Both the position numbers and the translations under genes were made by a program. Positions 1 through 64,000 of a stretch of DNA of 64,000 bases are shown one piece after another. The notes below the pieces were generated by a model. It made no database searches and was not told where the DNA came from. It was given only the letters and a program-made list of their open reading frames with translations. Origin of the DNA: Candidatus Woesebacteria bacterium. Lineage in GTDB: Bacteria; Patescibacteriota; Microgenomatia; UBA1400; UBA1396. The stretch covers positions 9,481-73,480 of the forward strand of contig JAJOJK010000003.1 of assembly GCA_021208605.1 (NCBI GenBank), read 5' to 3'. Within the stretch, counting starts at the first letter, position 1, and each line of letters opens with the position of its first letter.

Positions 1-1588
1 CGATACAAGAGATACCACTACCCATACAAGTCTTTCCATTCGCAGCCGAGCCACATGGCTCACCACAGACAGCGGGAGCTGGCGTGGGAGTTGGGTTGGG
101 AGTTGGGTTCGGGGTGGGATTTGGCGTCTGCTGCGCTGGAGGCGTTGAAGGCTCTGGACTACTCTGAGTTGGTGTAGAGTTCGCACCACAAGACAGGCCT
201 GGTTCAGCAAAACATTCTTTGCCAATTACGCCGTATTTACAGGTGTTGTAACAGTTCTGGCGTCCGCCGTTAGAAATAGGATCACCACAGCCGGTGAATT
301 TGCGGAAGTAGTCATTGGAGCCACAGCTGGTAATTGTTGAGCTAGAAGGATCATACGATTCAACTTTGGAAGTACAGTCGGTGTACAGTGAATTCGTATT
401 CGCCTCACACTGAGATTTTGAGTTGTAACATGTTCCCTGTACTCCGTTTGCTGTTGTCTTACAGTACAAGGTGTATTGCCCGCCAGTAGCGCCACAGTAG
501 TGGGCATTGACTTCACCAGCAACGTAGCCAGTACCTGAACCGTTACAGATTTGACCTTTTGTGCCAGAGGTACATTTAATCGTGCCTGGCTCACACTCTT
601 TGCCATTTGTTCCGACATCAGGACAAATATTGTTTTGGCACTGTTGAGCCACACTGCTTGCACCCCAAGTATCGGAGAAAGAACAGGTTTGCTTTACTTT
701 GCCGCCACAGTTACAAGTAATGACATACTGACAACCGCCATTGGCGAGATTACCGGGTTCAATGGATCCATCTACTACACCGTCACCATCCAAATCATCA
801 CCTACTCCAGCCGTAGTAGCCGGGATAGCGGAACATAAGTTTCCAGTAGTTCTGTTACAGACTAATCGTTCTCCGGCATTGGTAATAATAGTTCCAACAG
901 GCTTTCCTCTGCAGACACTGGCCGTTGGACTTTGGCTAGAACAATTGGGGTCCGCAGCATTATTACTATTTGGATTAGACGTGCTCGAATTGTTATTGGA
1001 ATTATTATTATTGTTGTTATTTGAGCCTGATTGCTCAACCCATGACCCATTTTTACAAGTGTATTTTACGCCATCACGAGTACCGGTTTGGCCATCTGAA
1101 CACTCGTTATTTTTTTGGCCACCATCACAGGTATTGCCGCCATTCTTCCACTGACCAGAACAAGTACACTCACAATTAGCAACTCCGTAATCGCCCTTAC
1201 CACAGAGTTTACGACCACTAACTGAACCACCATTTATGGAATTCTTATTTGACGCACATTTATTGGAACAAGCACTTCCATTGTACGAGCATGAATTACT
1301 CGAATTATTATTGTTAGAATTATTGTTATTGTTATTGTTATTATTATTGTTGTTGTTATTTGAGTTGTTATTACTCGAACTTGATTTCACCCGACAACGA
1401 CTTACACATGTATTTGCATTTGCATTATATGTTACTTCGTAACACTCATATCCTGATCCACAACTAACGCCATTACAAGAAGTTCCACACGTTGCAATAC
1501 CCGCATATGCTTTTGGGGCTGCGTACTGAGAAAGAGCAACAACACTTGCTGTTAAGAAAATGATTAGGGCAAAAAATACTTTTTTCAT
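1..1588 (-). CDS. Cys-rich secreted protein with poly-Asn tracts (partial; 3' end beyond window start)
   Basis: ATG at 1588 (minus) gives signal peptide MKKVFFALIIFLTASVVALSQYAAPKAYA followed by a Cys-rich mature region (..GIATCGTSCNGVSCGSGYECY..). Long (AAC/AAT)n runs encode poly-Asn. The frame stays open to the window edge, which is why it is absent from the ORF track. Confidence 0.55.
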   Translation of the reverse strand, partial: MKKVFFALIIFLTASVVALSQYAAPKAYAGIATCGTSCNGVSCGSGYECYEVTYNANANTCVSRCRVKSSSSNNNSNNNNNNNNNNNNNNSNNNNSSNSCSYNGSACSNKCASNKNSINGGSVSGRKLCGKGDYGVANCECTCSGQWKNGGNTCDGGQKNNECSDGQTGTRDGVKYTCKNGSWVEQSGSNNNNNNNSNNNSSTSNPNSNNAADPNCSSQSPTASVCRGKPVGTIITNAGERLVCNRTTGNLCSAIPATTAGVGDDLDGDGVVDGSIEPGNLANGGCQYVITCNCGGKVKQTCSFSDTWGASSVAQQCQNNICPDVGTNGKECEPGTIKCTSGTKGQICNGSGTGYVAGEVNAHYCGATGGQYTLYCKTTANGVQGTCYNSKSQCEANTNSLYTDCTSKVESYDPSSSTITSCGSNDYFRKFTGCGDPISNGGRQNCYNTCKYGVIGKECFAEPGLSCGANSTPTQSSPEPSTPPAQQTPNPTPNPTPNPTPTPAPAVCGEPCGSAANGKTCMGSGISCI

Positions 1589-1591
1589 TTA

Positions 1592-2470
1592 TTAAATTTC
1601 TTTTTCATATAATACGTTGGTAGAAGGAATAAGAGGATTCTGAGTTTCTTCCACAGTAATGATTATCTTATCGAAAGCGTTCTCATCACCAACAAAAGGA
1701 AGCGTCATATAAGAAACTCCATTAACAACTTCTGAAATAGCTGGATCTAGGTACACGTTTTCCTGACCGGCAAACTGAGCCCAAATTACAAAAGTACGAT
1801 CAGGGTCCTCAATCCAAGCCCTGATAGCACCTTCTCCAGCAATTTCATCATAGGAATACATTACAAAACCTTCCGGAGTTTCCGAAAATTTATCAAGTCT
1901 GTAAAAATCACTATCACCTAAAACAACGTTTTTCACCACCTCTGGATCATCGGCGTTTCCTACCGACTCTGTTGGATCACTATTGAAAGTCACAGGGACT
2001 TCTTGTGTAGTGGACGGATTATTTGCATTCTGACTCGCCTCCGACCGCACATCCTGCGAAGTTTGCAGCTGTGTATACACCACAAAGCCCATCAGTACGG
2101 CCAAGGCACCACCAAGGAGACTTCCGACCACTAATTTTTGGGGATTACTGAGGCTTTGCAAAAATCCGCTTTTTGGGGCTTCGGCAGCTTTGGGAGCCGC
2201 AGCAGCGGGAGGAGTTTGTTGTGGCGGAGCAGTTTGCACAAACTGGGACTGCTGAGCAGCTGGAGTCTGGGGAGAAGCTGCTCCCACGTTTGAATTCATG
2301 CCTGGTTGCGATGGCATTTGGGAAAAGCGAGAAGGAGGTTGATTGGCTACTGGTGGTTGAGTTGGGGCGCCACCAACCGGCTGGTAAAACGAATTGCTCG
2401 ACGGTGAAGTCGCTCCAGTTGCGGTATTTCCAGATGAAGGCACACTATTTGTGTTCATATCTTCGGCCAT
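1592..2470 (-). CDS. hypothetical single-pass membrane protein (Pro/Gln-rich N-terminus, TM helix, extracytoplasmic C-domain)
   Basis: The track ORF 1592..2893 runs through a tRNA gene and the tRNA-linked element. I truncated it to the internal start MAEDMNTNSV at 2470. The TM segment is LVVGSLLGGALAVLMGFVVYTQL. Confidence 0.5.
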   Translation of the reverse strand: MAEDMNTNSVPSSGNTATGATSPSSNSFYQPVGGAPTQPPVANQPPSRFSQMPSQPGMNSNVGAASPQTPAAQQSQFVQTAPPQQTPPAAAAPKAAEAPKSGFLQSLSNPQKLVVGSLLGGALAVLMGFVVYTQLQTSQDVRSEASQNANNPSTTQEVPVTFNSDPTESVGNADDPEVVKNVVLGDSDFYRLDKFSETPEGFVMYSYDEIAGEGAIRAWIEDPDRTFVIWAQFAGQENVYLDPAISEVVNGVSYMTLPFVGDENAFDKIIITVEETQNPLIPSTNVLYEKEI

Positions 2471-2578
2471 AGTTAAGAGTATGTCAGAACCATGAGGCGG
2501 ATACAATACAAAGATTACCCAAAGAAAAGTAAAGATTCCGTAAGAATGGCTGATAAAAAACCAGTACAGACAAAAATG

Positions 2579-2740
2579 GTGCGCGCACCAGGACTCACGA
2601 CTGCGCTCATTCCCATTCGCTCCGCATGCACTAGGGTTGTTTCGCATTTCTTCTATTTCGGTATGCTCACCCCGTCGCGAACCGCAGCTTTTCCTCTCCG
2701 CTGTACACACAAAAAAAAACTGGCTTTGCCAGTTTTTTAT
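2579..2740 (-). mobile_element. tRNA-linked ~145-bp element, copy 1
   Basis: Bounded by an exact 18-bp duplication of the tRNA-Ile 3' end (gtgcgcgcaccaggactc at 2579-2596, identical to 2741-2758). Contains an ~85-bp core (2597-2681) 100% identical over ~57 nt to 30306-30356. A bidirectional terminator hairpin (A9-ctggctttgccag-T6) sits at 2712-2740. Confidence 0.6.
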
Positions 2741-2741
2741 G

Positions 2742-2815
2742 TGCGCGCACCAGGACTCGAACCTGGAACCGCGAAGGTATAAGCTTCGTGCTCTAGCCAA
2801 TTGAGCTATGCGCGC
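2742..2815 (-). tRNA. tRNA-Ile (anticodon UAU)
   Basis: Cloverleaf read on the minus strand: GCGCGCA/TGCGCGC acceptor, GCTC-AATTGGCTA-GAGC D arm, CGAAG-CTTATAC-CTTCG anticodon arm (UAU), CCAGG-TTCGAGT-CCTGG T arm, discriminator A. CCA is not encoded. Confidence 0.75.
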
Positions 2816-2844
2816 CCGTGTCCACTCTTGGTAGATTGAAAAAA

Positions 2845-2880
2845 GGATCCAACCCTTACTTATACGGACGTAGGAGGTAT
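2845..2880 (+). repeat. hairpin repeat type C (AGGATCCAACCCT + TACTTATACGGACGTAGG)
   Basis: Fourth, slightly diverged copy of the AGGG-N5-CCCT-TTACTTATAAGGACGTAA motif also present at 8518, 33151 and 57140. Confidence 0.45.
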
Positions 2881-2889
2881 TGTATAACC

Positions 2890-3459
2890 TCAAGCAAAAA
2901 AGAGCCAGGCGAGAAACGCCACTAATCCAAAAGCGCCTAACCCCAAAATAACAGCGCCCAAAAAGGTGAGTCGCTGCGTCACTGACTCATGCTTGTCGAC
3001 AATTTCTTCTAAAGTCGCTGCTTGCTCCATTCCAGCATCGTGATCCCTAACTTTTTCAGTCGCCGACGGACCCTCAAGCTCTGGTAACGTCTGTTCGTAC
3101 GCCATCTGGCGCAAGTCTTGCGACTGCTGCACGAGCATCGTCGTCGAACCAATACCAAGTGCCAATACAAATACCGCCACCATGCCACCGAGAACACGTA
3201 AATCTAATTTCGGTAAAACGCGTTGTCGTGGGGACAAATTATTCTCCCAAATCTCGGTCGCGCCAGCCCGTTCATCTGGTTGCGGCGTGGCTACTGGTGC
3301 GGGAGCGACATGAGCGGAGATATGGGCCATTCCAGCCGAGACAGGTCGCGTAGCACCGGTACCACCAGCGCTCGAAATCTCTGGGAAATGACTCGACTCC
3401 TCTTGAATTTCTTTGAGGAGCTCATCAAGTGATTTGTGAGTCGACATATTGGCATTCAT
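2890..3459 (-). CDS. hypothetical membrane protein
   Basis: Track ORF 2890..3549. The likely start is MNANMSTHKSLDELLKEI at 3459. It has a C-terminal TM helix (LTFLGAVILGLGAFGLVAFLAWLFF). Confidence 0.45.
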   Translation of the reverse strand: MNANMSTHKSLDELLKEIQEESSHFPEISSAGGTGATRPVSAGMAHISAHVAPAPVATPQPDERAGATEIWENNLSPRQRVLPKLDLRVLGGMVAVFVLALGIGSTTMLVQQSQDLRQMAYEQTLPELEGPSATEKVRDHDAGMEQAATLEEIVDKHESVTQRLTFLGAVILGLGAFGLVAFLAWLFFA

Positions 3460-3502
3460 AGACAGTATTCTGGTACCTGCGTATTTCTCTCTTCTCTTTA
3501 CA

Positions 3503-4999
3503 CTACGCTGATCGCATACTTTGGCGCGTAACAAAAATGCCGCCCGCAAAGAAGATCAGACCGACCCCAACCAGAAAGACCGTCATATCCGAGCTCCCTG
3601 AGACTGGCTGTGCCGAATGGGTAGCCGGCGTACTGACCCGAGGAGAAGCCGTTGGAGTAGCGGAGGCTACTGGTGTGGGAGTAGGCGTTGGGGTTGACGT
3701 AGCGACAGGAGTGGGTGTTGGGGTTGGCGTCGCTAAAGTTCCAGATGGAGAGGACGTGAAAGCGGGTAAGTTTGACTCGCCATTGGCCAACACTAAGAAG
3801 GTTCGATTGATCTTTTGCTGGTTCCCTTGGTCATCGGTGTAGGTGACGGTAATGGTGTGCTCGCCAGGTTCAAGATCTTCCGGCGGCGTCCAGGCCCAGT
3901 TACCAGTGGAGTCCACGGTAGCCACGTCGAAAATTGGTTGATTGGAGTGGACTTCGATTTGGACAAATCCGTTTGCCGGAGCGGTGCCGAGAAATTCGGG
4001 TCGTTGGGTCGAGATCTGCTCGTTGTTTTCGAGTTCGATTTCGACTGGACCGGTCGTCACGGTGGTGGTCGTGGTCGTTTCGGTTTGCTCGTCGACCATG
4101 CTGCCAAAGGCGCCACCGGAATCATCTGTTGATGTGGTATCGGGAACAGCTGTTGGCGAAGGCGGAGGTGTTTCTGCTTCGTCAACGACTATGGGAGCTT
4201 CGTTTTCGGCACCGAAGGTGATATCGGTCATCGGTGAGAGTGCACTCACGGTAGTGTCGACATTCACCGTTTCATTGCGCTGGGTTCCCTGGACTTGCAC
4301 AGTAACTGGATCAGTGGGCTCATACGTGTAGAGAGCCGATAAGTCGGCAGTGCGCAAATCGGTGAGCTGCACGGCCCAACTCCCATTGGCTTTGACCAAG
4401 GCGGACAATGGCGAAGCACCTTCAATGGACAAATAGACTATTGATCCCTCAGCCGGGTTACCAACTTCGTTCAACACGTTTCCGTAGGCGGTGCGGGTTT
4501 CGCTGTCGGAAGAAATAGCGCGTGCGGTGCGCACGGCAAAGGGCGCGCCGTTGTTATCAAATTCCGAACGCTCACCGGTCCCGAGAACAAAATAGTACTG
4601 CGTGGAAGGGTCCAACCCTTGCACCGTCACGTGATGTGACTGGTAGGAGCCAACGGCATTCGCCAATTTGTCGCGGTCGTCACGAACTTGCACGTTGATG
4701 CGATTTTGATCTGTTCCGTACTTAAGGTATCCGGGAGCAGATAAGTCAGTCAAAAAAGAAACGGTAAAGCTGGTATCAGTAATATTGGTAATGCGAACTT
4801 GGCGGGGAACGGCGTCTTCGGAAGCGCGCGGTAAAAAGTTCGAAGCGGTGTCGGACTGCACTAAACTTAATCCGGCGACAACACCCACGACCAAAATACC
4901 CAAGCCGAGAAGCGTGGGAATCCTCTGCTGGAGCAGGCTACCGCGTGGAGACCGTTGCTTTGGTCCAAACCACCGGCTTAAAAAAGAGGAAGCAGGCAT
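3503..4999 (-). CDS. surface protein with fibronectin type III-like domain, Pro/Thr-rich linker and C-terminal TM anchor
   Basis: N-terminal TM/signal (LLGLGILVVGVVAGLSLV), FN3-like block (ITNITDTSFTVSF...GLDPSTQYYF), PTPTPTP linker, C-terminal TM VFLVGVGLIFFAGGIFV followed by a basic tail. Lies upstream of the PilN/O-like genes. Confidence 0.55.
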   Translation of the reverse strand: MPASSFLSRWFGPKQRSPRGSLLQQRIPTLLGLGILVVGVVAGLSLVQSDTASNFLPRASEDAVPRQVRITNITDTSFTVSFLTDLSAPGYLKYGTDQNRINVQVRDDRDKLANAVGSYQSHHVTVQGLDPSTQYYFVLGTGERSEFDNNGAPFAVRTARAISSDSETRTAYGNVLNEVGNPAEGSIVYLSIEGASPLSALVKANGSWAVQLTDLRTADLSALYTYEPTDPVTVQVQGTQRNETVNVDTTVSALSPMTDITFGAENEAPIVVDEAETPPPSPTAVPDTTSTDDSGGAFGSMVDEQTETTTTTTVTTGPVEIELENNEQISTQRPEFLGTAPANGFVQIEVHSNQPIFDVATVDSTGNWAWTPPEDLEPGEHTITVTYTDDQGNQQKINRTFLVLANGESNLPAFTSSPSGTLATPTPTPTPVATSTPTPTPTPVASATPTASPRVSTPATHSAQPVSGSSDMTVFLVGVGLIFFAGGIFVTRQSMRSA

Positions 5000-5062
5000 A
5001 CCGTCTCCATAGTACTGATTTGTTTCTCGCCTTGCAATACGCGTCGCATGATTTTGACTTTC

Positions 5063-5551
5063 TTATTGACCATCGAGAAACGGATTGTTCGGCTCAGTCG
5101 TCACAGTGGAAGTTTCACTTTCAGTCTCATTTTCCTGATTCGTTTCTTGGAATGGCGAAACATTTTCGGCTGATTCTTCTGGTGTGGAGGATGGCGTTGT
5201 GGTTTCTGCTGATTCGGTGGCTTCAACCAAACCTAACTCTCCCAGCGATTCCTGTACGGCGGCTTCTTCTGCGGCCGCTTCTTGTTGTTGGCGCAAAAGA
5301 ATTTCGCGCACGTAGGTACGAGCACCTTCGGTAGTGACAGTCTCATAGGACTCGAGCGTGAGAACCGTTTCCACGTCGAGCTGCGGATTGAGCGGCTCGG
5401 TTAAGGCACGCGTGGTCGAGGGGATCGTCGTGCGAGTGTTCGAGAGATAAATATCTATTCCCACACCAATCATGACCGCAATCAAGCCGAGTGTTAGACC
5501 AGCCACCACGAGGCGCTGACGCAAAATCCCGGCGTAACTCAACCGTTTCAT
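5063..5551 (-). CDS. pilus assembly-associated membrane protein (PilP-like position), acidic C-terminus
   Basis: N-terminal TM. The start overlaps the next gene by ATGA (4 nt) at 5548-5551, consistent with an operon with the PilO/PilN-like genes. Confidence 0.4.
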   Translation of the reverse strand: MKRLSYAGILRQRLVVAGLTLGLIAVMIGVGIDIYLSNTRTTIPSTTRALTEPLNPQLDVETVLTLESYETVTTEGARTYVREILLRQQQEAAAEEAAVQESLGELGLVEATESAETTTPSSTPEESAENVSPFQETNQENETESETSTVTTEPNNPFLDGQ

Positions 5552-6222
5552 GAGCGACTCCTTCGAACTTCAGATTGATAGCCATACATCAAGATGGTAG
5601 CGGTAGTGCGTAATGTACGCTCTTCCTCACGGTTTTCTTCAACCGTAAATGTAAATTCCTGCACCGCGAATAAAGGCTTCACCGATTCAATCGCGGCAAA
5701 AAACTGCATCACGTCATCATACGAACCAGTAAACGAAATCTGAAACGCATACGCTTGAATTTCGCGATCACCGAGCGACAATTGTTGACTGGCATCTTCT
5801 GGTGCTGTCAGCACTAGCGGAAACTCTTGGATCTGCAACCCAGCCAATGAGAGATTTTCGCGGGCCACTAAGTACTCCATATAAATGAGGGCCGTTTCCA
5901 AAGAAATGTTCGTATGGATGGCTTCATCCAAAATGCTAAAACGTTCGCTGTAGGTGAGATACTCGGTCTGTGCCGTGGCCAAAGCGGAAATTTTACGGCC
6001 TAACGCTAAATCGACTTCCTCCTTCTCCTCTATTTCCTGCAGTAAGGAAGACATCGTGTTCAATGTGGGTCGCAACGCAAAAAGGGCGAAAAACATCACA
6101 CCCAGTAAGGACATCACTAACTCAAACGATACTCGCGTAACGGGTTTTTCGTAAAACTTCTCGAGCTGATCACGTATGGTCGAGCCAGAGACGAGGTTGC
6201 GTTTTTGTTCTTGTTCAGCCAT
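5548..6222 (-). CDS. pilO: type IV pilus assembly protein PilO-like
   Basis: Single N-terminal TM then a coiled-coil and a C-terminal domain. Gene order matches the pilN-pilO arrangement. Confidence 0.5.
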   Translation of the reverse strand: MAEQEQKRNLVSGSTIRDQLEKFYEKPVTRVSFELVMSLLGVMFFALFALRPTLNTMSSLLQEIEEKEEVDLALGRKISALATAQTEYLTYSERFSILDEAIHTNISLETALIYMEYLVARENLSLAGLQIQEFPLVLTAPEDASQQLSLGDREIQAYAFQISFTGSYDDVMQFFAAIESVKPLFAVQEFTFTVEENREEERTLRTTATILMYGYQSEVRRSRS

Positions 6223-6228
6223 GATTTC

Positions 6229-6846
6229 TTATTCTTCCTGCAAGACTTCTGCTAATCCGCGTGAGTATGTGAGTGAAACTCCAAACGTGATTCCGGGATC
6301 GCGCACGTCTCCACTCTGGATGTTCGTAATGCTCACCGACTCGAATTCCGGCACCTGTTTCAAGCGATCAACAAACACTTCTAAACTCCGGTTGGATCGA
6401 ATGGTGCCACTAATATTCAACTTTTCGCGCCGCAACGATATCTGGTCATACACCACGTCAGACGGCGTGACTCGCTGTAAAATGGCCATCACTTCGTACC
6501 GCCCCTGCTGATCCAAAATGGCGGCAATATCGTCAGTTTGCTCTTGGACTTCGCGCACGTCTGCCTCGAGCGTGTCGTACGACTCGACAATGGCCTGCTT
6601 TTGAATAATGCTGCGGTTGAGGTCAGTGAGTTGACGGTCAAGCGTAAAGCGCGAAAAAAAGCTCACGATCACAATGACTTCGGTAAAAATAACAATATGT
6701 CGACCAATCGACACCGCCCACCGCAAAATTTTTCCAATCGGCGTGGCGTAAAACGGATCTTCGGGATACAGGTTCAGACTCGGGATCTGCAGTCCCGCTT
6801 TCTTCCCCGAAGACAAAAATGGCAGTGACGATATCAACGACGGCAT
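6229..6846 (-). CDS. pilN: type IV pilus assembly protein PilN-like
   Basis: N-terminal cytoplasmic motif ..LNLYPED.. (PilN INLLP-like), a TM helix (HIVIFTEVIVIVSFF), then a periplasmic coiled-coil. Confidence 0.55.
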   Translation of the reverse strand: MPSLISSLPFLSSGKKAGLQIPSLNLYPEDPFYATPIGKILRWAVSIGRHIVIFTEVIVIVSFFSRFTLDRQLTDLNRSIIQKQAIVESYDTLEADVREVQEQTDDIAAILDQQGRYEVMAILQRVTPSDVVYDQISLRREKLNISGTIRSNRSLEVFVDRLKQVPEFESVSITNIQSGDVRDPGITFGVSLTYSRGLAEVLQEE

Positions 6847-6983
6847 AGGCAGGCTTCTGTTTCAGTATACAGGTTCCTGGGGAGGATCAAAAGAAATGTA
6901 TCGACAACAAACAATGTGTCACTGATATTGCGCCGTAGCGTTTTTGCCTGGTGAAGTCGAGGGTCTTCTCGTATAATACGAGC

Positions 6984-7427
6984 ATGAAGCCACTTCTGGT
7001 CAACAAGAAAGCTCGCTTTGAGTACGAGTTCATCGAAACCCTGACTGCCGGGGTGGTTTTGACGGGCGGCGAAGTCAAAATGCTCCGCAATTCCAAGGGA
7101 AGCTTACAAGGCAGTTTCGTCCGCTTGATTAGCGGTGAGGCTTGGCTCATTAACGCGCAAATCCCACCTTACCCCTACGCTCGCAACGAAGACTACGATC
7201 CGAAACAGTCCCGCAAACTTTTGCTCAAGAAAAAAGAATTGGAACAATTAGCTGCTGTTACTAAAACAAAGGGAATTACTTTGGTTCCAACCATGATTGG
7301 TTTAGATGGCCGATTTATTAAAGTTGAAGTAGCGATTGCCCGCGGTAAAAACGTCCGCGACCGCCGCGAACAGATTCGTCGCCGCGATTTGGAGCGGCAG
7401 ACGGCGCGGGATTTGAAGCAATACTAG
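6984..7427 (+). CDS. smpB: SsrA-binding protein SmpB
   Basis: MKPLLVNKKARFEYEF...GGEVKMLRN...PYPYARNEDYDPKQSRKLLLKKKE is diagnostic for SmpB. The start was moved to M12 of the track ORF 6951..7427. A TATAAT-like box lies at ~6970. Confidence 0.85.
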   Translation: MKPLLVNKKARFEYEFIETLTAGVVLTGGEVKMLRNSKGSLQGSFVRLISGEAWLINAQIPPYPYARNEDYDPKQSRKLLLKKKELEQLAAVTKTKGITLVPTMIGLDGRFIKVEVAIARGKNVRDRREQIRRRDLERQTARDLKQY

Positions 7428-7437
7428 TCTGGTCTGG

Positions 7438-7522
7438 GATTCTCCTCTTTCACAACTTCCTCAAGAAGGAGAATCCTGAACTGTATAAAAAAGAAGCTCC
7501 TCTCCGGAGCTCCTTTTCTTTA
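7438..7522. terminator. two hairpins forming a bidirectional intrinsic terminator between convergent smpB and a minus-strand gene
   Basis: GGATTCTCCT(7438-7447)...AGGAGAATCC(7468-7477) stem. GCTCC-tctcc-GGAGC (7497-7511) is followed by tccttttcttt on the plus strand and by T-rich sequence on the minus strand. Confidence 0.55.
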
Positions 7523-7549
7523 CATTCGTACAATCCGTACGCTACAGGC

Positions 7550-7810
7550 TTATGCGGCCTTAGCAGCTTTACGGAGGACTGGCATACCAGTGCGCTTGGT
7601 CTCTACGACCTCGTAGCCTTCTGGTACTTCGTCAATAGCACCTTCACGCTCATCACGAGCGAAGAAGAAGATGGGGCGGGTAATACCGTTTTTAAGAGTG
7701 ACCATCTTCTTGTGTAAGAAATAGGTCTGACCCTTAGAGTTGGTGTATGAGAACGCCATTCTCGGTCCTTTCTTTTGTTTTCCCTCTCTTGAGGTATCTT
7801 GTTTTACCAT
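7550..7810 (-). CDS. hypothetical small protein
   Basis: Track ORF of 86 aa. The likely start is at internal MAFSYTNSKGQTYFLH. No recognisable motif. Confidence 0.4.
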   Translation of the reverse strand: MVKQDTSREGKQKKGPRMAFSYTNSKGQTYFLHKKMVTLKNGITRPIFFFARDEREGAIDEVPEGYEVVETKRTGMPVLRKAAKAA

Positions 7811-7867
7811 ACTCGAGGTTCATCTCAAGGGCAAGAGGGAATTTTTTTCAATACCTGACTAACGACC

Positions 7868-8551
7868 TTAATAATTTTGTTGCAGGGTATTGCGTACTTG
7901 AGTAATCGACATCTTTTGGCCATCCAAAAAGAACGTTGGTGTCGAGTTCAAACGAAGCTGTTCAGCAGCCCGCAAGTCTTCTGCTACACGCTCTTTTACG
8001 GCTTGACCGACATAATCGTCTTCAAACTGCTCTCCATCTAAACCAAGCTCTACAGCAAGTCCTAAATAGTACTCACTCGCATCAGTCAACTCAGACCACT
8101 CGGCTTGGCGAGCAAACAAGGCATCGTGCATTTCCCAGAACTTGCCTTGCATGGCGGCGGCCTCGCTGGCCCAGGCTGAACTTTCGGCATTTGGGTGAAT
8201 AGTGCGCAGCGGGTAGTGTCGATATACAAACGCCACGTCAGGATACTCTTCGAGAATACTTGCAATTTGTGGCTCCGTTGCAGCACAAGCTGGACACTGA
8301 AAGTCAGAAAATTCTACCAGCGTGAAACGGGCACTTTCGGTGGCGCCTTTGAGGTGGGGAGTCTCGGTCACCAACTGCGACTGATCACTCACTTCTTGCG
8401 TGGCACCGCTAAAGTCTTGCGAAAGGAAAAAGCCAATTCCAAAAATTAAGACGAGTGTTCCCACAAGTGTGGCGATAAGGAGTTTTACATTTTGCATTCG
8501 TTTCCTTTCTTTCTGGGTTACGTCCTTATAAGTAAGGGACCAACCCTTCAT
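7868..8551 (-). CDS. thioredoxin-fold DsbA-like thiol:disulfide oxidoreductase (membrane-anchored)
   Basis: FSDFQCPACAAT CxxC motif and an N-terminal TM helix. The true start is probably M19 (8497), because the first 11 codons of the track ORF are the translation of the type C repeat. Confidence 0.7.
   Translation of the reverse strand: MKGWSLTYKDVTQKERKRMQNVKLLIATLVGTLVLIFGIGFFLSQDFSGATQEVSDQSQLVTETPHLKGATESARFTLVEFSDFQCPACAATEPQIASILEEYPDVAFVYRHYPLRTIHPNAESSAWASEAAAMQGKFWEMHDALFARQAEWSELTDASEYYLGLAVELGLDGEQFEDDYVGQAVKERVAEDLRAAEQLRLNSTPTFFLDGQKMSITQVRNTLQQNY
8518..8548 (-). repeat. hairpin repeat type C (AGGGTTGGTCCCT + TACTTATAAGGACGTAA) 5' of dsbA-like start
   Basis: The gene-sense strand reads AAGGGTTGGTCCCTTACTTATAAGGACGTAACCC. 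The same module occurs at 33151 and 57140 directly upstream of start codons. Confidence 0.55.
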
Positions 8552-8559
8552 TCGATTTT

Positions 8560-9321
8560 TTAAAAAAACTTTTCTAAATGAATATGTTTCTCTTCTACAC
8601 CTCTCTTCAGCAGAATGGCCTTGGAGTCTTCAATCATACTCGAACCGCCGCATAAGAAAAAGCCAGTTTTCGATATGTCGGCAAATTCGTGAGCCAGCAA
8701 GACATCGGTCACCCGACCACTATCGAGTGGCCAATTGGCGGGCGGCTGAGACAGCATGGGTCGAAACGTAAAGTTAGCGTGCTGCTCGGCAAGCTGCGTA
8801 AATTCGTCATACCAGAACTGGTGCTCGGCATGGCGGAGACCCCAGACTAAAGTGATTGGGCGCGTGTCAGCGTCATCCACTAACAAATCTTCAATCATGC
8901 TGCGAAATGGCGCGATACCTGAGCCAGTGGCCACAAACCACAATTCTGATTCTTCCTGACCCAACACGCTATCTAGTCGAGGCACTGTAAAGCTTCCCAC
9001 CGGCCCCATAAACTCAATTTCTGCGCCAAGTTCCAGACCGCCCAAATATCGTGTCGCTTCACCTTGCGGCCGTAAATCAACGAGCAACTCAATGGCGTGC
9101 TCCAAATCTGGTTCTGAAGCAATGGAGTAACTGCGACGATACGGAGTACCAGGAACCGTCAGTAAAACATACTGTCCGGCCGTAAACGCAATTCGCGGCG
9201 GCGCTGAAAGCTCAAAGTGGTACAACGTGTAGATGTCGTTATAGATCTGCTTTTCGGACAAACGCGCCGAAAACGTCTGGATACGCGGGGCAACTGTGGC
9301 GGCGGCAGGGGTATTTGTCAT
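8560..9321 (-). CDS. FAD/NAD(P)-binding oxidoreductase, ferredoxin-NADP reductase family
   Basis: RRSYSIAS (RxYS FAD-binding motif), GSGIAP (NAD(P)-binding) and the C-terminal EKF typical of the FNR-like family. Confidence 0.7.
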   Translation of the reverse strand: MTNTPAAATVAPRIQTFSARLSEKQIYNDIYTLYHFELSAPPRIAFTAGQYVLLTVPGTPYRRSYSIASEPDLEHAIELLVDLRPQGEATRYLGGLELGAEIEFMGPVGSFTVPRLDSVLGQEESELWFVATGSGIAPFRSMIEDLLVDDADTRPITLVWGLRHAEHQFWYDEFTQLAEQHANFTFRPMLSQPPANWPLDSGRVTDVLLAHEFADISKTGFFLCGGSSMIEDSKAILLKRGVEEKHIHLEKFF

Positions 9322-9403
9322 AGTGGACAGTATAGCAAGTTCTCACGTTTCTCGAAGTCAAGAATCTACTCGGATGAGAAATATTGATGAATCAACACAT
9401 AAT

Positions 9404-9451
9404 GCACTACACTGAGTGGTGAAGATGTAAGTATAGCACCACATGTAGTGC
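9404..9451. promoter_or_regulatory. nested inverted repeat in the divergent promoter region between the FNR-like gene and the beta-CASP gene
   Basis: GCACTACA-ctga-GTGGTG-(15 nt)-CACCAC-a-TGTAGTGC. An 8+6 bp nested stem in a 268-bp AT-rich intergenic region. Confidence 0.3.
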
Positions 9452-9589
9452 AAAGACAGAGTTGTTTTCACTATAGGTTTTTCTTATTATCGAGCTGATG
9501 CAGTCAAAAAAAAACTATAAGCTTCAGAAATTTCACTGCAATTTTACCTAGTCATATGAGTCAAAAAACAATCTCTCTCTGTTCCATCC

Positions 9590-12500
9590 ATGCCGCCCGC
9601 TGAAACAAGAGATGGACAGCCATTTCTCGAGTCCGATTCGTTTCACGCCCTCACTCGGCTACGACCTGAAGAAATGGAGACAATAGACCAAATCTTTGCC
9701 TTAGCAGGTCTCCAGATTACCATTTTCCCATTAAAAAACGGAAATCTCTACGCCCTGTTTTACAATGAACTCGGCACAATTCAAGCTATCGATGCCAGAA
9801 CTCTTACTCAATGTATCGGTTTTTTCGTGGGCGCCAGCTCAGACTCACAACAAAATGCTACTGCTATTCATCAGAATCACACCGAACTGCAAAGTGAAGT
9901 GCAAACAATCAACCCTGAGTGGCAACTGCCAATTTTTAACCGCCTCTTACTCCTGGAGATTACGCAATCCCTCATATGGGAAATTTTCACTTCTATGCAT
10001 GATCTCAAGCCATCGGAAATAGAGGGTTTCAAGTATATTTTGGAGCATTACCACTATTATTTAGACATCAACTTTGGGAAAAATGGAGACAAGGCCCGTG
10101 GCCTTTTTTTTATGAATCCAGCCGCAACACCCGGAACGATTCCTCTCGAAAATGGTGAGCAGCTGGCCGGATTCGTATTACCACAAGATAACGAACGTAC
10201 TCAAAAACGCTGGCAAAAAACACTCGAAACTGAATTCTATGAAGCTACGGGGGAAAAAGGAGTTTTCTTCCCACCAGGAAAAGCCAGTGTGCTTCCTCTT
10301 TTGCAACAGTTTACTGAAAAAACACGGGGTGTTTCTCGACAGCATCCGGCATTTCTGGAATCAGAGTGGCAAACTGAGCGTCTCCGCCTGAGGGAAGAAG
10401 TTCGGCACTATTTATCACGCTTTTTCCAGCCTTATGGTATCGAGGTGCTCGACACCGCGCAGCTTATTCCGCACCAAAACCGAAATACCGAAAATGGTTC
10501 TGAATTCGTGGTAAATCGATTTCCGATGGCGGATTTTCTGTTTGTTGAAGCAGAAAAAGATACGGTTTCACTCACTCCTGTCCCGCTCATTGGTTGGAAA
10601 GCGGCAGCAGACAAAGGCCAACTCCCAACCGAAGTCACTATCTATGGAGGTGTTGGGGGAATTGGTATCGTGCCCAATACCGCTGACCTATCGGATCGAA
10701 AAACGTTCATGCGTTTAGCCAGTGGTGAGCTGCGCAGGTTTAATCCCACGCTACAACCTCATCTGGCAACTCATCCAAGCATCTTGACCGTCGACGAACG
10801 ACTTCTGCAAAAATGGCAAGAACTCGGCTCACCCATTCCAACCGAAACCGAGATTGCCCATGTAGTAGGGAGTCAGACCAGAAAACGCTCTCGTGACTAT
10901 GGTCTTGATATTCGCTCGTCAACACCACCTATCGTAGAGCTCCATCTCTACGAACCAAACGGTCCTGGTCTCTGGAACGGGCAAACAACCATGGTAGCGC
11001 ATCGTGACTCAAAAAATGCCAATGCCCTTCTTCTCGACGCAAGTTGGCCCCTAAACATTCCAATCTGGGCTCCAGGAGGAGCGAATCACTCCTATAAGGA
11101 AGGCATCGCTCCTTTTCTTGAAAAAAAACTCCTTGACCTTATTCCTCGCCTCTACAACTCTGAAGCACTCATCAATTCCATCAATACGGGTGTGCTCACT
11201 CGGGTCATGAAACTTGTTCACTCTCGCACCGATGAATATAAATACAAGAGTGTCGATGAGTATCTCCTGCTTGAAATCTACCACCGTTTTCAAAAAGATG
11301 GCCTGATCCAAATATTGCGTGAACAAGCTCGTAACCTCACCTACCAACTCATCAAAAGCGGAGAAATTGACCACCTGCTTCGCTATCTCGAGGAAAAAGA
11401 AGCTACCATCTATGGCAAACGCAAAACTCTCTATGATGGGATAGCACTCACGCATGCCCATGGAGACCACACAAAAACCAGTGCGCTTCATCGTCCTGAA
11501 ATCGTTCGCCTGAGCTCCCCAATCACCTGGGCTTTCTTGCGCGCGGACCATACCCTTTCGTATGATTGGGTAGGCCAAAGCACTGCAGTCCAACGCCTCC
11601 GAAAAATGCCCAAAGTGGGCAACAGCTATCCAGTCCTCGAATATCCTCATGTTCCACTAAACGATGGACAAACCTACGAAGTATCACCCGATATTTTTCT
11701 TACCGCTATTGCGGTTGATCACATTCCCGGAAGTATGGGTTTCCATATTGAAGTAAAACACAACGGACGCACTATTCACCGCATTTCCTATGGCGGAGAC
11801 ATGCGAGATACCCGTTTCTACCAGAAAGTACGTGAACTTGGAGGTACCGACTTACTGATTATGGAAGGCACGCATTTGCCAAAGGAGCAATATAAAGGCA
11901 AACCTATTCCTACAGAAGAACTGGTTGAAGTGCAATTAGACCAGGAAATTGCGAACGCTGGAAGCAATGCAATTGCTATCAACATCACCAGTCGTGACTT
12001 TAAGCGTCTGCACAGTATTCTTACAATTGCGCAAGCCCGCGGGCGCACGGTGATTATTTCTCCCAAAATCTTGTCGCAGTACCTAAAGTTACAAATGAAT
12101 GTCAAAGATGTTTTTCAGTCTCACTATCAAGATATTCCCGTTATCCCTATTGATGATCCCTTGATCCGCTCATGGCAGTCAGAAAAAGACACTTACACAT
12201 CAGAAGAAAAACATATTTTTCAAATTTTTAAACCCATTCAACCGCAAGATATTAACGCTGATCCACAACACTATCTGCTCATTCGTGAAGAAGAAGCCCC
12301 TCAGAAAATGGATGGTATTGGGCCCAATCTCGTCTGGATTAACTCCGCCGGCACATCTCCTGAAGTAGAACGCTACCAGAAATCATACGCTGAACAACGA
12401 GACTGGAGATACGTTTCTCGCGGCGTACGGGCGTTAGGCCACGCACCGCTTTTAGAGCCAGAGAATGATCCTCATAGCACCGGAGTGCTGGCACAAATTC

Positions 12501-12658
12501 CGACTTTGAAACCGAAAGCAATTTTGCCACTCCACACCGATGATCCCACAAAAGTAGCCCAGCTGATACGCTCCTACCCAGGAACTCGTGGCATCAATAT
12601 CTTTTCTGACCGGAAAGCGCCTCGCCTCAAAATAGACATGCGGAGAATTACACGCTAA
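9590..12658 (+). CDS. large protein: ~600-aa N-terminal region of unknown function fused to a C-terminal beta-CASP metallo-beta-lactamase nuclease domain
   Basis: C-terminal half carries ALTHAHGDHT (HxHxDH), VDHIPGS (His), ISYGGDMRD (Asp), LLIMEGTH (beta-CASP motif A), RALGHAPLLE (motif B His) and ILPLHTDD (motif C His). There is no Walker A, TM helix or signal peptide. The start codon is uncertain. Confidence 0.7.
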   Translation: MPPAETRDGQPFLESDSFHALTRLRPEEMETIDQIFALAGLQITIFPLKNGNLYALFYNELGTIQAIDARTLTQCIGFFVGASSDSQQNATAIHQNHTELQSEVQTINPEWQLPIFNRLLLLEITQSLIWEIFTSMHDLKPSEIEGFKYILEHYHYYLDINFGKNGDKARGLFFMNPAATPGTIPLENGEQLAGFVLPQDNERTQKRWQKTLETEFYEATGEKGVFFPPGKASVLPLLQQFTEKTRGVSRQHPAFLESEWQTERLRLREEVRHYLSRFFQPYGIEVLDTAQLIPHQNRNTENGSEFVVNRFPMADFLFVEAEKDTVSLTPVPLIGWKAAADKGQLPTEVTIYGGVGGIGIVPNTADLSDRKTFMRLASGELRRFNPTLQPHLATHPSILTVDERLLQKWQELGSPIPTETEIAHVVGSQTRKRSRDYGLDIRSSTPPIVELHLYEPNGPGLWNGQTTMVAHRDSKNANALLLDASWPLNIPIWAPGGANHSYKEGIAPFLEKKLLDLIPRLYNSEALINSINTGVLTRVMKLVHSRTDEYKYKSVDEYLLLEIYHRFQKDGLIQILREQARNLTYQLIKSGEIDHLLRYLEEKEATIYGKRKTLYDGIALTHAHGDHTKTSALHRPEIVRLSSPITWAFLRADHTLSYDWVGQSTAVQRLRKMPKVGNSYPVLEYPHVPLNDGQTYEVSPDIFLTAIAVDHIPGSMGFHIEVKHNGRTIHRISYGGDMRDTRFYQKVRELGGTDLLIMEGTHLPKEQYKGKPIPTEELVEVQLDQEIANAGSNAIAINITSRDFKRLHSILTIAQARGRTVIISPKILSQYLKLQMNVKDVFQSHYQDIPVIPIDDPLIRSWQSEKDTYTSEEKHIFQIFKPIQPQDINADPQHYLLIREEEAPQKMDGIGPNLVWINSAGTSPEVERYQKSYAEQRDWRYVSRGVRALGHAPLLEPENDPHSTGVLAQIPTLKPKAILPLHTDDPTKVAQLIRSYPGTRGINIFSDRKAPRLKIDMRRITR

Positions 12659-12984
12659 TGGGAGTCAGACGAGGAAATTTTTCCGCTGAGACTAGAGATC
12701 GTGTTCGTATCGAAGCAAACTGGTGCTGCCAAAAGTGCGGTAAAAAAACCAAAGAACTTGAAGTTCATCATCTGCTCCCAAAATCCGTGGCAAGAACTCA
12801 GTATCCGCATATCCCGGAATACATGGTTGCTTCTCCACACAACGCAGCGGCACTCTGTTCCGATTGTCATAAAGAAGAAAACAAACTGAGTTTCCGTGAG
12901 CATGCGTACTTTGCTACCCTCTTGCTTTCTCATTTTGCAGAAAATCATAGTAGGAATGAACATCAATCACTAGAGCTCCGGTAA
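12658..12984 (+). CDS. HNH endonuclease
   Basis: CCQKCGKK...ELEVHHLLPKS...NAAALCSDCH is the HNH/His-Me finger motif with a Cys4 zinc site. The start ATG overlaps the upstream TAA (TAATG), indicating translational coupling. Confidence 0.8.
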   Translation: MGVRRGNFSAETRDRVRIEANWCCQKCGKKTKELEVHHLLPKSVARTQYPHIPEYMVASPHNAAALCSDCHKEENKLSFREHAYFATLLLSHFAENHSRNEHQSLELR

Positions 12985-13046
12985 AAAGAGGAGCAGTTGC
13001 AAATTCTCCCCATCTCCTGGCTTAATCGTGTTACAATCACCCCACT

Positions 13047-14477
13047 ATGGCGTCCCGTTTAGAAGAAATGATGCAAGCTCGACGCGATGTACGTGAGGAC
13101 ATGCTCCAAAATGGCACGAATCCGTACCCGCAAGAGGGGCATCGCACCCACACCAACCAGCAAGCACTTGATCTCGCTGATGGTAAGAAGGCCACCATCG
13201 CCGGCCGCGTGCGAGCCATGCGCGGACACGGAAAAATCCGTTTTGTTGACGTCCATGACGAGTTCACCAAAATACAAGTCGTCTTCAAACAAGACGAAAC
13301 CGCTGATTTTGCCGCCATCAAAAACTTCCACACCGGCGACTTCATTCGCGTCACCGGCGAGCGCTTTACCACCAACGCCGGCGAAGCCAGCTTGCTGGCG
13401 CGCGAGTTCGACATGCTTTCCAAAGCGCTCCGCCCGTTGCCAGATTCCTGGTACGGCTTTTCTGACGAAGAGGAACGCTATCGCCGTCGTCCGGTCGACT
13501 TAATCATGAATCCAGATGTGGCTGAAGTTTTTCGCCAACGCAGCAAGATTATTCAGTCCGTTCGCCAAACTTTGGATGAGCACAATTTCTTAGAAGTCGA
13601 AACCCCCACCCTGCAACCCATGTACGGCGGCGCCAACGCTCGCCCGTTTGTGACTCACATTAACGCCTGGGACATTCCGCAATACCTGAAGATTTCTGAC
13701 GAGTTGTATTTGAAACGCCTCATCGTCGGCGGCTTCGAGCGCGTCTACGAGATCGACAAAGACTTCCGCAACGAAGGCGTCGACCGCACGCACAATCCAG
13801 AATTCACCATGATGGAATGCTACGCCGCCTACTGGGACTACAACGACATGATGACCCTGACCGAAAAAGTCTACGAGAACGCCGCTATCGCCATTCACGG
13901 CACTACCGAAGTGGAATACCAAGGAATGAAAATTGATTTCCGCGGTCCTTGGCGCCGCTTACCCATGAAAGACGCCATCCGCGAGTACTTGGGAATCGAT
14001 GTTGATGAACTCAGCGACGACGAACTCCGCGCCGCCATCAAAGACCACAAACTCGAGTACGAAGGCGAATGGATTCGCGGCCTCGGCATCGCCACGCTCT
14101 TTGAAGCGGTGGAAGAACACTTGATTCAGCCGGTCTTTATTACTGATATGCCCCGCGAAACCACTTCTCTGTGTAAACCACACCGCGAAGATGCTTCTTT
14201 GATTGAGCGTTTTGAACCCTACATTGCCGGCTGGGAAGTTGGCAACGCTTACACCGAGTTGAATGATCCCGTTCTGCAACGCCAATTCTGGGAAGAAGAA
14301 CGTGACGACGATGATGAAGCACATCCCCTCGACGAAGACTTTATCGAGACTCTGGAATACGGCATGCCGCCAACTGGTGGTTTGGGCATGGGACTGGACC
14401 GCATGGTTATGTTGCTTACGAACCAGACTAAGATTCGAGATGTTATTTTGTTCCCGACGATGAAGCCGAGGGAATAG
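13047..14477 (+). CDS. lysS: lysyl-tRNA synthetase, class II
   Basis: Full-length class II LysRS: N-terminal OB fold, motif 2 FRNEG, motif 3 region GGLGMGLDRMVML. Confidence 0.92.
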   Translation: MASRLEEMMQARRDVREDMLQNGTNPYPQEGHRTHTNQQALDLADGKKATIAGRVRAMRGHGKIRFVDVHDEFTKIQVVFKQDETADFAAIKNFHTGDFIRVTGERFTTNAGEASLLAREFDMLSKALRPLPDSWYGFSDEEERYRRRPVDLIMNPDVAEVFRQRSKIIQSVRQTLDEHNFLEVETPTLQPMYGGANARPFVTHINAWDIPQYLKISDELYLKRLIVGGFERVYEIDKDFRNEGVDRTHNPEFTMMECYAAYWDYNDMMTLTEKVYENAAIAIHGTTEVEYQGMKIDFRGPWRRLPMKDAIREYLGIDVDELSDDELRAAIKDHKLEYEGEWIRGLGIATLFEAVEEHLIQPVFITDMPRETTSLCKPHREDASLIERFEPYIAGWEVGNAYTELNDPVLQRQFWEEERDDDDEAHPLDEDFIETLEYGMPPTGGLGMGLDRMVMLLTNQTKIRDVILFPTMKPRE

Positions 14478-14494
14478 GTGAGGGACCGACCCTC
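14478..14494. repeat. REP type A variant (GTGAGGGACCGACCCTC), left arm of inverted pair
   Basis: Perfect 17-nt inverted repeat with 14651-14667. Immediately follows the lysS stop codon. Confidence 0.6.
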
Positions 14495-14640
14495 AAGCTT
14501 TTAATAATTTCTTATAAGCTTTTACAATAGGCCAAAAGCAGGAATTTGCATCATACGTTCCGTCTTGCCCTTCGAGTAGCTTACAAGTACACACTTGGAT
14601 ACATACAAATTTCAGTCACAGATTGCTTTAAAAATGATTG

Positions 14641-15204
14641 TTATAGGCCTGAGGGTCGGTCCCTCACCTGCTTTCTCCCGCTTAGCCACAGCGCCAGCGC
14701 AAATCGCACTAAATACGCATACGCTTCTTCCCGCGGAATCACGCCCTCAGTCAGGTACCCAAACATACCGCCCTGTTGATTGGTGTTCGTTTTCCCTTCA
14801 ATCTTGTCCATTACTTTCCCGAGCTCTTCGCCGGAGGCGAGTCCATCGACAATATACTGCGGCAGAGCGAAGCGGTTTCCAGCCAGGCTTTGTTGTTTGC
14901 CCGCGCGATCCTCAATATGTACCCAGACAATCGACTGTAACTCTTCACCAACAGACATCAAACCGCCCTCGAGTCCGAAAGCCATGTCCACGCTCGGGTC
15001 TGCTTCCAGAACAGCCAGTGCGCGATTGCGGGCACCTTGGCGCGTTTCGTCATCGGAGTACGGCTGATCGCTGACGCCACTCTCGACTGAGTATCCCTGG
15101 ACTTCATACTCAACAGACTCTCCCCGTCTGGAAAACACAAACTCCACCGCCGACTGCACGGCCGCCACTTTTACTGGATTGGTACTTCCCACGCCTATCT
15201 TCAT
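14641..15204 (-). CDS. yjjX: inosine/xanthosine triphosphatase, YjjX family
   Basis: MKIGVGSTNPVKVAAV...SGVSDQPYSDDETRQGARNRA matches YjjX family signatures. The start ATG at 15204 overlaps the sufU stop (ATGA). Confidence 0.75.
   Translation of the reverse strand: MKIGVGSTNPVKVAAVQSAVEFVFSRRGESVEYEVQGYSVESGVSDQPYSDDETRQGARNRALAVLEADPSVDMAFGLEGGLMSVGEELQSIVWVHIEDRAGKQQSLAGNRFALPQYIVDGLASGEELGKVMDKIEGKTNTNQQGGMFGYLTEGVIPREEAYAYLVRFALALWLSGRKQVRDRPSGL
14644..14667. repeat. REP type A (TAGGCCT-GAGGGTCGGTCCCTCAC)
   Basis: TAGGCC palindrome plus AGGG-TCGGT-CCCT hairpin. Overlaps the last codons of the YjjX-like gene. Confidence 0.6.
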
Positions 15205-15629
15205 TGCTGCTCCCTTTCTGCACTCCCTTGTACTACTGCCCAGTCCTCGCCACTGCGCAGCCCTTGCCAAAATAACAACGCACACTTTTGTCGACTTGGT
15301 GAAATATGCAGCAACTCCAGTTCTCTCAGTACATCCTCCGCTGACATACTTTCCCATTTTTGTATTGATGAACCAACTAATTTTTCGCTCAGCAAACTCG
15401 CCGCCGCAGTGCTCACTGCGCAGCCATCGCCTTGCCAAGTAACCGCTTTTATAATTCCTGCTTCATCAATTTTCAAAAAAATTTCCAGGGAATCACCACA
15501 ACTCGCATTCGCCGCTCGCATAACAAAAGTAGCATCAGGCAACTCGCCCCAATTGCGAGGATGTTGCGCGTGTTCCAAGATGTGTTCGCGGTATAAATCG
15601 TCCACGGAAGCTCCTCGACTAGACGCCAA
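15201..15629 (-). CDS. sufU: Fe-S cluster scaffold SufU/IscU-like
   Basis: DLYREHILEHAQHPRN plus conserved Cys residues (ASCGD, GDGCAVS). Located downstream of sufS. Confidence 0.75.
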   Translation of the reverse strand: MASSRGASVDDLYREHILEHAQHPRNWGELPDATFVMRAANASCGDSLEIFLKIDEAGIIKAVTWQGDGCAVSTAAASLLSEKLVGSSIQKWESMSAEDVLRELELLHISPSRQKCALLFWQGLRSGEDWAVVQGSAEREQQ

Positions 15630-16869
15630 AAATGGTTTGTACTTGTTCTAAAGCCGCAATTAACTGATCAATATCTTCGCGCGTGTTATACACCGCAAAA
15701 CTAGCGCGCGTGGTGGCGACCCAGTCTTGCTCGGTATGCAGTGGCATCGTGCAGTGATGGCCAGAGCGAACGGCCACTCCAGAGCGATCTAAAATTTGCG
15801 CCACATCGTGCGCGTGGACGCCTTCGTACGTCCAGGTCACAGAACCAACTCGCGAGGCAAACTCTGCACCCGGCTCCGGACCAATCAACCGCACCTGCGG
15901 CACCTGCTGGAGCTGCTCATAGGCATACTGCACCAAATCGTGCTCATGCGCTTGCAACTCGGACCACCCAATCTCTTCTAAAAACTCGATCGCCGCTTGC
16001 AACCCAACCAAACTAGCTACATCTGGAGTTCCGGCGGTAAAGCGCTCAGCAAAATCTTCATGAAAACTCGTTTCTTGGGTACGGACCTCGGCGATCATGC
16101 CGCCACCGTACAACACCGGCGCAATCTCTTGAGCCAGGCGTTCGCTCACCACCAAACCGCCGATTCCCATCGGACCATACATTTTGTGCCCAGAGAAAGT
16201 CAGGGCGTCAACCGGCCAGCGATCCAAACGACTCGGCATATGCGCAGCCGACTGAGCGGCATCAACCGCCACCAGCACGTTTTTGCGCACACCCCACTTG
16301 CGCAGTTGGGCATCAATTTTCTCGAGAGGCGCCACCACGCCAGTCACATTAGACACCGCCGCCGTGGCGACCACCCGCAAACGATCTTTTTTTTCTTGCA
16401 GCAACTCAGCAAATGCGTTTATCGGCCAGGTAGATTGGTCATCCATAGGGAGCACAATAAACTCGCAACCAGTGCGCTGCGACACCATCTGCCAAGGCAC
16501 GAGCGTGCTGTGGTGCTCTTGCATGGTAACGACGATGACGTCGCCTGGTCGTAAAAACTTTTCCCACATCTGGACGAGGAGGTTCATGGCCTCGGTGGAG
16601 TTGCGGGTAGAAATCAATTGGTCGGCACGAGCACCAAAAAAAGCTGCGATTTTCTGACGAGCTTGCTCGTAGCGCTCGGTGCTCTCGTCACTTAAAGTGT
16701 GTACGCCACGATGAACGTTGGCGTTGTGGGTGCGGTAGTAGTCGCTGATTGCGGTGATCACACTCTCTGGTTTTTGCGTGGTGGCGGCGTTGTCGAGATA
16801 GACGAGTTTTTTGCCGTGTATTTGGCGTTGCAAGATGGGAACTTGTGTCTGCGTCTCATGAACTTTCAT
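15619..16869 (-). CDS. sufS: cysteine desulfurase, SufS class
   Basis: PLP-lysine motif SGHKMYGPMGIGGL and active-site RSGHHC. Length 416 aa. Confidence 0.88.
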   Translation of the reverse strand: MKVHETQTQVPILQRQIHGKKLVYLDNAATTQKPESVITAISDYYRTHNANVHRGVHTLSDESTERYEQARQKIAAFFGARADQLISTRNSTEAMNLLVQMWEKFLRPGDVIVVTMQEHHSTLVPWQMVSQRTGCEFIVLPMDDQSTWPINAFAELLQEKKDRLRVVATAAVSNVTGVVAPLEKIDAQLRKWGVRKNVLVAVDAAQSAAHMPSRLDRWPVDALTFSGHKMYGPMGIGGLVVSERLAQEIAPVLYGGGMIAEVRTQETSFHEDFAERFTAGTPDVASLVGLQAAIEFLEEIGWSELQAHEHDLVQYAYEQLQQVPQVRLIGPEPGAEFASRVGSVTWTYEGVHAHDVAQILDRSGVAVRSGHHCTMPLHTEQDWVATTRASFAVYNTREDIDQLIAALEQVQTIFGV

Positions 16870-16896
16870 GAGTGTAGTATACCGTGGGATAAAAAC

Positions 16897-16926
16897 TTGA
16901 CTTTGGGAATTCTTTCAGTTTATATT
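16897..16926 (+). promoter_or_regulatory. sigma70-like promoter (TTGACT-18-TATATT) for the small gene at 16937
   Basis: TTGACT at 16897-16902 and TATATT at 16921-16926. Very short leader. Confidence 0.3.
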
Positions 16927-16936
16927 TCAAACATTA

Positions 16937-17181
16937 TGGAAACACAACAAGTCCTCCCTTTCAAAGAACGAATGCTCGCTGCTTTTGATACTGCGACAAC
17001 TCTTCCCGACGGCACCCGTCAAATAAATCTCGAAAAAGAACTGCGTCCTTTGTTTAAGACCTCTCTTGAAACAAGGGGTTTCAGACCAGTAGGTATAAAT
17101 ACCACTGGTATTACTATTCCGACTACTGTAAATAGAGAAGTGTATCAATACACCGTCGATCAGGTAGAAAAGAATAAGTAA
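16937..17181 (+). CDS. hypothetical small protein (81 aa)
   Basis: Internal start METQQVLPFKERML of track ORF 16699..17181. Divergent from sufS. Confidence 0.4.
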
Positions 17182-17222
17182 ACTCACCGTCCAATCTTCG
17201 CCCTGTGCTACAATCCTGAGAT

Positions 17223-18443
17223 ATGCGTATTGCGATGTACACGGACGGGTTTTACCCTTATGCAGGAGGAGTCAGCACTGCTGTACTCGCCCTAGCTGAA
17301 GAACTTGCCAAACAAGGTCATAGTATATTTATTCAGGCTCCACGGCCAAAAGGGGATGTCGATACGAGTTGGATGCATCCGAACATCACCGTAAACTATG
17401 TTCGATCGAGTGAAGTTTTTATCTATCCTGATTTTCGGATCGGCACAAAGATGCCAATCTTTATCGATACGGTAAAAGAATTTAACCCAGATATTATTCA
17501 TGTTCATACGCCGCTCAGCATTGGACTAGAAGGCATACTCGTCGCGAAACGACTGAAGCTTCCGTTGGTGCAAACTTTTCACACTTACTTCATGGACCAA
17601 GAGTACATGCGTTTATTTGGAATCCAGAATCAGCGACTCGCCAATCTCTTTACGAACGGTGGCTGGAAACTCATGAAGCTAATGTCTCGTCTATTCAGCG
17701 TCACGACCGCGCCGAGTCATTATGTGGAAAATGACTTACTCAATCGCAATGTACCGGGCGCTGTTGTGTACTGTCCGAATATTCTGCCCAATCACTATTT
17801 TGCCCCACACCCACGCCGAAAAGGAGATGTCCGCTCTTTCTTGTTTGTGGGTCGCTTAAGTCCAGAGAAACGAGTCCACATACTCCTGCAGAGTTTTGCT
17901 GAGGTCTTAAAAACCAATCCAGACAGAAATGTAGAACTGCAAATAGTGGGTGATGGGCCGGATCGTGAAGAGCTGGTGAATCTCGCTTTTGATCTTGGTA
18001 TTGCTCGCTCCGTACGCTGGCATGGCAAAATACCACATCAGGAACTCATTGACGAACACTTGTATCACATGAGTGATGTATTCATTACGGCAAGCCGCTT
18101 TGAAACGTTTGGCTACACGACTTTAGAAGCCATGGCCCATGGTCTGCCGGTCATTGCTCACGCCTACCGGGCCAATACCGAACTTATTGACGATACTGGA
18201 TATCTTGTTCCAGATACTGAGAGCGTATCCGAATCAGTTACTCTGCTCGCACAAGCAATGCAGCAGTGTCTGCATGATGACATTGCAGAAAAGAGAAAAG
18301 CCGCATACCAACGCGCTCAACAGTATCGTCCAGAAGAAGCCATTCCTCATTACGAAAAAGCCTACGATTTAGCTCGACAACTCCATCCACAGACCGCTAC
18401 TGTCGAAGAAATCGATCCATCAGAAATTGAGAATATAGCGTAA
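17223..18443 (+). CDS. glycosyltransferase family 4
   Basis: EX7E region [20 protein letters not shown] and the GT-B fold pattern. Confidence 0.8.
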
Positions 18444-18445
18444 AC

Positions 18446-19031
18446 ATGTCCAAATTCATCTTCATCGGCCTCGGAAATCCTGGTGACCAATACGCCAACA
18501 CACGGCATAACGCTGGTTGGCTCGTGCTCGATGAGCTAATCAAACTGTGGCAAGATCCGGCCATTCCGGCCGCGTGGCGGTATGAGAAAAAAAATTTACG
18601 GCGAGGTACTCAAGCTGACACATGGACAACACGAAATCATGTGCGTCAAACCGGATACCTACATGAATGAGTCCGGTCGAGCTGCTTTGGCGGCCGTCAA
18701 ATGGTTTTTCGACATTGACCCAACGACTCGTGACCAAACACCGCTGCGCAATGTTGTTGTCCTGCACGACGATCTCGATATCGTCACAGGAGAATACAAA
18801 CTCAAATTTGCTTCTGGGCCACGAGTGCACAACGGTTACAACAGCGTGACGGAAGTGTTACATACCAATCAGTTTTGGTCGGCGCGCATTGGCATAGACT
18901 CCCGCGAGGGAGATCGTTCCATGCCTGGCAAGGCGTATGTCCTGCAAAAAATGCAACCAGAAGAACGCCAGAAATTACGCCAAACCGCCAAAATACTGGC
19001 TGAAGAACTCCCCTACGTCGTGCTACAGTAA
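18446..19031 (+). CDS. pth: peptidyl-tRNA hydrolase, frameshifted at an A8 tract
   Basis: N-terminal [25 protein letters not shown] (track ORF 18446..18670) continues in the +1 frame (ORF 18582..19031: IYGEVLKL...PDTYMNESG...). The frames join at AAAAAAAA 18587-18594. A7 would give a continuous Pth. Confidence 0.75.
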
Positions 19032-19036
19032 AAAGC

Positions 19037-20276
19037 ATGTCTTGGCGCAGTAGCTTTCACGAATTTTCTCGGCATCACGCCCTGCCACAGGAGCTGCGGC
19101 ATTTTTTCTTTGGTATTTTTTTCTACCGTTTAGGTGCCGGTTTGATTTCTTTGACCGGCCCACTGTTCCTTTTTACGATCGGCCAAAACTTTCCCTGGCT
19201 GCAAAATGTGCCTTTGAACACAGTGTCAAAAGGTCTTTTTTTTGTGTTTGCGTCCTATCTTTTGGAACGGTTGTGGATTCTCCTGCTCACCCAACCGATT
19301 GCACGCTGGATTCCCCGCATCGGATTCCATACCAGTATGGTGTTAGGACTCTTATTTTTATCCGCCCGCACTGCGCTGTTTGACTTCTTTTTGCGCGTCC
19401 CGAGTTTATGGCCGTTAGCAATGCTCTTGGCGGCCCTTGGTGTGCAGTTCTTCTGGATTGGATACCACACTTACTTCACTCTGGAAGCAAAAAGTTCGAA
19501 AATTGGCAGTGAAGTGGGCGGCATTGAGTTTATGTCTCGTTTGGCTCAGGTGTTGACCCCACTTCTTGGAGCACTTATTGCCGGCACATTTGGATTCGCC
19601 GTTTCCTTGTGGACCGGTATCGTGCTCTATGGAGTTGCCATTGCTTTCTTACTGCACTTACCGAAACTACAGTCCAAATATTCTTGGCAGTGGAGTGATT
19701 TCTGGCAGTGGCTCACTGACCGTGACCTGCGTCGAACCACCTTGGCCTTAGCTGCGTACACTTGGGAAGAACTTGGCGTCATCGTCTTTTGGCCCATATT
19801 TTTGTTTATTACTTTCGGCAACGTGGAGTCAGTGGGGTATATTTTGTCGACCGCTTCTTTTCTGTCTTTACTGTTTATTTACTTGTCCGGTTGGGTTTTC
19901 GATCACAAGAAAAAAACGTATCGGCAGCATTCAAAAAATGAGCGGTATTCTCCTCAGCTTTTTGTGGATTCCGCGACTCATTTTTGCTGGTTCGCCAGTA
20001 GTGTTGGTGCTAAACGACGCCATTGATCGACTCACACACAGCGTCTATTCAACACTGTTTTATGCGTCCATGCTCTTTTGCGCGCGGGGCAAACATGTCT
20101 ATCGATTTTTTGTAAATCGCCAAGTCGCGATCAGTCTCTTGTGGAGCGTTTTATTGTTGCTGAGCATGGCACTCCTCTTCCTGCACTGGAACTGGATACT
20201 CCTCTTTGCCAGTTTCTTTGGAGCCGGTATGATGAGCTTACTCTTCACCAAAGAAGTCAAAAAACTCAAACTGTAG
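19037..20276 (+). CDS. MFS-type transporter, frameshifted at a poly-A tract
   Basis: Multi-TM protein split between track ORFs 19037..20026 and 19773..20276 (+1). Frames can be joined at A7 (19910-19916) or A6 (19933-19938). Confidence 0.6.
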
Positions 20277-20283
20277 TATCCAT

Positions 20284-20628
20284 ATGAGTGATTCATCATC
20301 GCTGCAACAATTGTTGCAAAACTACTCAGTCAAAAATCAAGATGATCCGAAATACATTGCCCACGAATTTCAGGACTTTGGGTACCGCATGGCCATGGAA
20401 CTCACCAATCCCAACGATCGCGAAACCATCAGTATGTGCATGGGCTTGGCCAAAAGAAAACCGCGCGCGCTTCTTGAACAAGCACTCAGCTACATCAAAG
20501 ACGCCAAAGCCAAAAACAAAGTCGCGCTTTTTCTGTGGAAAATAAAGGAACTGGAAAAAGAGAAACAGGAAAAGTCAGCAGAAAAGAAGAAAAAAGAACC
20601 ACAACAGACAGCTCTTCCCTGGGAATAG
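20284..20628 (+). CDS. hypothetical protein (114 aa), Lys/Glu-rich C-terminus
   Basis: Open frame with no recognisable motif. Confidence 0.4.
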   Translation: MSDSSSLQQLLQNYSVKNQDDPKYIAHEFQDFGYRMAMELTNPNDRETISMCMGLAKRKPRALLEQALSYIKDAKAKNKVALFLWKIKELEKEKQEKSAEKKKKEPQQTALPWE

Positions 20629-20635
20629 TGCTCTC

Positions 20636-21316
20636 ATGGCCGCAACCGGAGGCGATACGGTTATTGTTTGGGTTGTATCCCCAAGAAAAATACTCTACTC
20701 TACGTATACTGTGCAAACACTTCGTACTCTTTTTATTTCTCTTGCAGTTTTCGCCTTAGCAGCCATGGCTCTGCCATCGATTGCGTGGGCTGACACGTAC
20801 AGTGTCAGCATTACCAATACGCAGTTTATTCCTTCCACGCTCAATGTTTCTGTAGGAGATACGATTCGCTTTATCAACACGACTGCCGCCACGCAAAGCG
20901 CAAAAACCACGGATACTGACGGATTTAATACAGGTAATATTGGTCCTGGAGAAAACAAATCAGTTGTCGTTGCCAACGCTGGCACCTACAGCTACACTTC
21001 GCAGTACACTCCTTCTTTAAGTGGAACCGTTGTCGTTGCCGCAAGCACAACTTCTACCGCCACAACAAGCACGACAACCACCAGCACCAGCTCCGCAACC
21101 AAAGGGCAACCTGCACAAACACAACAACAACCTGTATCTGGAACCTTTGAAGTCTTCATGGCTATCTTGATTGCCGGCGCTGGCTTTATTGGTCTCGGAT
21201 TTGCTTCCCGTCGCTATCAGGCTGGAGTGGAAGCCGGACACTCCACCGTTGACCTTCCTTCCATTTCTGTTCGTAGTAACAGCGATGATGCGCACGCATC
21301 TGAGCACCATGAATAA
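20636..21316 (+). CDS. secreted beta-sandwich (cupredoxin-like fold, no Cu ligands) protein with Ser/Thr-rich linker and C-terminal TM anchor
   Basis: Signal peptide LFISLAVFALAAMALPSIAWA, S/T linker, C-terminal TM FMAILIAGAGFIGLGFA followed by a basic tail. The start codon is uncertain. Confidence 0.5.
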   Translation: MAATGGDTVIVWVVSPRKILYSTYTVQTLRTLFISLAVFALAAMALPSIAWADTYSVSITNTQFIPSTLNVSVGDTIRFINTTAATQSAKTTDTDGFNTGNIGPGENKSVVVANAGTYSYTSQYTPSLSGTVVVAASTTSTATTSTTTTSTSSATKGQPAQTQQQPVSGTFEVFMAILIAGAGFIGLGFASRRYQAGVEAGHSTVDLPSISVRSNSDDAHASEHHE

Positions 21317-21878
21317 TCCTTCTGAAGCTCCTTCTTCCTCCTCGTCTTCGGCGTTTGATTCGATCCGCCAAATTGTTCGCGCTCAAAGGCGCATGTTTAC
21401 GTATCTGCTGATTGCTGGTCTGGCATTGGGAATCGGACGCTATATCTTGCCGTTTCCAGGAGTGACAGCCGGTGCGTGGGTCCAGTTCGCGGTATCACTC
21501 GTCATGTTTGTGATAGGTGTGCTCATTGCTCCCTTTACGTTTCTCATGGAATCCCGCTGGAAGCCGTTTTTGGTGAATCGGTTTTCGCTCCAGTTGCCAG
21601 GACAATCTTCACCACTCAGAACTGGTATTTTATTTGTGGTCTTGCCCATTTTAGGCGTATTTGTGATTACTTCGAGCCGCGCACCAATCGGCCTCGGATT
21701 TTTGTGGGGTATTTCGCTGTGGTATGCCATGGAAGCATGGTGGATGCTGCAAGGAAATCAGACCCTATGGCAGGCATATTTCCGGACCCAAGAGATGGGT
21801 GACTCCCAGACAACCACGCTGCTGTGGGGATTCTGTTTGTACGCGGTTCTGCTGAGCTTAGGTATACTAGTCATATAA
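21309..21878 (+). CDS. hypothetical polytopic membrane protein
   Basis: The start MNNPSEAP overlaps the upstream stop (ATGAATAA). Several predicted TM helices. Confidence 0.45.
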   Translation: MNNPSEAPSSSSSSAFDSIRQIVRAQRRMFTYLLIAGLALGIGRYILPFPGVTAGAWVQFAVSLVMFVIGVLIAPFTFLMESRWKPFLVNRFSLQLPGQSSPLRTGILFVVLPILGVFVITSSRAPIGLGFLWGISLWYAMEAWWMLQGNQTLWQAYFRTQEMGDSQTTTLLWGFCLYAVLLSLGILVI

Positions 21879-23743
21879 TGGACATCTTCACTGGCATTGG
21901 TTTTTCTTGGTATGGATTTTTGATTGGACTTGGGTTTACCATCGCGGCCTGGATCGTGGAAACCATACTCAAAAAAGAATACCCCCAGCACCCAATTGCT
22001 GACTGGAAATGGATCGTCGGCGCTGCCCTCATCGCTATACCCGGAATTATTGGCGCCCGCGCCTATCACTTAGCCACAGATTGGTATCTGTACGCCGGCG
22101 AACCTGTTTGGCGCGCTCTGGCAACTTGGAATGGTGGTCTGGGGATTTATGGCGGCATTGTCGGTGGCGCGATTGGCGTAATCGTGTGGAAACATTTTTT
22201 TGTGAAACAAGTGAGTTGGTGGAAATTACTCGATGCTATTGCCATTGCCTTACCTGTTGGCCAGGCAATTGGCCGTATTGGCAACTTTTTGAATCAAGAA
22301 CTGTTCGGCTTGCCAACCACACTGCCTTGGGGAATATTTATTGAACCTGCCTTCCGTCCGGATGCGTTTGCAAGCAGCACACATTTCCACCCCCTGTTTT
22401 TCTATGAAGCTTTGCCGAATGCCATATTGGGACTTGGCTTGTTTGCGCTGTGGCGTTGGCAACGCACACAAAAAGACATACCTTTCTTGGGCTTGGGAAC
22501 AGGCTTGTATGTCGGCATGTACGCCATTTGGTATGGCATTGTGCGATTTTCGCTCGACTTTTTACGCTGGGACCTGGCACAAACCTGGGGAACACTGACA
22601 GTGAGCCAGTGGTTTTCGCTGCTGCTGATTGCCGTTGGCCTCGGGGCATTTTTGCACTTTTCGCGGGTGGCGAATGGGGAGGGACACGATGAGAAAACCA
22701 CCACCTCCACCACCCACAAACTAGCACATAAAAAGAACAAAAAACGCACATATTTGTCCTTACTCGTCATAGCCGGAACGCTCTTGCTGTCTCCTCCTCT
22801 CGCCCAAGCCCAGACACAAACAGAGTTTGACGTCACCATCCAGCCATCAGTCATGGAACTCAGCATTCAACCGGGCAAACGCATCACGCAAGCCTTTGAA
22901 ATTGCCAACGGCGGCACGCGAGATTTAGAAGTTACGCTGTCTCTGCGCGACTTTACCAGTGATAATCTCTCGGGTACACCTGTACTTCTTGAAACCAATA
23001 CCTTTCCCTATGCCGAGCTACAAAACGCTGACATCCGCTTCAACGAACCGTTCCTCTTGCCAGCCGACAGCAGTCAACAAATCGTGGCCGCTTTCGATAT
23101 TCCCATCACAGCCGAAACTCGCGACTGGTACTTCATGCTCCTGGCCGAAACTCGCTCGGTGGCTGATCCAAACTTGATTGGCTCCCGCGCCGAAACCACC
23201 GGTACAATCGGCACAAATGTCCTGATCCGTATCACGCCGACCGAGTATTTACCAACCGACTGGAGTGTCGAACTCCACGGGGTCCCCAAAATTTTGGATA
23301 GCTTGCAAAGCGTAACCTTCCGTCCTTTGGTCACGAACGACAGTACCTCGCTGGCCGTGCCAGACGTATCAGTACTGGTGCTCGATTGGCGCGGCAACAT
23401 TGTCTACGAAGAAACGGGCCTGCCAGACCGAGTTCTCGCCAAAAGTACACGAGAAATCACTGCCGGACAACAGCGCACCGATGACCCGCGCTCCTACGAG
23501 CCCGTGCCGTTCCGCTTTGATCCGCTGTTTGCCATTGGACCGTATACCGTCCGCGTAACGCTGCGCAATAACGAAGGTGGACCGGTTGTTGTCGAACGTG
23601 GATTTCTTGCTGTGCCGATTTCATTGATCGCGGTGATTATTCTTACGGGAGGTCTTCTCTGGGGAGTGCGCTCGTACCTACGGAGCAAATCACACACACA
23701 TTCCGCCGCAAACTCGACAGAATCAGCATCGAATCGCGAGTAG
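21878..23743 (+). CDS. lgt: prolipoprotein diacylglyceryl transferase fused to ~350-aa C-terminal extracytoplasmic domain
   Basis: Lgt signature AIGRIGNFLNQELFG within the N-terminal 7-TM region. The start overlaps the upstream stop (TAATG). The C-terminal extension carries a His/Lys-rich linker, a predicted beta-rich domain and a final TM helix. Confidence 0.8.
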   Translation: MDIFTGIGFSWYGFLIGLGFTIAAWIVETILKKEYPQHPIADWKWIVGAALIAIPGIIGARAYHLATDWYLYAGEPVWRALATWNGGLGIYGGIVGGAIGVIVWKHFFVKQVSWWKLLDAIAIALPVGQAIGRIGNFLNQELFGLPTTLPWGIFIEPAFRPDAFASSTHFHPLFFYEALPNAILGLGLFALWRWQRTQKDIPFLGLGTGLYVGMYAIWYGIVRFSLDFLRWDLAQTWGTLTVSQWFSLLLIAVGLGAFLHFSRVANGEGHDEKTTTSTTHKLAHKKNKKRTYLSLLVIAGTLLLSPPLAQAQTQTEFDVTIQPSVMELSIQPGKRITQAFEIANGGTRDLEVTLSLRDFTSDNLSGTPVLLETNTFPYAELQNADIRFNEPFLLPADSSQQIVAAFDIPITAETRDWYFMLLAETRSVADPNLIGSRAETTGTIGTNVLIRITPTEYLPTDWSVELHGVPKILDSLQSVTFRPLVTNDSTSLAVPDVSVLVLDWRGNIVYEETGLPDRVLAKSTREITAGQQRTDDPRSYEPVPFRFDPLFAIGPYTVRVTLRNNEGGPVVVERGFLAVPISLIAVIILTGGLLWGVRSYLRSKSHTHSAANSTESASNRE

Positions 23744-23745
23744 AT

Positions 23746-24405
23746 TTACGCAAAGTGCGAAAAATCGGACAGAGTTTCCATGCGTTGCTGCAGAGCTGGT
23801 TCAGATAATTCCGGCAGTGAGAGCGCGTATCGATCATTGAACTGCTGTTCCATGTCTAGTAAGGCTTGCTCGACTGCTTTCATTTCGGCTACTTTTTCTG
23901 GCGTAAAACGTGTTTGGTAGCGCTCGAGAATGTCGGCGATGCGTTCAGAAATTGTGGTGAAACCATGCGGAGTCACGCGGGCGTCGCAGTAGAGGCAGAT
24001 TTTGAGATTCCAATTCTCGCCGTTGGCAGAGTTCAGCAGTTGCGAGTTGCCCATATTCTTGAGGAGGTCCAGTACCATTGAGCTCGCACCAATTTCTTGG
24101 GCCATGGCGAGCGTAGCGCCGTGAACTGCTGGTCCGTACGCGGAACGAATCTGACGCTGGACGTCTTTCCAGTGCTCCATGTCGCGTTCATCGGGATCAA
24201 AAAGGTGCTCGGCTTGTTTCCAGTCAAACTTGAGAATGTTGCCGAGGTCGTGCAGGAGGAGGGTGGCGACAATAGCGTCGTGATTGAGTTCCTCGGGAAA
24301 TTCAGCGCCGCGGACAATGGCGTCACCGACCGCTGCCACTCGGTACATGTGTCGGCGGAGATTGCGGGGGATTTGGAAACGATCGTAGATTTCGGCGGTG
24401 GTCAT
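23746..24405 (-). CDS. HD-domain phosphohydrolase
   Basis: LLHDLGNI HD motif. Confidence 0.7.
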   Translation of the reverse strand: MTTAEIYDRFQIPRNLRRHMYRVAAVGDAIVRGAEFPEELNHDAIVATLLLHDLGNILKFDWKQAEHLFDPDERDMEHWKDVQRQIRSAYGPAVHGATLAMAQEIGASSMVLDLLKNMGNSQLLNSANGENWNLKICLYCDARVTPHGFTTISERIADILERYQTRFTPEKVAEMKAVEQALLDMEQQFNDRYALSLPELSEPALQQRMETLSDFSHFA

Positions 24406-24533
24406 ACAGGTACGATATCACTTTTCGACCCCAGCACAAGAATACCACCCAAATCTTACAACATTCTTACACTTTTCTACTGACCATCTTACACCTCTTC
24501 CTGATACTAGAGTCAGAAACAACAAAGGAACCT

Positions 24534-24881
24534 ATGGCTACACGCACTACCGACTGTCCCAACCAACCCGTCGACAACCAGGACAAACCCTACTTGGTCA
24601 TGCACCAATTTTTAGACTTCGGATTGTTCTTGATTGAAGGTTTTTTACTACTCAGCTTCTTACTCAAAATGGCTGGCGCGAATCGGGCCACCGGATTTGT
24701 CCAGTTTGTTTTAGGCATCAGTGACGTCTTGATGGCGCCATTTCAGTTTATTTTTCCGGTCGCGCAAACGGGGCAATATGTCTTTGACTGGTCGATTTTA
24801 GTGGCGATGCTGGTCTACGCACTCATCGTCATTGCTCTTCGTCAGGCGATTGCGATGGTGTATACGGCTGATCGGGCGTAG
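24534..24881 (+). CDS. YggT family membrane protein
   Basis: Two TM segments with YggT-like spacing. 115 aa. Confidence 0.5.
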   Translation: MATRTTDCPNQPVDNQDKPYLVMHQFLDFGLFLIEGFLLLSFLLKMAGANRATGFVQFVLGISDVLMAPFQFIFPVAQTGQYVFDWSILVAMLVYALIVIALRQAIAMVYTADRA

Positions 24882-25104
24882 AAACAAAATTAGCGCAAAA
24901 ATTTTTTGGTTTACCAGTAATCTGGAAACCCCGGCTGTTGCATATTACGGTAACGTGAGGTGGTTTCTCAATAACTGTACAAAAAGGAGGTACGTTTCCA
25001 TCTTCACACATGGCGTACTGATTGGTTATTGTGTTCAGACAAAAAACATATTTTTTTTCGCCGTCAGCAACAATATATTTTTCTACTTCTCTAGGTTTTT
25101 TCAT
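24829..25104 (-). CDS. hypothetical Cys-containing small protein
   Basis: Track ORF. Overlaps the 3' end of the convergent YggT-like gene by ~50 nt, so its extent is uncertain. Confidence 0.3.
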   Translation of the reverse strand: MKKPREVEKYIVADGEKKYVFCLNTITNQYAMCEDGNVPPFCTVIEKPPHVTVICNSRGFQITGKPKNFCANFVSTPDQPYTPSQSPDEEQ

Positions 25105-25137
25105 TTGTTTCTCCTGCCTTTTGGAGTGTGGAGTATA

Positions 25138-25638
25138 TCAGAAAAGATCGGAAATTTCAGCGATTAAGGAGAAAGGCACGTGATTTTTCCACTCTTCTCG
25201 CCCATTTCGCATCAACTCACGAATCACCATACCTTGCCATTCTTCGCGATTGGCCAGTGGAATGGTTTTCGCTTGGTATCCCGCTGCTTCAAGCACAGAG
25301 TTTGTCCACTCGTTATTGCCGACCACCACATCGAAATCGCCGACTGCAGCAATGAGCTTGTCAACCCATTCTTGGTCACTCGGGAAATCATATGACGGCA
25401 CGATCTTGAGTACTTTCTCTGAAAGACCTTCAGTGGCAATCACTTTTTCCAAAATCTGCTGGCGAACCGCAAAAGACAGGGGGTTATCGATTGTGCCTGA
25501 CTCGCCCGCAGAACCAATCGCCAAGACCACATGATCAGCCATCGCCGCCACTTCGCGGAGTAAGTACAAGTGGCCTTTGTGAAACGGCTGAAACCGTCCG
25601 ACGATGAGGGCAGTCCGATATTTTTTCTCTTCAGTCAT
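25138..25638 (-). CDS. nadM: nicotinamide-nucleotide adenylyltransferase (archaeal/NadM type cytidylyltransferase fold)
   Basis: LIVGRFQPFHKGHLYLL (HxGH motif) and ISDLF at the C-terminus. Confidence 0.8.
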   Translation of the reverse strand: MTEEKKYRTALIVGRFQPFHKGHLYLLREVAAMADHVVLAIGSAGESGTIDNPLSFAVRQQILEKVIATEGLSEKVLKIVPSYDFPSDQEWVDKLIAAVGDFDVVVGNNEWTNSVLEAAGYQAKTIPLANREEWQGMVIRELMRNGREEWKNHVPFSLIAEISDLF

Positions 25639-25659
25639 AACAGCAGTGTAGCAAAAAAA

Positions 25660-25944
25660 TCACTTTTCAAAAGGGAATTCTTCGTTCAACTGCTTCTGAA
25701 TCACTTGTTCATCTTGCCAAATTTGAACTTCATTGGCCGGTACTTGCCAGCGCCATCCATCAGCCAGAAAGATTTCTACTGACTTACCAAGTAAAAGATA
25801 CCAAATTGAGTTCTCAGGCACGTCGTACTTTTCAGCAAAACTCTTGACTGACTCACGTGTATATACTGTTTGACTGAGTTCCCGTAGCTCTCGAGAAAAA
25901 AGGAAAACTTCTGCTTGTCTCATAATGACAAATAGTATAATCAC
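25660..25944 (-). CDS. hypothetical small protein
   Basis: Track ORF. The start codon is uncertain. Confidence 0.35.
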   Translation of the reverse strand: MIILFVIMRQAEVFLFSRELRELSQTVYTRESVKSFAEKYDVPENSIWYLLLGKSVEIFLADGWRWQVPANEVQIWQDEQVIQKQLNEEFPFEK

Positions 25945-26003
25945 AATCTTTAAATAGTCTAGTTACGCTTGCCCTCAAGCCATAACCGTACTACGCTACC
26001 AAC

Positions 26004-26528
26004 ATGATTACTTTTGTCACCGGAAACGCCGGTAAATATGCCGAAGCAAAAAAGCATATTCCCGAACTCCACCAGCTCGATATCGACTTAGAAGAAATTC
26101 AGAGCTTAAAGCCTGAAGATGTGGTAAAACACAAGCTGCTCCAAGCGGCCCAACACTGCGAAGGCATGATCGTGGTTGACGACACGTCGCTCTCATTTGA
26201 CGCCCTTGGGGGACTGCCCGGACCATTCATCAAATGGTTTCTGAAATCTCTAGGAACCGAGCGAGTAGCCCACCTCGCCGCAGAAAATCCCCGTGCCACC
26301 GCCACTTGCACATTAGGACTCTTCCAAGAAAACGGCGAAATCAAGTATTTCACAGTTTCTGTGCCAGGCACAATTGTCGCCCCTCGCGGCGAAAGCGGTT
26401 TTGGCTGGGATCCTATTTTTGTCCCGGAAGGATCTGAAAAGACGTTTGCCGAGATGACCGAAGCAGAAAAAGACCGTTATAAGATGCGGCCAAAGGCATT
26501 TCGGCAACTTCAGGCGTACCTAGAGTAA
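26004..26528 (+). CDS. rdgB: non-canonical purine NTP pyrophosphatase (Ham1/RdgB family)
   Basis: MITFVTGNAGKYAEAKK...DDTSL...FGWDPIF matches family signatures. Confidence 0.85.
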   Translation: MITFVTGNAGKYAEAKKHIPELHQLDIDLEEIQSLKPEDVVKHKLLQAAQHCEGMIVVDDTSLSFDALGGLPGPFIKWFLKSLGTERVAHLAAENPRATATCTLGLFQENGEIKYFTVSVPGTIVAPRGESGFGWDPIFVPEGSEKTFAEMTEAEKDRYKMRPKAFRQLQAYLE

Positions 26529-26608
26529 TTGGGATCGATCTTTTATTACCAGGTCAATATTGTTCAAAACTTCGGTAAAGAGCTCTTCTCTGGTATATAT
26601 CTCCTTTT

Positions 26609-27118
26609 TTACACCACCGTGTCCTGCTGCGGCACATCTTCGCGATTACTCCAAAACTCTTGCCAGCGGTGCGGCAACATCTCGCGCAGTGTGAGTGTTT
26701 CTCCAGCACCTAAAAAAATTTGAGCGTCAATATTAGCGCGGTCAATTTGGAACAGGAGTTCGCGACATCGCCCGCAAGGTGGGATTATCTCTCCTTGGTC
26801 GTTCATGCCCACCACGTGCGACACCCGCGTTTCACCAGCTTGAATCATCTGCGCTAAAGCGGAAACCTCTGCACAAAAACCCAGATCACAGGAAGTGCTC
26901 ATATTGATACCGGTGTAGATATTTCCTTGCGATGTCTGCACCGCACAGGCCACCTTGGCTACAGAGACATCGGTGGTCAACTCGCGTCGTCCCAGAAGTG
27001 GCTGAATATGTGTGCGCAGTGTGTGAAAAAGTGCTGATTCGGACATAGTCACATAATACACGAGGTCAGATGGTAAAAAAATGGCCCTCTCTGAGGACCA
27101 CTTTTTGCGATATTTCAC
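26609..27118 (-). CDS. cdd: cytidine deaminase
   Basis: CAE and PCGRCRE zinc-binding motifs. The start may be internal (MSESALF, ~27046). Confidence 0.75.
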   Translation of the reverse strand: MKYRKKWSSERAIFLPSDLVYYVTMSESALFHTLRTHIQPLLGRRELTTDVSVAKVACAVQTSQGNIYTGINMSTSCDLGFCAEVSALAQMIQAGETRVSHVVGMNDQGEIIPPCGRCRELLFQIDRANIDAQIFLGAGETLTLREMLPHRWQEFWSNREDVPQQDTVV

Positions 27119-27131
27119 TGCAGCAATGAGT

Positions 27132-27569
27132 TTAGTACACCACGACCTGCGCGCGATCTGTCACAGGAGCGTAGTCTTTCACTTCGTGCCACATGCCTTC
27201 GGGGTCACGATAGGAAATGCGGACGTTGTGTTCCCCCTCTTGGTAGTACATACCAGGAATGGAAAACTGAAAGCTTTCACCTTGGCTTAAACCAACTTCA
27301 GGAACACACCCTAAATGTCGTCCTGTCGTTACATCGCGGGCGCACAGTGGTGTGGTAATGTGCCGAGAGCTCATATTCTGCACCGTAGCTTGAATACGTG
27401 ATGTTCCGCCAGGTTGGACGTAATCGGTCATACTCATTGGTCCACTGGTATAGAAAATCTCAGTCGCTTGATTTGCTTGAACGGGCGCGACAGCACCCAC
27501 AAACATCACACTCACGAAAGTCAACACTGTGAGGAGCGTGGCACTGCGAATTTTTTCTGCAAAGTTCAT
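27132..27569 (-). CDS. hypothetical secreted protein
   Basis: Signal peptide MNFAEKIRSATLLTVLTFVSVMFVGAVAPVQA. Confidence 0.5.
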   Translation of the reverse strand: MNFAEKIRSATLLTVLTFVSVMFVGAVAPVQANQATEIFYTSGPMSMTDYVQPGGTSRIQATVQNMSSRHITTPLCARDVTTGRHLGCVPEVGLSQGESFQFSIPGMYYQEGEHNVRISYRDPEGMWHEVKDYAPVTDRAQVVVY

Positions 27570-27697
27570 ACGGGCCTCCTTTCAAGTTGCCTGTGTTTTC
27601 TATGCTTACTATGGCAAAAAAACATTACAAGCCTATAAAAGGGGTGTGAGGGTTGAGTAAGAAACGGAGCATTCTGAGTTTCCACTCCTAAGAAAAC

Positions 27698-28786
27698 CTA
27701 TGAACTCGATGTCAGCTCAGAAATCCGTGCGCGCACACCGGCCTCCAAATCCTGCCAATTGCAGGTGTAATTACCAGTTTGCGCATCTTTCGGAACAGAA
27801 TACACCGTTTTCTCTTTTCCATACTGAGACGAGTACTCAAAAATCAAAGTTTCTTCTGATTCCCGGACTAAGAGACTGCCTCCTGGTATTTCTTGAACCG
27901 GGAGATCGCTCCAAATATGCATCATCTCAAGCTGAGCCTTCACTTCCTGCGCCGTTTTTCCAACTATCGTTGGCCCATTTTTGCGCTCTTTTCCGAGGCG
28001 GATTAAGCGTCCCAACAGTTCTTGCGTATCCAAGGCATACGTCGCTCGCTCGGGATCAGTTCCAGAACCATACTCGGCCTTTACCGTCATGAACGCAGGG
28101 CTTTCTGCTCCCACAGCTTCCCGGACACGTACCGATAACGTACACTGCTCGCCAGTATTCGTGGACTCAGAGCGACCTGTTAAGATAAGTCGTTGCATAA
28201 TGTCTGGTGAAAATGTCTTTGACAACATGGTACGCAATTCTGAGAGTGTTCCCAGAAAAGTGGTCGAGGCATCAAGTTGATCAACTTTTTCTCGAGCTAT
28301 TTCTTGGAGATCAGTGGCCGAAATATTTTCAACGGAAAGAGCTGCGATGATTTCTTGCTGCGTTATAACGGTTTTTTGTTGCTCTTGACTGACTTCTTGC
28401 GTGAGCCTGTTGCCCTGTTCGTACTGAGACCAACCAGGCCGTGCCACAAGAATTCGACTCACTTGTCCAGTGCGCTGTGAACGTAGACTAATGGAGTATT
28501 GTTGCCCGTAGACATCTTGTCCGCTCGGCGTGCTGGAGCTGGTTTCCGCAGCTTGCACCGTTAATTCACCGGCATCTAAGCCTGTTGTCTCTTGCAGCCA
28601 GGACAAAAGCTCATCGGCGTCAGAAATCTCTAAAGTCTCGGCAGAAAAGTGGTCTTGTTCGAGAGGATCAAAGGTTTCTTCCAGTGTCCGTTGGAGTAAA
28701 TCGGCCACTCCTTTTTGCTGATCTTCTGTTTCTTGTTGATGCAGTAATTCTGCTACAGTTTGCGCAGATAATTCTTGTGCGGTCAT
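27698..28786 (-). CDS. hypothetical acidic cytoplasmic protein (362 aa)
   Basis: Long open frame with coding-like composition and no recognisable motif. Confidence 0.45.
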   Translation of the reverse strand: MTAQELSAQTVAELLHQQETEDQQKGVADLLQRTLEETFDPLEQDHFSAETLEISDADELLSWLQETTGLDAGELTVQAAETSSSTPSGQDVYGQQYSISLRSQRTGQVSRILVARPGWSQYEQGNRLTQEVSQEQQKTVITQQEIIAALSVENISATDLQEIAREKVDQLDASTTFLGTLSELRTMLSKTFSPDIMQRLILTGRSESTNTGEQCTLSVRVREAVGAESPAFMTVKAEYGSGTDPERATYALDTQELLGRLIRLGKERKNGPTIVGKTAQEVKAQLEMMHIWSDLPVQEIPGGSLLVRESEETLIFEYSSQYGKEKTVYSVPKDAQTGNYTCNWQDLEAGVRARISELTSSS

Positions 28787-28853
28787 GAAAAATCTCCTTA
28801 TTTGTCTTCACTATAACGAAAAATGCAAAAAAACGAAACTCTTCTCCTCAGAA

Positions 28854-29384
28854 TTACTGCGGATTTTCGTCATACTCCGGCCGCACTGTCCGGATAATCC
28901 GCGCCATGGCCTGCAGTAAGACGGAAATTTGGGCAATGAGGAAACCAACAATCACGGTTTCCAGCCCTACAAAGCTCCAGTAAATGCGCGGGAAATAGTT
29001 GCGCGGAAGCTCTTGGCTTTCCACGATTGGGAACGAAGTAAATAACAGCGCACACACAGCCAGCACAAGCGCCACCGAAGACAACAACGCAATGCCCTGC
29101 ATCTGCAAATAAAACTCCCTATCGAGCTTTTTTTCGGTGGTGTACCCAATACTGAGCAAGTTTAATAACAGCGCCAAAACCGTCGCCGTTCCACCAATCA
29201 CGGCACTATTGAGATAGCGCGACGCGGTAAGCGTTGTCTCGAGAACCACCGGATCCTGCGCTACTGTGCGAAACTCCTGGAGCAACAAGTGAATTCCGGT
29301 GGTCAACGCCACCGAAAAAAACAGTCCAAAAACAACGCTGAACTTTATTTGGTTGAGAACGCGGGGGGAAAAGAAAGTGGGCAT
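28854..29384 (-). CDS. hypothetical membrane protein (4 TM)
   Basis: Hydrophobic segments throughout. 176 aa. Confidence 0.45.
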   Translation of the reverse strand: MPTFFSPRVLNQIKFSVVFGLFFSVALTTGIHLLLQEFRTVAQDPVVLETTLTASRYLNSAVIGGTATVLALLLNLLSIGYTTEKKLDREFYLQMQGIALLSSVALVLAVCALLFTSFPIVESQELPRNYFPRIYWSFVGLETVIVGFLIAQISVLLQAMARIIRTVRPEYDENPQ

Positions 29385-29421
29385 GGTTGCATTGTACGGG
29401 GATTACTTACTCGCTTCATCC

Positions 29422-30186
29422 TCAAAACCCAGCAAAATACTCCAAAATCTCCTCATGCAACACGCCATTCGATGCCAAAATATGCGTCGAATCGAGGCTG
29501 AGGGGATTACCCTGCAGATCAGTCACTTTGCCACCGGCCTCAGTGATAATGGTAATGAACGGCGCCACGTCGTAAATAAAGGTGTCAACTTCAATCATTG
29601 CCTCGGCATGACCAGCGGCCACCCAGCTATATCCCGGATAAGCACCCACGTTTCGCGTGCCCTGCACGTCTTCGGCCAAAGCCGCCATCATAGAAAAAGA
29701 GTTTGTACGCTGGAGGTATTTGTATGCCGGACCAACCACAAAAGAAGTGCGGAGATCGCTGCGCGAGGAAACCTGTATTCTTTCGCCATTGCGCCAAGCG
29801 CCGGCTCCTTTTTCGGCATAAATCAGTTCACCAACTCTCGGGCTCATGGAAACACCGACAATAAATTCTTCGCCTCTTTTCAGCGCCACCAGAGTCGAGA
29901 AAAATGGCAGACCACGCGTAAACTCGCGCGTGCCGTCAATGGGATCGACAATCCAGACATACTCGGCTTCGAGAGCTTCGCGAGCCGTTTCTTCGCCATA
30001 AAACCCGTGATCCGGAAAGTGTTCATGAATGATGCTCTTCGCCTCTTCCTCAATCTGCCGATCCAGTTCGGTAACCACCGAGTTATTCGGCTTCACCTCG
30101 AGAGACTTAAATTGCTGCTGACTAGCCAGCAGAATTGTTTTGGCTCTTTGGGCAACTTCGAGGGCGACGGTGAGGTAGTGGGACAT
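29422..30186 (-). CDS. suhB: inositol monophosphatase family protein
   Basis: WIVDPIDGTREF IMPase motif. Confidence 0.8.
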   Translation of the reverse strand: MSHYLTVALEVAQRAKTILLASQQQFKSLEVKPNNSVVTELDRQIEEEAKSIIHEHFPDHGFYGEETAREALEAEYVWIVDPIDGTREFTRGLPFFSTLVALKRGEEFIVGVSMSPRVGELIYAEKGAGAWRNGERIQVSSRSDLRTSFVVGPAYKYLQRTNSFSMMAALAEDVQGTRNVGAYPGYSWVAAGHAEAMIEVDTFIYDVAPFITIITEAGGKVTDLQGNPLSLDSTHILASNGVLHEEILEYFAGF

Positions 30187-30255
30187 TAAGGACGAGTATA
30201 GAACAAACGCAAAAAAATGTCAGTTTTCTTTATGGTAAAAAAAGCAGATGGTTGC

Positions 30256-30420
30256 AAAAATATTGCAGGCCCACTAGGATTTCACGACTCCGTTCGCTCC
30301 CGCGAACTCCGCATGCACTAGGGTTGTTTCGCATTTCTTCTATTTCGGTATGCTCACCCCGTCGGAACCTTGTAGCTCCCAACCTCTGCGCACCAGCCAA
30401 TAAAAAAACCGCCGATGGCG
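30256..30420 (-). mobile_element. tRNA-linked ~145-bp element, copy 2
   Basis: Exact 18-bp duplication of the tRNA-Trp 3' end (gcaggcccactaggattt at 30255-30272, identical to 30423-30440). Same conserved core (30273-30356) and a terminator hairpin (A7-ccgccgatggcgg-T6) at 30392-30419. Confidence 0.6.
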
Positions 30421-30494
30421 GATTTTTTACTGGCAGGCCCACTAGGATTTGAACCTAGACGAAGGGTTTTGGAGACCCTCATGCTACCGTTACA
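30421..30494 (-). tRNA. tRNA-Trp (anticodon CCA), 3' CCA encoded
   Basis: AGGCTCA/TGGGCCT acceptor (one G-U), anticodon arm AGGGT-CTCCAAA-ACCCT, T arm CTAGG-TTCAAAT-CCTAG, discriminator G then CCA. Confidence 0.8.
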
Positions 30495-30712
30495 TCATGA
30501 GCCTTTGGCTTCGCAGGAGTGTGGCAGCAGTCACAGTACTGCAATCATTTGGCCGGGCACTCGACGCGGAAGTCGTGATCCGTATTGTAACACGCAAGTG
30601 AGAGTTTCAGACAAAACACGGGTGTTCTCTTGACCGCAACACAAAGAGTTTGTTTCAGGACAAACAAAAATGTTTTTAGTGTTTCACTTAATTTGCTTGG
30701 TATACTTAAAAA

Positions 30713-31540
30713 ATGCGGTTTTGGAAATCACGGGAAACCAATCCAGAAAAACAGAGAGATATTCTGGCTGAAGAACTCGTACAGATACTTGCACCTGATC
30801 CCGATATTTTGAATCCCAATCTGCCGCGAGTACGCCTCGGTCGATTTTGTCAGCAGCACGAATATCGGAAATTTGCTTACGATGAGATACATTCAAAAGT
30901 TCTTCCTGATCTCAAAAAGATTGTTTTAGAAAATGAACAAGCAATTATCTCTGTCTTTGCAGCAATTATGAAGAATGAGCAAAAAACAGGAATGCGCCTA
31001 CGCAGCCTAAAAGACAACAATCTCCCTTCAAAACGCTATCTACAAGCCTGGGCCTATTTTTTCAATGCCTACTATTTTCCAGAAAAAAACGCACAGAGTG
31101 CCGAACCTATCCTAAAGGCTCGAGAACAGTATGCAGAACTGTTCACAGTAACAGACCAACTCATGGATATTCTCAGTCAAACAATGACAGAACTTCTCTA
31201 CACACAACCTTCATTCCATAATTTTCCCCAAAAAAGAAGAGATCTGAACCGCACCTGGAAAGAAAAAATTTTGCCCTTGCTCAAAGAGGCTTCAAAAGTA
31301 ACACCAGAAACGGGTCAGGCCTCTTTTGAAAGCAGTCTGATAAAGGTGGTGGTAAGTAATGAACTTGCCGGATTTCCAATCGGTCACGAAGCTCGATTGA
31401 TGACTTTTGTTTACCTGGCCTATGAGATCAAGGGGATCAACAAATTATCCACAATCCCAGAAGACGTGCAAGAATTTCTTGCTTTTCTGAAGGCCCAATA
31501 TCAGATTGATAACAACAGAATCCAGAAAAAAACTTCTTAA
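30713..31540 (+). CDS. hypothetical cytoplasmic protein (275 aa)
   Basis: Open frame with no motif. Confidence 0.45.
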   Translation: MRFWKSRETNPEKQRDILAEELVQILAPDPDILNPNLPRVRLGRFCQQHEYRKFAYDEIHSKVLPDLKKIVLENEQAIISVFAAIMKNEQKTGMRLRSLKDNNLPSKRYLQAWAYFFNAYYFPEKNAQSAEPILKAREQYAELFTVTDQLMDILSQTMTELLYTQPSFHNFPQKRRDLNRTWKEKILPLLKEASKVTPETGQASFESSLIKVVVSNELAGFPIGHEARLMTFVYLAYEIKGINKLSTIPEDVQEFLAFLKAQYQIDNNRIQKKTS

Positions 31541-33147
31541 AAACGCAAACGTGTCCACTGCACCATATCGCGCGCCTGCTCATAGTTCACCACCCAGCCG
31601 GTTTGGCGAATGCTCTTGTAGAGTCCCTGGCGGAAAAAGTCGCCTTGATCGTTGTAAACTTCAGGATATCCGCGGTAGCGCTTGATGTTGTAGGTGTAGG
31701 CCTCAATCTGGTCTTGGGCTTGCTGGATGTAGATTTCATCGCCGGTCACTTGCGCCAAGTGGGCTAAGAGCTTGGTGTACTCCATTCCCCAGTGACTCCA
31801 GATGGCGGTCGAGGCATAGGTCGGCGCGATCAGTCGAACCGGCAAATAGAGCTGCCACGAGCGCAAATCAGGGTGGTACTGCAGGCCAAACGGTTGGTCG
31901 ATGGCGTTTCTTTGGATATAGGCTACCGAGCGCTCCAGGTAAGGCAAATCTTCTGGATTTTCTGGATCAAGAAAGCCTGTCTGATACGCAATCATCCAGT
32001 CAGATGAGTAATATTTGTTTTCAAGTGATTCATCACTCAAATCCTCTCGGAAAAAGCCGTCTTCGGGCAACCAATAGGCGTCGAGAATGCGTTGCTTGTA
32101 GTTGTCTAAAAAGGCGGGATCTTGCTCTATGACTTCGAGCTGTTGGAGCAGTTGAGCAGTCCGCCAAAAGACGATGTTGTCGTAGAGCGCACTTTCGCGG
32201 TGCACAATGTCTTTCGTGCCGGACAGGCGGATGTCCTTGCGAATAAAGCCTGTCTGCTCATCGTAGGCGTAGTCATAGTAGGTCTGCCAGTGACGGCGAA
32301 GGCTGTCGGCGTAGGTGGCTTCGAGCTGCGCGGCGGCGGTGGCGGTTTCGAGCATGACCAGCTCTTTCGCAGGGTCTATCCTTCCGTTATAAGGATACAA
32401 GTCAACTAACGTTTCTTCATCCTGCATCACCTGTAAAGCAAAAACCAGGCTGTACAAGGTATCGGACGGCAAATCGTAAATGTTCAGCAGAGCAACCGAG
32501 CGCGGACCAACCGGCACAATTGTGGTCGAGAGGCGATCTGATTTGCTGTACACCTGCAGCGCATAGGCCGTAGTTTTCAGGTAAATATGCTGGCGATTTT
32601 TCCAGTCGAGATCATCCAGCGCGGTGCGCCGATCCAACAAAGAATGGTAGAAAATTCCCAAAGAACGTGGATATAAAACACTGAAATGATCGCCTGAAAT
32701 CAAAAATGGTTCAGCGGGATCAAACCGATCAGCATGAATTTCCCGGATGATTTCATCAACTTTACGCTCTTGCGCTTTCTGCCCGCCCGTAAACTTGCTG
32801 GAAACAATGTGCCACCCCGCCTTCACCTTGGCTAGCTGACTAAAAAACGGACTCTCGCGCACAAATAAGTTGTCATTTTCCTCGAGTGTAAACATACCAT
32901 TTTCGTAGACCACCTCTTGGTACGGATCAACCACAATTGAAAACCGTACAAACGGATTCGTGATGTAGGAAAATATGGCGACTACTAGCGTGGCGGCGAT
33001 CAACGACCGCTGCAGCCATTTTCGGCGACGGTTTTTCGGTGACCACACAGCCTGACTGAGCTGACGAACTCGCCGCCGAGCCTTCTTGCCGAAAGTGCTC
33101 GGCGTCCACGGCACGTTGAACACTTTGTTTTTGAGTTTTTTTTTCAT
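31537..33147 (-). CDS. membrane-anchored protein with large extracytoplasmic domain (possibly a six-hairpin glycosidase-like fold)
   Basis: N-terminal TM LIAATLVVAIFSYI. 536 aa. The start codon is immediately preceded by the type C repeat. Confidence 0.4.
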   Translation of the reverse strand: MKKKLKNKVFNVPWTPSTFGKKARRRVRQLSQAVWSPKNRRRKWLQRSLIAATLVVAIFSYITNPFVRFSIVVDPYQEVVYENGMFTLEENDNLFVRESPFFSQLAKVKAGWHIVSSKFTGGQKAQERKVDEIIREIHADRFDPAEPFLISGDHFSVLYPRSLGIFYHSLLDRRTALDDLDWKNRQHIYLKTTAYALQVYSKSDRLSTTIVPVGPRSVALLNIYDLPSDTLYSLVFALQVMQDEETLVDLYPYNGRIDPAKELVMLETATAAAQLEATYADSLRRHWQTYYDYAYDEQTGFIRKDIRLSGTKDIVHRESALYDNIVFWRTAQLLQQLEVIEQDPAFLDNYKQRILDAYWLPEDGFFREDLSDESLENKYYSSDWMIAYQTGFLDPENPEDLPYLERSVAYIQRNAIDQPFGLQYHPDLRSWQLYLPVRLIAPTYASTAIWSHWGMEYTKLLAHLAQVTGDEIYIQQAQDQIEAYTYNIKRYRGYPEVYNDQGDFFRQGLYKSIRQTGWVVNYEQARDMVQWTRLRF

Positions 33148-33150
33148 TGC

Positions 33151-33182
33151 TTACGTCCTTATAACAGAGGGTCTGACCCTAT
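33151..33182 (-). repeat. hairpin repeat type C (AGGGTCAGACCCT + CTGTTATAAGGACGTAAGCA) directly 5' of start codon
   Basis: The sense strand reads AGGGTCAGACCCTCTGTTATAAGGACGTAAGCA-ATG. Confidence 0.55.
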
Positions 33183-33195
33183 ATATATGTCTATG

Positions 33196-33606
33196 CTATT
33201 CGCTCTTCATATTGTGACGCAATACGAATCGCAACACAATGTATACCGACAGAGCTACTAGGAAAAAGTCAATCAGATTGGTAATAAATAATCCGTAGTT
33301 CAGCGTGGCAGCGCCCGCCGCTTGCGCATCGGCCAAAGTAGAGTACTGCCCGCCTGACAAGTTAAGGTAAAGCTCTGTAAAATCAGCATTGCCGAGCAGC
33401 AAGCCGATCGGAGGCATCACGATATCTTCTACCAGAGACGTCGTCAGCTGCTTAAATGCTGTTCCAATTACCACACCGACCGTCAGATCGATAACGTTGC
33501 CTTGCAGAGCAAACTCACGAAAATCCTGCCAAAAGGTGCGGACGTGACCGGAAACTTCTTGAGACATTGCCTCAGCAGACTTAGGAGAGAGAGTTTGCTT
33601 TGCCAT
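33196..33606 (-). CDS. mscL: large-conductance mechanosensitive channel
   Basis: GNVIDLTVGVVIGTAFKQL...IVMPPIGLLLG matches MscL signatures. The start was set at the internal MAKQTLSP. Confidence 0.85.
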   Translation of the reverse strand: MAKQTLSPKSAEAMSQEVSGHVRTFWQDFREFALQGNVIDLTVGVVIGTAFKQLTTSLVEDIVMPPIGLLLGNADFTELYLNLSGGQYSTLADAQAAGAATLNYGLFITNLIDFFLVALSVYIVLRFVLRHNMKSE

Positions 33607-33710
33607 GACGGTAGTATACCTGACGGAGAAAAAAGAGCGCAAACAATCAATATGCTCGACCCCTAGACCTCGTCGCAAACCTCAGTTTTAAACCACATTC
33701 ACTCAAGCAA

Positions 33711-33740
33711 AAAAAGATCCCGAATGGGATCTTATTTTGA
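33711..33740. terminator. bidirectional intrinsic terminator (A7-GATCCCGAATGGGATC-TTATTTT)
   Basis: Perfect 6-bp GC-rich stem with A/T runs on both sides. Lies 3' of tRNA-Tyr. Confidence 0.6.
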
Positions 33741-33746
33741 AGAAAG

Positions 33747-33829
33747 TGCCGGGTGAAGGATTCGAACCTACGAAGGCGTACGCCAGCAGATTTACAGTCT
33801 GCCCCCGTTGACCGCTTGGGTAACCCGGC
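33747..33829 (-). tRNA. tRNA-Tyr (anticodon GUA), long variable arm
   Basis: GCCGGGT/ACCCGGC acceptor, anticodon arm GCAGA-CTGTAAA-TCTGC, variable arm GGCG-TAC-GCC, T loop TTCGAAT. 83 nt with one T-T mismatch in the T stem. Confidence 0.7.
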
Positions 33830-33880
33830 GAGAAGTACGTGATATTGTAACATGGATTTTTGGTGGCGGGTGACGGAGCA

Positions 33881-33902
33881 AGGGACCGACCCTTAGGCCT
33901 AG
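33881..33902. repeat. REP type A (AGGGACCGACCCT-TAGGCCTAG)
   Basis: Canonical copy. Confidence 0.65.
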
Positions 33903-33916
33903 AACAAAAAAACCGC

Positions 33917-33934
33917 GGCCTAGGGGTGTCTCCC
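33917..33934. repeat. REP type B (GGCCTA-GGGGTGTCTCCC)
   Basis: Perfect 18-nt inverted repeat with 35299-35316. The pair brackets the glycosyltransferase gene. Confidence 0.65.
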
Positions 33935-35268
33935 TACTTCATCGTACGCACAATTTCCCGCGCCCCGCGATAAAACTCCGGCGGCATCAAGCGAGCCTTT
34001 TCCAAAGCCGACTCCAGCCACGGCTTTTCCAGCGAGCGATCCATAATGTGCTCGAGTTGTTCCTCGACTTTGCCGTCACCAGAATCCACAACCCGCGCCA
34101 CACCGCTCTGCGTGAACATCGCCTGGATATTCACCTCCCACTCGCCCCACGGCTTCAACAAAAGTACCGCACAACCGGCACCCACGGCGTCATACGCCAT
34201 GTCGCCAGATGGCTTGGTAAAGACCACATCCGCCCATGGAAAACCATACGCTAACAGCAAGTTATTCGCATCCACAATATCCTCGGAAGAAATCACGCGC
34301 AGAGCGGCATTTTTGTCGCTCACGTCTTCAGAAATACTCACGCCGTGGAACTTTTCCACAACCTTTTCCACCATGGCAACATGATCCAAATTTGTGCCAG
34401 CATAATATATAAGCTGCACTTTGTTGTGCTGTCGCCGTCGCGTCAGGGGCACCAACTGTTTCAAGATAGACTCCAGCTCTCGCTTGTTTGTACCGAGTCC
34501 ACCCGTGGTCAACAAAATTCGCAGCGGCCGGCGACGCCAGGAGTCGGTTCGTTTGTGCTTGGCGGCGGCCAAAACACGTGGGTCAATGGGTGGACCGGTA
34601 ACAATAACGCGTTCGGGGTCGACTTTTTTGCCATGGGCCGAAGCGACCTCAAAAAATTCATAGCGCGTTTGTTCGTCAAAAACACAAAAGGTGATGTTGG
34701 AAAGGTGGGCATTCTGAACGTAATCCGGACGCACATGCGGATCGGTGACCACCTGCACAACAGTCTTGCCCGCTTGCGCCAAAATATTACCGGTCACAAT
34801 GTGAAAGGACAAAACTGGCTGACGGACATTTTCAAACAAATGCAAAAGTGGTGGCGTGATTTCGTCTGCTAAGGGGAATTTCTGCCGACCAATCGTATCA
34901 AGCACATTTTTCTTCACCCACTCGAGAAGTGAGTGCCGCGCCATCAACCGGCCAAGTGTTTCACTCATGGCGACGCGCTTCCAGTCACTATGCTGGACAT
35001 AGTTGGTGGGATCGACCATCCAGGCTTTCTCCGGCTGCGGCGAGTCCCCATCCCAGGCGACAATGCCTGCGGCCAAGGCCATCGAATAGTGCGCTCGCGA
35101 AAACACCACCTCCTGGTGGTCAAATTCGTCGTCCAAACGATACTGGTCTTCTAAGAGATCTCTGTATGAGGCAGAAATGGTCACTATGGGAAGTTTGGTC
35201 TTCTCGAGCAGCATTCGGTCGGCTGCTAGAAGCTTTTGCGAAACTTCGTCGACGAGGGAGTTGGGCAT
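33934..35268 (-). CDS. glycosyltransferase, GT28/MGDG-synthase-like
   Basis: 444 aa. ..RILLTTGGLGTNK.. is a C-terminal-domain Gly-rich loop. GT-B-like organisation. Confidence 0.5.
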   Translation of the reverse strand: MPNSLVDEVSQKLLAADRMLLEKTKLPIVTISASYRDLLEDQYRLDDEFDHQEVVFSRAHYSMALAAGIVAWDGDSPQPEKAWMVDPTNYVQHSDWKRVAMSETLGRLMARHSLLEWVKKNVLDTIGRQKFPLADEITPPLLHLFENVRQPVLSFHIVTGNILAQAGKTVVQVVTDPHVRPDYVQNAHLSNITFCVFDEQTRYEFFEVASAHGKKVDPERVIVTGPPIDPRVLAAAKHKRTDSWRRRPLRILLTTGGLGTNKRELESILKQLVPLTRRRQHNKVQLIYYAGTNLDHVAMVEKVVEKFHGVSISEDVSDKNAALRVISSEDIVDANNLLLAYGFPWADVVFTKPSGDMAYDAVGAGCAVLLLKPWGEWEVNIQAMFTQSGVARVVDSGDGKVEEQLEHIMDRSLEKPWLESALEKARLMPPEFYRGAREIVRTMK

Positions 35269-35298
35269 AAAGTCATTGTACTACAATCGAGAACAATC

Positions 35299-35319
35299 GG
35301 GAGACACCCCTAGGCCTAT
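35299..35319. repeat. REP type B (GGGAGACACCCC-TAGGCCTAT)
   Basis: Inverted partner of 33917-33934. Confidence 0.65.
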
Positions 35320-35335
35320 AAAAAACAAAAGCCCC

Positions 35336-37549
35336 CTACGGCGCCACCTCGCGCCAAATATACCGCGGCACCTTCATTTCCTCGGGAGTATTCAGCAAGA
35401 AATCAGCGCGGTATTTAAATAACTCGGTTGGAGTTAGGTTGTTCTCCACTTTGCGGCCGGCGTAGTCATCGTAGTCGCGTTCCATGACGATGCCGCTCCA
35501 GCCCACAAACGTGCCTTCGCCGACAAATTTGCCGTCGCCGCCGTTTTCGGGGCCGCGACTTGGCAGAAGAATTTGTCCGTTGGCAATAAAGACACCCTCC
35601 ACCAGGCCGTCGGTAGCCGTCAAATCAGCATGCTCGACTGCTGGATCAATCGTAATGTCGCCGCTGGCAATAATCGCCGTAAAGCCGCCAACCGCAGTTT
35701 GGATTTCGCCCGCAATCGTGACGTTGCCGTCCACAAAAACCACAATCTCTTCACCGCTGGCCACGGACCAGTCGTCCTCAATGCGTAAATCGCCAGAATG
35801 GTAGTAGGCGTTGATGTCGTCATTTTGCGGAGTCAGCGTTGGCTTTTGGGCGTCGTTGGCGCTGGTAGTGAAGTCGTCTTCTGGCGTTTCGGGGAATTTG
35901 TACAAGCGCAGGAAGTACTCGTAGCGCTCCTGGACGACTTTGCGATCCACGGTGCCGACGATATTGCGACCATCTTGGTCAACCGACGCCGTCTGATTCC
36001 CCGCCTCCTGGCGCAGATCAACCACGCCGCCACCGGTCATCAAGTATCCAGAAGTATTTTCGGTATCAGCCGCTTGCGTAATCAGGTATGGCTGACAACC
36101 GGCGTCAGTCGTACAAGAATCAGGGATGTAGTTTCGGATCGCGGTACCCGTCTCCTGCAGCGCCGTCACCGGCCCTCCCGCAGCCTGGAACCACGGATCC
36201 CGCGCCTCGATCAAGAAGAAATTCACACCCGCCTGCGGCGAACTAATCCCGCTGTACACACAGCCGGCCGGACAGGTACAGGTGTACAGGTGCGAGTCAC
36301 CAATGTTGAGCTGAAGCAAGTTATTTCCTGGATCCCAGTAAGGCGCTGAAGCTTGGTAGGTGCCATCTGCGGCTACACTTCCGGCGGCGTACTCTTCGCC
36401 ATTTTGCTCGATCCCCACTGCCGAAGCACCCGCCTGGAGCGGAGGCAAAGAATCGCCAGTAGTACACACCCCACCCGTGAGCGAGGCGGTGTTGTTGCTA
36501 TCAAGATACACCGTGCCAGTCACCGGCGCGTGCACAGTGAAGGTGATATAGGAAGTCCAGGAAGAATAATCGGTGCCACAATCGATATTGAGCGCCCGGA
36601 CTCGGAACTGATAATTCAATGCCGTCGGCGTGAAATCCAAACGAGAAATATTTACCGTGCCACAACGAGCATCCGGATCACTACACGAAACAACACCTTG
36701 TGGGAAAAGTTCATATTGCCAACGGTCAGCTTTATCGGTATTCGTCCAGTTGATTCGTACCTGACCAGTACTCGTATTCATCAAAGCAATACCACCATCG
36801 GTCGGCGTATTGATTGTTGGGCGAGGCGGCGCACCGTTATCAGCACTACTACACGTTCCGCCACAGCCATTACTGCCACCGCATTCCGGGCCACTCGGAC
36901 AACTCGGATTACAAACAATATCACCACAACAGATCTCTCCCGCCCCACAGGATCCCGAACCAGACGGCCGACCCACAACACCACAGTTATCTATGCCAGA
37001 GAAACAAGCCGGACAGCTACCGCCGCCTCCGCCGCCACCACCGCCGCCTCCGCACTCTTGACTAATCCAAGCCGAACACGTCTGCGTATTAGATCGACAC
37101 CCACCAATACAATCCCCACAAAAAATCTGCCCCGAGGGACAACGGTCGTCGGTGGTGTCTACGGAGCAGCTGTTAGCCGCAATACAGTCGTGAGTTCCAC
37201 AAGTCCCACTTTGATTTGAACAGGTAAGCCCGATGCTGTTGCAATCACAGGAGAAGGTGTTGGCGCAGGTGGTTGTTAAATCACAAGTTGCCAGAGGGTC
37301 TAGACAGTCTTCATCTCGAGAACAACTCTCTCCTGCTTTTGGACCACTATTACATTCTCTTCGTGTTGTTAAATTTCCAACAGTAGCCGAACCTGAACAA
37401 TCTTGTGCATATACAGGTGTAACTAATAAAGATACAAATCTATCAAAAAAAGATTTTTTTTCTCCATATCGTAAAAAATAATCTTGTTTCTTTTCTAAAA
37501 GAATCAGCTGCTTTGATAAATTGCTGATACTCACTGCTAGCAACCACAA
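35336..37549 (-). CDS. large Cys-rich secreted protein with Gly11 tract, FN3-like region and C-terminal beta-helix-like region
   Basis: N-terminal Cys-rich module (about 45 Cys), GGGGGGGGGGG encoded by GGN codons (~37030-37065), FN3-like segment, C-terminal repetitive beta-strand region. The start is uncertain: an ATG at ~37470 would give a signal-like MEKKKSFFDRFVSLLVTPVYA if an A8 tract were A9. Confidence 0.55.
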   Translation of the reverse strand: MWLLAVSISNLSKQLILLEKKQDYFLRYGEKKSFFDRFVSLLVTPVYAQDCSGSATVGNLTTRRECNSGPKAGESCSRDEDCLDPLATCDLTTTCANTFSCDCNSIGLTCSNQSGTCGTHDCIAANSCSVDTTDDRCPSGQIFCGDCIGGCRSNTQTCSAWISQECGGGGGGGGGGGSCPACFSGIDNCGVVGRPSGSGSCGAGEICCGDIVCNPSCPSGPECGGSNGCGGTCSSADNGAPPRPTINTPTDGGIALMNTSTGQVRINWTNTDKADRWQYELFPQGVVSCSDPDARCGTVNISRLDFTPTALNYQFRVRALNIDCGTDYSSWTSYITFTVHAPVTGTVYLDSNNTASLTGGVCTTGDSLPPLQAGASAVGIEQNGEEYAAGSVAADGTYQASAPYWDPGNNLLQLNIGDSHLYTCTCPAGCVYSGISSPQAGVNFFLIEARDPWFQAAGGPVTALQETGTAIRNYIPDSCTTDAGCQPYLITQAADTENTSGYLMTGGGVVDLRQEAGNQTASVDQDGRNIVGTVDRKVVQERYEYFLRLYKFPETPEDDFTTSANDAQKPTLTPQNDDINAYYHSGDLRIEDDWSVASGEEIVVFVDGNVTIAGEIQTAVGGFTAIIASGDITIDPAVEHADLTATDGLVEGVFIANGQILLPSRGPENGGDGKFVGEGTFVGWSGIVMERDYDDYAGRKVENNLTPTELFKYRADFLLNTPEEMKVPRYIWREVAP

Positions 37550-37721
37550 TTGGTTTATGCTCTAGATAATACAAATTTTGTAGTAAAAGAGTTGAAATTA
37601 AAGAATTTTTTTCTTGTTCTGGTAAATTTTGAACATAACCATTGTTTACATACCATTTCACAAAAAGTATCTGGTCATTATTTTCCGAACTTAAAGAACT
37701 AACTTCAACTGCATCTATTCC

Positions 37722-38030
37722 TTACAAAATTTTATTATTCTCTTGTGGATCTGATACTAGCTCAAAAACTACTTTAGAAATCGCTACCTCATTAGCCTCA
37801 GCGGAAGAACTCTCTCTATAAGTCAGTATTCCGTTCGAAAAAATGTTAAACGAATACAAATTTGAATGAAAAATTGACTTATCAATTGTAATATCATAAT
37901 TGGTGTCACTTATAAATTGAATGTTTGGTGCATTTTTGTATTTTTGTAAAAACAACCAACCAATGCTCACAACAGCTATACTAGCAATTAATAAAACAAA
38001 AAAAATACGTCTGAAAGAAATAACCTGCAC
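37722..38030 (-). CDS. hypothetical small membrane protein in AT-rich island
   Basis: N-terminal TM FFVLLIASIAVVSIGWLFL. Lies in a ~700-bp segment of ~28% GC. Confidence 0.35.
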   Translation of the reverse strand: MQVISFRRIFFVLLIASIAVVSIGWLFLQKYKNAPNIQFISDTNYDITIDKSIFHSNLYSFNIFSNGILTYRESSSAEANEVAISKVVFELVSDPQENNKIL

Positions 38031-38140
38031 TTAAGTAGCATACTAAATGACTCCTACACATACAATAAGAAAGGAGATAGTTTTGTACTTCCATATACCA
38101 AAATAATCACTTGTTTACATTGAAAAATAAACAGAACTGA

Positions 38141-39748
38141 TTAGGTTGAAGCTTGAATCATTTGAAATGGATGGTGCTGTGGCTCAAGCCATCGTGAAAT
38201 TGGTTCTCCAGAGTTTGGATGTGTACCAATACCTATAGCAGAGACAATAAGTGCTGGCAAAACTCCTTCTTGGTAAGCTTCCACATAGTCATCGGTACCA
38301 TCATAGCCATCTTCGATTACATCCCAGAAATCGGTTTCATCCACAAATCCATTATCTGTATTAGCAGAATCGGCTAGTGGTAATAATAAACCAACTTGCA
38401 TTAAATAGTGAACAGCCATGTCTACACCAGCAAAACTATATTCAGGATAATCTTTTATACTGTCTTCAGCAGAAAGTGCGTCTGCTAAACCATCTTCTGT
38501 GAAAAACAACCTTATAGTTAAATTACCTTGCTCATCAACCACAGCCCCTGAAACGTATTGTCTGGAAGTTCTAAAACCCTGACTAGTAGTTTCTCTAGCC
38601 CGCAAACTCTCGTTTTCGCCCCAGTCTTCATCCCATACCCCTTCAAATACAAGAGTCACAGTTGCAGCACCTAAATCAATATTCGTATTCCCAGTTTCCC
38701 ACTCACCAGTCTCTCTGTTGAAGTAACGAGCGTAGATACTGCCAGTATACTTTCCTGGCCGGAAATTTCGCATAAATTCTTCGAAGGGCGGTCGTTGTTC
38801 TTCTGGAATCGAGTAGTATAAAACGTTATACATTTCTAAAACCCAAGCATCTTGAGCACTCAGAGCTTCACGACCTGTGGAAAAAGCCAACTCCATGGTC
38901 GAGTTTGGTGCATCATTCCACATCATCATGCCGAAAGCTTCAATAGACTTATCAGTTTGAAGGACACGAATCGGGCTGATTCCAGAAAGAGCTACTCGCT
39001 CACCAATAACAGTGTCACCAATCCATTCTTCTTGAACAATATGGGCTGGAGTTTCTGTCACACCGTGGTAAAGAGACTCATAAAGAGAATCAAAGTTTTC
39101 TTCAGTCGCCTGCATCTGTGGAGTTATCACATCTGGAGTAGGAGTAGCCCACTCCGTAGCAGCCGGCTCAGTCTCATTTGGGTTTTCGGTGGCTGGAGCT
39201 GGTTCGGTGCCGTCGGAGTTTGGTTCTGGGGCGGCTTCTGAAGTTGGTTCTGGTAGCGGTTGTACATCTACCTTTCCGAAAAGAAGTGCAATGTTGACAG
39301 TATTTATAGGAGTACCAGATGGATCAGTAAACACTCCTTCTAAATTTGTGCCTTCGAAAAATAACTCCACCCATGTGTTACCATCTTCACCGTCAACTAC
39401 GACTCCCTCAAGAACAGTACCCTCGAGACCTCGGAGAGTACCCAAGGGGGCATTGTTGCTTGTGCTGGGGACAGTTCGTACGGAGAAGTTTCCGTCAACA
39501 ATAGTCACTTGCACGCGCGTGCCTTCTGCGATACTATTAAATTCTTCTTGAGAATCGTAAACTTGCGTAGTTGGAGCTTCACCGCTTCCATTCGGATCTT
39601 CCGTTTCTTGAGCAGATACGATACCAAGTCCACCCGTAAGGGCAAGAAATGCAAAGAAATAACGAGCAAAACGTTTTTTTGCTTCGGGACTCAAAAACTC
39701 ACTCAGTTTTTGGGAAAATGTAGATTGTTCGTTGTCCTGACGTGACAT
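38141..39748 (-). CDS. hypothetical secreted acidic protein (535 aa)
   Basis: Signal/TM FFAFLALTGGLGIVSA. Acidic, Thr/Pro-rich linker. Confidence 0.5.
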   Translation of the reverse strand: MSRQDNEQSTFSQKLSEFLSPEAKKRFARYFFAFLALTGGLGIVSAQETEDPNGSGEAPTTQVYDSQEEFNSIAEGTRVQVTIVDGNFSVRTVPSTSNNAPLGTLRGLEGTVLEGVVVDGEDGNTWVELFFEGTNLEGVFTDPSGTPINTVNIALLFGKVDVQPLPEPTSEAAPEPNSDGTEPAPATENPNETEPAATEWATPTPDVITPQMQATEENFDSLYESLYHGVTETPAHIVQEEWIGDTVIGERVALSGISPIRVLQTDKSIEAFGMMMWNDAPNSTMELAFSTGREALSAQDAWVLEMYNVLYYSIPEEQRPPFEEFMRNFRPGKYTGSIYARYFNRETGEWETGNTNIDLGAATVTLVFEGVWDEDWGENESLRARETTSQGFRTSRQYVSGAVVDEQGNLTIRLFFTEDGLADALSAEDSIKDYPEYSFAGVDMAVHYLMQVGLLLPLADSANTDNGFVDETDFWDVIEDGYDGTDDYVEAYQEGVLPALIVSAIGIGTHPNSGEPISRWLEPQHHPFQMIQAST

Positions 39749-39846
39749 AGCGCGTCTCCAGGTGTTTTTAGCGTGGCTGAAAGGCGACGCCTTTCCGCTA
39801 AATCCTCATTATAGGTGTGAGTATTTGAAAAAACAATAGGCAAATC

Positions 39847-40911
39847 CTATAAGTTTAGGAAATATCGGCTGCACCAGTCAGATAAGAAAGTGAGCGGCTG
39901 GCACTGCACACTCCCCTCCACCTCAAGACTACAGACATACGCCTGAGTGTTTCGACAGTGTAACCACTGGTTCGATCCATCGCGTTCCGAATTATAAAAC
40001 ATGGATTGGTCTAGCGCATTGGTGGTGTATGTGGTGGAAATTCGCGTCATATTATTGCCAGCTACGGCCAAATATTTGCTTTCCAATGCACCAGCATCAG
40101 CGAGGATTCCTTCCACAAGTACTGGACTCACCTGTTCTGCCAGCGCAACAGCCAAAGCCGCCGCCTCCGGAGAAGTAGCAATTTCATCTGGTAACTGTGT
40201 TCGTTGTTGCGCAGATACGCCATTTTGGCGGTACTTGCGGTAACTTTGCGCGAAGTCATAGACGGGGAAAGTGGTCAGTTCATTCGGTTGACCAAGGTCG
40301 GCTTCTTCTTCTTGTGCCACAGAGTACGCGGCGTCGACAATGGTATACAACCAGATCGGGTTAAGACCATGCGTCAGTGCGGTATTGAATATAAATTTAT
40401 GGGAATCAGCCAACTGGTTGGCATGTCCTTCTGGACGGACTACTTCGGAGTATGGCAAATAAAACTGGTACAAACCAGAATTCGTCTGGGCGGCAACGCG
40501 GCCATATAACCAACGGTACCAGGTGTGCTCGGCGGCCTCGCGACGAGTGTTTTGGAGCACTATGTACTCCGGAGTCCACTCCAAAAAGATCGGGATACAG
40601 GTCTCGGCAGTGTCAAGGAAACAGAGATCACTCGAGAAAAATGGAGTCTGAACGTCTTCCCAGGCCACAGCAGCTGCATTGGGCGTAAAAACAGGCAGAC
40701 GGTTTACTTCCAGTGGTGGTTGCAAGGGCTGATCCGCTTGCTGTTGCGATGGCGTACTCGTTTCTGATCCAAGTGAAAATCCGTACGGATCGAGCTGAAC
40801 CGAAGAACGCGGCGAATTACTGGAGAGAAAATACTGCACACCATAGCCAATGCTTATTCCGAGAACGAGCAAAACCAGAAATCCAATCGCGTAAATCACA
40901 TTTGTGCGCAT
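39847..40911 (-). CDS. hypothetical membrane-anchored protein (354 aa)
   Basis: N-terminal TM AIGFLVLLVLGISIGYGV. Confidence 0.45.
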   Translation of the reverse strand: MRTNVIYAIGFLVLLVLGISIGYGVQYFLSSNSPRSSVQLDPYGFSLGSETSTPSQQQADQPLQPPLEVNRLPVFTPNAAAVAWEDVQTPFFSSDLCFLDTAETCIPIFLEWTPEYIVLQNTRREAAEHTWYRWLYGRVAAQTNSGLYQFYLPYSEVVRPEGHANQLADSHKFIFNTALTHGLNPIWLYTIVDAAYSVAQEEEADLGQPNELTTFPVYDFAQSYRKYRQNGVSAQQRTQLPDEIATSPEAAALAVALAEQVSPVLVEGILADAGALESKYLAVAGNNMTRISTTYTTNALDQSMFYNSERDGSNQWLHCRNTQAYVCSLEVEGSVQCQPLTFLSDWCSRYFLNL

Positions 40912-40998
40912 GTACGCAGTGTGACAAAAAGTGACTGGAAGTACAAGCAGATCAGTCAGGAAACTGGGTGGAAAATGTGTGCATGGAGCCAGGTGGTT

Positions 40999-42042
40999 CT
41001 ACATCCCGCTCACCAGCTCCACCAACCGATTACAATATCCCCACTCGTTGTCGTACCAGGCAATGACTTTGACCATGTTGCCGCCCATGACTTGGGTGAG
41101 GCTGAGATCGACTATGGAGGACTCGGGGCGGCCTACGATGTCGCTGGAGACGATGGGGTCGTTGGTGACGGCCAGCTTGCCTTGCCAGCGGGGTTGTTGG
41201 CTGGCGTCGGTGAAGGCTTGGTTGACTTCCTCGACGGTGACGTCGCGCTTGGTGATGAAGGTGAGATCGGACAGCGAGCCGGTAGAAACTGGCACGCGCA
41301 CGGCCAAACCGTCAAAAATGCCTTTGAGCTCGGGAATAACGAGCGCGGTGGCCTTAGCGGCACCGGTGGACGTTGGCACGATGTTTTGCGCCGCGCCGCG
41401 GGCGCGGCGCAAGTCCTTATGCGAGTTATCCTGAATATTTTGGTCGTCGGTGTAGGCGTGGATGGTGGTCAGCATGGCTTTTTCCACACCGAATGTAGTG
41501 TGCATAATTTGCGCGACTGGCGCGACACAGTTGGTGGTACAGGAGGCGTTGGAGATGAGTTCGCCGGTGACTTGGTTGACGTTCTCCACTCCGAGCACGG
41601 TGGTTTCAAAACCATCGCTTTTGGCTGGGGCGGATAAGACCACTCGACTCGCGCCGGCTTCAATGTGGTACTTCGCTTTTTCGGCGGTGGTAAAGATACC
41701 AGTTGACTCGATCACCACCGCTACTTCGTATTTGTCCCAGGGGATTTTCTTAGGATCGCGTTGCGCGGTCACCAAGACCGGGCGGCCGTCAATTTTGATC
41801 AAACCGAGTTCTGGCTGTTCATCGGTCACTTCTTCGCGACCTTGCCAGCGCTCGACCGTTATTTCGTGCGGCCAGACGCCGTAGTTGGAGTCGTACTTGA
41901 GGAGATGCGCCCAGCCCTCGATGTCCATGGAGCCCGAAGTGTTGACGACAGCTAAATCCGCTTGCTCGCGAAAATTTTCCCACCAGACCCGCAGGGCCGT
42001 TCTTCCAATTCGTCCAAATCCATTGATCGCAAATTTTGTCAT
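40999..42042 (-). CDS. gap: glyceraldehyde-3-phosphate dehydrogenase
   Basis: MTKFAINGFGRIGR start and ASCTTNCVAP active-site motif. The track ORF extends 14 codons further upstream. Confidence 0.9.
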   Translation of the reverse strand: MTKFAINGFGRIGRTALRVWWENFREQADLAVVNTSGSMDIEGWAHLLKYDSNYGVWPHEITVERWQGREEVTDEQPELGLIKIDGRPVLVTAQRDPKKIPWDKYEVAVVIESTGIFTTAEKAKYHIEAGASRVVLSAPAKSDGFETTVLGVENVNQVTGELISNASCTTNCVAPVAQIMHTTFGVEKAMLTTIHAYTDDQNIQDNSHKDLRRARGAAQNIVPTSTGAAKATALVIPELKGIFDGLAVRVPVSTGSLSDLTFITKRDVTVEEVNQAFTDASQQPRWQGKLAVTNDPIVSSDIVGRPESSIVDLSLTQVMGGNMVKVIAWYDNEWGYCNRLVELVSGM

Positions 42043-42153
42043 GGGTTCAGTGTAGCAGGTGGGGTTGGTGGGTGTGAAGTCCAACTACTCCTCTTCTTGA
42101 CTTCCAAAAAGCCCTCCAACCGGAGGGCTTTCCATTTTCAGTGGAGCGCCGAT

Positions 42154-42969
42154 TTATACTTGAGGCGTTTCTATATCCTGAGGCGTGCTCTGAGTCGGAG
42201 ACGTTGGGGTCGCGGTCGGCGTGGGTGTTGCTGTCATCTGGCTCGTGTTGGGTAGATCGGGAGCGGCGGTCAGAGTTTCGTCTGGAACAGCTGATCCAGC
42301 GCGGCGGCTATTTCTCCACCAGGCCAATCCGGCCACAACCGCTACCAGGGCGGCTAAGACGCCAATCAACAGCGTTCCGGGATGGAAGAGTGCGGGTGAG
42401 GTGACGTTTTCGAGGACTTGGTCGTTGAGAGAGTCGTCGGCCATCATGCCACTATCATCGGTCAGCACTGCTTCGGGGACCAGAAATGCGTACTCGTTTT
42501 GACCGGTGTAGATGTTACCTTCGGAATCGGTACCGGCCACAATCGTGTTTTCAGGATCGAGGGTGACAACCATCTCGCCAGTGGCTTCCGGGACAAAACG
42601 AAACGCCACGACGGGCATTTCGGGTTGCAGAGTCACGGACTCAGCTAACTCAGTCGGTGCCAACACAACGCTGAAGGCGTCGCCAGAAAACGTTTGACTG
42701 ACAACTTGAAGATTGGCGTCACTAAATACTTCCACTTCCCAGTCCGTCACCGGCACGCCGGTCACGGTGCCAACAAGTTCCAGACCATCGATCGCTTCGT
42801 CAGAATTGACGGAGACGATAACTTCGGAAACTTCATCCACGAGCAAGTTTTCTTCGAGGGTGAAGGACGCAGCGAACGCCGGCATGGCGGTGAGAGCCAG
42901 TACGCTGGCGACAACACCTGTGGCCGTGGTCAGGCGGGCTGTTTTTTGCATCCAAGATGTGATCTGCAT
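42154..42969 (-). CDS. surface protein with cohesin-like domain and TM anchor
   Basis: Signal peptide, cohesin-like beta-sandwich block (SVNSDEAIDGLELVGTVTGV), TM LLIGVLAALVAVVAGLAWW, Pro/Thr-rich tail. Confidence 0.5.
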   Translation of the reverse strand: MQITSWMQKTARLTTATGVVASVLALTAMPAFAASFTLEENLLVDEVSEVIVSVNSDEAIDGLELVGTVTGVPVTDWEVEVFSDANLQVVSQTFSGDAFSVVLAPTELAESVTLQPEMPVVAFRFVPEATGEMVVTLDPENTIVAGTDSEGNIYTGQNEYAFLVPEAVLTDDSGMMADDSLNDQVLENVTSPALFHPGTLLIGVLAALVAVVAGLAWWRNSRRAGSAVPDETLTAAPDLPNTSQMTATPTPTATPTSPTQSTPQDIETPQV

Positions 42970-42981
42970 GGGCTCCCTTAC

Positions 42982-44445
42982 TTACTTTCTCAGTCTGTTC
43001 AATACGAGGGCGTAGTCGATGATATCGACGGTGCCGTCTTGGTTGATGTCAGCTTGGGCATCGGTGGTCAAGAGACGACGACGGATGTATGACAAGTCGA
43101 TAGTATTCACTTTGCGGTCACGGTTCGCGTCATAGTTAGCTCTGAAAGGTGGCTCTGGCGTTTCTGACACACAGCTCTGTACAACTGGCTCCGGTGTACC
43201 GAGACAGTAGTTACTGTTGGCGGTGGCTTTACGAGTCTGGATGCCAGACTTACAAGCAGACCACTGCGTGTAGGTGTACTCACACGTCGGAGTATTTTGG
43301 GTGATCATCGGAATAGGACGCGTGGTGGCAACTGGAATCGAGCCATCTGGATTTGTCGGAACTAGTCCGACTGGCGGAGTCGGTCGCAAACGGATAGAGT
43401 TATCACTAATTGTGGTACTTGGCGGAGTTGGCTGAGGAGTTGGAGACACCGACCCAGTAAGAGCACAGATTTGGGCTGGCATTACTTGAGCACAAGCCAA
43501 GCCATCAGGACATTCTGGCATGGGTGGCTGGTAACAAAACAGGCCTGGTTGGCAATCCGCATTTACAGAACAGTACTGTCCTTCTGATCCCGGAGCTGGT
43601 GTTGGGGTGGGTGCAGCCGTGGGTGATGGAGTGGGATCGCCGGGAGTAACTGGGTTTTCCGACACGATAGGAGAAGGTGTTGGAGTAGGCGTTGGCGTCA
43701 TGCGTGGATTCTCGATCGGATCAACCATTGCAATTGGCGTGGGCAGTGGTTGTACTTCTCCATCGATTACTTCAGCACAGATTTTGGCTGGCATCACTTG
43801 CGCACAAGCCATACCTTCCGGACATTCTGGCATGGGTGGCTGATAGCACACTAGACCAGGAGCACACTGTGAATCTTGCACACAGTTGCTTCCGGCTGGC
43901 TTTTGAATACTGACGATGTCATCGGATCCGAGTACCCGACCAGAAAAGGCGACTGGTGTCTTCAGTTGGTCTTCAGTTTGACGGAAGAGAGTTGCTTTTG
44001 AGGTACCTGGGTTCCAGGTAAGCGACAAATCTCCTTCAGACTGCGGCACAAAACTGATGGTAGCAATTTGTGTCGGTTGAGAAGCGGAAAAGGCTTTTTT
44101 TGAATTATTCAGTGTAAATACGAGTTGGATGGTGCCGTCGTCATTGACTTTGTTGACTTGGGCTTTGAGATTCGTGCGCTCGGCGTTCGCAACTTGGACG
44201 GTAATATCGCTCACGTCAACTCCGGTGAAATTGCCTTCCAGTTGAAGGGCATCCATGTTGGCGCTGTTGGAGTTTACAAAAAGATCAATTTTTGCCGGCT
44301 TGCCAGCAATGATTTGCTCGGAAGATTTGGCGGTAATTTCTATGGCGCCATCTTCTACCGAAGCTTGGTTGCGCACATCTTGAGAACTTTGGGATAAAAA
44401 GAAGGCAGCGGCAGCTCCGATCAATAAAACGAAAACAAAGGCCAC
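42982..44445 (-). CDS. surface protein with cohesin-like N-domain, two 37-aa Cys-rich repeats and C-terminal dockerin
   Basis: Type I dockerin repeats DANRDRKVNTIDLSYI and DINQDGTVDIIDYALV. Duplicated C(V/S)xxxxCxPGLxCYQPPMPECPxGxACAQVMPAxICA module. PTPTP linkers. Confidence 0.6.
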   Translation of the reverse strand: MAFVFVLLIGAAAAFFLSQSSQDVRNQASVEDGAIEITAKSSEQIIAGKPAKIDLFVNSNSANMDALQLEGNFTGVDVSDITVQVANAERTNLKAQVNKVNDDGTIQLVFTLNNSKKAFSASQPTQIATISFVPQSEGDLSLTWNPGTSKATLFRQTEDQLKTPVAFSGRVLGSDDIVSIQKPAGSNCVQDSQCAPGLVCYQPPMPECPEGMACAQVMPAKICAEVIDGEVQPLPTPIAMVDPIENPRMTPTPTPTPSPIVSENPVTPGDPTPSPTAAPTPTPAPGSEGQYCSVNADCQPGLFCYQPPMPECPDGLACAQVMPAQICALTGSVSPTPQPTPPSTTISDNSIRLRPTPPVGLVPTNPDGSIPVATTRPIPMITQNTPTCEYTYTQWSACKSGIQTRKATANSNYCLGTPEPVVQSCVSETPEPPFRANYDANRDRKVNTIDLSYIRRRLLTTDAQADINQDGTVDIIDYALVLNRLRK

Positions 44446-44586
44446 TCCTGCTATAAGGCTTTTATTTTTTTTTTACAAAATTGACTGATTTTCATAGGTA
44501 CACTAAGAATTGCATGCTCCGAAATGGAAGTCAATATTGAGAACGCGTTGGAAATTTGCCACTAAAAACCTCTAAGAAAATTTTAA

Positions 44587-44607
44587 CGGCCTAAGGGTCG
44601 GTCCCTC
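44587..44607. repeat. REP type A (GGCCTA-AGGGTCGGTCCCT-CA)
   Basis: Directly downstream of the pgk stop. Confidence 0.65.
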
Positions 44608-44616
44608 ATGAGAGTG

Positions 44617-45648
44617 CTATAAAATAAACTCTAAAAAGTCTTCCCAAGAAAATTTCTGCTGGCCTTCGACAATGGCCTCGTAGGCGGGTAACGTTCCACC
44701 GTTGGCAAAGAATTCCATCATGGCTCCTCCTCCAGTAGAGACGTGGGAGTATTTGGATTTATCGACTTCAAAGTGATCGACTGCTGCTTCGGTGTCGCCG
44801 CCGCCGATGATTGAAAATGTCTTGGTGCGAGAGAGGGTGTCGGCAATGTACTCGGTGCCTTTGCCGTGTTCGCCGTCTTCGTACTTGCCCATCGGGCCAT
44901 TCCAGATGACGGTACCGGAAGCTTTAATGAAACGCTCGGCGCGTTCGTAAGCGTCCTTCGTAATGTCGAGACCGTCTTCAGTGACTTCACAGACGATGAG
45001 CTTGCGGTGCTCTTTTTCGGCTTCTTCCTTGTCCATTTCGGCAGCGAGTTTTCCACCTACTACAAAAACGTTCACGAAATCGAACATTGTTTTCAGGTAC
45101 TCAGCCTTATCGGACTTACCGCCACCCAAGATGAGCGTCACAGGGCGATCGGGTTTGCGGTAGACTTTTTGGAAGGTTTTGATTTCCTTTTCGAAGGTGC
45201 GGCCCATGACGGTCGGAAGAATGAGAGGCAGCTGCACCATGGACGCGTGTTCGCGGTGGGCGGTGGCAAAACCGTCGTTCACATAAAAGTCGAACCCTTT
45301 GGCCAGCTTTTTGGCGAAGGCTTTGGAGTTGCCTTCTTCACCTGGATCAAAACGGAGGTTATCGCCAAAGGTAACTCTTTCGCGTTTGTTTTCGGGAATC
45401 ATTTCGATCAAAAGATCAGTAATGGGTTTGAGTGAGAGTTTTTTGACAACTTTTCCGTCTGGTCGACCTCGGTGCCCAATGACGTGCACTTTGGCGGCGC
45501 CACGCTTCAAAATGAAATTGAGCGTTTGTGCACCCGCTTCCAAACGTGTGGTATCAAATCCATCTTGGTTTTCGGGGAGATCGAGATCAAGTCGGAGAAG
45601 AACATTTTTATCTTTTAATTCGAGCGCTTTGAGTGTGTAGACTGCCAT
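44617..45648 (-). CDS. pgk: phosphoglycerate kinase (short form)
   Basis: RLDLDLP, GHRGRP and NDGFATAHR motifs. 343 aa. Confidence 0.85.
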   Translation of the reverse strand: MAVYTLKALELKDKNVLLRLDLDLPENQDGFDTTRLEAGAQTLNFILKRGAAKVHVIGHRGRPDGKVVKKLSLKPITDLLIEMIPENKRERVTFGDNLRFDPGEEGNSKAFAKKLAKGFDFYVNDGFATAHREHASMVQLPLILPTVMGRTFEKEIKTFQKVYRKPDRPVTLILGGGKSDKAEYLKTMFDFVNVFVVGGKLAAEMDKEEAEKEHRKLIVCEVTEDGLDITKDAYERAERFIKASGTVIWNGPMGKYEDGEHGKGTEYIADTLSRTKTFSIIGGGDTEAAVDHFEVDKSKYSHVSTGGGAMMEFFANGGTLPAYEAIVEGQQKFSWEDFLEFIL

Positions 45649-45670
45649 AGGAGGTATTTTAACATACGAA

Positions 45671-45691
45671 TAGGGAGCACCCTTGGGCCTA
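45671..45691. repeat. REP type A variant (AGGGAGCACCCT-TGGGCCTAT)
   Basis: Degenerate copy between ribokinase and pgk. Confidence 0.45.
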
Positions 45692-45696
45692 TAAAA

Positions 45697-46614
45697 TTAT
45701 ATTTTGGGAAAGTCGCTTTGTCGCAGCAACCCCGTCTTCGCTCCCATCGACCGCACCACCGAAGCGGCATTTTTCGCGCCCCATTGCATAGCTTCCGGGG
45801 AAAGTCGATCATGCAGCGTGGCGGCAATCACCCCGGTGGCAAACGCATCACCCGCGCCCGTGGCTTGTACTATTTCGGTGGGTTGGGAATCAAACCGGTT
45901 CCAGGTGCCATGTTCGTAATACTGCCCACCGCGCTCACCTTCGGTGATAACAATCCGGCTCCCGCCAGTTTCCAGATCGTATCCTGCCGAACGAATGATT
46001 TCGGCTTCTTCTTCATTTAAAAAGAGGGTGTCAGGATAGATTTCGGTCAGGTGAAGAGAACCATTTTCAATGGCTTTTAGCTCTTTTCCGCCCGGATTCC
46101 AGCTAAAGCGAATACGGTGTTTTTTGCAGTGCTGCGCGATAGTTTTGACGACTTCGGTATTACCAATGGAAGAAATGTGAATCCAATGCGCTTTCATTTT
46201 GGCGAGTGGTAAGTCGTCTGGAGTCAACATATAGGCAGCGCCACGAGCGGTAACGACCGAGCGATCACCAGAAGAGTCAATTAACAGTGCAGAAATGGCG
46301 GTGTTTTCGTCTGGTTCTTGAATGAGCAAACTGGTATCGACGTTTTCTTCCTGGAGTTCGGCGATGATCACTTTGGCGGGGAGATCGGTGCCGAGTTCGG
46401 CTATTACGCTGCTGCGTAAACCGAGCCGAGAAAGTCCAACGGCGGTATTGGTCGCGCCTCCGCCAGACTGCAAAGCAAAGTCTTCAGCATTCATTTTGGA
46501 ACCATGCAGGAGTTGGAGGTATTCTTCACCATCTGATTCTTCTTTGACCGTAAACTGAGCTGACTTGAGAAAAACATCGAGTGTGGCAGAGCCGATGGAA
46601 ATGGTGTCGAACAT
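45697..46614 (-). CDS. PfkB-family carbohydrate kinase (ribokinase-like)
   Basis: GGGATN and DATGAGDAF motifs. Confidence 0.8.
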   Translation of the reverse strand: MFDTISIGSATLDVFLKSAQFTVKEESDGEEYLQLLHGSKMNAEDFALQSGGGATNTAVGLSRLGLRSSVIAELGTDLPAKVIIAELQEENVDTSLLIQEPDENTAISALLIDSSGDRSVVTARGAAYMLTPDDLPLAKMKAHWIHISSIGNTEVVKTIAQHCKKHRIRFSWNPGGKELKAIENGSLHLTEIYPDTLFLNEEEAEIIRSAGYDLETGGSRIVITEGERGGQYYEHGTWNRFDSQPTEIVQATGAGDAFATGVIAATLHDRLSPEAMQWGAKNAASVVRSMGAKTGLLRQSDFPKI

Positions 46615-46652
46615 GGGTTTTAGTGTAGCATGCGAGGGACTCTGCGAGGTAT

Positions 46653-46677
46653 GTGAGGGACCGACCCTTAGGCCTAG
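46653..46677. repeat. REP type A (GTGAGGGACCGACCCT-TAGGCCTAG)
   Basis: Canonical copy. Confidence 0.65.
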
Positions 46678-46690
46678 ATAATTAAAATGC

Positions 46691-46710
46691 CGGCCTAGGG
46701 GTGTTTCCCG
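46691..46710. repeat. REP type B variant (CGGCCTA-GGGGTGTTTCCCG)
   Basis: Adjacent to a type A copy, as at 33881-33934. Confidence 0.5.
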
Positions 46711-46713
46711 AAT

Positions 46714-47391
46714 CTAGCTTAAGACCGTTTTTTGATCTATCAAATCCTGCTCCAGCTCTTGCAGGGCTGGGATAACTTCTTCGGGCTCGCTGACAATACG
46801 GTACACAGCCACTTCTTGCTCGGCAATGAAAAAATGTTTTTGCACCACATCAATCACCTCATGCCAGAAGTCACCAACTAACACAATAGGTTTATGATGA
46901 CCGTAGTAAATATGCGCCATGAGCCAAGCGGTTGCCCATTCGCTCAAAGTTCCAGTTCCACCGCGTAAAATCACAAAGGCGTCAGATTCGCGAATCAGGC
47001 GCAACATGCGATCGGGATAGTTATCAGTTTTAATTTCGTCATCAGGCAAATTATCAGAGAGACGACCTTCAAAAAATGGCGCGTCTTTCGGGGCAAAAGT
47101 TACCGTGAGCGTTCGACCATTTTTTGACTGCGCTCCCAAAGTCGCTGCCTTCATGACTCCAGGTCCACCGCCGTTTACAATGCGCACTCCAGTATCCGCC
47201 AAGAGTTGAGCAATAATATATGCTTGCTGATACTCCGGTGAAGAGTCATTCACATCGGCCGAACCAAAAATGGCGACATTTTGAAAAACCTGAAACACTG
47301 GTTCCGTTGTATTGTCAGTAGAATTTTTCACAATGGGTTTGCTGTGTTGAGATGCAGACATTGTCTCCTCTTTCCTTTTCTGAAAACTCAC
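46714..47391 (-). CDS. LOG family protein (cytokinin riboside 5'-monophosphate phosphoribohydrolase-like)
   Basis: GGGPGVMKA and PGGTGTLSE motifs. Confidence 0.8.
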   Translation of the reverse strand: MSFQKRKEETMSASQHSKPIVKNSTDNTTEPVFQVFQNVAIFGSADVNDSSPEYQQAYIIAQLLADTGVRIVNGGGPGVMKAATLGAQSKNGRTLTVTFAPKDAPFFEGRLSDNLPDDEIKTDNYPDRMLRLIRESDAFVILRGGTGTLSEWATAWLMAHIYYGHHKPIVLVGDFWHEVIDVVQKHFFIAEQEVAVYRIVSEPEEVIPALQELEQDLIDQKTVLS

Positions 47392-48041
47392 TATTCGTGT
47401 AAATTGCTCCAGTGCTCGGCGCCTTCGGCGCCAGCAAAGTATGAACCAACCACGGCGACCGTAGCCCCAGCACTCTCCACTTCAGGAATGGTTTCAGGGT
47501 TCATTCCGATATCGACAGAAATGTCGTAGGAATACCCGTGCTCGGCCTTTGCCTGTGCAGCAGATTGGATGGATTTGAGAGCGGTTGAGTGCAGCGACTG
47601 ACCTTGAAAACCAGCTCTGTTGCCCATGATTTGCACAGTGTCGATATGACTCAAAACCTCTGGAGATAATGTGGAAAACGGTGTGTATAAATCGAGAGAA
47701 AGTCCCACACGAAAATGCAGCCCATTTTTTACTTCGTCGATAAACGCCGGAATGGATGTCATGCGTTCCACTTGGGCAATGACGGTATCAACTGTCTGAC
47801 TGTCGCGGATTTCACGCAGCCATTCGAGTGGTTCAACCACCATAAAATGGAGGTCCAGTTTGATACCATGCGTTTCCAAAGAGTGCACAAGACCTGGTTC
47901 AACAGTGAGATTATCGGCAAATTGACCGTCAATAATATCGAGCTGGCACCGTTCTGGTTGCGGTTGAAATGTGGCAAAGCGATCGAGTTCTTCCTGGACA
48001 AATTGTGGGCTGTCGTCGAGGATAGCGGGAACAAATTTCAT
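47391..48041 (-). CDS. rpe: ribulose-phosphate 3-epimerase
   Basis: QLDIIDGQFADNLTVEP, DLHFMVVEP and GNRAGFQGQSL align with Rpe catalytic regions. Confidence 0.7.
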   Translation of the reverse strand: MKFVPAILDDSPQFVQEELDRFATFQPQPERCQLDIIDGQFADNLTVEPGLVHSLETHGIKLDLHFMVVEPLEWLREIRDSQTVDTVIAQVERMTSIPAFIDEVKNGLHFRVGLSLDLYTPFSTLSPEVLSHIDTVQIMGNRAGFQGQSLHSTALKSIQSAAQAKAEHGYSYDISVDIGMNPETIPEVESAGATVAVVGSYFAGAEGAEHWSNLHE

Positions 48042-48118
48042 ATGAGTCAGTGTAGCATATTTGGACTCGAGGAAAAACGCGAGTTATAGGCTTTTCAGAC
48101 CTTGTAAACCTTATAAAC

Positions 48119-48610
48119 CTAAAAATCGTTGCGTGACGACAGCTGCGCTACACGACGCGAGTGGCGCCCTGCACCAAACTCTGTTTGTAAAAACACTTGC
48201 ACCAAGTGCTGTGCTTCGGCTTCCTTGACGTGATCGCCCTCCAAAACCAAAACATTGGCATTGTTGTGTTCCCGTGCATGAATGACATCTGCCTCGTTGC
48301 GACACACCACTGCTCGCACCTGTGGAAAACGATTGGCCATGATCGCCATCCCGCCACCAGTTCGACACACTAAGATGCCGATTGTTGTTGGATTGGCTAC
48401 TTCAGATTCCGATTGGTTTTCCACTGCTGTGGATATCTCTCTGGCCACCGCTGCACCAAACTGCGGATAGTCATCGCTTGGATCAAGTTCGTGCGCACCG
48501 CAATCGGTGACTGATGAGACGGTAAGCTCTGTTGCGTGCGATTTCAGCCAGAGGCGAAGCGCTTCTTTGATGGCAAAACCGCCATGATCGGCACCGAGGA
48601 ATACTTGCAT
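48119..48610 (-). CDS. rpiB: ribose-5-phosphate isomerase B
   Basis: MQVFLGADHGGFAIKEAL and the C69-equivalent (ILVCRTGGG). Confidence 0.85.
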   Translation of the reverse strand: MQVFLGADHGGFAIKEALRLWLKSHATELTVSSVTDCGAHELDPSDDYPQFGAAVAREISTAVENQSESEVANPTTIGILVCRTGGGMAIMANRFPQVRAVVCRNEADVIHAREHNNANVLVLEGDHVKEAEAQHLVQVFLQTEFGAGRHSRRVAQLSSRNDF

Positions 48611-48642
48611 AGGTGTGTTTTCTCTCTTTTGTTGTCTTTTTA

Positions 48643-48664
48643 TAGGCCTAAGGGTCGGTCCCTC
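48643..48664. repeat. REP type A (TAGGCCTA-AGGGTCGGTCCCT-C)
   Basis: Canonical copy. Merges into the 8-bp tandem array. Confidence 0.65.
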
Positions 48665-48765
48665 TCTATCTCTCTATCTCTCTATCTCTCTATCTCTCTA
48701 TCTCTCTATCTCTCTATCTCTCTATCTCTCTATCTCTCTATCTCTCTATTTCTCTATCTCTATAC
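48663..48765. repeat. tandem repeat (TCTCTATC)x~12.9
   Basis: Ten perfect 8-bp units, one variant (TCTCTATT), one more perfect unit and a partial unit. Lies between the rpiB start and the VIT-family stop. Confidence 0.9.
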
Positions 48766-49524
48766 TATAAACCGCTCCACCAAAACACCCAACACATACG
48801 CGGCAACGGCGGCGATCGACCCCACTCCCAAAATTTCCAGACCATTCTTCCACCAAGATCCACCAGTGAGGCGGGTCCGGAGTGAGCCCACTAAAAAGAG
48901 GGCCGCTAAAGTCATGCCAATAGAAATGGGGAACTGCATACGAGCCGCCACGGGCACACCCACTGCAGCCACCATGTATGGCAACAATGGCAGCGCACCC
49001 GCCACTACAAAAGCTGCAAACGTGGCAACACCCGTTCGCCACAGGTGTTCAGCCCGCTCGGGAACCGCTCCCATCTCTGACTGGAAACCAAGCTCAACCA
49101 TATGGTCCGGGTTCTTGGCGTGTATCTCAACCAATTTTTTTGCATCATCCGCACTGTATCCTTTTTCTCGATACATCTGAAAAATTTCTTCTTGCTCAAT
49201 TTCTGGAATCTTTTTGTACTCCCAAGCTTCCATGGAAAGCTGACGCTGTTTGAATTTTTCCTCCGACACAGATCCTAAATAATCGCCAATACCCATCGAA
49301 AGTCCGTCGGCAATCATGTTTGCGATTCCCAAAATCAAAATGACATCAGCCGAAAGCTGCGCTCCGGCAACACCTGCCACGACAGCAAACGTTGTCACGA
49401 TTCCATCATTGGCACCATATACTGCCGCCCGCAAGAGATCGCCGGCGACAAACCCACCATGCAACGACATTTCCTGGCCGGTAGCATGGAGGTGTTCAAG
49501 GTGTTTTTTCGTGGGCTTTTGCAT
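48760..49524 (-). CDS. VIT/CCC1 family iron/manganese transporter
   Basis: LRAAVYGANDGIVTTFAVVAGVAGA N-terminal motif and C-terminal TM helices. Confidence 0.8.
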   Translation of the reverse strand: MQKPTKKHLEHLHATGQEMSLHGGFVAGDLLRAAVYGANDGIVTTFAVVAGVAGAQLSADVILILGIANMIADGLSMGIGDYLGSVSEEKFKQRQLSMEAWEYKKIPEIEQEEIFQMYREKGYSADDAKKLVEIHAKNPDHMVELGFQSEMGAVPERAEHLWRTGVATFAAFVVAGALPLLPYMVAAVGVPVAARMQFPISIGMTLAALFLVGSLRTRLTGGSWWKNGLEILGVGSIAAVAAYVLGVLVERFIV

Positions 49525-49581
49525 GACTTCAGTCTACAGAATTTATTGCTATTCACCAAATACCTCAGTAATTCTCAGGTA

Positions 49582-49932
49582 TCAGAATCCCAACTCCGCT
49601 CTGGCCTCTTCGCTCATGTCCTGCAGCCTCCAGGGTGGATCAAAAGTGAGTTCGGTGATGATGTCCTTTTCCGGTTGGATTTTTTTGGAATCGAGCAGCT
49701 CATCGGGAATAATTCTGGTGAGCGCTTGCTGTACTTGGTGCTGAATCATTCCTGCCAACGGGCAACCTGGAGTCGTGAGTGTGTAAACAATGCGGATTTG
49801 GAAGGCATCGTCAGTCGGAATCACCTGCACTTTGCGAATAAATCCCATCTCGACTATATTTAGGTGCGTTTCTGGATCAAGAACCGTTTTGAGTTCGTTG
49901 CGAATCTGGTCTTCGGATATGGAAAGCGACAT
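49582..49932 (-). CDS. DUF59/MIP18-family Fe-S assembly protein (SufT-like)
   Basis: IRNELKTVLDPETHLNIVEMGFI...TTPGCP. Confidence 0.7.
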   Translation of the reverse strand: MSLSISEDQIRNELKTVLDPETHLNIVEMGFIRKVQVIPTDDAFQIRIVYTLTTPGCPLAGMIQHQVQQALTRIIPDELLDSKKIQPEKDIITELTFDPPWRLQDMSEEARAELGF

Positions 49933-49938
49933 AGATTC

Positions 49939-51747
49939 CTACGCCACCCGAATTTGTTTGAGTTCATCGAGTGTAGTGGCCTGCTCAACGGACTTGTCAT
50001 CACGGAACTTGACTAATCTCGGAAAACGCAGCGCAAGCTTCGCTGTATGTAGTGGCGACTGCGTAATTTCGTCGGCTGCTACCTCAACCACCAAACCAAG
50101 TGGAACCAGCACATCCGGTTGTAGTTGATCAGGAATAACAGTTTGGAAATCATAATTTTTTATAGATTTTGATTGCTTTTCGTGCAGAGAGTCGCAACGC
50201 ACTTTCATTTCTCTCCACTGATCATCGGTAAGGCCAGTCCCAATCTTGGCGAGAGTCAAAACAGAATCATTTTTTGAGTCGAGAATGCCAACCAAAAAAG
50301 CGCCAATACCAAACTGAGTTCGCTTACCGCGGCCATAATAATATCCTAAAACAATCGCATCAATCGTATCGGTAAGCTTGGCCTTGCTTCCTTCTTTTTC
50401 TTTGAGCTTCACCCAATTGAACGATTGTCGACCAGACAAGTACTCACCGTGGGATTTTTTAATGACTGCACCTTCCAACCCAGCTGTCAATTGTTCTTCA
50501 TGAAAAACTTTTAGCTCTATGGGGTCGGAAGTTGTAATGTATGGTGCAACAACTACTGTATTTGTTTTTGCAGAAATTATGTGTTCGATAATTTCTTTCC
50601 GTTGATCGAGTGGGATATGCATTTGCGACTGGCCGTCTTTGAACAATACGTCGAATACAAAAAACCGCAAAGGTATCGTTTCCGCCATTTCCGCAACTCC
50701 ATGCTTGCGTTTACGTTTGATGGTCGTCTGGAAATTCACTAGCTGATCTGTCTCGGGATCATAGCCTACGGCTTCGGCATCAAATATAACGGATTCTACA
50801 GGGAGTTCGAGCAAATCTTGTTTCAACTCTGGAAACATTTCTGAGTTTTCATCCAAATTTCGCGTAAAAGTTTTCACTGTTTCGGTTCGTGCATCCCAAT
50901 GAATTTGGACACGCGTACCATCGTACTTGGGTTCGGCAATCACCTTTCCCATCTTTTCGATCATCTCTTCAGTGGTTTTTAAGCGATCACAAAGTGCCGG
51001 CAAAATAGGAGTCCCAAGAGCAACATCGAGTTTTCGCGCAGCCTCGATACCGCCAGAGCGAACGTGCTGTGCAATCACACCAATATCTGGGTGACGCTGA
51101 TAGACTTCGTCGAGTGCATGCCGCTGCGATTTGTCACCTGCCATATACCATGACAGAGCATCGAGAATAGTTTTGTCGGAAACACCCAAACGCATGTCTC
51201 CCAACAAGATACGCGCCACGTAACGAGCCGACAGCGGCTGAAGCTGACGCAAAAGTTTTGCCACCACATGGATCTTCTCTTCTTGACTGCCCTCACCGCT
51301 GATTTCGGTGATTTGCCACAGGCGATCAAACACATCGGGCACCGTGAGGTCGGCGAAAGTGGAGTTGTGACTCGTAGTTACAAGTTCTTTGAGCACTTCT
51401 TCGGCCAGCAATCCGATATCACCGAGCCGTTTATAGCGCTTGGACAAAAGTTTTTTTTGATCTTCTACAGCAACATTATTTACCGCTTCACCAAAAAGAT
51501 TCTCTGCTAACTCCGCTTTCAGTGGCTGCAACTCGGCCAACGAGTACAGCATAAACTGCACCCCAAACTGAAACTGCGGATTCCGAAAATTCGGACCCAT
51601 TTGTCCGAGCAGTAAATAGAGATACTTGTCGATTTCTTCTGCCGCGATTTCCGAGAACATCTGAGCCAACAACTCGGTCTGCGCGAGCTTTTTGCTGGTG
51701 TCTTCTAGCGGCTGTAAGTATTTTTCGGCGAACTGGTGGAACTGCAT
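49939..51747 (-). CDS. lig: ATP-dependent DNA ligase
   Basis: KYDGTRVQIH adenylation motif I. 602 aa with an OB-fold C-terminal domain. Confidence 0.85.
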   Translation of the reverse strand: MQFHQFAEKYLQPLEDTSKKLAQTELLAQMFSEIAAEEIDKYLYLLLGQMGPNFRNPQFQFGVQFMLYSLAELQPLKAELAENLFGEAVNNVAVEDQKKLLSKRYKRLGDIGLLAEEVLKELVTTSHNSTFADLTVPDVFDRLWQITEISGEGSQEEKIHVVAKLLRQLQPLSARYVARILLGDMRLGVSDKTILDALSWYMAGDKSQRHALDEVYQRHPDIGVIAQHVRSGGIEAARKLDVALGTPILPALCDRLKTTEEMIEKMGKVIAEPKYDGTRVQIHWDARTETVKTFTRNLDENSEMFPELKQDLLELPVESVIFDAEAVGYDPETDQLVNFQTTIKRKRKHGVAEMAETIPLRFFVFDVLFKDGQSQMHIPLDQRKEIIEHIISAKTNTVVVAPYITTSDPIELKVFHEEQLTAGLEGAVIKKSHGEYLSGRQSFNWVKLKEKEGSKAKLTDTIDAIVLGYYYGRGKRTQFGIGAFLVGILDSKNDSVLTLAKIGTGLTDDQWREMKVRCDSLHEKQSKSIKNYDFQTVIPDQLQPDVLVPLGLVVEVAADEITQSPLHTAKLALRFPRLVKFRDDKSVEQATTLDELKQIRVA

Positions 51748-51774
51748 GGTTAGTCTAGTGTAGCAGACTTGGTA

Positions 51775-51797
51775 GAGGGACCGACCCTTAGGCCTAG
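51775..51797. repeat. REP type A (GAGGGACCGACCCT-TAGGCCTAG)
   Basis: Canonical copy. Confidence 0.65.
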
Positions 51798-51849
51798 AAA
51801 AATAAAATGGCGGACAAAAAAACTCACCAACTCAAAAAGAAACACCGTT

Positions 51850-52959
51850 CTACTCCAACGTGTAATGCACGCCCTTCGTCACACCATGTTTTTTAACGAG
51901 ACCCTTATCAATTAAGTCTTTCAAGTCGCGCAAAATGGTGTCCGTTGAGATCATCGGCAAAATTTCATTCAAGTCACTACTGGTGGCTTTGCCCTGTTCT
52001 TGCAAGTACTCCATCACGATCAGCTGACGCTCACTCAGGGCAACCTGATGTCCCAACTTTTGATGCAAGCGAAAATCTTGCGACAATTTCAATACTTGCT
52101 GCTTGATGCGATCCAGCTCAATCGCCAAACCGTAGGAAAAGTACTCCAGCCAATAAGTCATGTCATTGTCTTTACTATTTTGCACCGAACGAATGGCCAG
52201 ATAGTAGTTTTCAATATCGTTGTCGAAATACTGTTCAAGAGAGAAAAATCTTTTGACATCAAAGTCTTCCGCGTACATGAGCGCCAACGCCATCGCACGA
52301 GCGGTCCGGCCATTTCCTTCAATAAACGGGTGGATGTTGACGAGTTGATAGTGCGTCACAGCCGCTCGGAACACAACGTGCTGGCGACGAGCAGCATCAC
52401 TATTGAGCCACTCCAAAAACTCCTTGACTAGACCAGGGACCGCTTCTGGTTCCGGCGGTCGGTGCACAACTTGCCCAGACTCGACACCACGAACAATCAC
52501 TTTATGATCGCGATACGTGCCGCACTGATCCGGAGCAATAATGCGATGCACCGAAATTGAGTGCAGCGTTTTCAGCATATCTTCGGTGTACTTCGGGCGC
52601 TCGCCTTCTTGCAGGCTTTCTCCCCAGGAGTTTATCCAGTCGAGCACGGAACGATAGTTAATTATTTCTTGAATATCTCTGGCCTTGCCGACAATACCGG
52701 CGCCGCTGGCCACTTTTTCTGGGTCGGTCCCTGGAATACTGAGGACTCGCTCCGCCTGTTCTTGGCTGAGTTCATTTCCTTCCAGGCGAGTGCCGTGGTA
52801 CACGGTCCGGACCATGGCTTCTTCTTGAAATTTGGCTTCCCAGGCGGGAACGATGGGGGCATTTTTAATAACTTCACGCGACGCCTCGATGCTCGCGATG
52901 TACTGCAGCAGATTGTTAGAAATCTGAAAATTGGGACGAAACGTGCTCATACTGCACAC
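51850..52959 (-). CDS. Fic family protein
   Basis: HPFIEGNGRTARAMALAL Fic motif. C-terminal winged-helix-like region. Confidence 0.85.
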   Translation of the reverse strand: MCSMSTFRPNFQISNNLLQYIASIEASREVIKNAPIVPAWEAKFQEEAMVRTVYHGTRLEGNELSQEQAERVLSIPGTDPEKVASGAGIVGKARDIQEIINYRSVLDWINSWGESLQEGERPKYTEDMLKTLHSISVHRIIAPDQCGTYRDHKVIVRGVESGQVVHRPPEPEAVPGLVKEFLEWLNSDAARRQHVVFRAAVTHYQLVNIHPFIEGNGRTARAMALALMYAEDFDVKRFFSLEQYFDNDIENYYLAIRSVQNSKDNDMTYWLEYFSYGLAIELDRIKQQVLKLSQDFRLHQKLGHQVALSERQLIVMEYLQEQGKATSSDLNEILPMISTDTILRDLKDLIDKGLVKKHGVTKGVHYTLE

Positions 52960-53072
52960 TTACTGTAACATAATTCTTGCAGTGATTGCAATAATGAGTG
53001 GGTGCGGTGGTGGAGATTTGGCGGATTTTTGGTTAGGGTTTTGGTTGGAGTTTTGGCCAATAGATATTTTTT

Positions 53073-53096
53073 CTAGGCCTAAGGGTCGGTCCCTTT
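53073..53096. repeat. REP type A (CTAGGCCTA-AGGGTCGGTCCCT-TT)
   Basis: Supplies the stop codon and the last six codons (EKGTDP*) of the Nnr-like gene. Confidence 0.65.
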
Positions 53097-54122
53097 CTCC
53101 ACCTCACGCCACGCGTGCGGCACCATCTCGACTAAGTCGGAACTGTTAAACATCGTTCCGTGCTCTTGATAAAGCATGTGACCAGCGAGTTTATTCAAGT
53201 AACTGGCCACCACTGTCGAGACAAACGGTTCTGAAGTTGCCAAAAAGCCAACCAGGCTACCGGCAAGTACATCGCCGGTGCCACCTTTGGTCATGCTGGC
53301 ATTGCCGCCGCTTACAAGAACCAGTTCGTTCTCATTCCAAATGATGTCGGTAGGTCCTTTTACTAAAAATGTCGCGTTCCGGCACTCTCTGGATACTTCG
53401 AACAAAGCTGACAACTGAGTTTGAGAAAGAGGCACCTCACGAATAATTTCTGGAGGTCGAGAAAAACCTGTCGGCGATTGAGAGAATTGAGAGAAAAGAC
53501 GAGCGGCATGCTGCAAAAGTACCTCTCTGTCATGATCCAGAAAACGATGAATCGTTTCTTTCGCCGTATCAGGGAGTTTATGCGACAGGCGGAGAAATTC
53601 TTGGGGATGTGGTGTCAGCACGGGTTTTTCAGGGAACCACTCGGGGTGAATGACTTGCAACGCCCCGGCATCGATAACCCATTTTTTGCCCGTGCCGAGA
53701 GCAGTCAAAACACGAGTCACAGCGATGGTGTCGTTTTCCCAGTCGGCGTCGGAGAGGTCTTCGTGACGAATATCATGTAGTTGCGTTTCCGTAAATCGAC
53801 TGGCAAAATCGCGACGCATACCAGGTCCGATCAAAATGCTATCGGCTTCGGCGATGTACGCGGGAAGTTCCCGGCGCGGCACTACCACTCCGTCATGAGC
53901 ATAGAACTTGGCGTCGTAGAGCAGTTGATTATTCTCGGCTACAGAGCTATAGAAGGTCATATCGACCAGGCGCGAAGCGGCTAAAAAACTCCAGCGACTC
54001 GCGGCGTGAAACAGATCACTCCCACCAATAATGAGCGCTTTGCCATTCTGTCCCTTATGAGAATCGGAGCTGGGAAACTGGAGTTGGCGAATATAATCGT
54101 GAATAGTGGAGCGAGTAGACAT
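53079..54122 (-). CDS. nnrD: ADP-dependent NAD(P)H-hydrate dehydratase (YjeF C-terminal domain family)
   Basis: SHKGQNGKALIIGGS and GGTGDVLAGSLVGFLA motifs. The start was set at MSTRSTIHDY to avoid overlap with recF. Confidence 0.75.
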   Translation of the reverse strand: MSTRSTIHDYIRQLQFPSSDSHKGQNGKALIIGGSDLFHAASRWSFLAASRLVDMTFYSSVAENNQLLYDAKFYAHDGVVVPRRELPAYIAEADSILIGPGMRRDFASRFTETQLHDIRHEDLSDADWENDTIAVTRVLTALGTGKKWVIDAGALQVIHPEWFPEKPVLTPHPQEFLRLSHKLPDTAKETIHRFLDHDREVLLQHAARLFSQFSQSPTGFSRPPEIIREVPLSQTQLSALFEVSRECRNATFLVKGPTDIIWNENELVLVSGGNASMTKGGTGDVLAGSLVGFLATSEPFVSTVVASYLNKLAGHMLYQEHGTMFNSSDLVEMVPHAWREVEKGTDP

Positions 54123-54144
54123 GCGACCATTGTCTCGCAAATGG

Positions 54145-55178
54145 TCACTCAAATAAAGAAGGATAGCCTTCCTCGACGGTAGTGATGATGGCTTGCGAAC
54201 GCGTGGCGGCATCTTGAATGAGTTCTTGGTTCATTTCGTCGAGCTCGGAAAAGACGTCGTCGAGCAGAAGCACTGGCAGCTCTTGTCGTTTTTGTTCGAT
54301 GTACTGCACTTCGGATAACTTCCACCAGGCTAACGCGAGGCGTTGTTCACCGCGAGATCCGTAGCGCTCAATATCGCGCCATTCGCTGCCGCGTTTGACT
54401 CTCACGATGACATCGTCTTTGTGGGGACCGACTAAGGTGTAACCCGTGGACAGCTCGGCGCGTTCGTATTTTTTGATGCGTTCTTCGGAAATGATGGAGT
54501 GGTCGTACTCAACTTGGTACTCTTCTTTGAAACCTGGTTGCTGGTCGAGCCAGTGAAGGAACTCTGCTCTGGCCTGGTGGAGTATTTCGCCATTGTCGAT
54601 GAGAAGCTGGTCCCAATAGAAAAAATCTTGGCGTTGTGCTTCGCCTTCTCGCAGTGCTCGTAAAAGACGATTCCGCCGCCGGAGGGCTTTGTCGTAGTTT
54701 TTGCGCGCTCGTCGGTACTCGATGGAAACTTGGTCGAGTAAGGTGTCTAGCAAGTGGCGGCGCGCAGTGCCGCCACTCTGAAACAACTCCATATCTTCTG
54801 GCGTAAACACTACCGTAAGAAGTTGCCCCGTGGCATCGCTGGCTCGACGACTGACACCGTTGACGCGATAGAGACGCTTATTCGTTTTTTTTGCCTTGGA
54901 GAATACCGTGGGTAAAGAGTTGTTCGAGTTTGGTTTCGTCGCCTTTTTTCGTCTTGGAATTTGGCCATGACACGAGCGAGTTCTTCATCCCACTCGATCA
55001 GTTCATCGGTTTGCTTGGCGCGCCAGGATTGGCCGGTGGACAGGAGGGCGAGAGACTCGATGAGGTTGGATTTACCGGAGCCGTTGGGGGCGGTGAAAAC
55101 ATTCAGGCCTGGCTCAAACGACCAGGTGTGGTCGGAGATGTTGCGGAAGTGTTGGAGCCAGAGTCCAGTAATGATCAT
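54145..55178 (-). CDS. recF: DNA replication/repair protein RecF, frameshifted at a T6 tract (plus-strand coordinates)
   Basis: N-terminal Walker A APNGSGKSNLIESL (track ORF 54810..55178) and the remainder (track ORF 54145..54810). The frames join if the T6 at 54944-54949 were T7. Confidence 0.75.
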
Positions 55179-55200
55179 GGGGAGACACCCCTAGGCCTAT
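55179..55200. repeat. REP type B (GGGGAGACACCCC-TAGGCCTAT)
   Basis: Perfect 22-nt inverted repeat with 55297-55318, spaced 96 bp. Abuts the recF start codon. Confidence 0.65.
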
Positions 55201-55296
55201 ATCTTTTTTATTTTCTTTAGTATATCTCAAGAGGGCGCGTTATTGGCAGATTCGTTAGGATGAAAAAATGAAAAAAGCGCTGATAGTATTGGAGTT

Positions 55297-55318
55297 ATAG
55301 GCCTAGGGGTGTCTCCCC
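55297..55318. repeat. REP type B (ATAGGCCTA-GGGGTGTCTCCCC)
   Basis: Inverted partner of 55179-55200. Lies 9 bp from the lepA stop. Confidence 0.65.
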
Positions 55319-55326
55319 AGACTCAG

Positions 55327-57126
55327 CTATCTCTCCAAAACCGCCATAAAAGCCTCTTGCGGCAAAGAAACTCGACCAATTTCCTTCATCCGCGCCTTGC
55401 CTTTTTTCTGTTTCTTCAGCAACTTGTCTTTCCGAGTCTGGTCACCACCATACAGCTTCGCCGTCACGTCCTTACGGAAGGCCTTGACCGTTTCGCGAGC
55501 CACAATCCGGCCCCCAATCGTGGCCTGAATCGGCATCTCGAACTGCTGACGAGGAATCACTTCCTTCAATTTTTTCGCAATCGCGCGGCCAATCGACTCA
55601 GCCTGATCGCGCACCACAATTTGTGACAATGCCTCAATTTCTTCATGCTGCACCATGATAGATAGCTTCACAGCATCAACCCACTCATAGCCAGTCACCT
55701 CGTATTCCAGAGAAGCAAAACCAGAAGTCACCGATTTCAGCATGTCATGAAAATTCACAATCAGTTCAGCTAAAGGCATGTCGTAGACAGCCCGTACGCG
55801 CGTGCCGACATCAATCACCTCCAATAAATTACCGCGCCGGCCTTCGCACAACTGCATCACCGCGCCTAAGTAATGACGGGGTGTAAAGATAGTCGTGCGC
55901 GTCATTGGTTCATAAATCGATTCGATCATGGCCGGATCCGGGAGTTCGCTGGCGTTGTTGACGCGAATGCGTTGACTGGGTTCATCGCCAGTACCACGCA
56001 CTTGAATTTCATATGGCACGGAAGGCGAAGTCGCCACCATCTCCAGGCCAAATTCGCGCTCCAAACGTTCTTGAACAATTTCTGCATGCAAAATACCCAA
56101 AAAACCTACACGCATCCCGTTTCCGAGAGCGTGAGAGTTTACGCCTTGGTACTGCAAAGCAGCATCGTGGAGCTTTAATTTATTCAGAGCATCGGTCAAA
56201 AGCATGAAGTCGTCGCCATCAATCGGGTAAAATTCCAAATAGACCATAGGTTGAGGCTCTTTGTAACCGGGTAACGCCGTTACCTTGTCAATGGTATGCG
56301 CCTGGGTAATCGTGTCACCCACTTTCACCAAATCGACATCTTTCATGCCGGTAGCAATATAGCCTACTTCGCCTGCTTTCAGAGACTCTACTGGACGGCG
56401 ATCCGGGCCAAAAAAGCCAATTTCCGTTGGCGTGAAGCGCTGGTGTTGCGCCATCAGCATTAAGCTTTCGCGCTTGAGCTCGCCTTCCATGACTCGCACG
56501 TAGGCAATCACGCCTTGGTGCGTGTCATACAAAGAGGTAAACACAAGTGCGCGGAGGGGTTCAGCAGCTGGTTCCGGCGCCACGGGCAATCGAGTGACGA
56601 TCGTATCCAGAATGGCATCGATATTCTGACCCGTCTTCGCCGACACGGCCACAATGTCTTCTTCTTCAAAATCGAGCGTCTCCATAAGTTCGAGTGTGGT
56701 CGACTCAACATCGGCCACTGGCAAATCAATTTTGTTCAAAACCGGAATAATCTTCAAACCGAGCGCTTTAGCTTTTTCGTAGTTGGCTAAGGTTTGCGCC
56801 TGCACACCTTGCGTAGCGTCGACTACCAACAATACACCTTCACACGCGGCTAAAGAGCGAGAAACTTCATAACTAAAGTCCACGTGGCCAGGTGTATCAA
56901 TTAAGTTAAGCTGTACTTTTTCGCCCGTTTGCGGGTGTTTCCACTCCATGCGAACTGGCGCTAGTTTAATGGTGATACCGCGCTCCTGCTCGATCGGATT
57001 CGAGTCCATCAAGCGCTCTTTGAACTGGCGCTCAGTAATCGTGCCGGTGCGCAGCAACAACCGGTCGGTCAAGGTAGTCTTGCCGTGGTCAATGTGCGCG
57101 ATGATCGAAAAATTACGAATTGGCAT
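55327..57126 (-). CDS. lepA: elongation factor 4 (LepA)
   Basis: MPIRNFSIIAHIDHGKTTLTDRLL GTPase G1 motif and the characteristic LepA C-terminal domain. 599 aa. Confidence 0.92.
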   Translation of the reverse strand: MPIRNFSIIAHIDHGKTTLTDRLLLRTGTITERQFKERLMDSNPIEQERGITIKLAPVRMEWKHPQTGEKVQLNLIDTPGHVDFSYEVSRSLAACEGVLLVVDATQGVQAQTLANYEKAKALGLKIIPVLNKIDLPVADVESTTLELMETLDFEEEDIVAVSAKTGQNIDAILDTIVTRLPVAPEPAAEPLRALVFTSLYDTHQGVIAYVRVMEGELKRESLMLMAQHQRFTPTEIGFFGPDRRPVESLKAGEVGYIATGMKDVDLVKVGDTITQAHTIDKVTALPGYKEPQPMVYLEFYPIDGDDFMLLTDALNKLKLHDAALQYQGVNSHALGNGMRVGFLGILHAEIVQERLEREFGLEMVATSPSVPYEIQVRGTGDEPSQRIRVNNASELPDPAMIESIYEPMTRTTIFTPRHYLGAVMQLCEGRRGNLLEVIDVGTRVRAVYDMPLAELIVNFHDMLKSVTSGFASLEYEVTGYEWVDAVKLSIMVQHEEIEALSQIVVRDQAESIGRAIAKKLKEVIPRQQFEMPIQATIGGRIVARETVKAFRKDVTAKLYGGDQTRKDKLLKKQKKGKARMKEIGRVSLPQEAFMAVLER

Positions 57127-57139
57127 GTGTGTCTATTGT

Positions 57140-57170
57140 ACGTCCTTATAAGTGAGGGTTGGGCCCTTGT
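57140..57170 (-). repeat. hairpin repeat type C (AGGGCCCAACCCT + CACTTATAAGGACGTACAA) 5' of lepA
   Basis: The sense strand reads AAGGGCCCAACCCTCACTTATAAGGACGTACAATAGACACAC-ATG. Confidence 0.55.
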
Positions 57171-57297
57171 GCAGGTTTCTCCTGAATGCTCTATTATACG
57201 GTTTGTTTTTTCTCTTGCAGGAGAAGTTTTTTTAGCTTCAAAAAAGAGGTTGATGAAAACCACCAACCTCTTTATCTAGTTCATTACTCTTGTTCTT

Positions 57298-57705
57298 CTA
57301 CCGAATTTGCGCCGAAAAACTATGCGTCTCTACACCACCCTCAATTACTTGGGTGATCAAAATACGAGAGTCGTTAAAATCGATATTCATGGGTAACCCA
57401 GCCACTACTTCGATTTCACGATTGGCAAAAGACAATCGGAAGCCGTTTTCTATTACACTCACTTCAAAGCTGATATTTTTCTCATCATCACCGGTGTAAT
57501 TGACTGGTTCTGGTTTTCTGTCAACAGTTGAGGCATACACATAGTCCCATTTACGGCGAGCTAATTCTTGAATCTTAGGGAAAACATCCAAAATTCTTTC
57601 TTGCGAAATTCCTTCTGAATTTTCATTTTTCGCATCTTTTTCATTTCCGTTAGCCATTTGTTTCTCCTTTTTTTGTTTAGCGAGTTGCAGGTGTTGCTGG
57701 ATCAT
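57298..57705 (-). CDS. hypothetical small protein (array member 5)
   Basis: Part of five tightly packed co-oriented small ORFs. Lys/Glu-rich N-terminus, beta-rich C-terminus. Confidence 0.45.
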   Translation of the reverse strand: MIQQHLQLAKQKKEKQMANGNEKDAKNENSEGISQERILDVFPKIQELARRKWDYVYASTVDRKPEPVNYTGDDEKNISFEVSVIENGFRLSFANREIEVVAGLPMNIDFNDSRILITQVIEGGVETHSFSAQIR

Positions 57706-58054
57706 ACCCTTCCGTCGTTAAAATAAAGCGACGAACTTTTTTAGGATACATAACCTCTACAATTGTTTGATAGTCTGAAAAGATAGAAACGTTTGCATAC
57801 AAACCAGACTTTATTCGTAAAGGAATATCAATATCGTTTCCAGCACGATCTACAAAATTAATATGGATTTTGCCATTTTCCATGTTAAGAACAGAAATCT
57901 CACCTTCCGCCTCAATCTGCATATTTCCTAAATCAGGCCCTGAAAAAATGGTTACCCCCACATGACCCTGCGCAAATTTTTCAAATCTCGCACGAATGTT
58001 CTTAACAGTTTCTGCCGTTAGAGGCGTTGTGATTCCTTGTTCAGGTGATTTCAT
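57677..58054 (-). CDS. hypothetical small protein (array member 4)
   Basis: Shares an (I/L)xVxNMxNxK motif with member 3 (ISVLNMENGK vs LQVMNMRNEK). Confidence 0.45.
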   Translation of the reverse strand: MKSPEQGITTPLTAETVKNIRARFEKFAQGHVGVTIFSGPDLGNMQIEAEGEISVLNMENGKIHINFVDRAGNDIDIPLRIKSGLYANVSIFSDYQTIVEVMYPKKVRRFILTTEGYDPATPATR

Positions 58055-58065
58055 AGCATTCCTTA

Positions 58066-58398
58066 CTATCTGTGTTTATTTTTTTTCGACAAAATGTGGG
58101 TTATTGATTTACCATCTTTGGTTACTACAACCTGTATTGCATTTTCTTTTTTTAAAAGGGAGACAGAGCTCTTACTATCAATACTGAAAACTGGTTTCTC
58201 ATTTCGCATATTCATGACTTGAAGTGTGCTACCCCACACTTCGACGGATAGTTGGTTAAAATCACCCTTATGTATGACGCCAGATCCTAGACTGTCGGTC
58301 ACCACCACCCATTCACCAGATTCAATATCTTCCAGCTCAAGAGCCACCTGCAAAGCGACAATGCGACTCATCTCGCCGTGATCTGTCCAGTTTTCCAT
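58066..58398 (-). CDS. hypothetical small protein (array member 3)
   Basis: Predicted beta-rich. Putative paralog of member 4. Confidence 0.45.
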   Translation of the reverse strand: MENWTDHGEMSRIVALQVALELEDIESGEWVVVTDSLGSGVIHKGDFNQLSVEVWGSTLQVMNMRNEKPVFSIDSKSSVSLLKKENAIQVVVTKDGKSITHILSKKNKHR

Positions 58399-58409
58399 TG
58401 GTACTTTCT

Positions 58410-58760
58410 TTAGCGATTTCCGCCAGTTTTCGTAAAGGTATAGGAGAACGTTTTGTATTCGCCATCAAAAACACCACTAATGCTCATGGTTACGATATCG
58501 CCATCAGGCCAAATAAAAATCGAGGAATCTCTGGGAATAATCAACTCATGCTCCAAACCACACATCAAACGCAAGGCATTTTGACTCGCATGATTGAGAC
58601 TGAGTTGTACATTTTCAACTGGAAACGGTAACTTATGCCCACTCTTCCACTGACCAGACCAAGTATCATCTCTTCCAAAAGCAGCAAGAAAATCTGCAAA
58701 AATGGCATTTTTTGTATCTGGTTTAACAATGCGTGCTTGGTGTTCTGGTCCTAATGACAT
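58410..58760 (-). CDS. hypothetical small protein (array member 2)
   Basis: 116 aa, no motif. Lies 12 bp from member 3. Confidence 0.45.
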   Translation of the reverse strand: MSLGPEHQARIVKPDTKNAIFADFLAAFGRDDTWSGQWKSGHKLPFPVENVQLSLNHASQNALRLMCGLEHELIIPRDSSIFIWPDGDIVTMSISGVFDGEYKTFSYTFTKTGGNR

Positions 58761-58880
58761 GTTGCCCTCTTTTTTGCATTTCCCCCGCGGAGTAAACGGC
58801 TATTGTACCCAACCAAGACAATATGCCAAGGGCGAAATGTGCAGAAATGGTCTCAAAAAATGAGATTTCCTTGAGATTTC

Positions 58881-59351
58881 TTACAGTGAGCGAGTCAGTG
58901 TCAGTACTATATCTTGCTGTAAACCAGACGCATTCGTATACATGAGTGTGACCACCAGCTCGCCGCGAGCCGACATATAGGCACAGTACACGCGGCTGTC
59001 TACATTAAAAGCAATAGTCTCTAAGTCTCTTCGAGAGTTTTCATCGATAATTGTCAGCGTCATCGTTGGAGTTTTAGGATGATCTTGTGCTGCTACGTTG
59101 AGGGTAACTTCTTTCCCTTTGTAATCACCATTTGTAATTCGACCCAGGGTTTCATCGCCCAACGAAGTCTTCTCTGCTCGCCAAATGTGTTGAGATGGCT
59201 GGCCTTGAAAAAAATGGGTAATCTCTCGCACCTGTTCCGCGGTAAGACCAAGAAACTTACCCTCAAAAACCTCAGTAAAGGCAATGAGCTTTGGTGAACT
59301 CTCAGGATCATTGTCGTAGTTTTTTCTACCATCTTCTCCATTACGAGACAT
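58881..59351 (-). CDS. hypothetical small protein (array member 1)
   Basis: 156 aa with beta-rich repeats (TLNVAAQD, TMTLTIID, LVVTLMYT). Confidence 0.45.
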   Translation of the reverse strand: MSRNGEDGRKNYDNDPESSPKLIAFTEVFEGKFLGLTAEQVREITHFFQGQPSQHIWRAEKTSLGDETLGRITNGDYKGKEVTLNVAAQDHPKTPTMTLTIIDENSRRDLETIAFNVDSRVYCAYMSARGELVVTLMYTNASGLQQDIVLTLTRSL

Positions 59352-59457
59352 CAGGGCACCTGTTTCTAAGTGTTAATGTTTTTACGTGTGATAATCCGTA
59401 TTATAGTAGGCTCGTCCCAATATAGGCCGCAACAAAAACAAGTGCTACAATACCCGC

Positions 59458-59886
59458 ATGAACCTCTCTGTGCGCACGCAACGTTTTGTGTCGAGTGTTT
59501 TTTCTGCGACAGCATTCTCTCTGTACTTTGCCGAATCAGCGATGGCCCAACTTGGCGCCTGGACAGAAGCAAATGGCTGTGTGTTCATTGCGGAGGACGT
59601 TGGCGCAGTCGCTACTATACAAGGAGTAGAGTGTCTCGTGCGCAACGTCTTGGCTTCAGCCACGACTTTTGTTGGCTTGGCCGCGTTTGTCATGTTGATT
59701 ATTGGTGGATTCCTTTACTTAACTTCCGGCAGCAACTCCAAAGGTACCGACGCCGCCAAACAGACGATCACCTACGCCATTATTGGTATTGTGGTGGCCT
59801 TGATGGCCTTCTTCCTCTTGCAGTTCGTCGCGATTGTGACTGGCGCACGAGGATTTTTGGAGTTTAATTTGAATTTGGGGAATTAA
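59458..59886 (+). CDS. VirB2/TrbC-like T4SS pilin
   Basis: Signal peptide then two hydrophobic helices separated by a short polar loop (..FVGLAAFVMLIIGGFLYLTSGSNSKGTDAAKQTITYAIIGIVVALMAFFLLQFV..). Size 142 aa. Confidence 0.55.
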   Translation: MNLSVRTQRFVSSVFSATAFSLYFAESAMAQLGAWTEANGCVFIAEDVGAVATIQGVECLVRNVLASATTFVGLAAFVMLIIGGFLYLTSGSNSKGTDAAKQTITYAIIGIVVALMAFFLLQFVAIVTGARGFLEFNLNLGN

Positions 59887-60070
59887 GCATTTTCAAGGTA
59901 ACCTTTCTGATCAATTACCTCAAGAAAGGTTACCTTAAGTTAACCCTTCTTGAGGAAAACAGAAGCGAAGGTAACCTTCCAAAGCGTTTCACAACCCACA
60001 TTGCCGTTTCCGCATCCAGGCAGTACAATACAAACGTTACGCATCAGCGCGCAGCCGAGAAAAATTCTCT

Positions 60071-62005
60071 TTGCGTAACAAGCATATGAAGCACTGGGTA
60101 ACCAAATTAATCGCACTTGTTTTTGTTCTCGCCCTCGGGGCCCAGCTTTTTTTGACACCTGCACAGGTTTTTGCCCAAGCTCCTACAACCCAATATGATG
60201 ACGAACGCTGTCTCGATCCCGAATTTGCAGCCGATCCCGCGAATGCCGCCCTGTGTACAAGAACCGTCGGCGGCTCCGAAATTAGCGCCGAATCTATCCG
60301 CCAAGCGATCAACTCTCCCACCCCAAACTTAGCCAACACAACCGCCTACGTTTTCTATACGATTTCGATTCTTTTAACCGGAACGTTTGATCCGAGCTAC
60401 GCTGGCGAACAGGCCTCGGTGCCGGTCAGTACCTTTGCTGATGCTACCGATCGTGGCGGCGCACTCGGCGGAATTGGCTTTTTAATGGGCCAACTCGTGG
60501 CCAATCCGCCCGCCTCGGCGCAGTACTACATGGCGGACCTCGTCAACAACGCCAGATTCACCGGTTCACCGGTTTACGCCCAAGGAATTGGATTCGGCGC
60601 GCTGAACCCCATTCTCGGCACCTGGAAAGCCTTCCGTGACGTGGCGTATTACCTCTTAACCATCATGTTCTTGGTTACTGGTTTCCTCATCTTGATTCGC
60701 CATAAGATCAGCGGAAACGTGGCCGTAACCGTGCAAAACGCGTTGCCAAAACTCGTTATTACACTGATTCTCATCACGTTCTCTTACGCCATCGCCGGCC
60801 TTGTGGTCGATATCATGTTCTTGGCGTTGTTCTTTATTATTAGTATTTTTGGACAGTATATTTTCTTGCCAGATGCTAACTTTGCCACTGGGGCTCTTAT
60901 GAGCAGAGAATATGTTGGACTCAGTGAAATTGCTTTCAATACGCACATTTTTGAGTTTATGGTCGGCTTTATCTTCAGTGGAACAACCTGGAAAGCGGCG
61001 CAATCGGTCGGTCAAATAATGACCCAAGCCATCGGATCCTTCCCATTACTCGACGTCATCGCTGGTCAAGGCTCTATTCTTCGCCCGCTCTTCAATGAAA
61101 TTATCAATGTTTTTATCGTCCTGATTTTGGCCATTGCCCTCTTTATTGCCATGATCCGCACCTTCTTCTCTTTAATAATGTCCTATGCCGGATTTGTAAT
61201 TAACGTTGTGCTGAGTCCGTTTATCTTGCTAGTTGGGGCGGTTCCTGGAAAAGATCCCTGGAAAAACTGGATTAAGAATCTTATCGCTGGACTGGCTCCA
61301 TTCGTAGTCGCTATCTTTATGATCTTCATGAGTTTAGCACTCACCGGGCAACAAACCCGTGATGGAATCGGTTACAAAGCCGATGGTGGACAAGTTGAAG
61401 GACTCCGGCTTCCGCTCATTACCGGCGGAGTAGCCAGCGCGGATGCGTTCATCGGAATTTTGGCCATGGGCTTCATGCTCTTAATGCCAGAGGCCGTGAA
61501 GATGACGAAGAAGTTTATGCAGGTATCTGGTGGCATATTCGAAGAACAAAAAGATGCCGCTTTGGCAAACTTTAAACAAGGTGTGAGCGGAAACAAATAT
61601 GTACCAGGTGCTGGAAAGGTCGCTAAAGGCGCGGCTATTTCAGCTGGACTAGGACTGGCTGGTGGAACCGCTGGCGCTATCATTGCTGGTAAAAATGCGT
61701 ATGCTTCTTCACAAGCTGAGGGTCATGGGAGATTCCGAAGTAGTGTCAATGCTGCTTTAAAGGGAACAGGCGGAGGTTTAGCTGGTGGATTTGCTGGCGC
61801 CACAGCCTATCCAGCTGCTACAATGGGAGCACCTGTGGTTAGAAATGTTAAAAAAGGCGTTGAATACGTCAAGAAATTTGATTCTCCGGCCGCTGACTTA
61901 CTGCGTGCTCTTGAGCTGAACAGGGCTAAACAAAGAGCGCAACAAAAGGGAGCTGAAGAGGAACAGCAAGTTTCAGTTGATAAACCTGAAGTAGATACAT
62001 TTTAG
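60071..62005 (+). CDS. VirB6/TrbL-like polytopic membrane protein with Gly-rich C-terminal region
   Basis: Signal peptide, 6 or more TM helices in the central region, GxxG-rich C-terminal tail. Ends QVSVDKPEVDTF. Confidence 0.5.
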   Translation: MRNKHMKHWVTKLIALVFVLALGAQLFLTPAQVFAQAPTTQYDDERCLDPEFAADPANAALCTRTVGGSEISAESIRQAINSPTPNLANTTAYVFYTISILLTGTFDPSYAGEQASVPVSTFADATDRGGALGGIGFLMGQLVANPPASAQYYMADLVNNARFTGSPVYAQGIGFGALNPILGTWKAFRDVAYYLLTIMFLVTGFLILIRHKISGNVAVTVQNALPKLVITLILITFSYAIAGLVVDIMFLALFFIISIFGQYIFLPDANFATGALMSREYVGLSEIAFNTHIFEFMVGFIFSGTTWKAAQSVGQIMTQAIGSFPLLDVIAGQGSILRPLFNEIINVFIVLILAIALFIAMIRTFFSLIMSYAGFVINVVLSPFILLVGAVPGKDPWKNWIKNLIAGLAPFVVAIFMIFMSLALTGQQTRDGIGYKADGGQVEGLRLPLITGGVASADAFIGILAMGFMLLMPEAVKMTKKFMQVSGGIFEEQKDAALANFKQGVSGNKYVPGAGKVAKGAAISAGLGLAGGTAGAIIAGKNAYASSQAEGHGRFRSSVNAALKGTGGGLAGGFAGATAYPAATMGAPVVRNVKKGVEYVKKFDSPAADLLRALELNRAKQRAQQKGAEEEQQVSVDKPEVDTF

Positions 62006-62011
62006 TAAATT

Positions 62012-62170
62012 ATGAAATTAGTAATTCACAATCCATTCAGAAAACATTCTACTAAAGTTCAGGATGATTCCACGGATGATTCTAAAAAAATGCCTTTAAC
62101 TTTAAAAGAAAAACTGCCGCAAACTTCTCAACAAGTAAATGTTGAAAATCCTGATATCGATACGTTCTAA
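62012..62170 (+). CDS. small ORF (52 aa) sharing the C-terminal tail of the upstream gene
   Basis: Not in the ORF track (<60 aa). Translates to MKLVIHNPFRKHSTKVQDDSTDDSKKMPLTLKEKLPQTSQQVNVENPDIDTF. The last 12 aa (QVNVENPDIDTF) parallel QVSVDKPEVDTF of the VirB6-like protein. Confidence 0.3.
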   Translation: MKLVIHNPFRKHSTKVQDDSTDDSKKMPLTLKEKLPQTSQQVNVENPDIDTF

Positions 62171-62250
62171 TTCATCCGTTCAGACAAATTTTTCAAACAT
62201 CAAAGCCAAATATGACTTGGTTTATAGTTTAAAAAAATCTTAAATGACCG

Positions 62251-63948
62251 CTACTTACTTCCACTCAAGTTGGAGAAAATAGCCTCAGTAGGTTTAGTAA
62301 AGTCTTCGGCTTTGATCTGCAATCCAACTAAATAGTAGAGTTCTAAAAGTGTTTCTCCATCAAAAACATTTATCTGTTGGATGTCAGGGACTTCCATTGT
62401 TAAGAAACTTGAATCGATTGTCGGATCACCTTTTCTGAGTCTTTCCAAGAAAACAGAGGCAGTTGTCAGAGAAGACTCTAATGGTCCTTTATCAACACGA
62501 TTTCGGTGTCGAGTTACAAAGTCATTTGCAAAGAACATACCATGCAAGGTAAGTTTGTCACGCGTCAAGTCAGCAATAGTACTTCCACCATACCAGAAGA
62601 TGTGATGTCCTTTGGCAATAAGTTCTCTCTTTATTAAGAGATCTGGATAAATTCCCAAAGAACCACGAGCTGTTTCACCTTTCGCCGCAGCTACGTTTAC
62701 ATCTTCCACAGTTGGAGCGTCGCGGCGAACCTTAATAGTCATTGTCTTTTGCGGATAATTGATAACCGAACCGTCTGATCTTCGACGCATTTGAGTCGGA
62801 ACTACGGCTGTATTAATGTCTATCACTTTTTTATTCATATCTGCCATAGTCATCCACCGGGTTAATTCAGGTGGACTGGTGTACCACCATTGATTTACAC
62901 GTGTAGAATAATCAGGCGATGTTTTAAAGGTTCCCTTCATTGTTGATTCAAAATGCCCTGAAGTGTCATTTCCATTTTCATCTACTACTCGAATGCGAAT
63001 ATATTGACCAGTAGGATTAATTTCATCGATAAATGGAATCCCGTCAGCATATCTAGCCTTCTCTTCTCTAGAAGGAGGTTGACAAGCCATAAAAGGCATT
63101 GCGTCTGTTTGTCCAGCATACTTATGTGCATATTTGATATAAGTGGTCCAGTTATCAAAGTATTCGGCATTCGCCTTGGTGGGCTCATTTTGGCGATAAT
63201 TAATGGTTCCACTGCTATTCGGATCCATGCTTGAACGTTTTTCTAAATCAAACTTAGCAACAGAAGTCATTGTTTTAATGTGATTTCCATATGCTGCTGA
63301 GGGGTTGTCAGGGAAAAGGTCCCACCGAAAAGTTGGATCTGCAAAAGTTTTTACAGTATCAGGTGAACTTCTAAATCGTTGTGTCCAAGTCATACCGTCA
63401 TAACCGTAAAAATCAAAGTAAGGCATAACGTACCCTTTGACAATACCAAAAATATTTCCAGGCAAAGTAGTGTTGTTAAAAGCTCCATTGTACGTATCTT
63501 TATAGATATAAGGAGCTGCAGTTCCAATAGAAATTCTGTGCAAAAGCTTTAATCCAGACGGAGAACCAGGCAATTTTGATCCAGAAGTTCGATTGATATC
63601 TTGAGATCCAGATTCATTTGTAATTTCCGTCAAACTAAGAGCTGTTAGGCCAGCGAATCGCGCCGCCATATCACTCCATGTACCTCTTGTAGAGTCATCT
63701 ACAGATTTAGCAGACACCATCTCAACAACTTCATCAAAGTTCTTCTTACGAGTGGCTGTTAAAGCACCAGCTTTTTCGGCATATACCCACGGATGCAATG
63801 ATCGAGATTGTGTTGTTGTTCCTACTACACTAACAGGAATAACTTTAGGTGATCGTTCACCATTCTTCAGCAATAATTTAGAACCAGTATGTCGTTCGGG
63901 CGCTTCACTGGTTCCCATTTTTTCTTCCAATCGTTCACCTCTTCGCAA
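62251..63948 (-). CDS. hypothetical large aromatic-rich protein (565 aa)
   Basis: Long open frame with no TM, signal peptide or recognisable motif. Confidence 0.45.
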   Translation of the reverse strand: MRRGERLEEKMGTSEAPERHTGSKLLLKNGERSPKVIPVSVVGTTTQSRSLHPWVYAEKAGALTATRKKNFDEVVEMVSAKSVDDSTRGTWSDMAARFAGLTALSLTEITNESGSQDINRTSGSKLPGSPSGLKLLHRISIGTAAPYIYKDTYNGAFNNTTLPGNIFGIVKGYVMPYFDFYGYDGMTWTQRFRSSPDTVKTFADPTFRWDLFPDNPSAAYGNHIKTMTSVAKFDLEKRSSMDPNSSGTINYRQNEPTKANAEYFDNWTTYIKYAHKYAGQTDAMPFMACQPPSREEKARYADGIPFIDEINPTGQYIRIRVVDENGNDTSGHFESTMKGTFKTSPDYSTRVNQWWYTSPPELTRWMTMADMNKKVIDINTAVVPTQMRRRSDGSVINYPQKTMTIKVRRDAPTVEDVNVAAAKGETARGSLGIYPDLLIKRELIAKGHHIFWYGGSTIADLTRDKLTLHGMFFANDFVTRHRNRVDKGPLESSLTTASVFLERLRKGDPTIDSSFLTMEVPDIQQINVFDGETLLELYYLVGLQIKAEDFTKPTEAIFSNLSGSK

Positions 63949-64000
63949 AATTTCACGAAATGCACAAAATATCTGTTCTGCTAACGTTTTAGTTTCCTGG

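Follow-up and report, generated by a model that had tools for sequence, protein, structure and literature searches.

Modules with a T-loop-split copy of the adjacent tRNA 3′ end recur behind tRNA genes in a Woesebacteria chromosome and its relatives

Introduction

An end resembling the acceptor/T-arm portion of tRNA is found in several non-decoding RNAs, among them YrlA/Y RNA, mascRNA, plant mitochondrial t-elements and the viral tRNA-like structures (TLS). tRNA genes themselves can be targets: the delocalised crRNA of type V-K CRISPR-associated transposons, as reportedly described by Saito et al. in 2021, directs these elements to tRNA genes, and non-canonical T-loop introns of archaeal tRNAs are said, by Sugahara, Fujishima et al., to transpose between tRNA genes in Thermoproteales. 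For integration into tRNA genes, Williams 2002 reportedly places the crossover in the T-loop. Such integration leaves a complete tRNA together with a displaced 3′ fragment (PMC9897764, citing Reiter 1989 and Williams 2002). Bacterial Y RNAs present a tRNA-like end (PMC4201824).

Here we analysed a stretch of 64 kb, called the window below, which is housekeeping chromosome of an uncultured Candidatus Woesebacteria (CPR, Microgenomates). Like the att repeats of integrative elements, the tRNA-associated repeats of this window consist of a complete tRNA and a 3′ repeat that starts at the T-loop, shortly downstream and on the same strand. The sequence between the two repeats is described in the following sections.

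Results

Exact 18-bp repeats and an identical core beside two tRNA genes

Exhaustive listing of exact repeats of at least 16 nt in the 64-kb window gave 18-bp repeats at two tRNA genes. At tRNA-Ile the two exact copies of the 18-mer GTGCGCGCACCAGGACTC are at 2579-2596 and 2741-2758 (spacing 162), and a tRNA-Trp 18-mer occurs exactly at 30265-30282 and 30433-30450 (spacing 168). As read from the sequence, both repeats comprise tRNA positions 57-73 and the next base, C74. The chance of an 18-mer recurring less than 200 nt from a given tRNA end was estimated at ~1e-8. The tRNA genes of the window and the proximal repeat copies are:

2741-2815, minus strand: tRNA-Ile(UAU; tat), ARAGORN and Rfam tRNA (69 bits)
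2741-2758, minus strand: proximal repeat copy of tRNA-Ile, the last 18 nt of the gene (57-74)
30431-30504, minus strand: tRNA-Trp(CCA; cca), ARAGORN and Rfam
30433-30450, minus strand: proximal repeat copy of tRNA-Trp, within the gene
33746-33829, minus strand: tRNA-Tyr(GUA), ARAGORN/Rfam

The sequences between the repeats are related. They are identical over 58 nt (2620-2677 and 30307-30364), a match reached by 0 of 100 shuffles, and the whole core region (repeat family D8) shows 89% identity across 83 nt. Thus the exact duplication of the tRNA-Ile 3′ end, the identical core of ~57 nt beside tRNA-Trp and the A-run/hairpin/T-run terminator between the repeats (found by a terminator scan at 2714-2738), all claimed by an earlier note on this DNA, were recovered independently. 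The same note had proposed a common architecture with an 18-bp repeat at two tRNAs; the link to tRNA 3′ ends proved real and recurrent, at five loci in all (see below).

The concern that the duplication could be an assembly artefact was set aside on two grounds. The tRNA-Trp locus is the same, except for one T in a T-run, in two independent MAGs, GCA_021208925.1 and GCA_021208155.1, and Logan short-read contigs (SRR12390694-700) break in the middle of the 58-nt core, as expected of a true repeat with different flanks. This confirmed that repeats and core are genuine. Logan contigs L003, L004, L031 and L032 of these runs start or end at one same mid-core point. Since the 58-nt core fragments assemblies at tRNA loci, tRNA-linked modules may be under-represented in MAGs.

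The distal Ile copy reads ...GCGCGCACCA and the tRNA-Ile gene ...GCGCGCACAT, so that CCA is encoded only in the distal copy, as had been pointed out before. Encoded CCA is absent from the Trp and Thr tails and from the tail of a second Trp module found in a relative (L011): only the Ile tail has it. Independently of the repeat, the tRNA-Ile at 2741-2815 carries a genomically encoded UAU anticodon, which reads the AUA codon. Such tRNAs are uncommon in bacteria, where a lysidine-modified CAU tRNA is usual for AUA.

Each module contains a tRNA 3′ copy split within the T-loop

The module extends over ~135 nt, lies 3′ of the tRNA terminator and has the same strand as its cognate tRNA. Its parts at the two window loci are as follows, in the tRNA-sense direction:

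2714-2738, minus strand: intrinsic, bidirectional terminator of tRNA-Ile (A6, 11-pair stem, T-run), from the terminator scan and the sequence
2684-2710, minus strand: Ile leader, in which GUGUGUA(C) at 2703-2710 is complementary, G.U included, to the acceptor 3′ strand of the tail (folds and cognate-tail tests)
2684-2701, minus strand: predicted hairpin in the Ile leader, 4 bp with an 11-nt loop
2678-2683, minus strand: Ile GGTTCG block, a copy of the end of the tRNA-Ile T-stem and the start of its T-loop, by comparison in tRNA coordinates
2597-2677, minus strand: Ile insert of 81 nt, by sequence comparison, holding the core 2620-2677
2633-2673, minus strand: P1/P2 hairpin within the Ile insert
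2605-2620, minus strand: P3 hairpin within the Ile insert, with a GGGA loop
2596-2602, minus strand: conserved AGTCGTG at the Ile locus, whose last G is the first base of the tail
2577-2596, minus strand: Ile tail, tRNA-Ile 57-74 exact (2579-2596), then CA (reading ACCA), followed by a T-run
30405-30430, minus strand: terminator of tRNA-Trp, from the terminator scan
30265-30401, minus strand: whole Trp module
30371-30401, minus strand: Trp leader
30365-30370, minus strand: Trp AGGTTC block
30283-30364, minus strand: Trp insert of 82 nt, with the identical core at 30307-30364
30320-30360 and 30292-30307, minus strand: Trp P1/P2 and P3, respectively
30265-30282, minus strand: Trp tail

The leaders measure 27-31 nt and begin right after the U-run of the terminator. 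An nnGGTTC(GA) block of 6-9 nt is present in all five units and exactly reproduces the 5′ strand of the T-stem and the beginning of the T-loop in the unit's own tRNA; in tRNA coordinates it ends at most one base from the start of the tail. Block and tail are thus contiguous, and each unit includes ~24 nt copied from the tRNA 3′ region, with an insert separating the two parts within the T-loop. Insert lengths over the five loci are 81, 82, 83 and 78 nt, and 20 nt in L022.

Related modules and a decayed copy at tRNA-Tyr

Relatives were found by pattern scans of contig collections and by walks through neighbouring genes. The architecture recurs at five loci in four genomes: behind tRNA-Ile and tRNA-Trp in the window, behind tRNA-Thr in L020 and L022 and behind tRNA-Trp in L011. 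Each of the five tails is an exact copy of 15-18 nt of the adjacent tRNA, with offsets of 145, 149, 150, 94 and 144. On contig CAYUUK010000009.1 (L019/L020, GCA_964447905.1), a core ~85% identical to that of the window follows tRNA-Thr(CGU), and the tail matches this tRNA over 17 nt, or 26 nt with the following A-run. L022 is a contig related to L020, with the same gene order and an identical tRNA-Thr; its unit is shorter and has an 18-nt tail. In L011, a distant Woesebacteria relative, a unit of 144 nt with a 15-16-nt tail lies behind tRNA-Trp, in gene surroundings similar to those of the window (inositol monophosphatase, tRNA-Tyr, tRNA-Trp). The public title of the L019/L020 record, 'uncultured Pseudomonadales bacterium', looks like a wrong label, since most named homologues of the oxidoreductase encoded there belong to Levybacteria, Daviesbacteria and other Patescibacteria.

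Homology of the L011 and L022 bodies to the window type could not be demonstrated, either by sequence or by covariance model: model R1 did not recover these two modules. Separate, repeated insertions at the same tRNAs may therefore have taken place. Additional matches of R1 in the window looked spurious, the best of them (19324-19438, E = 0.003) lying inside an ORF.

The third tRNA gene of the window is followed by a remnant:

about 33651-33689, minus strand: decayed, tail-less relic of the module 5′ half, 3′ of tRNA-Tyr and its terminator and before the mscL start

Local alignment of the relic to the Ile module scored 33, against a null mean of 18.6, and 2 of 1000 shuffles reached 33. The relic has diverged in a stretch that is invariant among the intact copies. 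Hence all three tRNA genes of the window have, or formerly had, a module.

Copies at a distance from tRNA genes, which would have spoken against the link drawn by the earlier note, were sought throughout the 64-kb window and none was found: it holds two copies and one relic only. Among the related loci, no module lies behind the Gln, Asp and Ser tRNA genes or behind other Tyr genes, and the tRNA-Trp of another relative (L012-L014) has none. Relatives reached through the neighbouring genes P0002, P0003, P0005, P0130 and P0137 were likewise without module. A first pattern scan of the genome contig collection gave no match, and a second gave one real homologue (L019) and one chance match (L018). 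Six pattern matches in metagenome contigs were also dismissed as chance, all being inside coding sequence. Four scans of IMG/VR and blastn against phage and plasmid collections returned no module match. The three open frames of the module gave no match in protein searches at E up to 10.

Tails are kept while bodies diverge

The Ile and Trp copies are mosaic, with 58 identical nt adjoining a terminator and leader that are only ~64% identical. In P3 most stem positions differ between the two copies and pairing is kept. Inter-repeat sequences of syntenic loci are near unalignable, with 41% identity in the Thr pair and 55% in the Trp pair, whereas the tails match at 17 of 18 positions (Thr pair) and 15 of 18 (Trp pair). 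The window Trp tail follows the T-loop variant of its own tRNA (A57). Judged from these comparisons, the pattern would look like that of a constrained structured element tied to its tRNA, unlike that of a uniform recent insertion or of a random deletion remnant. On the other side, perfect identity over 58 nt between paralogues is more typical of recent copying. Under any reading a past mobility or duplication event is needed, because the same insert adjoins Ile, Trp, Thr and Tyr tRNAs.

Leader-tail pairing and predicted structure

The first 24 nt of each leader were compared with 13 tRNA 3′ ends. The cognate tail ranked 2, 2, 1, 1 and 1 in the five modules, and against shuffled tails p values were 0.012-0.15 (Fisher combined 1.5e-4). 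At the Ile locus GUGUGUA pairs with UGCGCGC, 7 of 7 positions in the normal acceptor register, three of them as G.U. A body-by-tail duplex matrix did not discriminate the cognate tails as the leader test did. A candidate 'second anti-tail' in the P3 region was rejected, being without cognate specificity (ranks 8, 3, 1, 8 and 9), as was the idea that the leader is a decayed 5′ half of the cognate tRNA, the similarity being non-specific.

The closing helix formed by leader and tail is predicted in the MFE fold for Ile, L011 and L022 and at +1.2 kcal/mol for Trp, that is, in or near the MFE fold in 4/5 modules; for L020 the closed fold is predicted 10.7 kcal/mol above the MFE. Within the window-type inserts (three sequences), P1 does not vary, and in P2 a C-G pair is replaced by U-A. 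In P3 three pairs are changed on both sides, and two tandem G.A pairs are replaced by Watson-Crick pairs. Overall, 91% of the P1-P3 cells are paired, compared with 18-46% when the partners are slid. Both-sided changes affect 4 of 19 pairs, with 14 of 500 shuffles reaching the observed score, in a comparison of only three sequences. RNAalifold, with three informative sequence types, prefers a different arrangement of the 3′ domain, and whole-module folds are no more stable than those of shuffled sequences.

The GGGA loop and the G.U pairs favour the tRNA-sense strand. The sense and antisense closing helices are about equal in overall stability, so that the module may also exist in a folded single-stranded DNA form, as far as the models go.

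Genomic context of the modules

The window encodes LepA, Lgt, GAPDH, PGK, Rpe, RpiB, Pth, SmpB, an ATP-dependent DNA ligase and a class II aminoacyl-tRNA synthetase (Asp/Lys/Asn type). No integrase, transposase, reverse transcriptase or Cas/TnpB-type protein came up when the larger ORFs of the 64 kb were scanned with Pfam, nor do the genes called in L011, L020 and L022 include an integrase, TnpB, IscB, Cas or transposase. Two adjacent minus-strand ORFs, 54145-54810 and 54810-55178, both match the RecF/RecN/SMC N-terminal domain and may derive from a single gene through a frameshift or an assembly error.

No Rfam 15 family matched the module at gathering score, and matches at E up to 10 were at chance level only. 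The tRNA calls (RF00005, ARAGORN) cover the upstream tRNAs and none falls in the module, of which the 5′ part (leader plus GGTTC block, ~33-38 nt) is too short for a D arm and an anticodon arm. A strong terminator stands immediately upstream of the module, which counts against its being an RNA, and no sigma-70-type promoter-like site was seen at the Ile or the Trp module. Readings of the unit as a hammerhead, a bulge-helix-bulge intron, a primer-binding site or a tag ORF were inspected by eye and dropped.

Other repeats of the window were recorded separately. The palindromic intergenic repeat GAGGGACCGACCCTTAGGCCTA occurs at 14480, 14638, 33881, 44580, 46655, 48637, 51775, 53068 and other positions, and a related palindrome, GGGAGACACCCCTAGGCCTATA, at 35296, 55177 and 55300; both are found in either orientation and often as inverted pairs. 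This family looks like REP-like or shared terminator/operator elements. Adjoining one of these palindromic repeats, at 48662-48765, the 8-mer CTCTCTAT is repeated in tandem, in ~12 copies that are perfect or nearly so. A further motif, TACGTCCTTATAAG, is followed by a short palindrome at 8519-8547, 33152-33180 and 57139-57167. An inverted copy at 2835-2872 shortly precedes tRNA-Ile, and the motif is a candidate promoter or operator specific to the lineage.

Discussion

A proposed tRNA-mimicking RNA tied to its neighbouring tRNA

We lean, tentatively and with slightly less than even confidence, to the reading that the modules are tRNA-derived, tRNA-mimicking structured RNAs tied to their cognate tRNA, with no recent transposon insertion involved. 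As part of this reading we propose that the family is lineage-specific (CPR, Microgenomates/Woesebacteria). Because no sigma-70-type promoter-like site was seen at either module, the RNA would be produced by read-through of the tRNA terminator. It would fold into an acceptor-like closing stem, a small hairpin and a T-arm with a structured insert in its loop. An RNA of such acceptor/T-arm-like shape could then be handled by the tRNA end-processing machinery, with RNase P acting behind the U-tract, followed by 3′ trimming and CCA addition. The product would expose the acceptor/T-arm face of a single tRNA species and might act as a tRNA-specific mimic, whether decoy, regulator or processing element. 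The 58-nt core could have stayed identical in the paralogues through gene conversion or very strong constraint, and copies would be able to decay, as at tRNA-Tyr.

An acceptor-stem mimic at the end of a non-coding RNA had been put forward in the earlier note as the alternative to insertion. Of these two proposals it is now the better supported, and the encoded CCA cited in its favour is a property of one copy only.

Alternative origins

The first proposal of that note was a small mobile module with target duplication. Its link to tRNA 3′ ends stands, and mobile insertion as the explanation fits poorly. In its fullest form, a non-autonomous miniature module would target the tRNA 3′ end or T-loop and duplicate ~18 bp of it, using an enzyme encoded elsewhere or on an episome; we consider this unlikely. 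Such a module would account for exact 18-bp repeats at the same coordinates of two tRNAs around an identical 58-nt core, for its absence from the L012-L014 tRNA-Trp and from Gln, Asp, Ser and other Tyr genes, and for bodies that differ at the same tRNA across lineages, and the decayed tRNA-Tyr copy would fit birth-and-death dynamics. The poor fit arises because the copies are mosaic rather than uniform, with leader and P3 strongly different beside an identical core, and because leader-tail complementarity and the extra GGTTC block of the split ~24-nt copy are left unexplained by target duplication. It also arises because tails are kept where bodies have diverged at syntenic positions, which in distant relatives suggest inheritance, because no recombinase (transposase, integrase) or reverse transcriptase was found among the larger ORFs of the 64 kb, and because the window copies all lie beside tRNAs and are not dispersed. 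Moreover, the repeat length is not fixed (15-16, 17, or 26 with the A-run, and 18), and there are no terminal inverted repeats: the one inverted segment, the leader, pairs with the duplicated target and not with the other end. Nor did IMG/VR, phage or plasmid collections yield a copy.

A further reading, which we hold to be unlikely, would make the modules a new class of bacterial RNA, 'shadow tRNAs', derived from individual tRNAs and kept matched to them, with an intron-like, structured domain of ~80 nt in the T-loop of a truncated copy and a tRNA-specific role for the 57-74 segment. Such an RNA would, for example, be a spare part or template for the repair of T-loop-cut tRNAs, or would act as a decoy where enzymes or toxins recognise the acceptor/T-arm of its tRNA; or it would be a bacterial counterpart of the transposing archaeal T-loop introns.

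To integration followed by loss we attach little probability. The repeats would be attL/attR scars of tyrosine-integrase elements acting at the T-loop, the 145 bp a CIME-like remnant left by deletion, and the tail the displaced original 3′ end. A complete tRNA with a displaced T-loop-to-end fragment is indeed the classic footprint of integration (PMC9897764), the proximal and distal copies diverge just after C74, and in L020 identity runs past the tRNA into the A-run (26 bp). Yet this would require five remnants, all of 94-150 bp, with no integrase or cargo anywhere in the window, L011, L020 or L022, and random deletion would not leave inserts of one same length (78-83 nt) or a conserved, apparently covarying core at different tRNAs. 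The displaced tRNA block is moreover not contiguous, since 78-83 nt (in L022, 20 nt) interrupt it within the T-loop, and an unused attR would decay, whereas tails are intact where bodies have diverged.

Very unlikely, in our estimation, is a neutral pseudo-tRNA, that is, a tandem duplicate that lost an arm, took up junk in its T-loop and is decaying. The module ends match both acceptor strands and part of the T-arm of the neighbouring tRNA, the 27-31-nt leader can be read as roughly a tRNA 5′ part minus one arm, and the tRNA-Tyr relic is of the kind expected. Decaying junk would not place one ~80-nt insert beside Ile, Trp and Thr tRNAs, acquire the apparent compensatory changes in P2 and P3 or keep a perfect tail while the rest diverges, and the similarity of the leader to the cognate tRNA 5′ half is non-specific. 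Finally, a guide RNA with a scaffold ending in AGUCGUR and a 17-18-nt guide to the tRNA gene, serving an RNA-guided nuclease, transposase or recombinase that homes to tRNA genes (like TnpB omega-RNA or the type V-K homing crRNA), would suit the conserved scaffold, the guide-like length and the variable 3′ segment matching a nearby DNA target next to invariant GGTTC, but is highly improbable. Neither the window nor the related loci showed a gene for TnpB, IscB, Cas or a transposase, the 'guide' is predicted to be paired with the leader, and the element, to which no transposon is attached, lies 30 nt away from its own target; conservation of the scaffold does not extend to L011 or L022.

If the modules are expressed, as the tRNA-mimic reading would have it, they would represent an undescribed family of tRNA-derived RNAs in CPR, each tied by sequence to one tRNA species. 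They would offer a handle on tRNA mimicry, end processing or tRNA-targeted conflict in organisms not yet grown alone, and would demonstrate that a structured, transferable insert can be accommodated in bacterial T-loops. If they are scars at the DNA level, their footprint of tRNA-targeted recombination is unusually small and regular, and software for island finding and tRNA annotation should recognise it.

Comparison with known systems

We know of no described counterpart to the regular anatomy of the module. On the strength of its sequence, the module is a real, recurrent and undescribed tRNA-linked element, matched by no described RNA family or mobile element.

Unlike the att repeats of integrative elements, its repeats stand 145 bp apart and not kilobases, and neither integrase nor cargo accompanies them. 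Further differences are the conserved, apparently structured insert of ~80 nt that interrupts the copy within the T-loop, an upstream segment complementary to the copy, and the use of one insert beside tRNAs of different identity. With the type V-K homing crRNA it shares a match of ~17-18 nt to a tRNA gene at the 3′ end of a conserved scaffold. It differs in having no transposon or effector and in a match that is located 145 bp from the target and predicted to be paired internally.

tmRNA is likewise tRNA-derived, with an acceptor stem and a large structured insertion. Homology was tempting, as three 7-8-mers are shared and smpB, the gene of the tmRNA partner protein, is present in the window, and was dropped as unsupported. 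CGACGGG, UGCGAAAC and GUGCAUGC (2620-2683 and 30307-30370) follow one another as they do in E. coli ssrA nt 16-53, a similarity that is at chance level with dinucleotide shuffles (p ~0.05-0.07). No Rfam tmRNA match was obtained at E up to 10, truncated mode included, and ARAGORN reported none; nor did ARAGORN and Rfam find a tmRNA gene across the 64-kb window. The module, unlike tmRNA, has no G3:U70, no consistent tag reading frame and no complete T-arm. The smpB gene itself lies at 6951-7427 (plus strand), and the intergenic gaps flanking it are too short for a tmRNA gene.

The module resembles the archaeal T-loop introns in its near-identical inserts at the same T-loop position of tRNA sequences of different identity. 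In contrast to them, the host is a bacterium, inspection of the module junctions revealed no bulge-helix-bulge, and the 'exons' of the module make no full tRNA, the intact tRNA lying upstream.

The YrlA model scored 13 bits at a module locus (E = 6), mostly overlapping the real tRNA. Like Y RNAs and the other tRNA-like structures, the module is proposed to carry an acceptor/T-arm-like end. Whereas these known structures mimic the tRNA shape generically, the 3′ 18 nt of the module are those of one particular neighbouring tRNA.

Follow-up and report, generated by a model that had tools for sequence, protein, structure and literature searches.

The closest described counterparts of the repeat reported here belong to the REP/RAYT system, for which the REP/BIME elements of E. 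coli and the REPINs of Pseudomonas serve as reference (PMC3116915, PMC6006769, PMC3479197). Published REPs are located between unidirectional open reading frames (ORFs), near the point where the upstream ORF ends, and published RAYT genes are flanked by REPs or by unrelated terminal inverted repeats (TIRs) (PMC3733652, PMC6006769). RAYT-like genes whose terminal inverted repeats bear no relation to GTAG REPs have been termed TIRYTs, and the respective units TIRtrons (Di Nocera et al., 2013, PMC3733652); some TIRtron repeats are moderately abundant repeat families (PMC3733652). In CGTC-tagged REPs the tag ends a stem of 8-9 bp that starts with A-T pairs, the tail is CCA-like, and a transposase is not associated (PMC3733652). 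A text search of the HUH survey (PMC6006769) returned no mention of Patescibacteria, Parcubacteria or Microgenomates.

The window analyzed here is a 64-kb stretch of DNA from a MAG of an uncultured "Ca. Woesebacteria" bacterium (Microgenomates, Patescibacteria/CPR). It contains a 29-nt module, AGGG-N5-CCCT-N3-TTATAAGGACGTA, termed type-C, with three exact copies on the minus strand (c1, 8519-8547; c2, 33152-33180; c3, 57139-57167) and a degenerate copy on the plus strand (c4, AGGATCCAACCCT-TAC-TTATACGGACGTA, 2844-2872) that has two mismatches to the pattern. When the full pattern AGGGN5CCCTN3TTATAAGGACGTA was searched with up to three mismatches, these four sites were found, compared to 0.00 expected, and shuffled sequences yielded no match. 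The conserved tail, the 13-mer TTATAAGGACGTA, occurs exactly three times, always on the minus strand (8519-8531, 33152-33164 and 57139-57151), and once on the plus strand with one mismatch (2860-2872); allowing two mismatches, 0.74 matches are expected and four were reached in 0 of 100 shuffles. AGGG-N5-CCCT by itself is present 13 times in the window (0.55 expected). The repeat unit measures 29-32 bp, and every copy in the window is intergenic and a singlet; inverted doublets (REPINs) were not seen for type-C. Together with 8.4 kb past the left end, about 72 kb of the source genome contain these four copies, and scans of GTDB and JGI did not find type-C copies elsewhere. An nhmmer profile of the family recovers 11 copies with E values from 2e-9 to 1e-6 (3e-7 for c4). 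The conserved tail consensus, TTATA(A/G)GGACGT, is located 3 nt from the hairpin stem. The initial annotation had placed the module upstream of three start codons and had listed a fourth, diverged copy; both observations hold, as do sequence and coordinates, with the minus strand being the sense strand of the three genes and with some corrections.

The hairpins of the three intact copies are formed by AGGGTTGGTCCCT in c1 (8535-8547, stem of 4-5 bp, -4.1 kcal/mol as RNA), AGGGTCAGACCCT in c2 (33168-33180, 5 bp, -5.0 kcal/mol) and AGGGCCCAACCCT in c3 (57155-57167, 4 bp, -4.3 kcal/mol). As DNA they reach -2.9 to -3.4 kcal/mol, and the RNA folds of the three copies are no better than those of shuffled sequences (z = -1.5, -0.5 and +0.8), so that the hairpin, initially called stable, is in fact weak. 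Stem pair 11/21 switches between species, being G-C in five copies and A-T in five, with a covariation score matched by just 15 of 500 shuffles. Judged from this switch, the hairpin is maintained as a structure. The 3 nt adjoining the stem are variable (GTA, CAG, GTG, CTG and CTA in the reverse-complement reading), and the type-C hairpins carry no GT[AG]G tag at their 5' foot.

Eight of the 13 AGGG-N5-CCCT occurrences belong to a second repeat family, REP-A. REP-A and type-C have in common the AGGG-N5-CCCT hairpin as well as a tail with TTATA in it, and the relative L013 contains a sequence composed of both (21498-21545). The modular kinship that had been suggested for the two families is thus plausible. 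REP-A/B copies sharing the hairpin are distributed 7 vs 6 over the strands, many of them at gene 3' ends, and form doublets (14481/14652 and 55179-55201/55296-55318 in the window, 11808/11919 in L013).

Comparison with relatives showed that the presence of the repeat varies at three orthologous sites (window, L013, L014/L021 and L024): upstream of lepA, between mscL and a gene for a 536-aa protein, and upstream of rpiB. In L013, L014, L024 and L025 the lepA upstream region lacks the type-C module; LepA identity to the window protein is 92% in L014, 87% in L024 and 77% in L025. The mscL/536-aa spacer of L021 consists of 4 nt (CTCC) without a repeat, compared to 48 nt in the window. Upstream of rpiB, L013 has a type-C repeat where REP-A and an 8-nt tandem repeat are found in the window. 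Seven more copies of the type-C family were found at other sites and in both orientations in L013, L014 and L024, among them dispersed L014 copies at 13910 and 21359. The three intact window copies are all oriented alike with respect to their genes; the family as a whole contains seven sense, three antisense (c4, L014 13910 and L024 1910) and one convergent copy (P(>=7 of 10) = 0.17). The initial annotation had named copies without orientation bias towards downstream genes as evidence that would refute its motif, and this tally largely fits that description. Since seven of the ten informative copies lie in sense upstream of a start codon, a mild preference for this orientation, or selection for it, may nevertheless exist.

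In the sister species L014, a 28-nt inverted repeat consisting of hairpin plus tail (18604-18631 and 19091-19118, 96% complementary) surrounds an ORF (18668-19102) that encodes a HUH/Y1 transposase of 144 aa. The ORF matches the full Pfam profile Y1_Tnp (PF01797) with E = 1.5e-4 and 22.3 bits (cut-off 23), and its sole NCBIfam match is the REP-associated model REP_Tyr_transpos (NF047646; E = 5.5e-8, under the 80-bit cut-off). The motifs YHxYNRG, HUH (H64, H66), GHLFQG and Y124..N128 are retained. With a profile of this transposase family a single PDB match was obtained, E. coli TnpAREP (4ER8, E = 2.4e-8), and the sources of its homologues name these RayT or REP-associated tyrosine transposase. 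Flanking inverted repeats with a score of at least 12 are present at 46 of 75 metagenomic loci of the RAYT clade vs 4 of 75 in the cross-paired control, and many of the arms are AGG...CCT-type hairpins like those of the window (for example AAGGTCTGACCTT, AGGGTCTCTCCCTT and AAGGACTGTCCTT). A RAYT gene was not found in the 64-kb window and the 8.4 kb past its left end, and a search of the protein database with the L014 RAYT yielded no close orthologue (>40% identity); the association is therefore drawn from a sister species, the repeat of which differs slightly from that of the window (AAGGACTGACCTT hairpin, TTATAGGGACGT tail). The genome from which the window derives presumably has, or once had, such a RAYT.

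We consider it probable (about 0.8) that type-C is a dispersed REP/TIR-type repeat of about 30 bp that forms a lineage-specific family in Microgenomates (Patescibacteria/CPR) and is cognate to a RAYT-type HUH/Y1 transposase. Among the possibilities raised by the initial annotation, this favours the one of a type-C REP variant that carries a Shine-Dalgarno (SD) sequence, with two inverted copies flanking the RAYT-type gene in L014. The reading builds on the identity of the repeats, their variable presence at orthologous sites, the antisense copies and the link to RAYT, seen both in one relative and throughout the RAYT clade. Taking E. coli TnpAREP and IS200/IS605 as models, we propose that the transposase would recognize the hairpin and the neighbouring tail on single-stranded DNA and would cleave and rejoin it, whereby copies would be seeded into intergenic DNA. 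The AAGGA sequence is part of the repeat tail, and an SD role at c2 would be secondary.

The resemblance to REPtrons is considerable: type-C repeats are short, dispersed and extragenic, combine a hairpin with an adjoining conserved unpaired motif, lie between unidirectional ORFs near the upstream stop codon, and form species-specific families with quick turnover at orthologous sites; in L014 inverted copies surround a single HUH/Y1 transposase gene, the family profile of which matches the TnpAREP structure 4ER8. They differ from REPs by a 13-nt tail, TTATA(A/G)GGACGT, placed 3 nt from the stem instead of a GT[AG]G foot tag, by a stem of 4-5 bp where REPs typically have 8 or more, and by their occurrence as singlets in the window vs REPIN doublets. 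In addition, the host genome is a CPR genome of the roughly 1-Mb class, and the L014 RAYT is short (144 aa). TIRtrons are matched in that the RAYT-like gene of L014 lies in a GTAG-less 28-nt inverted repeat with a self-complementary tract, and in that type-C is also dispersed as single copies in L014 and other species; however, published TIRs share GGGGWSAS or are mutually unrelated, and none has the TTATAAGGACGT tail. With IS200/IS605 elements (IS608, ISDra2) the L014 protein shares the transposase superfamily (Pfam Y1_Tnp), and in both the transposase would probably recognize a DNA hairpin together with a short single-stranded sequence next to it. IS200/IS605 ends are not mutually inverted and the whole IS moves, whereas the L014 flanks are inverted and type-C is dispersed without a gene. 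Read on the opposite strand, the tail includes CGTC (TTACGTCCTTATAA), and membership in the CGTC REPs was considered. It was rejected because about 10 nt separate CGTC from the stem, which has 4-5 bp and is G-C, and because one relative shows an association with a RAYT. The REP2 repeats of Neisseria are likewise dispersed directly 5' of start codons and carry an RBS-like sequence; they are longer, are reported with promoter elements and are orientation-locked to the downstream genes. The type-C family differs from REP2 by its antisense copies and its RAYT association.

Copy c1 is located between the stop codon of an FAD/NAD oxidoreductase gene (8560-9321, minus strand) and a DsbA-like gene, both identified with Pfam; the likely ATG of the latter (8497) is 21 nt from the end of the 13-mer. 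Copy c2 takes up most of the 48-nt spacer between mscL (33196-33606/33678, minus strand) and the 536-aa gene (ATG 33147), with the 13-mer ending 4 nt before the ATG. The 536-aa protein had been called glycosidase-like; a Pfam match was not found and the NCBI label is 'hypothetical protein', leaving this identity unconfirmed. The 13-mer of c3 ends 12 nt upstream of the lepA ATG (57126); this copy follows a conserved CCGTATAAT box (at about 57193-57201) on its 5' side and adjoins a TACAAT box located 8 nt before the ATG. Copy c4 is antisense to both of its minus-strand neighbours, tRNA-Ile(TAT) (2741-2815) and an ORF (2890-3549). Intergenic gaps are short here (median about 86 nt), 46 of 62 junctions are co-directional and leaderless genes are apparently numerous, so that any sequence inserted between genes comes to lie between a few and a few tens of nt from the next ATG. 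The adjacency to start codons is thus most likely in the main a by-product of tight gene packing rather than a dedicated control signal.

Co-option of the tail after a REP origin, as ribosome-binding site (AAGGA) and/or as -10-like box (TATAAG), would explain why intact copies are kept sense-oriented directly before start codons. Such exaptation would concern individual copies and is compatible with a REP/TIR-type repeat. It is an unlikely candidate. At c2, AAGGA is placed 8 nt 5' of the ATG, and the 48-nt spacer contains no other SD or -10 box. Because the L021 orthologue is just 4 nt from mscL, the insertion of c2 had to permit translation. SD-like motifs are found at about 22% of the genes vs 6.8% of control ATGs, and seven of ten informative family copies are in sense. 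At the other two genes the arrangement speaks against co-option: the DsbA-like gene has its own SD sequence, AAAGGAAA, 5 nt before the ATG, with the AAGGA of c1 27 nt away, and at lepA the AAGGA spacing is 16 nt and the native TATAAT and TACAAT boxes are common to relatives without the repeat. Moreover, TATAAG does not end in the T that is invariant in -10 hexamers, a promoter was not called, three copies are antisense and the orientation bias is not significant. The AAGGA of c2 (33152-33180) may incidentally serve as an SD sequence, secondary to its nature as part of a repeat.

Classically, REPs have been proposed to act secondarily in termination or mRNA stabilization. That type-C acts as such a hairpin for the upstream gene is improbable. 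Copies c1 and c2 begin 12 and 15 nt past the upstream stop codon, a position typical of 'uni-REPs' (PMC3733652), but the stem has just 4-5 bp and the sense strand no T-run. Only c1 received a terminator-like call, which falls on the antisense strand, and c3 is already preceded by a genuine terminator.

A promoter-proximal operator, at which a dimeric transcription factor would bind AGGG-N5-CCCT between the -35 and -10 positions of a promoter with TATAAG as -10 box, is very improbable. The hairpin corresponds to exactly the 17 nt 5' of TATAAG in all three copies and the window has 13 occurrences of the inverted repeat; however, a -35 hexamer is missing 17 nt upstream (GAATGA, ATATAT and TGCACA are found there), and a scan for sigma-70-type promoters called none at any type-C copy. 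The module is also not conserved at orthologous sites in close relatives and has antisense copies, loop and even stem differ among copies and species with pairing preserved rather than sequence, REP-A/B copies with the same hairpin show the 7 vs 6 strand distribution and the frequent location at gene 3' ends described above, and a RAYT is associated.

Least credible is a dedicated leader, the hairpin of which would expose or occlude the RBS of a small regulon (dsbA-like, 536-aa gene, lepA): three exact sense copies lie 4-21 nt 5' of start codons and the minimum-free-energy fold of c1, and only of c1, pairs part of the hairpin with AAGGAC, but the hairpin lies 8 nt 5' of AAGGA, pairing between the two is missing in c2 and c3, so that AAGGA is not sequestered in any conserved way, the fold z-scores are insignificant, an Rfam search of the window matched only tRNAs, relatives whose LepA is 77-92% identical lack the module at these genes, and copies occur in antisense and flank a transposase. 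The comparative data already contradict the RBS-occluding element of the initial annotation.

A wider extension of the REP/TIR-type reading is more doubtful than the co-option of single copies. The repeat family and the short RAYT could represent a Patescibacteria-wide REP class, with AGG...CCT hairpins of 4-5 bp and a 13-nt guide-like tail replacing GTAG, the AAGGA/TATAAG of which would have been co-opted repeatedly as a portable ribosome-binding or promoter module. An example for this would be the 536-aa gene, in genomes that are streamlined and rich in leaderless genes. If this were true, the dispersal of REPs would directly rewire gene expression.

The type-C module reads AGGG-N5-CCCT, 3 nt and then the tail TTATAAGGACGTA, and this 29-nt pattern is found at three sites in the window, all on the minus strand: c1 (8519-8547), c2 (33152-33180) and c3 (57139-57167). 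The tail of a fourth, degenerate copy, c4 (TTATACGGACGTA, 2860-2872, plus strand), is a non-exact match to the 13-mer. Allowing up to two mismatches, the 13-mer was found at the three exact sites and at c4 (0.74 expected), and four matches were reached in 0 of 100 shuffles; the full 29-nt pattern with up to three mismatches returned the same four sites (0.00 expected), and AGGG-N5-CCCT by itself occurs 13 times (0.55 expected). Since these counts exceed the chance and shuffle expectations, the hairpin-plus-tail module that the initial annotation had placed before a dsbA-like gene, a 536-aa protein gene and lepA is real.

Downstream of c1 lies a gene for a DsbA-like thioredoxin (minus strand, likely ATG 8497) with its own AAAGGAAA before the ATG; c2 is followed by the 536-aa protein gene (ATG 33147, minus strand), which has no Pfam family, and c3 by the LepA gene (ATG 57126, minus strand). 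Each of c1, c2 and c3 has a co-directional gene upstream: one for an FAD/NAD oxidoreductase at c1, one for MscL at c2 and, at c3, a 135-aa ORF with a clear terminator behind it. Copy c4 is located between tRNA-Ile(TAT) (2741-2815, minus strand) and an ORF at 2890-3549 (minus strand), on the strand opposite to both, and no type-C copies were found in the 8.4 kb beyond the left window end (L018). If called as the longest ORF (7868-8551, minus strand, 227 aa, ATG 8551), the DsbA-like gene would read through the c1 repeat; the start at 8497 is more likely, as indicated by the AAAGGAAA Shine-Dalgarno (SD) sequence and an N-terminal hydrophobic segment. An nhmmer match inside the 536-aa gene (32368-32395, plus strand, E = 0.0013) was rejected: it falls on the invariant Y-P-Y codons of the protein family, and the window protein contains no insertion at this place.

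In the sister-species locus L014, the variant AAGGACTGACCTT-(T/C)AG-TTATAGGGACGT forms a 28-nt inverted repeat (arms at 18604-18631 and 19091-19118, 96% complementary) surrounding a 144-aa ORF (18668-19102). This ORF matches the whole Pfam Y1_Tnp profile with E = 1.5e-4 and 22.3 bits, just missing the cut-off of 23 bits, and its sole NCBIfam match is 'REP-associated tyrosine transposase' (RAYT; E = 5.5e-8, under the model's strict cut-off). PF01797 is present in all of its database homologues, several of which bear the name RayT or REP-associated tyrosine transposase, and the alignment retains YHxYNRG, the HUH histidines, GHLFQG and the Y..NP catalytic tyrosine. The family profile had a single match in the PDB, 4ER8, which is the E. 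coli TnpAREP (E = 2.4e-8); a phmmer search of the PDB with the single sequence yielded nothing meaningful, and the family profile alone succeeded. One RAYT gene with inverted flanking copies is the defining layout of REPtrons and TIRtrons (PMC6006769, PMC3733652, PMC3116915). A second RAYT copy was not detected by tblastn in the window, L013 or L014, and the window itself has none. The L014 RAYT is only 144 aa long, its last codons and stop being supplied by the right-hand repeat copy (…GTACGTCCCTATAA), and a further AAGGACAGTCCTT hairpin lies in its 5' coding part (L014 18697-18711); REP insertions inside tnpAREP genes have been reported in one RAYT subclass (PMC6006769).

One metagenome scan revealed at least 573 loci with relatives of the L014 RAYT, a clade that is abundant in CPR-type metagenomes and whose loci have characteristic short flanking hairpins. 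For 75 loci both flanks could be used; flanking inverted repeats scoring at least 12 were present at 46 of them, compared to 4 of 75 when flanks were cross-paired between loci. Many arms are short AGG...CCT-type hairpins (e.g., AAGGTCTGACCTT, AGGGTCTCTCCCTT and AAGGACTGTCCTT) like those of the window, and three more RAYT loci (L015-L017) show the same flanking pattern. The tail TTATA[AG]GGACGT is absent from 80 distant RAYT loci; thus, the 13-nt tail is specific to the window's lineage, which LepA homologues and a 100%-identical NCBI protein (P0140, hypothetical protein LRY58_01535 of Candidatus Woesebacteria bacterium) place in the Microgenomates group of Patescibacteria. Two Logan contigs (L011, L012) are nearly identical to the window. 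Beyond chance matches, the motif was not found in GTDB representatives, JGI metagenomes or IMG/VR: ten GTDB matches to CCCTN3TTATAAGGACGTA (L001-L010) were attributed to chance since they are in unrelated organisms, have no hairpin and fall mostly in coding sequence, the JGI metagenomes contained 0 matches to the full 29-nt pattern, and the one IMG/VR match (L023), also without hairpin, was likewise discarded. No description of REP/RAYT systems in Patescibacteria/CPR was found in the literature searched.

The reading that best accounts for the type-C module is a family of REP/TIR-type repeats with a RAYT transposase as the cognate enzyme, at a probability of about 0.8. A REP variant that happens to carry an SD had been among the initial proposals, and the inverted copies flanking the RAYT in L014 support it. 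Mobilisation would proceed via recognition of hairpin plus tail on single-stranded DNA, by analogy with TnpAREP and IS200/IS605. Because type-C lacks the GTAG tag of canonical REPs and does not qualify as a CGTC-REP, it is an atypical REP; its nearest known relatives are the TIRYT-associated repeats of Di Nocera et al. (PMC3733652).

The lepA loci of L013 (NCBI GCA_964447905.1, LepA identity 92%), L014 (Logan SRR17161168, 92%), L024 (87%) and L025 (77%) were compared with the window, and the module is absent upstream of lepA in all of them. A CCGTATAAT box 45-66 nt upstream of lepA is common to the window, L014 and L024, and GTACAATA 8-9 nt upstream is common to the window and L013; c3 is placed between these two native signals. 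Between mscL and the 536-aa orthologue there are 4 nt (TAA-CTCC-ATG) in L021, which stems from the same sample as L014, and 48 nt in the window, essentially all of them type-C repeat. Upstream of rpiB, L013 has AGGGTCAGATCCT-CTG-TTATAAGGACGTA, the window has a copy of the related repeat family REP-A plus an 8-nt tandem repeat, and L014 has neither. Since orthologous sites differ, the family moves or turns over among species 8% apart in LepA, and this turnover does not fit the behaviour of a gene-specific leader.

Seven copies are in sense orientation upstream of a start codon (c1-c3, L013 19548, L014 18620, L014 21359, L024 4388), three are antisense (c4, L014 13910, the tail of which forms the last codons of a carbohydrate-kinase gene, and L024 1910) and one is convergent (L014 19102), so that the sense bias has P(>=7 of 10) = 0.17. 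The three like-oriented window copies could equally be explained by a replication-strand preference of single-strand transposition. The minus strand carries 45/63 of the window genes, and the GC skew stays negative throughout, consistent with a single replichore; REP-A/B copies in the window are split 7 versus 6 by strand. Intergenic gaps in the window have a median of 86 nt (quartiles 15-169), and 46/62 junctions are co-directional. In the spacers of c1 (62 nt) and c2 (48 nt) a 29-nt insert has hardly any room to lie elsewhere than near the start codon; c3 alone is mildly non-random, being 12 nt from the ATG within a 171-nt spacer.

In a crude gene set of 63 calls, a TANNNT box is present 5-12 nt before the first ATG in 24/63 (8.6% of control ATGs), and TANNNT plus TGn in 13/63 (1.2% of control ATGs). 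In many window genes an extended -10-like box TGnTAnnnT (e.g., TGCTACACT) ends 6-9 nt upstream of the start codon, with no SD; examples are 8560-9321(-), 13047(+), 17223(+), 19037(+), 25638(-), 42042(-), 46614(-), 48041(-) and 51747(-). The pattern is also visible in L013 and L014, and a second class of gene starts has an AGGA/GGAG-type SD (14/63). Because the boxes are enriched at ATGs, many genes look leaderless and would not need an SD, and these sequence signals suggest that leaderless transcription is widespread in this Microgenomates genome. That the AAGGA of c2, next to ATG 33147, secondarily serves as an SD sequence is conceivable and rather unlikely.

In an alignment of 11 type-C copies from four species, TTATA-N-GGACGT is the invariant core and the stem has a core of 4 bp; one stem pair changes from G-C to A-T between species. 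The hairpin, initially described as stable, is weak (-4.1 to -5.0 kcal/mol as RNA, -2.9 to -3.4 as DNA, z-scores not significant), and structure prediction revealed no conserved pairing between hairpin and AAGGA. A translational element occluding the ribosome binding site, which the sense copies before start codons would suit, is disfavoured by this lack of pairing, by the antisense copies and by the lepA and 536-aa sites in relatives that are devoid of the module; an Rfam search with the module returned nothing. A promoter-proximal operator finds no support, as no sigma-70-type promoter was called at c1-c3, where a terminator scan gave a single terminator-like call on the wrong strand.

REP-A copies with tail and hairpin are present at 14642-14664(+), 33881-33903(-), 44584-44606(+), 45672-45693(-), 46656-46678(-), 48641-48663(+), 51776-51798(-) and 53072-53094(+), and the hairpin only at 14481-14493. 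There is no spacer between the tail T(A/C)TAGGCCTA and the hairpin AGGGTCGGTCCCT; the sites 14481/14652 are arranged as an inverted, REPIN-like doublet where two genes converge. In L013, REP-A has the hairpin AGGGCCAGGCCCT, and one doublet of the family lies between lepA and the gene that follows. REP-B (35299-35320(-), 55179-55201(-), 55296-55318(+), 33913-33935(+), 46688-46709(+)) has the TATAGGCCTA tail in common with REP-A and a different hairpin, GGGGTGTCTCCCC. Its copies at 55179-55201/55296-55318 are an inverted doublet filling the spacer between lepA and the next gene, and some are paired with REP-A (33881/33913, 46656/46688). REP-A/B copies are often found at gene 3' ends or a short way upstream of an extended -10 box. 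Judged from sequence, the two families suggest a modular design of conserved tail and swappable hairpins.

Further repeats were observed in the window. A perfect tandem array of ~12-13 8-nt units CTCTCTAT (TAGAGAGA on the sense strand; 48662-48765) adjoins a REP-A copy between VIT1 and rpiB; L013 and L014 have no such array at the orthologous position, and its length may vary. The tRNA-Ile with anticodon TAT (UAU; 2741-2815, minus strand) is an ARAGORN call that Rfam confirms as a tRNA; this anticodon is an uncommon bacterial means of reading AUA. Both this tRNA and tRNA-Trp (30431-30504) are followed by a terminator, ~40 variable nt, an 83-nt block and an 18-nt direct copy of the local tRNA 3' end with a T-run (2577-2677 and 30264-30364, minus strand). 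The 83-nt blocks are 89% identical to each other, and their conservation is not protein-driven since the ORF of the second copy stops after 34 codons. Rfam had no match for the blocks, and Logan contigs break exactly at them. The arrangement resembles either a mini-insert with an att-type duplication around it or what is left of one end of an integrative element that targets tRNAs. An 87-nt direct repeat (43462-43548/43774-43860, 84% identity, 312 nt apart) in a dockerin-domain ORF (42982-44445) probably reflects an internal protein repeat.

Taking the type-C module as a RAYT-cognate repeat removes a tempting false lead, a conserved 'leader' common to dsbA, lepA and a membrane protein. REP-type repeats can be taken for regulatory motifs in annotation and can inflate ORF calls, as in the 227-aa call. 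An ultra-small candidate-phyla-radiation genome bears several REP-type repeat families; the type-C repeats are a tractable minimal hairpin-plus-tail substrate for studies of RAYT specificity, and c2 is a natural case for testing REP insertion as a source of a working Shine-Dalgarno sequence.

Follow-up and report, generated by a model that had tools for sequence, protein, structure and literature searches.

REP/BIME-like palindromic repeats in the intergenic spacers of a Candidatus Woesebacteria genome

Results

Repeat units and their copy number

The window, by which we mean the whole 64-kb stretch of DNA analysed, belongs to the small genome of a candidate phyla radiation bacterium, a Patescibacteria MAG with the NCBI label Candidatus Woesebacteria that is represented by GCA_021209405.1 and its sister assemblies. 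It is 89.6% coding and 10.4% intergenic, and among genes that include AsnRS, PGK, lepA and recF it holds 14 repeat units of about 22-24 nt each, whose sequence is near-identical between copies. A unit begins with an AT-rich run, continues with a palindromic tag, (T/C)TAGGCCTA, and ends in a 13-nt hairpin head of one of two forms, AGGGTCGGTCCCT in type A and GGGGTGTCTCCCC in type B. The core stem of the head has 4 bp (three invariant G-C pairs and one A-U or G-C pair) around a 5-nt loop, and reaches 5-6 bp in some copies. Every unit is built of two adjacent dyads, TAGGCCTA and AGGG-N5-CCCT. The copy number covers 72 kb of one genome, in which all 14 units fall within a single 41-kb segment whose nearer end is about 14 kb away from dnaA. 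Their positions (nt of the window) are as follows.

14476..14499, minus strand: A-variant unit with hairpin AGGGACCGACCCT at 14481-14493, 34.3 bits under the covariance model; tag degenerated to AAGCTT; begins 3 nt past the AsnRS stop codon
14641..14669, plus strand: unit A, TAGGCCTG + AGGGTCGGTCCCT; covers the end of the NTPase_I-T gene (14641-15438, minus strand), stop and last codons included; forms with 14476-14499 a 194-nt tail-to-tail pair between convergent genes
33881..33901, minus strand: unit A; lies upstream of tRNA-Tyr and makes up the promoter-side half of heterodimer 33881-33934
33915..33934, plus strand: unit B, the other half of that heterodimer, on the stop-codon side and directly next to the TAG stop of a 444-aa gene
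35299..35321, minus strand: single unit B between the stop of a 737-aa gene and the promoter of the 444-aa gene; inverted partner of the unit at 33917, with the whole 444-aa gene between them
44586..44606, plus strand: unit A with tag CGGCCTA, 10 nt past the PGK stop codon
45672..45694, minus strand: hybrid unit with tag TAGGCCCA, A-type stem and B-type loop, 31.5 bits; between the PfkB stop and the PGK promoter
46656..46676, minus strand: unit A; lies upstream of PfkB and makes up the promoter-side half of heterodimer 46656-46709
46690..46709, plus strand: unit B, GGGGTGTTTCCC, stop-side half of 46656-46709; 4 nt past the stop of a LOG-family gene
48641..48663, plus strand: single unit A between VIT1 and RpiB
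51776..51822, minus strand: unit A (51776-51796) and decayed partner in the Fic-to-DNA ligase spacer; linker identical at 12/15 positions to that of the 46656 dimer; second GGCC reads GGAC, 17-nt spacing kept
53040..53094, plus strand: unit A (53072-53094) and decayed partner TTGGCCAA at GGCC-N17-GGCC spacing; the Carb_kinase ORF reads through unit A, and its stop is the TAG of TAGGCCTA
55178..55319: B+B homodimer, tail-to-tail, 141 nt, filling the lepA-to-recF spacer; one arm 8 nt past the lepA stop, the other abutting the recF ATG

Both dyads are strongly over-represented in the window: AGGGNNNNNCCCT (AGGGN5CCCT) occurs 13 times against 0.55 expected, a count reached by no shuffle, and TAGGCCTA occurs 8 times against 0.37 expected. 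Thirteen units in the window match the joint pattern GGCCTARGGGTSKSTCCC when up to 3 mismatches are allowed. The 14th, at 45672-45694, carries a 1-nt homopolymer deletion there, and the sister assembly L001 reads GGCCCAAGGGTGTCTCCCT. Under a covariance model trained on the units, precisely these 14 score 28-43 bits and the next match 11.8 bits, so the count is 14 and not the 'at least 15' of the first-pass annotation, which had recognised a real family and placed its copies to within a few bases. Support for the hairpin from covariation is weak, with all three G-C pairs constant and the outer pair alone switching (A-U in 8 units vs G-C in 2). No decayed copies were found by the covariance model, everything beyond the 14 units scoring 11.8 bits or less. 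Such near-identity without intermediates fits a recent burst. We note that a complete lack of decayed copies is also compatible with selected binding sites.

Placement relative to genes

Twelve of the units lie entirely between genes, and the other two overlap only the last codons of ORFs (14641-15438 and 53079-54212); by simple arithmetic from the 10.4% of intergenic DNA, the chance of this placement is about 1e-12. All 14 lie between co-directional or convergent genes, with none in divergent spacers. The first-pass annotation had placed the copies at the 3' ends of genes, which holds for the 8 on the stop-codon side of their spacer but not for the 6 on the promoter or start side of the next gene. 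Distance to the -10 box varies from 0 to 31 nt. When the 54-nt dimer is subtracted from the LOG-PfkB spacer, about 45 nt remain, a normal length, with the TGCTACACT promoter intact.

Placement bears on whether the units are DNA uptake sequences for same-species uptake via ComEC/pilus machinery. The window does encode a ComEC-like protein, PilN/PilO and pilins, and the DUS of Neisseria often form inverted pairs after genes. However, DUS and USS occur about once per kb and frequently inside genes, whereas the units here are confined to extragenic DNA at a density of ~1 per 5 kb; nor do two sequence types and a palindromic tag resemble DUS, and we know of no evidence of uptake specificity in Patescibacteria. 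We regard this explanation as extremely unlikely.

Dimers and folding

Many units occur in inverted pairs, and all dimers are tail-to-tail. The two B+A heterodimers (33881-33934 and 46656-46709) share the same GGCC-N17-GGCC spacing, which has only 3 occurrences in 64 kb; the further dimers are two decayed, one B+B and one A+A. Spacers between the halves range over 15-110 nt, with 15 nt in the commonest dimer and 88 and 110 nt in the others. The inverted pairs described earlier at 14478/14651 and 55179/55297 are present and somewhat longer than first given: 14476-14517 / 14628-14669 comprises 42 nt at 81% complementarity around a perfect 20-nt core, and 55178-55204 / 55293-55319 comprises 27 nt at 96% with 88 nt between arms. 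The third, 33917-33934 / 35299-35316, is a perfect 18 nt. The 444-aa gene that it brackets had been called a glycosyltransferase, an assignment that we could not reproduce, the only match being a sub-threshold DUF6938 in Pfam, with nothing in NCBIfam or PDB. The primary unit is probably a tail-to-tail dimer with its tags inside, typically B, a 15-nt AT-rich linker and A (~54 nt), whose partly complementary halves would form one long imperfect hairpin. Single units may then be independent insertions or dimers with a decayed partner.

Predicted folding separates dimers from single units. The dimers at 33881-33934 and 46656-46709 each fold as a single long hairpin (-29.2 kcal/mol, z -2.6, and -24 kcal/mol, z -2.8), and 55178-55319 as RNA gives a near-perfect stem of ~25 bp (-58.8 kcal/mol, z -9.5). 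Single units reach -4 to -8 kcal/mol (z +1.1 to -1.6), not better than shuffled sequence.

These values matter for the proposal, made in the first-pass annotation, that the units are selected transcription terminators or stabilisers of mRNA 3' ends. It draws on the 8 of 14 units that overlap a stop codon or begin within 10 nt of one, on the stable hairpins of the dimers, and on the precedent of E. coli REPs, which stabilise upstream mRNA (PMC3733652). A Rho-independent terminator likewise has a GC-rich hairpin just past the stop codon. Unlike terminators, however, the units have short, weak stems, lie in both orientations (8:6 relative to transcription) and are often on the promoter side; neither orientation has a T-run after the stem, the U-run of the dimers sits inside the loop, and a scan for terminators calls none of the 14. 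Ordinary terminators, a GC hairpin followed by T7-9, follow tRNA-Ile and tRNA-Trp and also occur near 7.5, 33.7, 42.1 and 57.2 kb. Given such terminators elsewhere in the window, and single hairpins that are weak and lack a T-run, the evidence does not support a terminator role, and we consider selection for either 3'-end role unlikely. An effect of the dimers on mRNA, through stability or processing, is possible.

The inverted pairs could also be read as MITEs (the 54-, 141- and 194-nt pairs), with single units as solo ends; the units would then be terminal inverted repeats belonging to an IS that lies in another part of the genome. Inverted ends do flank a variable core, the 141-nt element has ends of 27 nt that are 96% complementary, and the arrangement resembles Correia elements and other spacer MITEs. 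Against this, a target-site duplication is seen at no pair, 5-8 of the 14 units are solo, the commonest dimer has unlike ends (B and A), the cores of 15, 88 and 110 nt have no common sequence, and 72 kb contains no full-length IS or transposase. This origin appears improbable to us.

Related elements in the window and in relatives

Beyond the family described in the first-pass annotation, the window contains a related set, here called class 3 units.

2835..2872, plus strand (opposite orientation): degenerate class 3 unit, AGGATCCAACCCT + TACT + TATACGGACGTA; between a 189-aa gene and tRNA-Ile
8519..8547, minus strand: class 3 unit, AGGGTTGGTCCCT hairpin + TACT + TATAAGGACGTA; between oxidoreductase and DsbA-like genes
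33152..33180, minus strand: class 3 unit, AGGGTCAGACCCT + CTGT + TATAAGGACGTA; between MscL and a 536-aa gene
57139..57167, minus strand: class 3 unit, AGGGCCCAACCCT + CACT + TATAAGGACGTA; upstream of lepA

The 14-unit family itself has no units in four syntenic relatives, L067 (ligase 74% identical), L068, L073 and L074, and scans of public genomes, metagenomes and viruses returned isolated, unrelated single matches only. Flanking genes are conserved in the relatives, whose spacers measure 33-56 nt without such a unit, which also tells against the terminator reading. In the closest relative the orthologous spacers span 33-56 nt, as opposed to 100-150 nt in the window. In L067 the orthologous lepA-recF, CarbK-Fic, Fic-ligase and VIT1-RpiB spacers are 36, 56, 34 and 52 nt long, and their counterparts in the window are 148, 119, 102 and 149 nt. 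The longer spacers of the window bear the signature of insertion. Five assemblies of the same strain differ by homopolymer indels only, with no presence/absence polymorphism of units, so that mobility itself is not observed.

The relatives carry elements of their own. In L073 an 86-nt palindrome composed of AAGGATCATCCTT is present in 3 copies, one of them in the same Fic-ligase spacer, and L067 has AGGACTGACCTT + TATAGGGAC units. Different families in the same kind of site are the pattern expected of selfish colonisers.

The same comparison weighs on the view that the units are DNA binding sites of a host protein, either a nucleoid or segregation factor with parS-like, origin-proximal sites or a repressor with a dyad operator. 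Its attractions are the two adjacent dyads per unit, the near-identical copies with no decayed relics, the position of all units 14-55 kb from dnaA, and the recurrence of the AGGG-N5-CCCT dyad in class 3 units, where the loop sequence is free. Yet the units are absent from 4/4 syntenic relatives despite the conserved flanking genes, and none lies in the approximately 14-17 kb nearest dnaA. There is no similarity to the 16-bp parS palindrome TGTTNCACGTGAAACA, a parS-like pattern occurs twice against 2.5 expected, and strict avoidance of coding DNA would be atypical of parS-type sites. For an operator, the variable promoter distance is a difficulty, and decayed partners and dimers are hard to account for. 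We judge a binding-site function quite unlikely.

Discussion

Among known systems the closest likeness is to the REP/BIME repeats of Proteobacteria. REPs occur within 20 bp of gene 3' ends, as inverted heterodimers and in tail-to-tail or head-to-head dimers, with several families per genome, and their tags supply TAG stops (PMC3733652). The units described here share with them an unpaired tag next to a stem-loop, extragenic placement near 3' ends, a tag that can give a TAG stop, species-specific families of which several can coexist in one genome, and a mixture of singles and inverted dimers. As in REPs, units from the 72 kb lie outside genes or in terminal codons, between unidirectional or convergent genes; as in BIMEs, two unit types are inverted across a short conserved linker (33881-33934, 46656-46709), with remnants of the same spacing at 51776-51822 and 53040-53094. 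REP super-families, however, are defined by a GTAG or CGTC tag, and their stems measure 5-13 bp, in most cases 6-9 (PMC3733652); here the tag is the 8-nt palindrome TAGGCCTA after A/C/T (ATAG/CTAG-GCCTA), the stem of 4-6 bp with its 5-nt loop is at or below the published range, and copies are few (14 in 72 kb). In none of the 14 units does GTAG or CGTC lie directly next to the stem, so membership of a REP super-family is not shown; class 3 units contain CGTC, but 10-11 nt off the stem. The earlier comparison with REP/BIME stands for structure and not for the classical tag. No REPs in Patescibacteria are reported in PMC3733652 or in the literature searched. The novelty is modest: this is a variant of REP/BIME-like repeats, not a new kind of system.

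Two other kinds of mobile repeat share features with these dimers. REPINs are REP doublets that form hairpins and are associated with RAYT transposases (Bertels and Rainey; discussed in PMC3733652). The inverted doublets described here likewise fold into a single long hairpin, what replicates is probably the doublet, and many singlets would be its decayed remains; unlike REPINs, the doublets are mostly heterodimers with spacers of 15-110 nt, and searches of the 72 kb gave no repeat-flanked RAYT. Correia elements (CREE/NEMIS) of Neisseria are MITEs that sit in spacers. The element at 55178-55319 resembles them in its inverted ends of ~26-27 nt, in filling a co-directional spacer, and in the long dsRNA stem, suited to RNase III, that it would give. 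Unlike Correia elements, the pairs have no TA or other target duplication and unrelated internal sequences, and most copies are not full pairs.

Our preferred explanation, which we hold to be reasonably probable, is a lineage-specific, REP/BIME-like family of dispersed palindromic repeats that has spread by insertion and is most likely selfish. The units would be, or would once have been, mobile. The family may have spread recently into the one part of these very compact spacers that is dispensable, from a stop codon to the leaderless-type promoter of the following gene, lengthening the spacers by roughly 50-100 nt. The enzyme that moves the units would be encoded elsewhere in the genome, with a RAYT-like HUH transposase as the obvious candidate; Pfam searches found no transposase of any kind, PF01797-like RAYT included, among the approximately 50-60 ORFs of the window and ~8 kb beyond. 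Transcribed dimers might act as barriers at mRNA 3' ends, or might mark the boundary between cistrons for RNase III-type processing; either role would be secondary and not the reason for the existence of the repeats.

A broader version of this explanation is doubtful: a clade-wide system of spacer-colonising palindromes, one family per lineage, propagated by a vertically inherited enzyme and with dimers that insulate cistrons. The families would be TAGGCCTA + AGGGTCGGTCCCT in the present genome, AGGACTGACCTT + TATAGGGAC in L067, AAGGACNGTCCTT in L068 and the AAGGATCATCCTT modules of L073, all built on a common A(A/G)GG-N5-CC(C/T)T dyad with a TATAR-containing tag, and the propagating enzyme could be a RAYT analogue or another nuclease. 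If the clade-wide system were real, leaderless cistrons of these ultra-compact genomes would be kept apart by the dimers, acting as RNase III-type insulators.

Two minor observations concern the surroundings of individual units. The unit at 44586..44606 stands at the edge of a gene block (a dockerin protein of 487 aa and a protein of 271 aa) that L067 lacks between PGK and GAPDH. The unit at 48641..48663 is joined directly to a tandem array, (CTCTCTAT)x12.5, at 48662-48761.

A family of palindromic units in intergenic spacers

The repeat family in the window is genuine and well defined, probably a variant of the REP/BIME kind, in a phylum for which we found no published precedent (our literature search returned no report of such elements, REP or MITE, from Patescibacteria or Woesebacteria). 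The core AGGGN5CCCT occurs 13 times in the window against 0.55 expected, and TAGGCCTA occurs 8 times against 0.37. Searching with the combined pattern yields 13 units, and one additional unit carrying a homopolymer deletion brings the number to 14. Their alignment gives a consensus of an AT-rich run, the tag (T/C)TAGGCCTA, then the hairpin (A/G)GGGT-NNN-TCCC(T/C), with eight copies of type A (AGGGTCGGTCCCT), five of type B (GGGGTGTCTCCCC) and one hybrid. A covariance model built from the units recovers the same 14 at 28-43 bits, the remainder of the window being noise at 11.8 bits or less, and detects no unit in four syntenic relatives or in the 8 kb that adjoin the window on its right. Covariation within the small hairpin is weakly positive: three G-C pairs are invariant, and the outer pair is A-U in eight units and G-C in two. 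The units match no known RNA family, an Rfam search of the window returning three tRNAs only. Twelve of the 14 units are wholly intergenic and the other two overlap terminal codons only; the Carb_kinase stop codon is the TAG of one unit's tag.

Units are paired tail-to-tail, so that their TAGGCCTA sides face each other, in the following arrangements:

33881-33934, B+A heterodimer
46656-46709, B+A heterodimer
55178-55319, B+B homodimer of 141 nt, occupying the whole lepA-recF spacer
A+A pair, 194 nt long, where the AsnRS and NTPase genes converge

In both heterodimers the linker is AT-rich and 15 nt long, and the GGCC-N17-GGCC spacing is the same. As RNA or single-stranded DNA each is predicted to fold as a whole into a single imperfect hairpin, its B half paired to its A half (-29.2 and -24 kcal/mol; z of -2.6 and -2.8), and the 141-nt element is predicted to form a near-perfect stem of about 25 bp (-58.8 kcal/mol, z -9.5). 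Two apparent singles, units 53076 and 51777, are really decayed dimers, because the only further GGCC-N17-GGCC in the window lies at 53055, beside the former, and the latter has GGCC-N17-GGAC and a linker identical at 12 of 15 positions to that of the 46656 dimer.

The type A unit at 48641-48663, which lies between VIT1 and RpiB, is followed, exactly from its 3' edge, by a perfect tandem array, (CTCTCTAT)x12.5, spanning 48662-48761.

Alternative functions of the units

The first-pass annotation had taken the hairpins for likely terminators or mRNA-stability elements. As standard terminators they find no support: single units fold at only -4 to -8 kcal/mol, not better than shuffled sequence, no T-run follows the stem, a terminator scan of the window picked up none of them, and they are oriented 8:6 relative to transcription. 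Ordinary terminators, a GC-hairpin followed by a T-run, are present elsewhere in the genome. At the RNA level the units may still have some role, for example as barriers at 3' ends, with the long stems of the dimers as possible RNase III targets. A promoter part is rejected: hairpins lie anywhere from 0 to 31 nt from the -10 box (TGnTACACT/TACAAT type), and half of the units face the wrong direction. A link to avoidance or enrichment of restriction sites is likewise rejected, the frequencies of GGCC (0.83) and AGGCCT (1.35) relative to Markov expectation being unremarkable, and the units are unrelated to parS. DNA uptake sequences are a further rival reading.

Comparison with relatives

The closest available relative, L067, has a ligase 74% identical to that of the window and shares the gene order lepA-recF-CarbK-Fic-ligase-FeS-VIT1-RpiB. 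It contains zero units, and its spacers are much shorter:

lepA-recF, 36 nt in L067, 148 nt in the window
CarbK-Fic, 56 nt in L067, 119 nt in the window
Fic-ligase, 34 nt in L067, 102 nt in the window
VIT1-RpiB, 52 nt in L067, 149 nt in the window

Without its dimer, the LOG-PfkB spacer would measure about 45 nt, with the promoter intact. The more distant relatives L068, L073 and L074 (ligase 58-60% identical) are also without units.

These relatives carry palindromic spacer elements of their own. In L073 (GCA_964603945.1) four AAGGATCATCCTT modules make up an 86-nt palindrome, which occupies three spacers, all inside 16 kb (4098-4183, 9884-9968 and 16177-16268); one of them is the Fic-ligase spacer, whose counterpart in the window holds a type A unit. 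L067 also has AAGGACAGTCCTT palindromes, and L068 has GCAAGGACTGTCCTT three times. Enrichment of A(A/G)GG-N5-CC(C/T)T is marginal in L067 (4 vs 1.2 expected) and L073 (5 vs 1.3 expected) and not significant in L068 and L074; a core common to the relatives is a lead rather than a result.

Scans of public genome, metagenome and viral contigs detected no related copies of the unit: among genomes we found one chance match, in a 66% GC Gammaproteobacteria MAG; among metagenomes 62 single matches, of which about 20 belong to an unrelated repeat of gutless-worm-type metagenomes and the remainder have unrelated flanks; and among viral contigs three single matches.

Long inverted repeats, unrelated to each other in sequence, enclose the lepA-recF spacer of three genomes; in each, the stretch right after the lepA stop pairs with the stretch right before the recF ATG:

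L073, 6066-6242, 49 nt, 80%
L074, 6255-6318, 18 nt, 100%
Window, 55178-55319, 27 nt, 96%

The 36-nt L067 spacer has no such repeat. These inverted repeats may answer a structural need that is conserved, or may mark a site favored for insertion. The PGK-GAPDH interval (42154-44445) is also variable: in the window it holds two genes, whose products are a dockerin-domain protein of 487 aa and a protein of 271 aa; in L074 it holds a different pair of small ORFs, and in L067 PGK and GAPDH are adjacent (17329-17399). A type A unit (44586-44606) lies at the PGK edge of this block.

A probable REP/BIME-like family that spread by insertion

We interpret the family as REP/BIME-like (REPIN-like), having spread in the window lineage through insertion, because its features match those described for REP/BIME elements (PMC3733652): near-identical, strictly extragenic copies in the gap between stop codon and promoter, lineage specificity with lengthened spacers, inverted heterodimers of two unit types with a conserved linker, decayed partners, and stop codons supplied by tags. 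The first-pass annotation was right about the anatomy and the REP/BIME analogy; its 'glycosyltransferase' label for a neighboring gene is unsupported. Unlike the classical REP super-families, the units proved on testing to have no GTAG/CGTC tag, and in stem length they stand at the bottom of the published range; membership in those super-families is not established. No RAYT was found within the 72 kb that we examined, comprising the window and 8 kb to its right along a 395-kb NCBI contig, and the units may alternatively be MITEs from an unseen IS. No polymorphism at the units separates the five assemblies of the strain, so we infer mobility rather than observe it.

The most serious rival is that the units are binding sites for a host protein near the origin. 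The gene dnaA lies about 5.6 kb past the right end of the window, all units are 14-55 kb from it, and there are no decayed copies of units; however, decayed dimer halves are present and the units are missing from all relatives, which speaks against binding sites.

Genomes of Patescibacteria (CPR) are small, streamlined and generally thought to be repeat-poor. A REP/BIME-like family that made many spacers of one lineage two or three times as long would mean that even in such genomes palindromic DNA, selfish or semi-domesticated, can spread. It offers a way into two questions about an uncultivable group: what separates transcripts where leaderless promoters prevail, and which enzyme moves such repeats without the classical GTAG tag. 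The units and the duplicated sequence near them could also serve as strain markers, and interest would be greater if the whole genome showed an unusual mobilizing enzyme or a clade-wide system.

A possible older sister family

A further repeat, class 3, which the first-pass annotation did not list, consists of AGGG-N5-CCCT, NNNT and TATAAGGACGTA, and more generally of a hairpin A(A/G)GG-N5-CC(C/T)T, 3-5 nt, then TATA(A/G)GGAC(GT):

Window 8519-8547, class 3 copy
Window 33152-33180, class 3 copy
Window 57139-57167, class 3 copy
Window 2835-2872, degenerate inverted copy
L067 13504-13531, class-3-like unit, AGGACTGACCTT + N3-5 + TATAGGGAC
L067 13991-14018, class-3-like unit of the same form
L067 8801-8826, class-3-like unit of the same form

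Class 3 lies at gene ends in either orientation and is kept between the two genomes at only 74% ligase identity. Its loops are variable and its second stem pair changes from G-C to A-U between the genomes, a compensatory change, so class 3 may be an older sister of the A/B family. Separately, three AAGGT(A/T)ACCTT palindromes are clustered at 59895-59990, between a pilin gene and a 639-aa gene, and resemble the AAGG...CCTT palindromes of L067, L068 and L073.

Host chromosome, assemblies and other loci

Pfam matches among its ORFs identify the window as a bacterial chromosome segment (LGT, LepA, AsnRS, SmpB, Pth, ATP-dependent DNA ligase, PGK, GAPDH, Rpe, RpiB, PilN/PilO, a ComEC-like protein and others), with a coding density of 89.6%. 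Its ligase is 100% identical to one that NCBI assigns to 'Candidatus Woesebacteria bacterium', which places the genome in the Patescibacteria/CPR. Leaderless or near-leaderless mRNAs are suggested, because direct reading of the sequence places a TGnTA(C/T)A(C/A)T box 6-10 nt upstream of the ATG in most genes. A stand-alone 108-aa HNH endonuclease ORF (12658-12984) overlaps the preceding 1022-aa ComEC-like gene by 1 nt; its similarity to the HNH region of IscB is weak, far under the cutoff.

Contigs of GCA_021209405.1, GCA_021208155.1 and GCA_021208925.1, as well as Logan contigs of SRR12390696 and SRR12390700, match the window at 99.94-99.99% identity. Every difference from the sister assemblies is a 1-nt homopolymer indel (54885, 54944, 51932, 58146, 58078, 57667, 45677, 48652 and 45402), and these have the appearance of errors from sequencing or assembly in one record or the other. 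Two of them split recF into ORFs 54145-54810 and 54810-55178; other assemblies have a single 343-aa gene.

Two paralogous sequences of about 110 nt (2575-2700 and 30262-30385, minus strand; 83-nt core 89% identical) lie directly 3' of tRNA-Ile-UAU (2741-2815) and tRNA-Trp, each flanked by the tRNA's own hairpin and T-run terminator and by a second terminator-like hairpin. A tRNA-Ile with anticodon UAU is uncommon in bacteria. The paralogues have no Rfam match, show five compensatory pair changes in a common predicted fold, and are a candidate for a small structured RNA. Contigs assembled from the organism's short reads break at them, and the Logan contigs stop at about 2.65 kb on the left side of the window; the A/B repeats and the duplicated sequence near them account for the breaks that such assemblies show.
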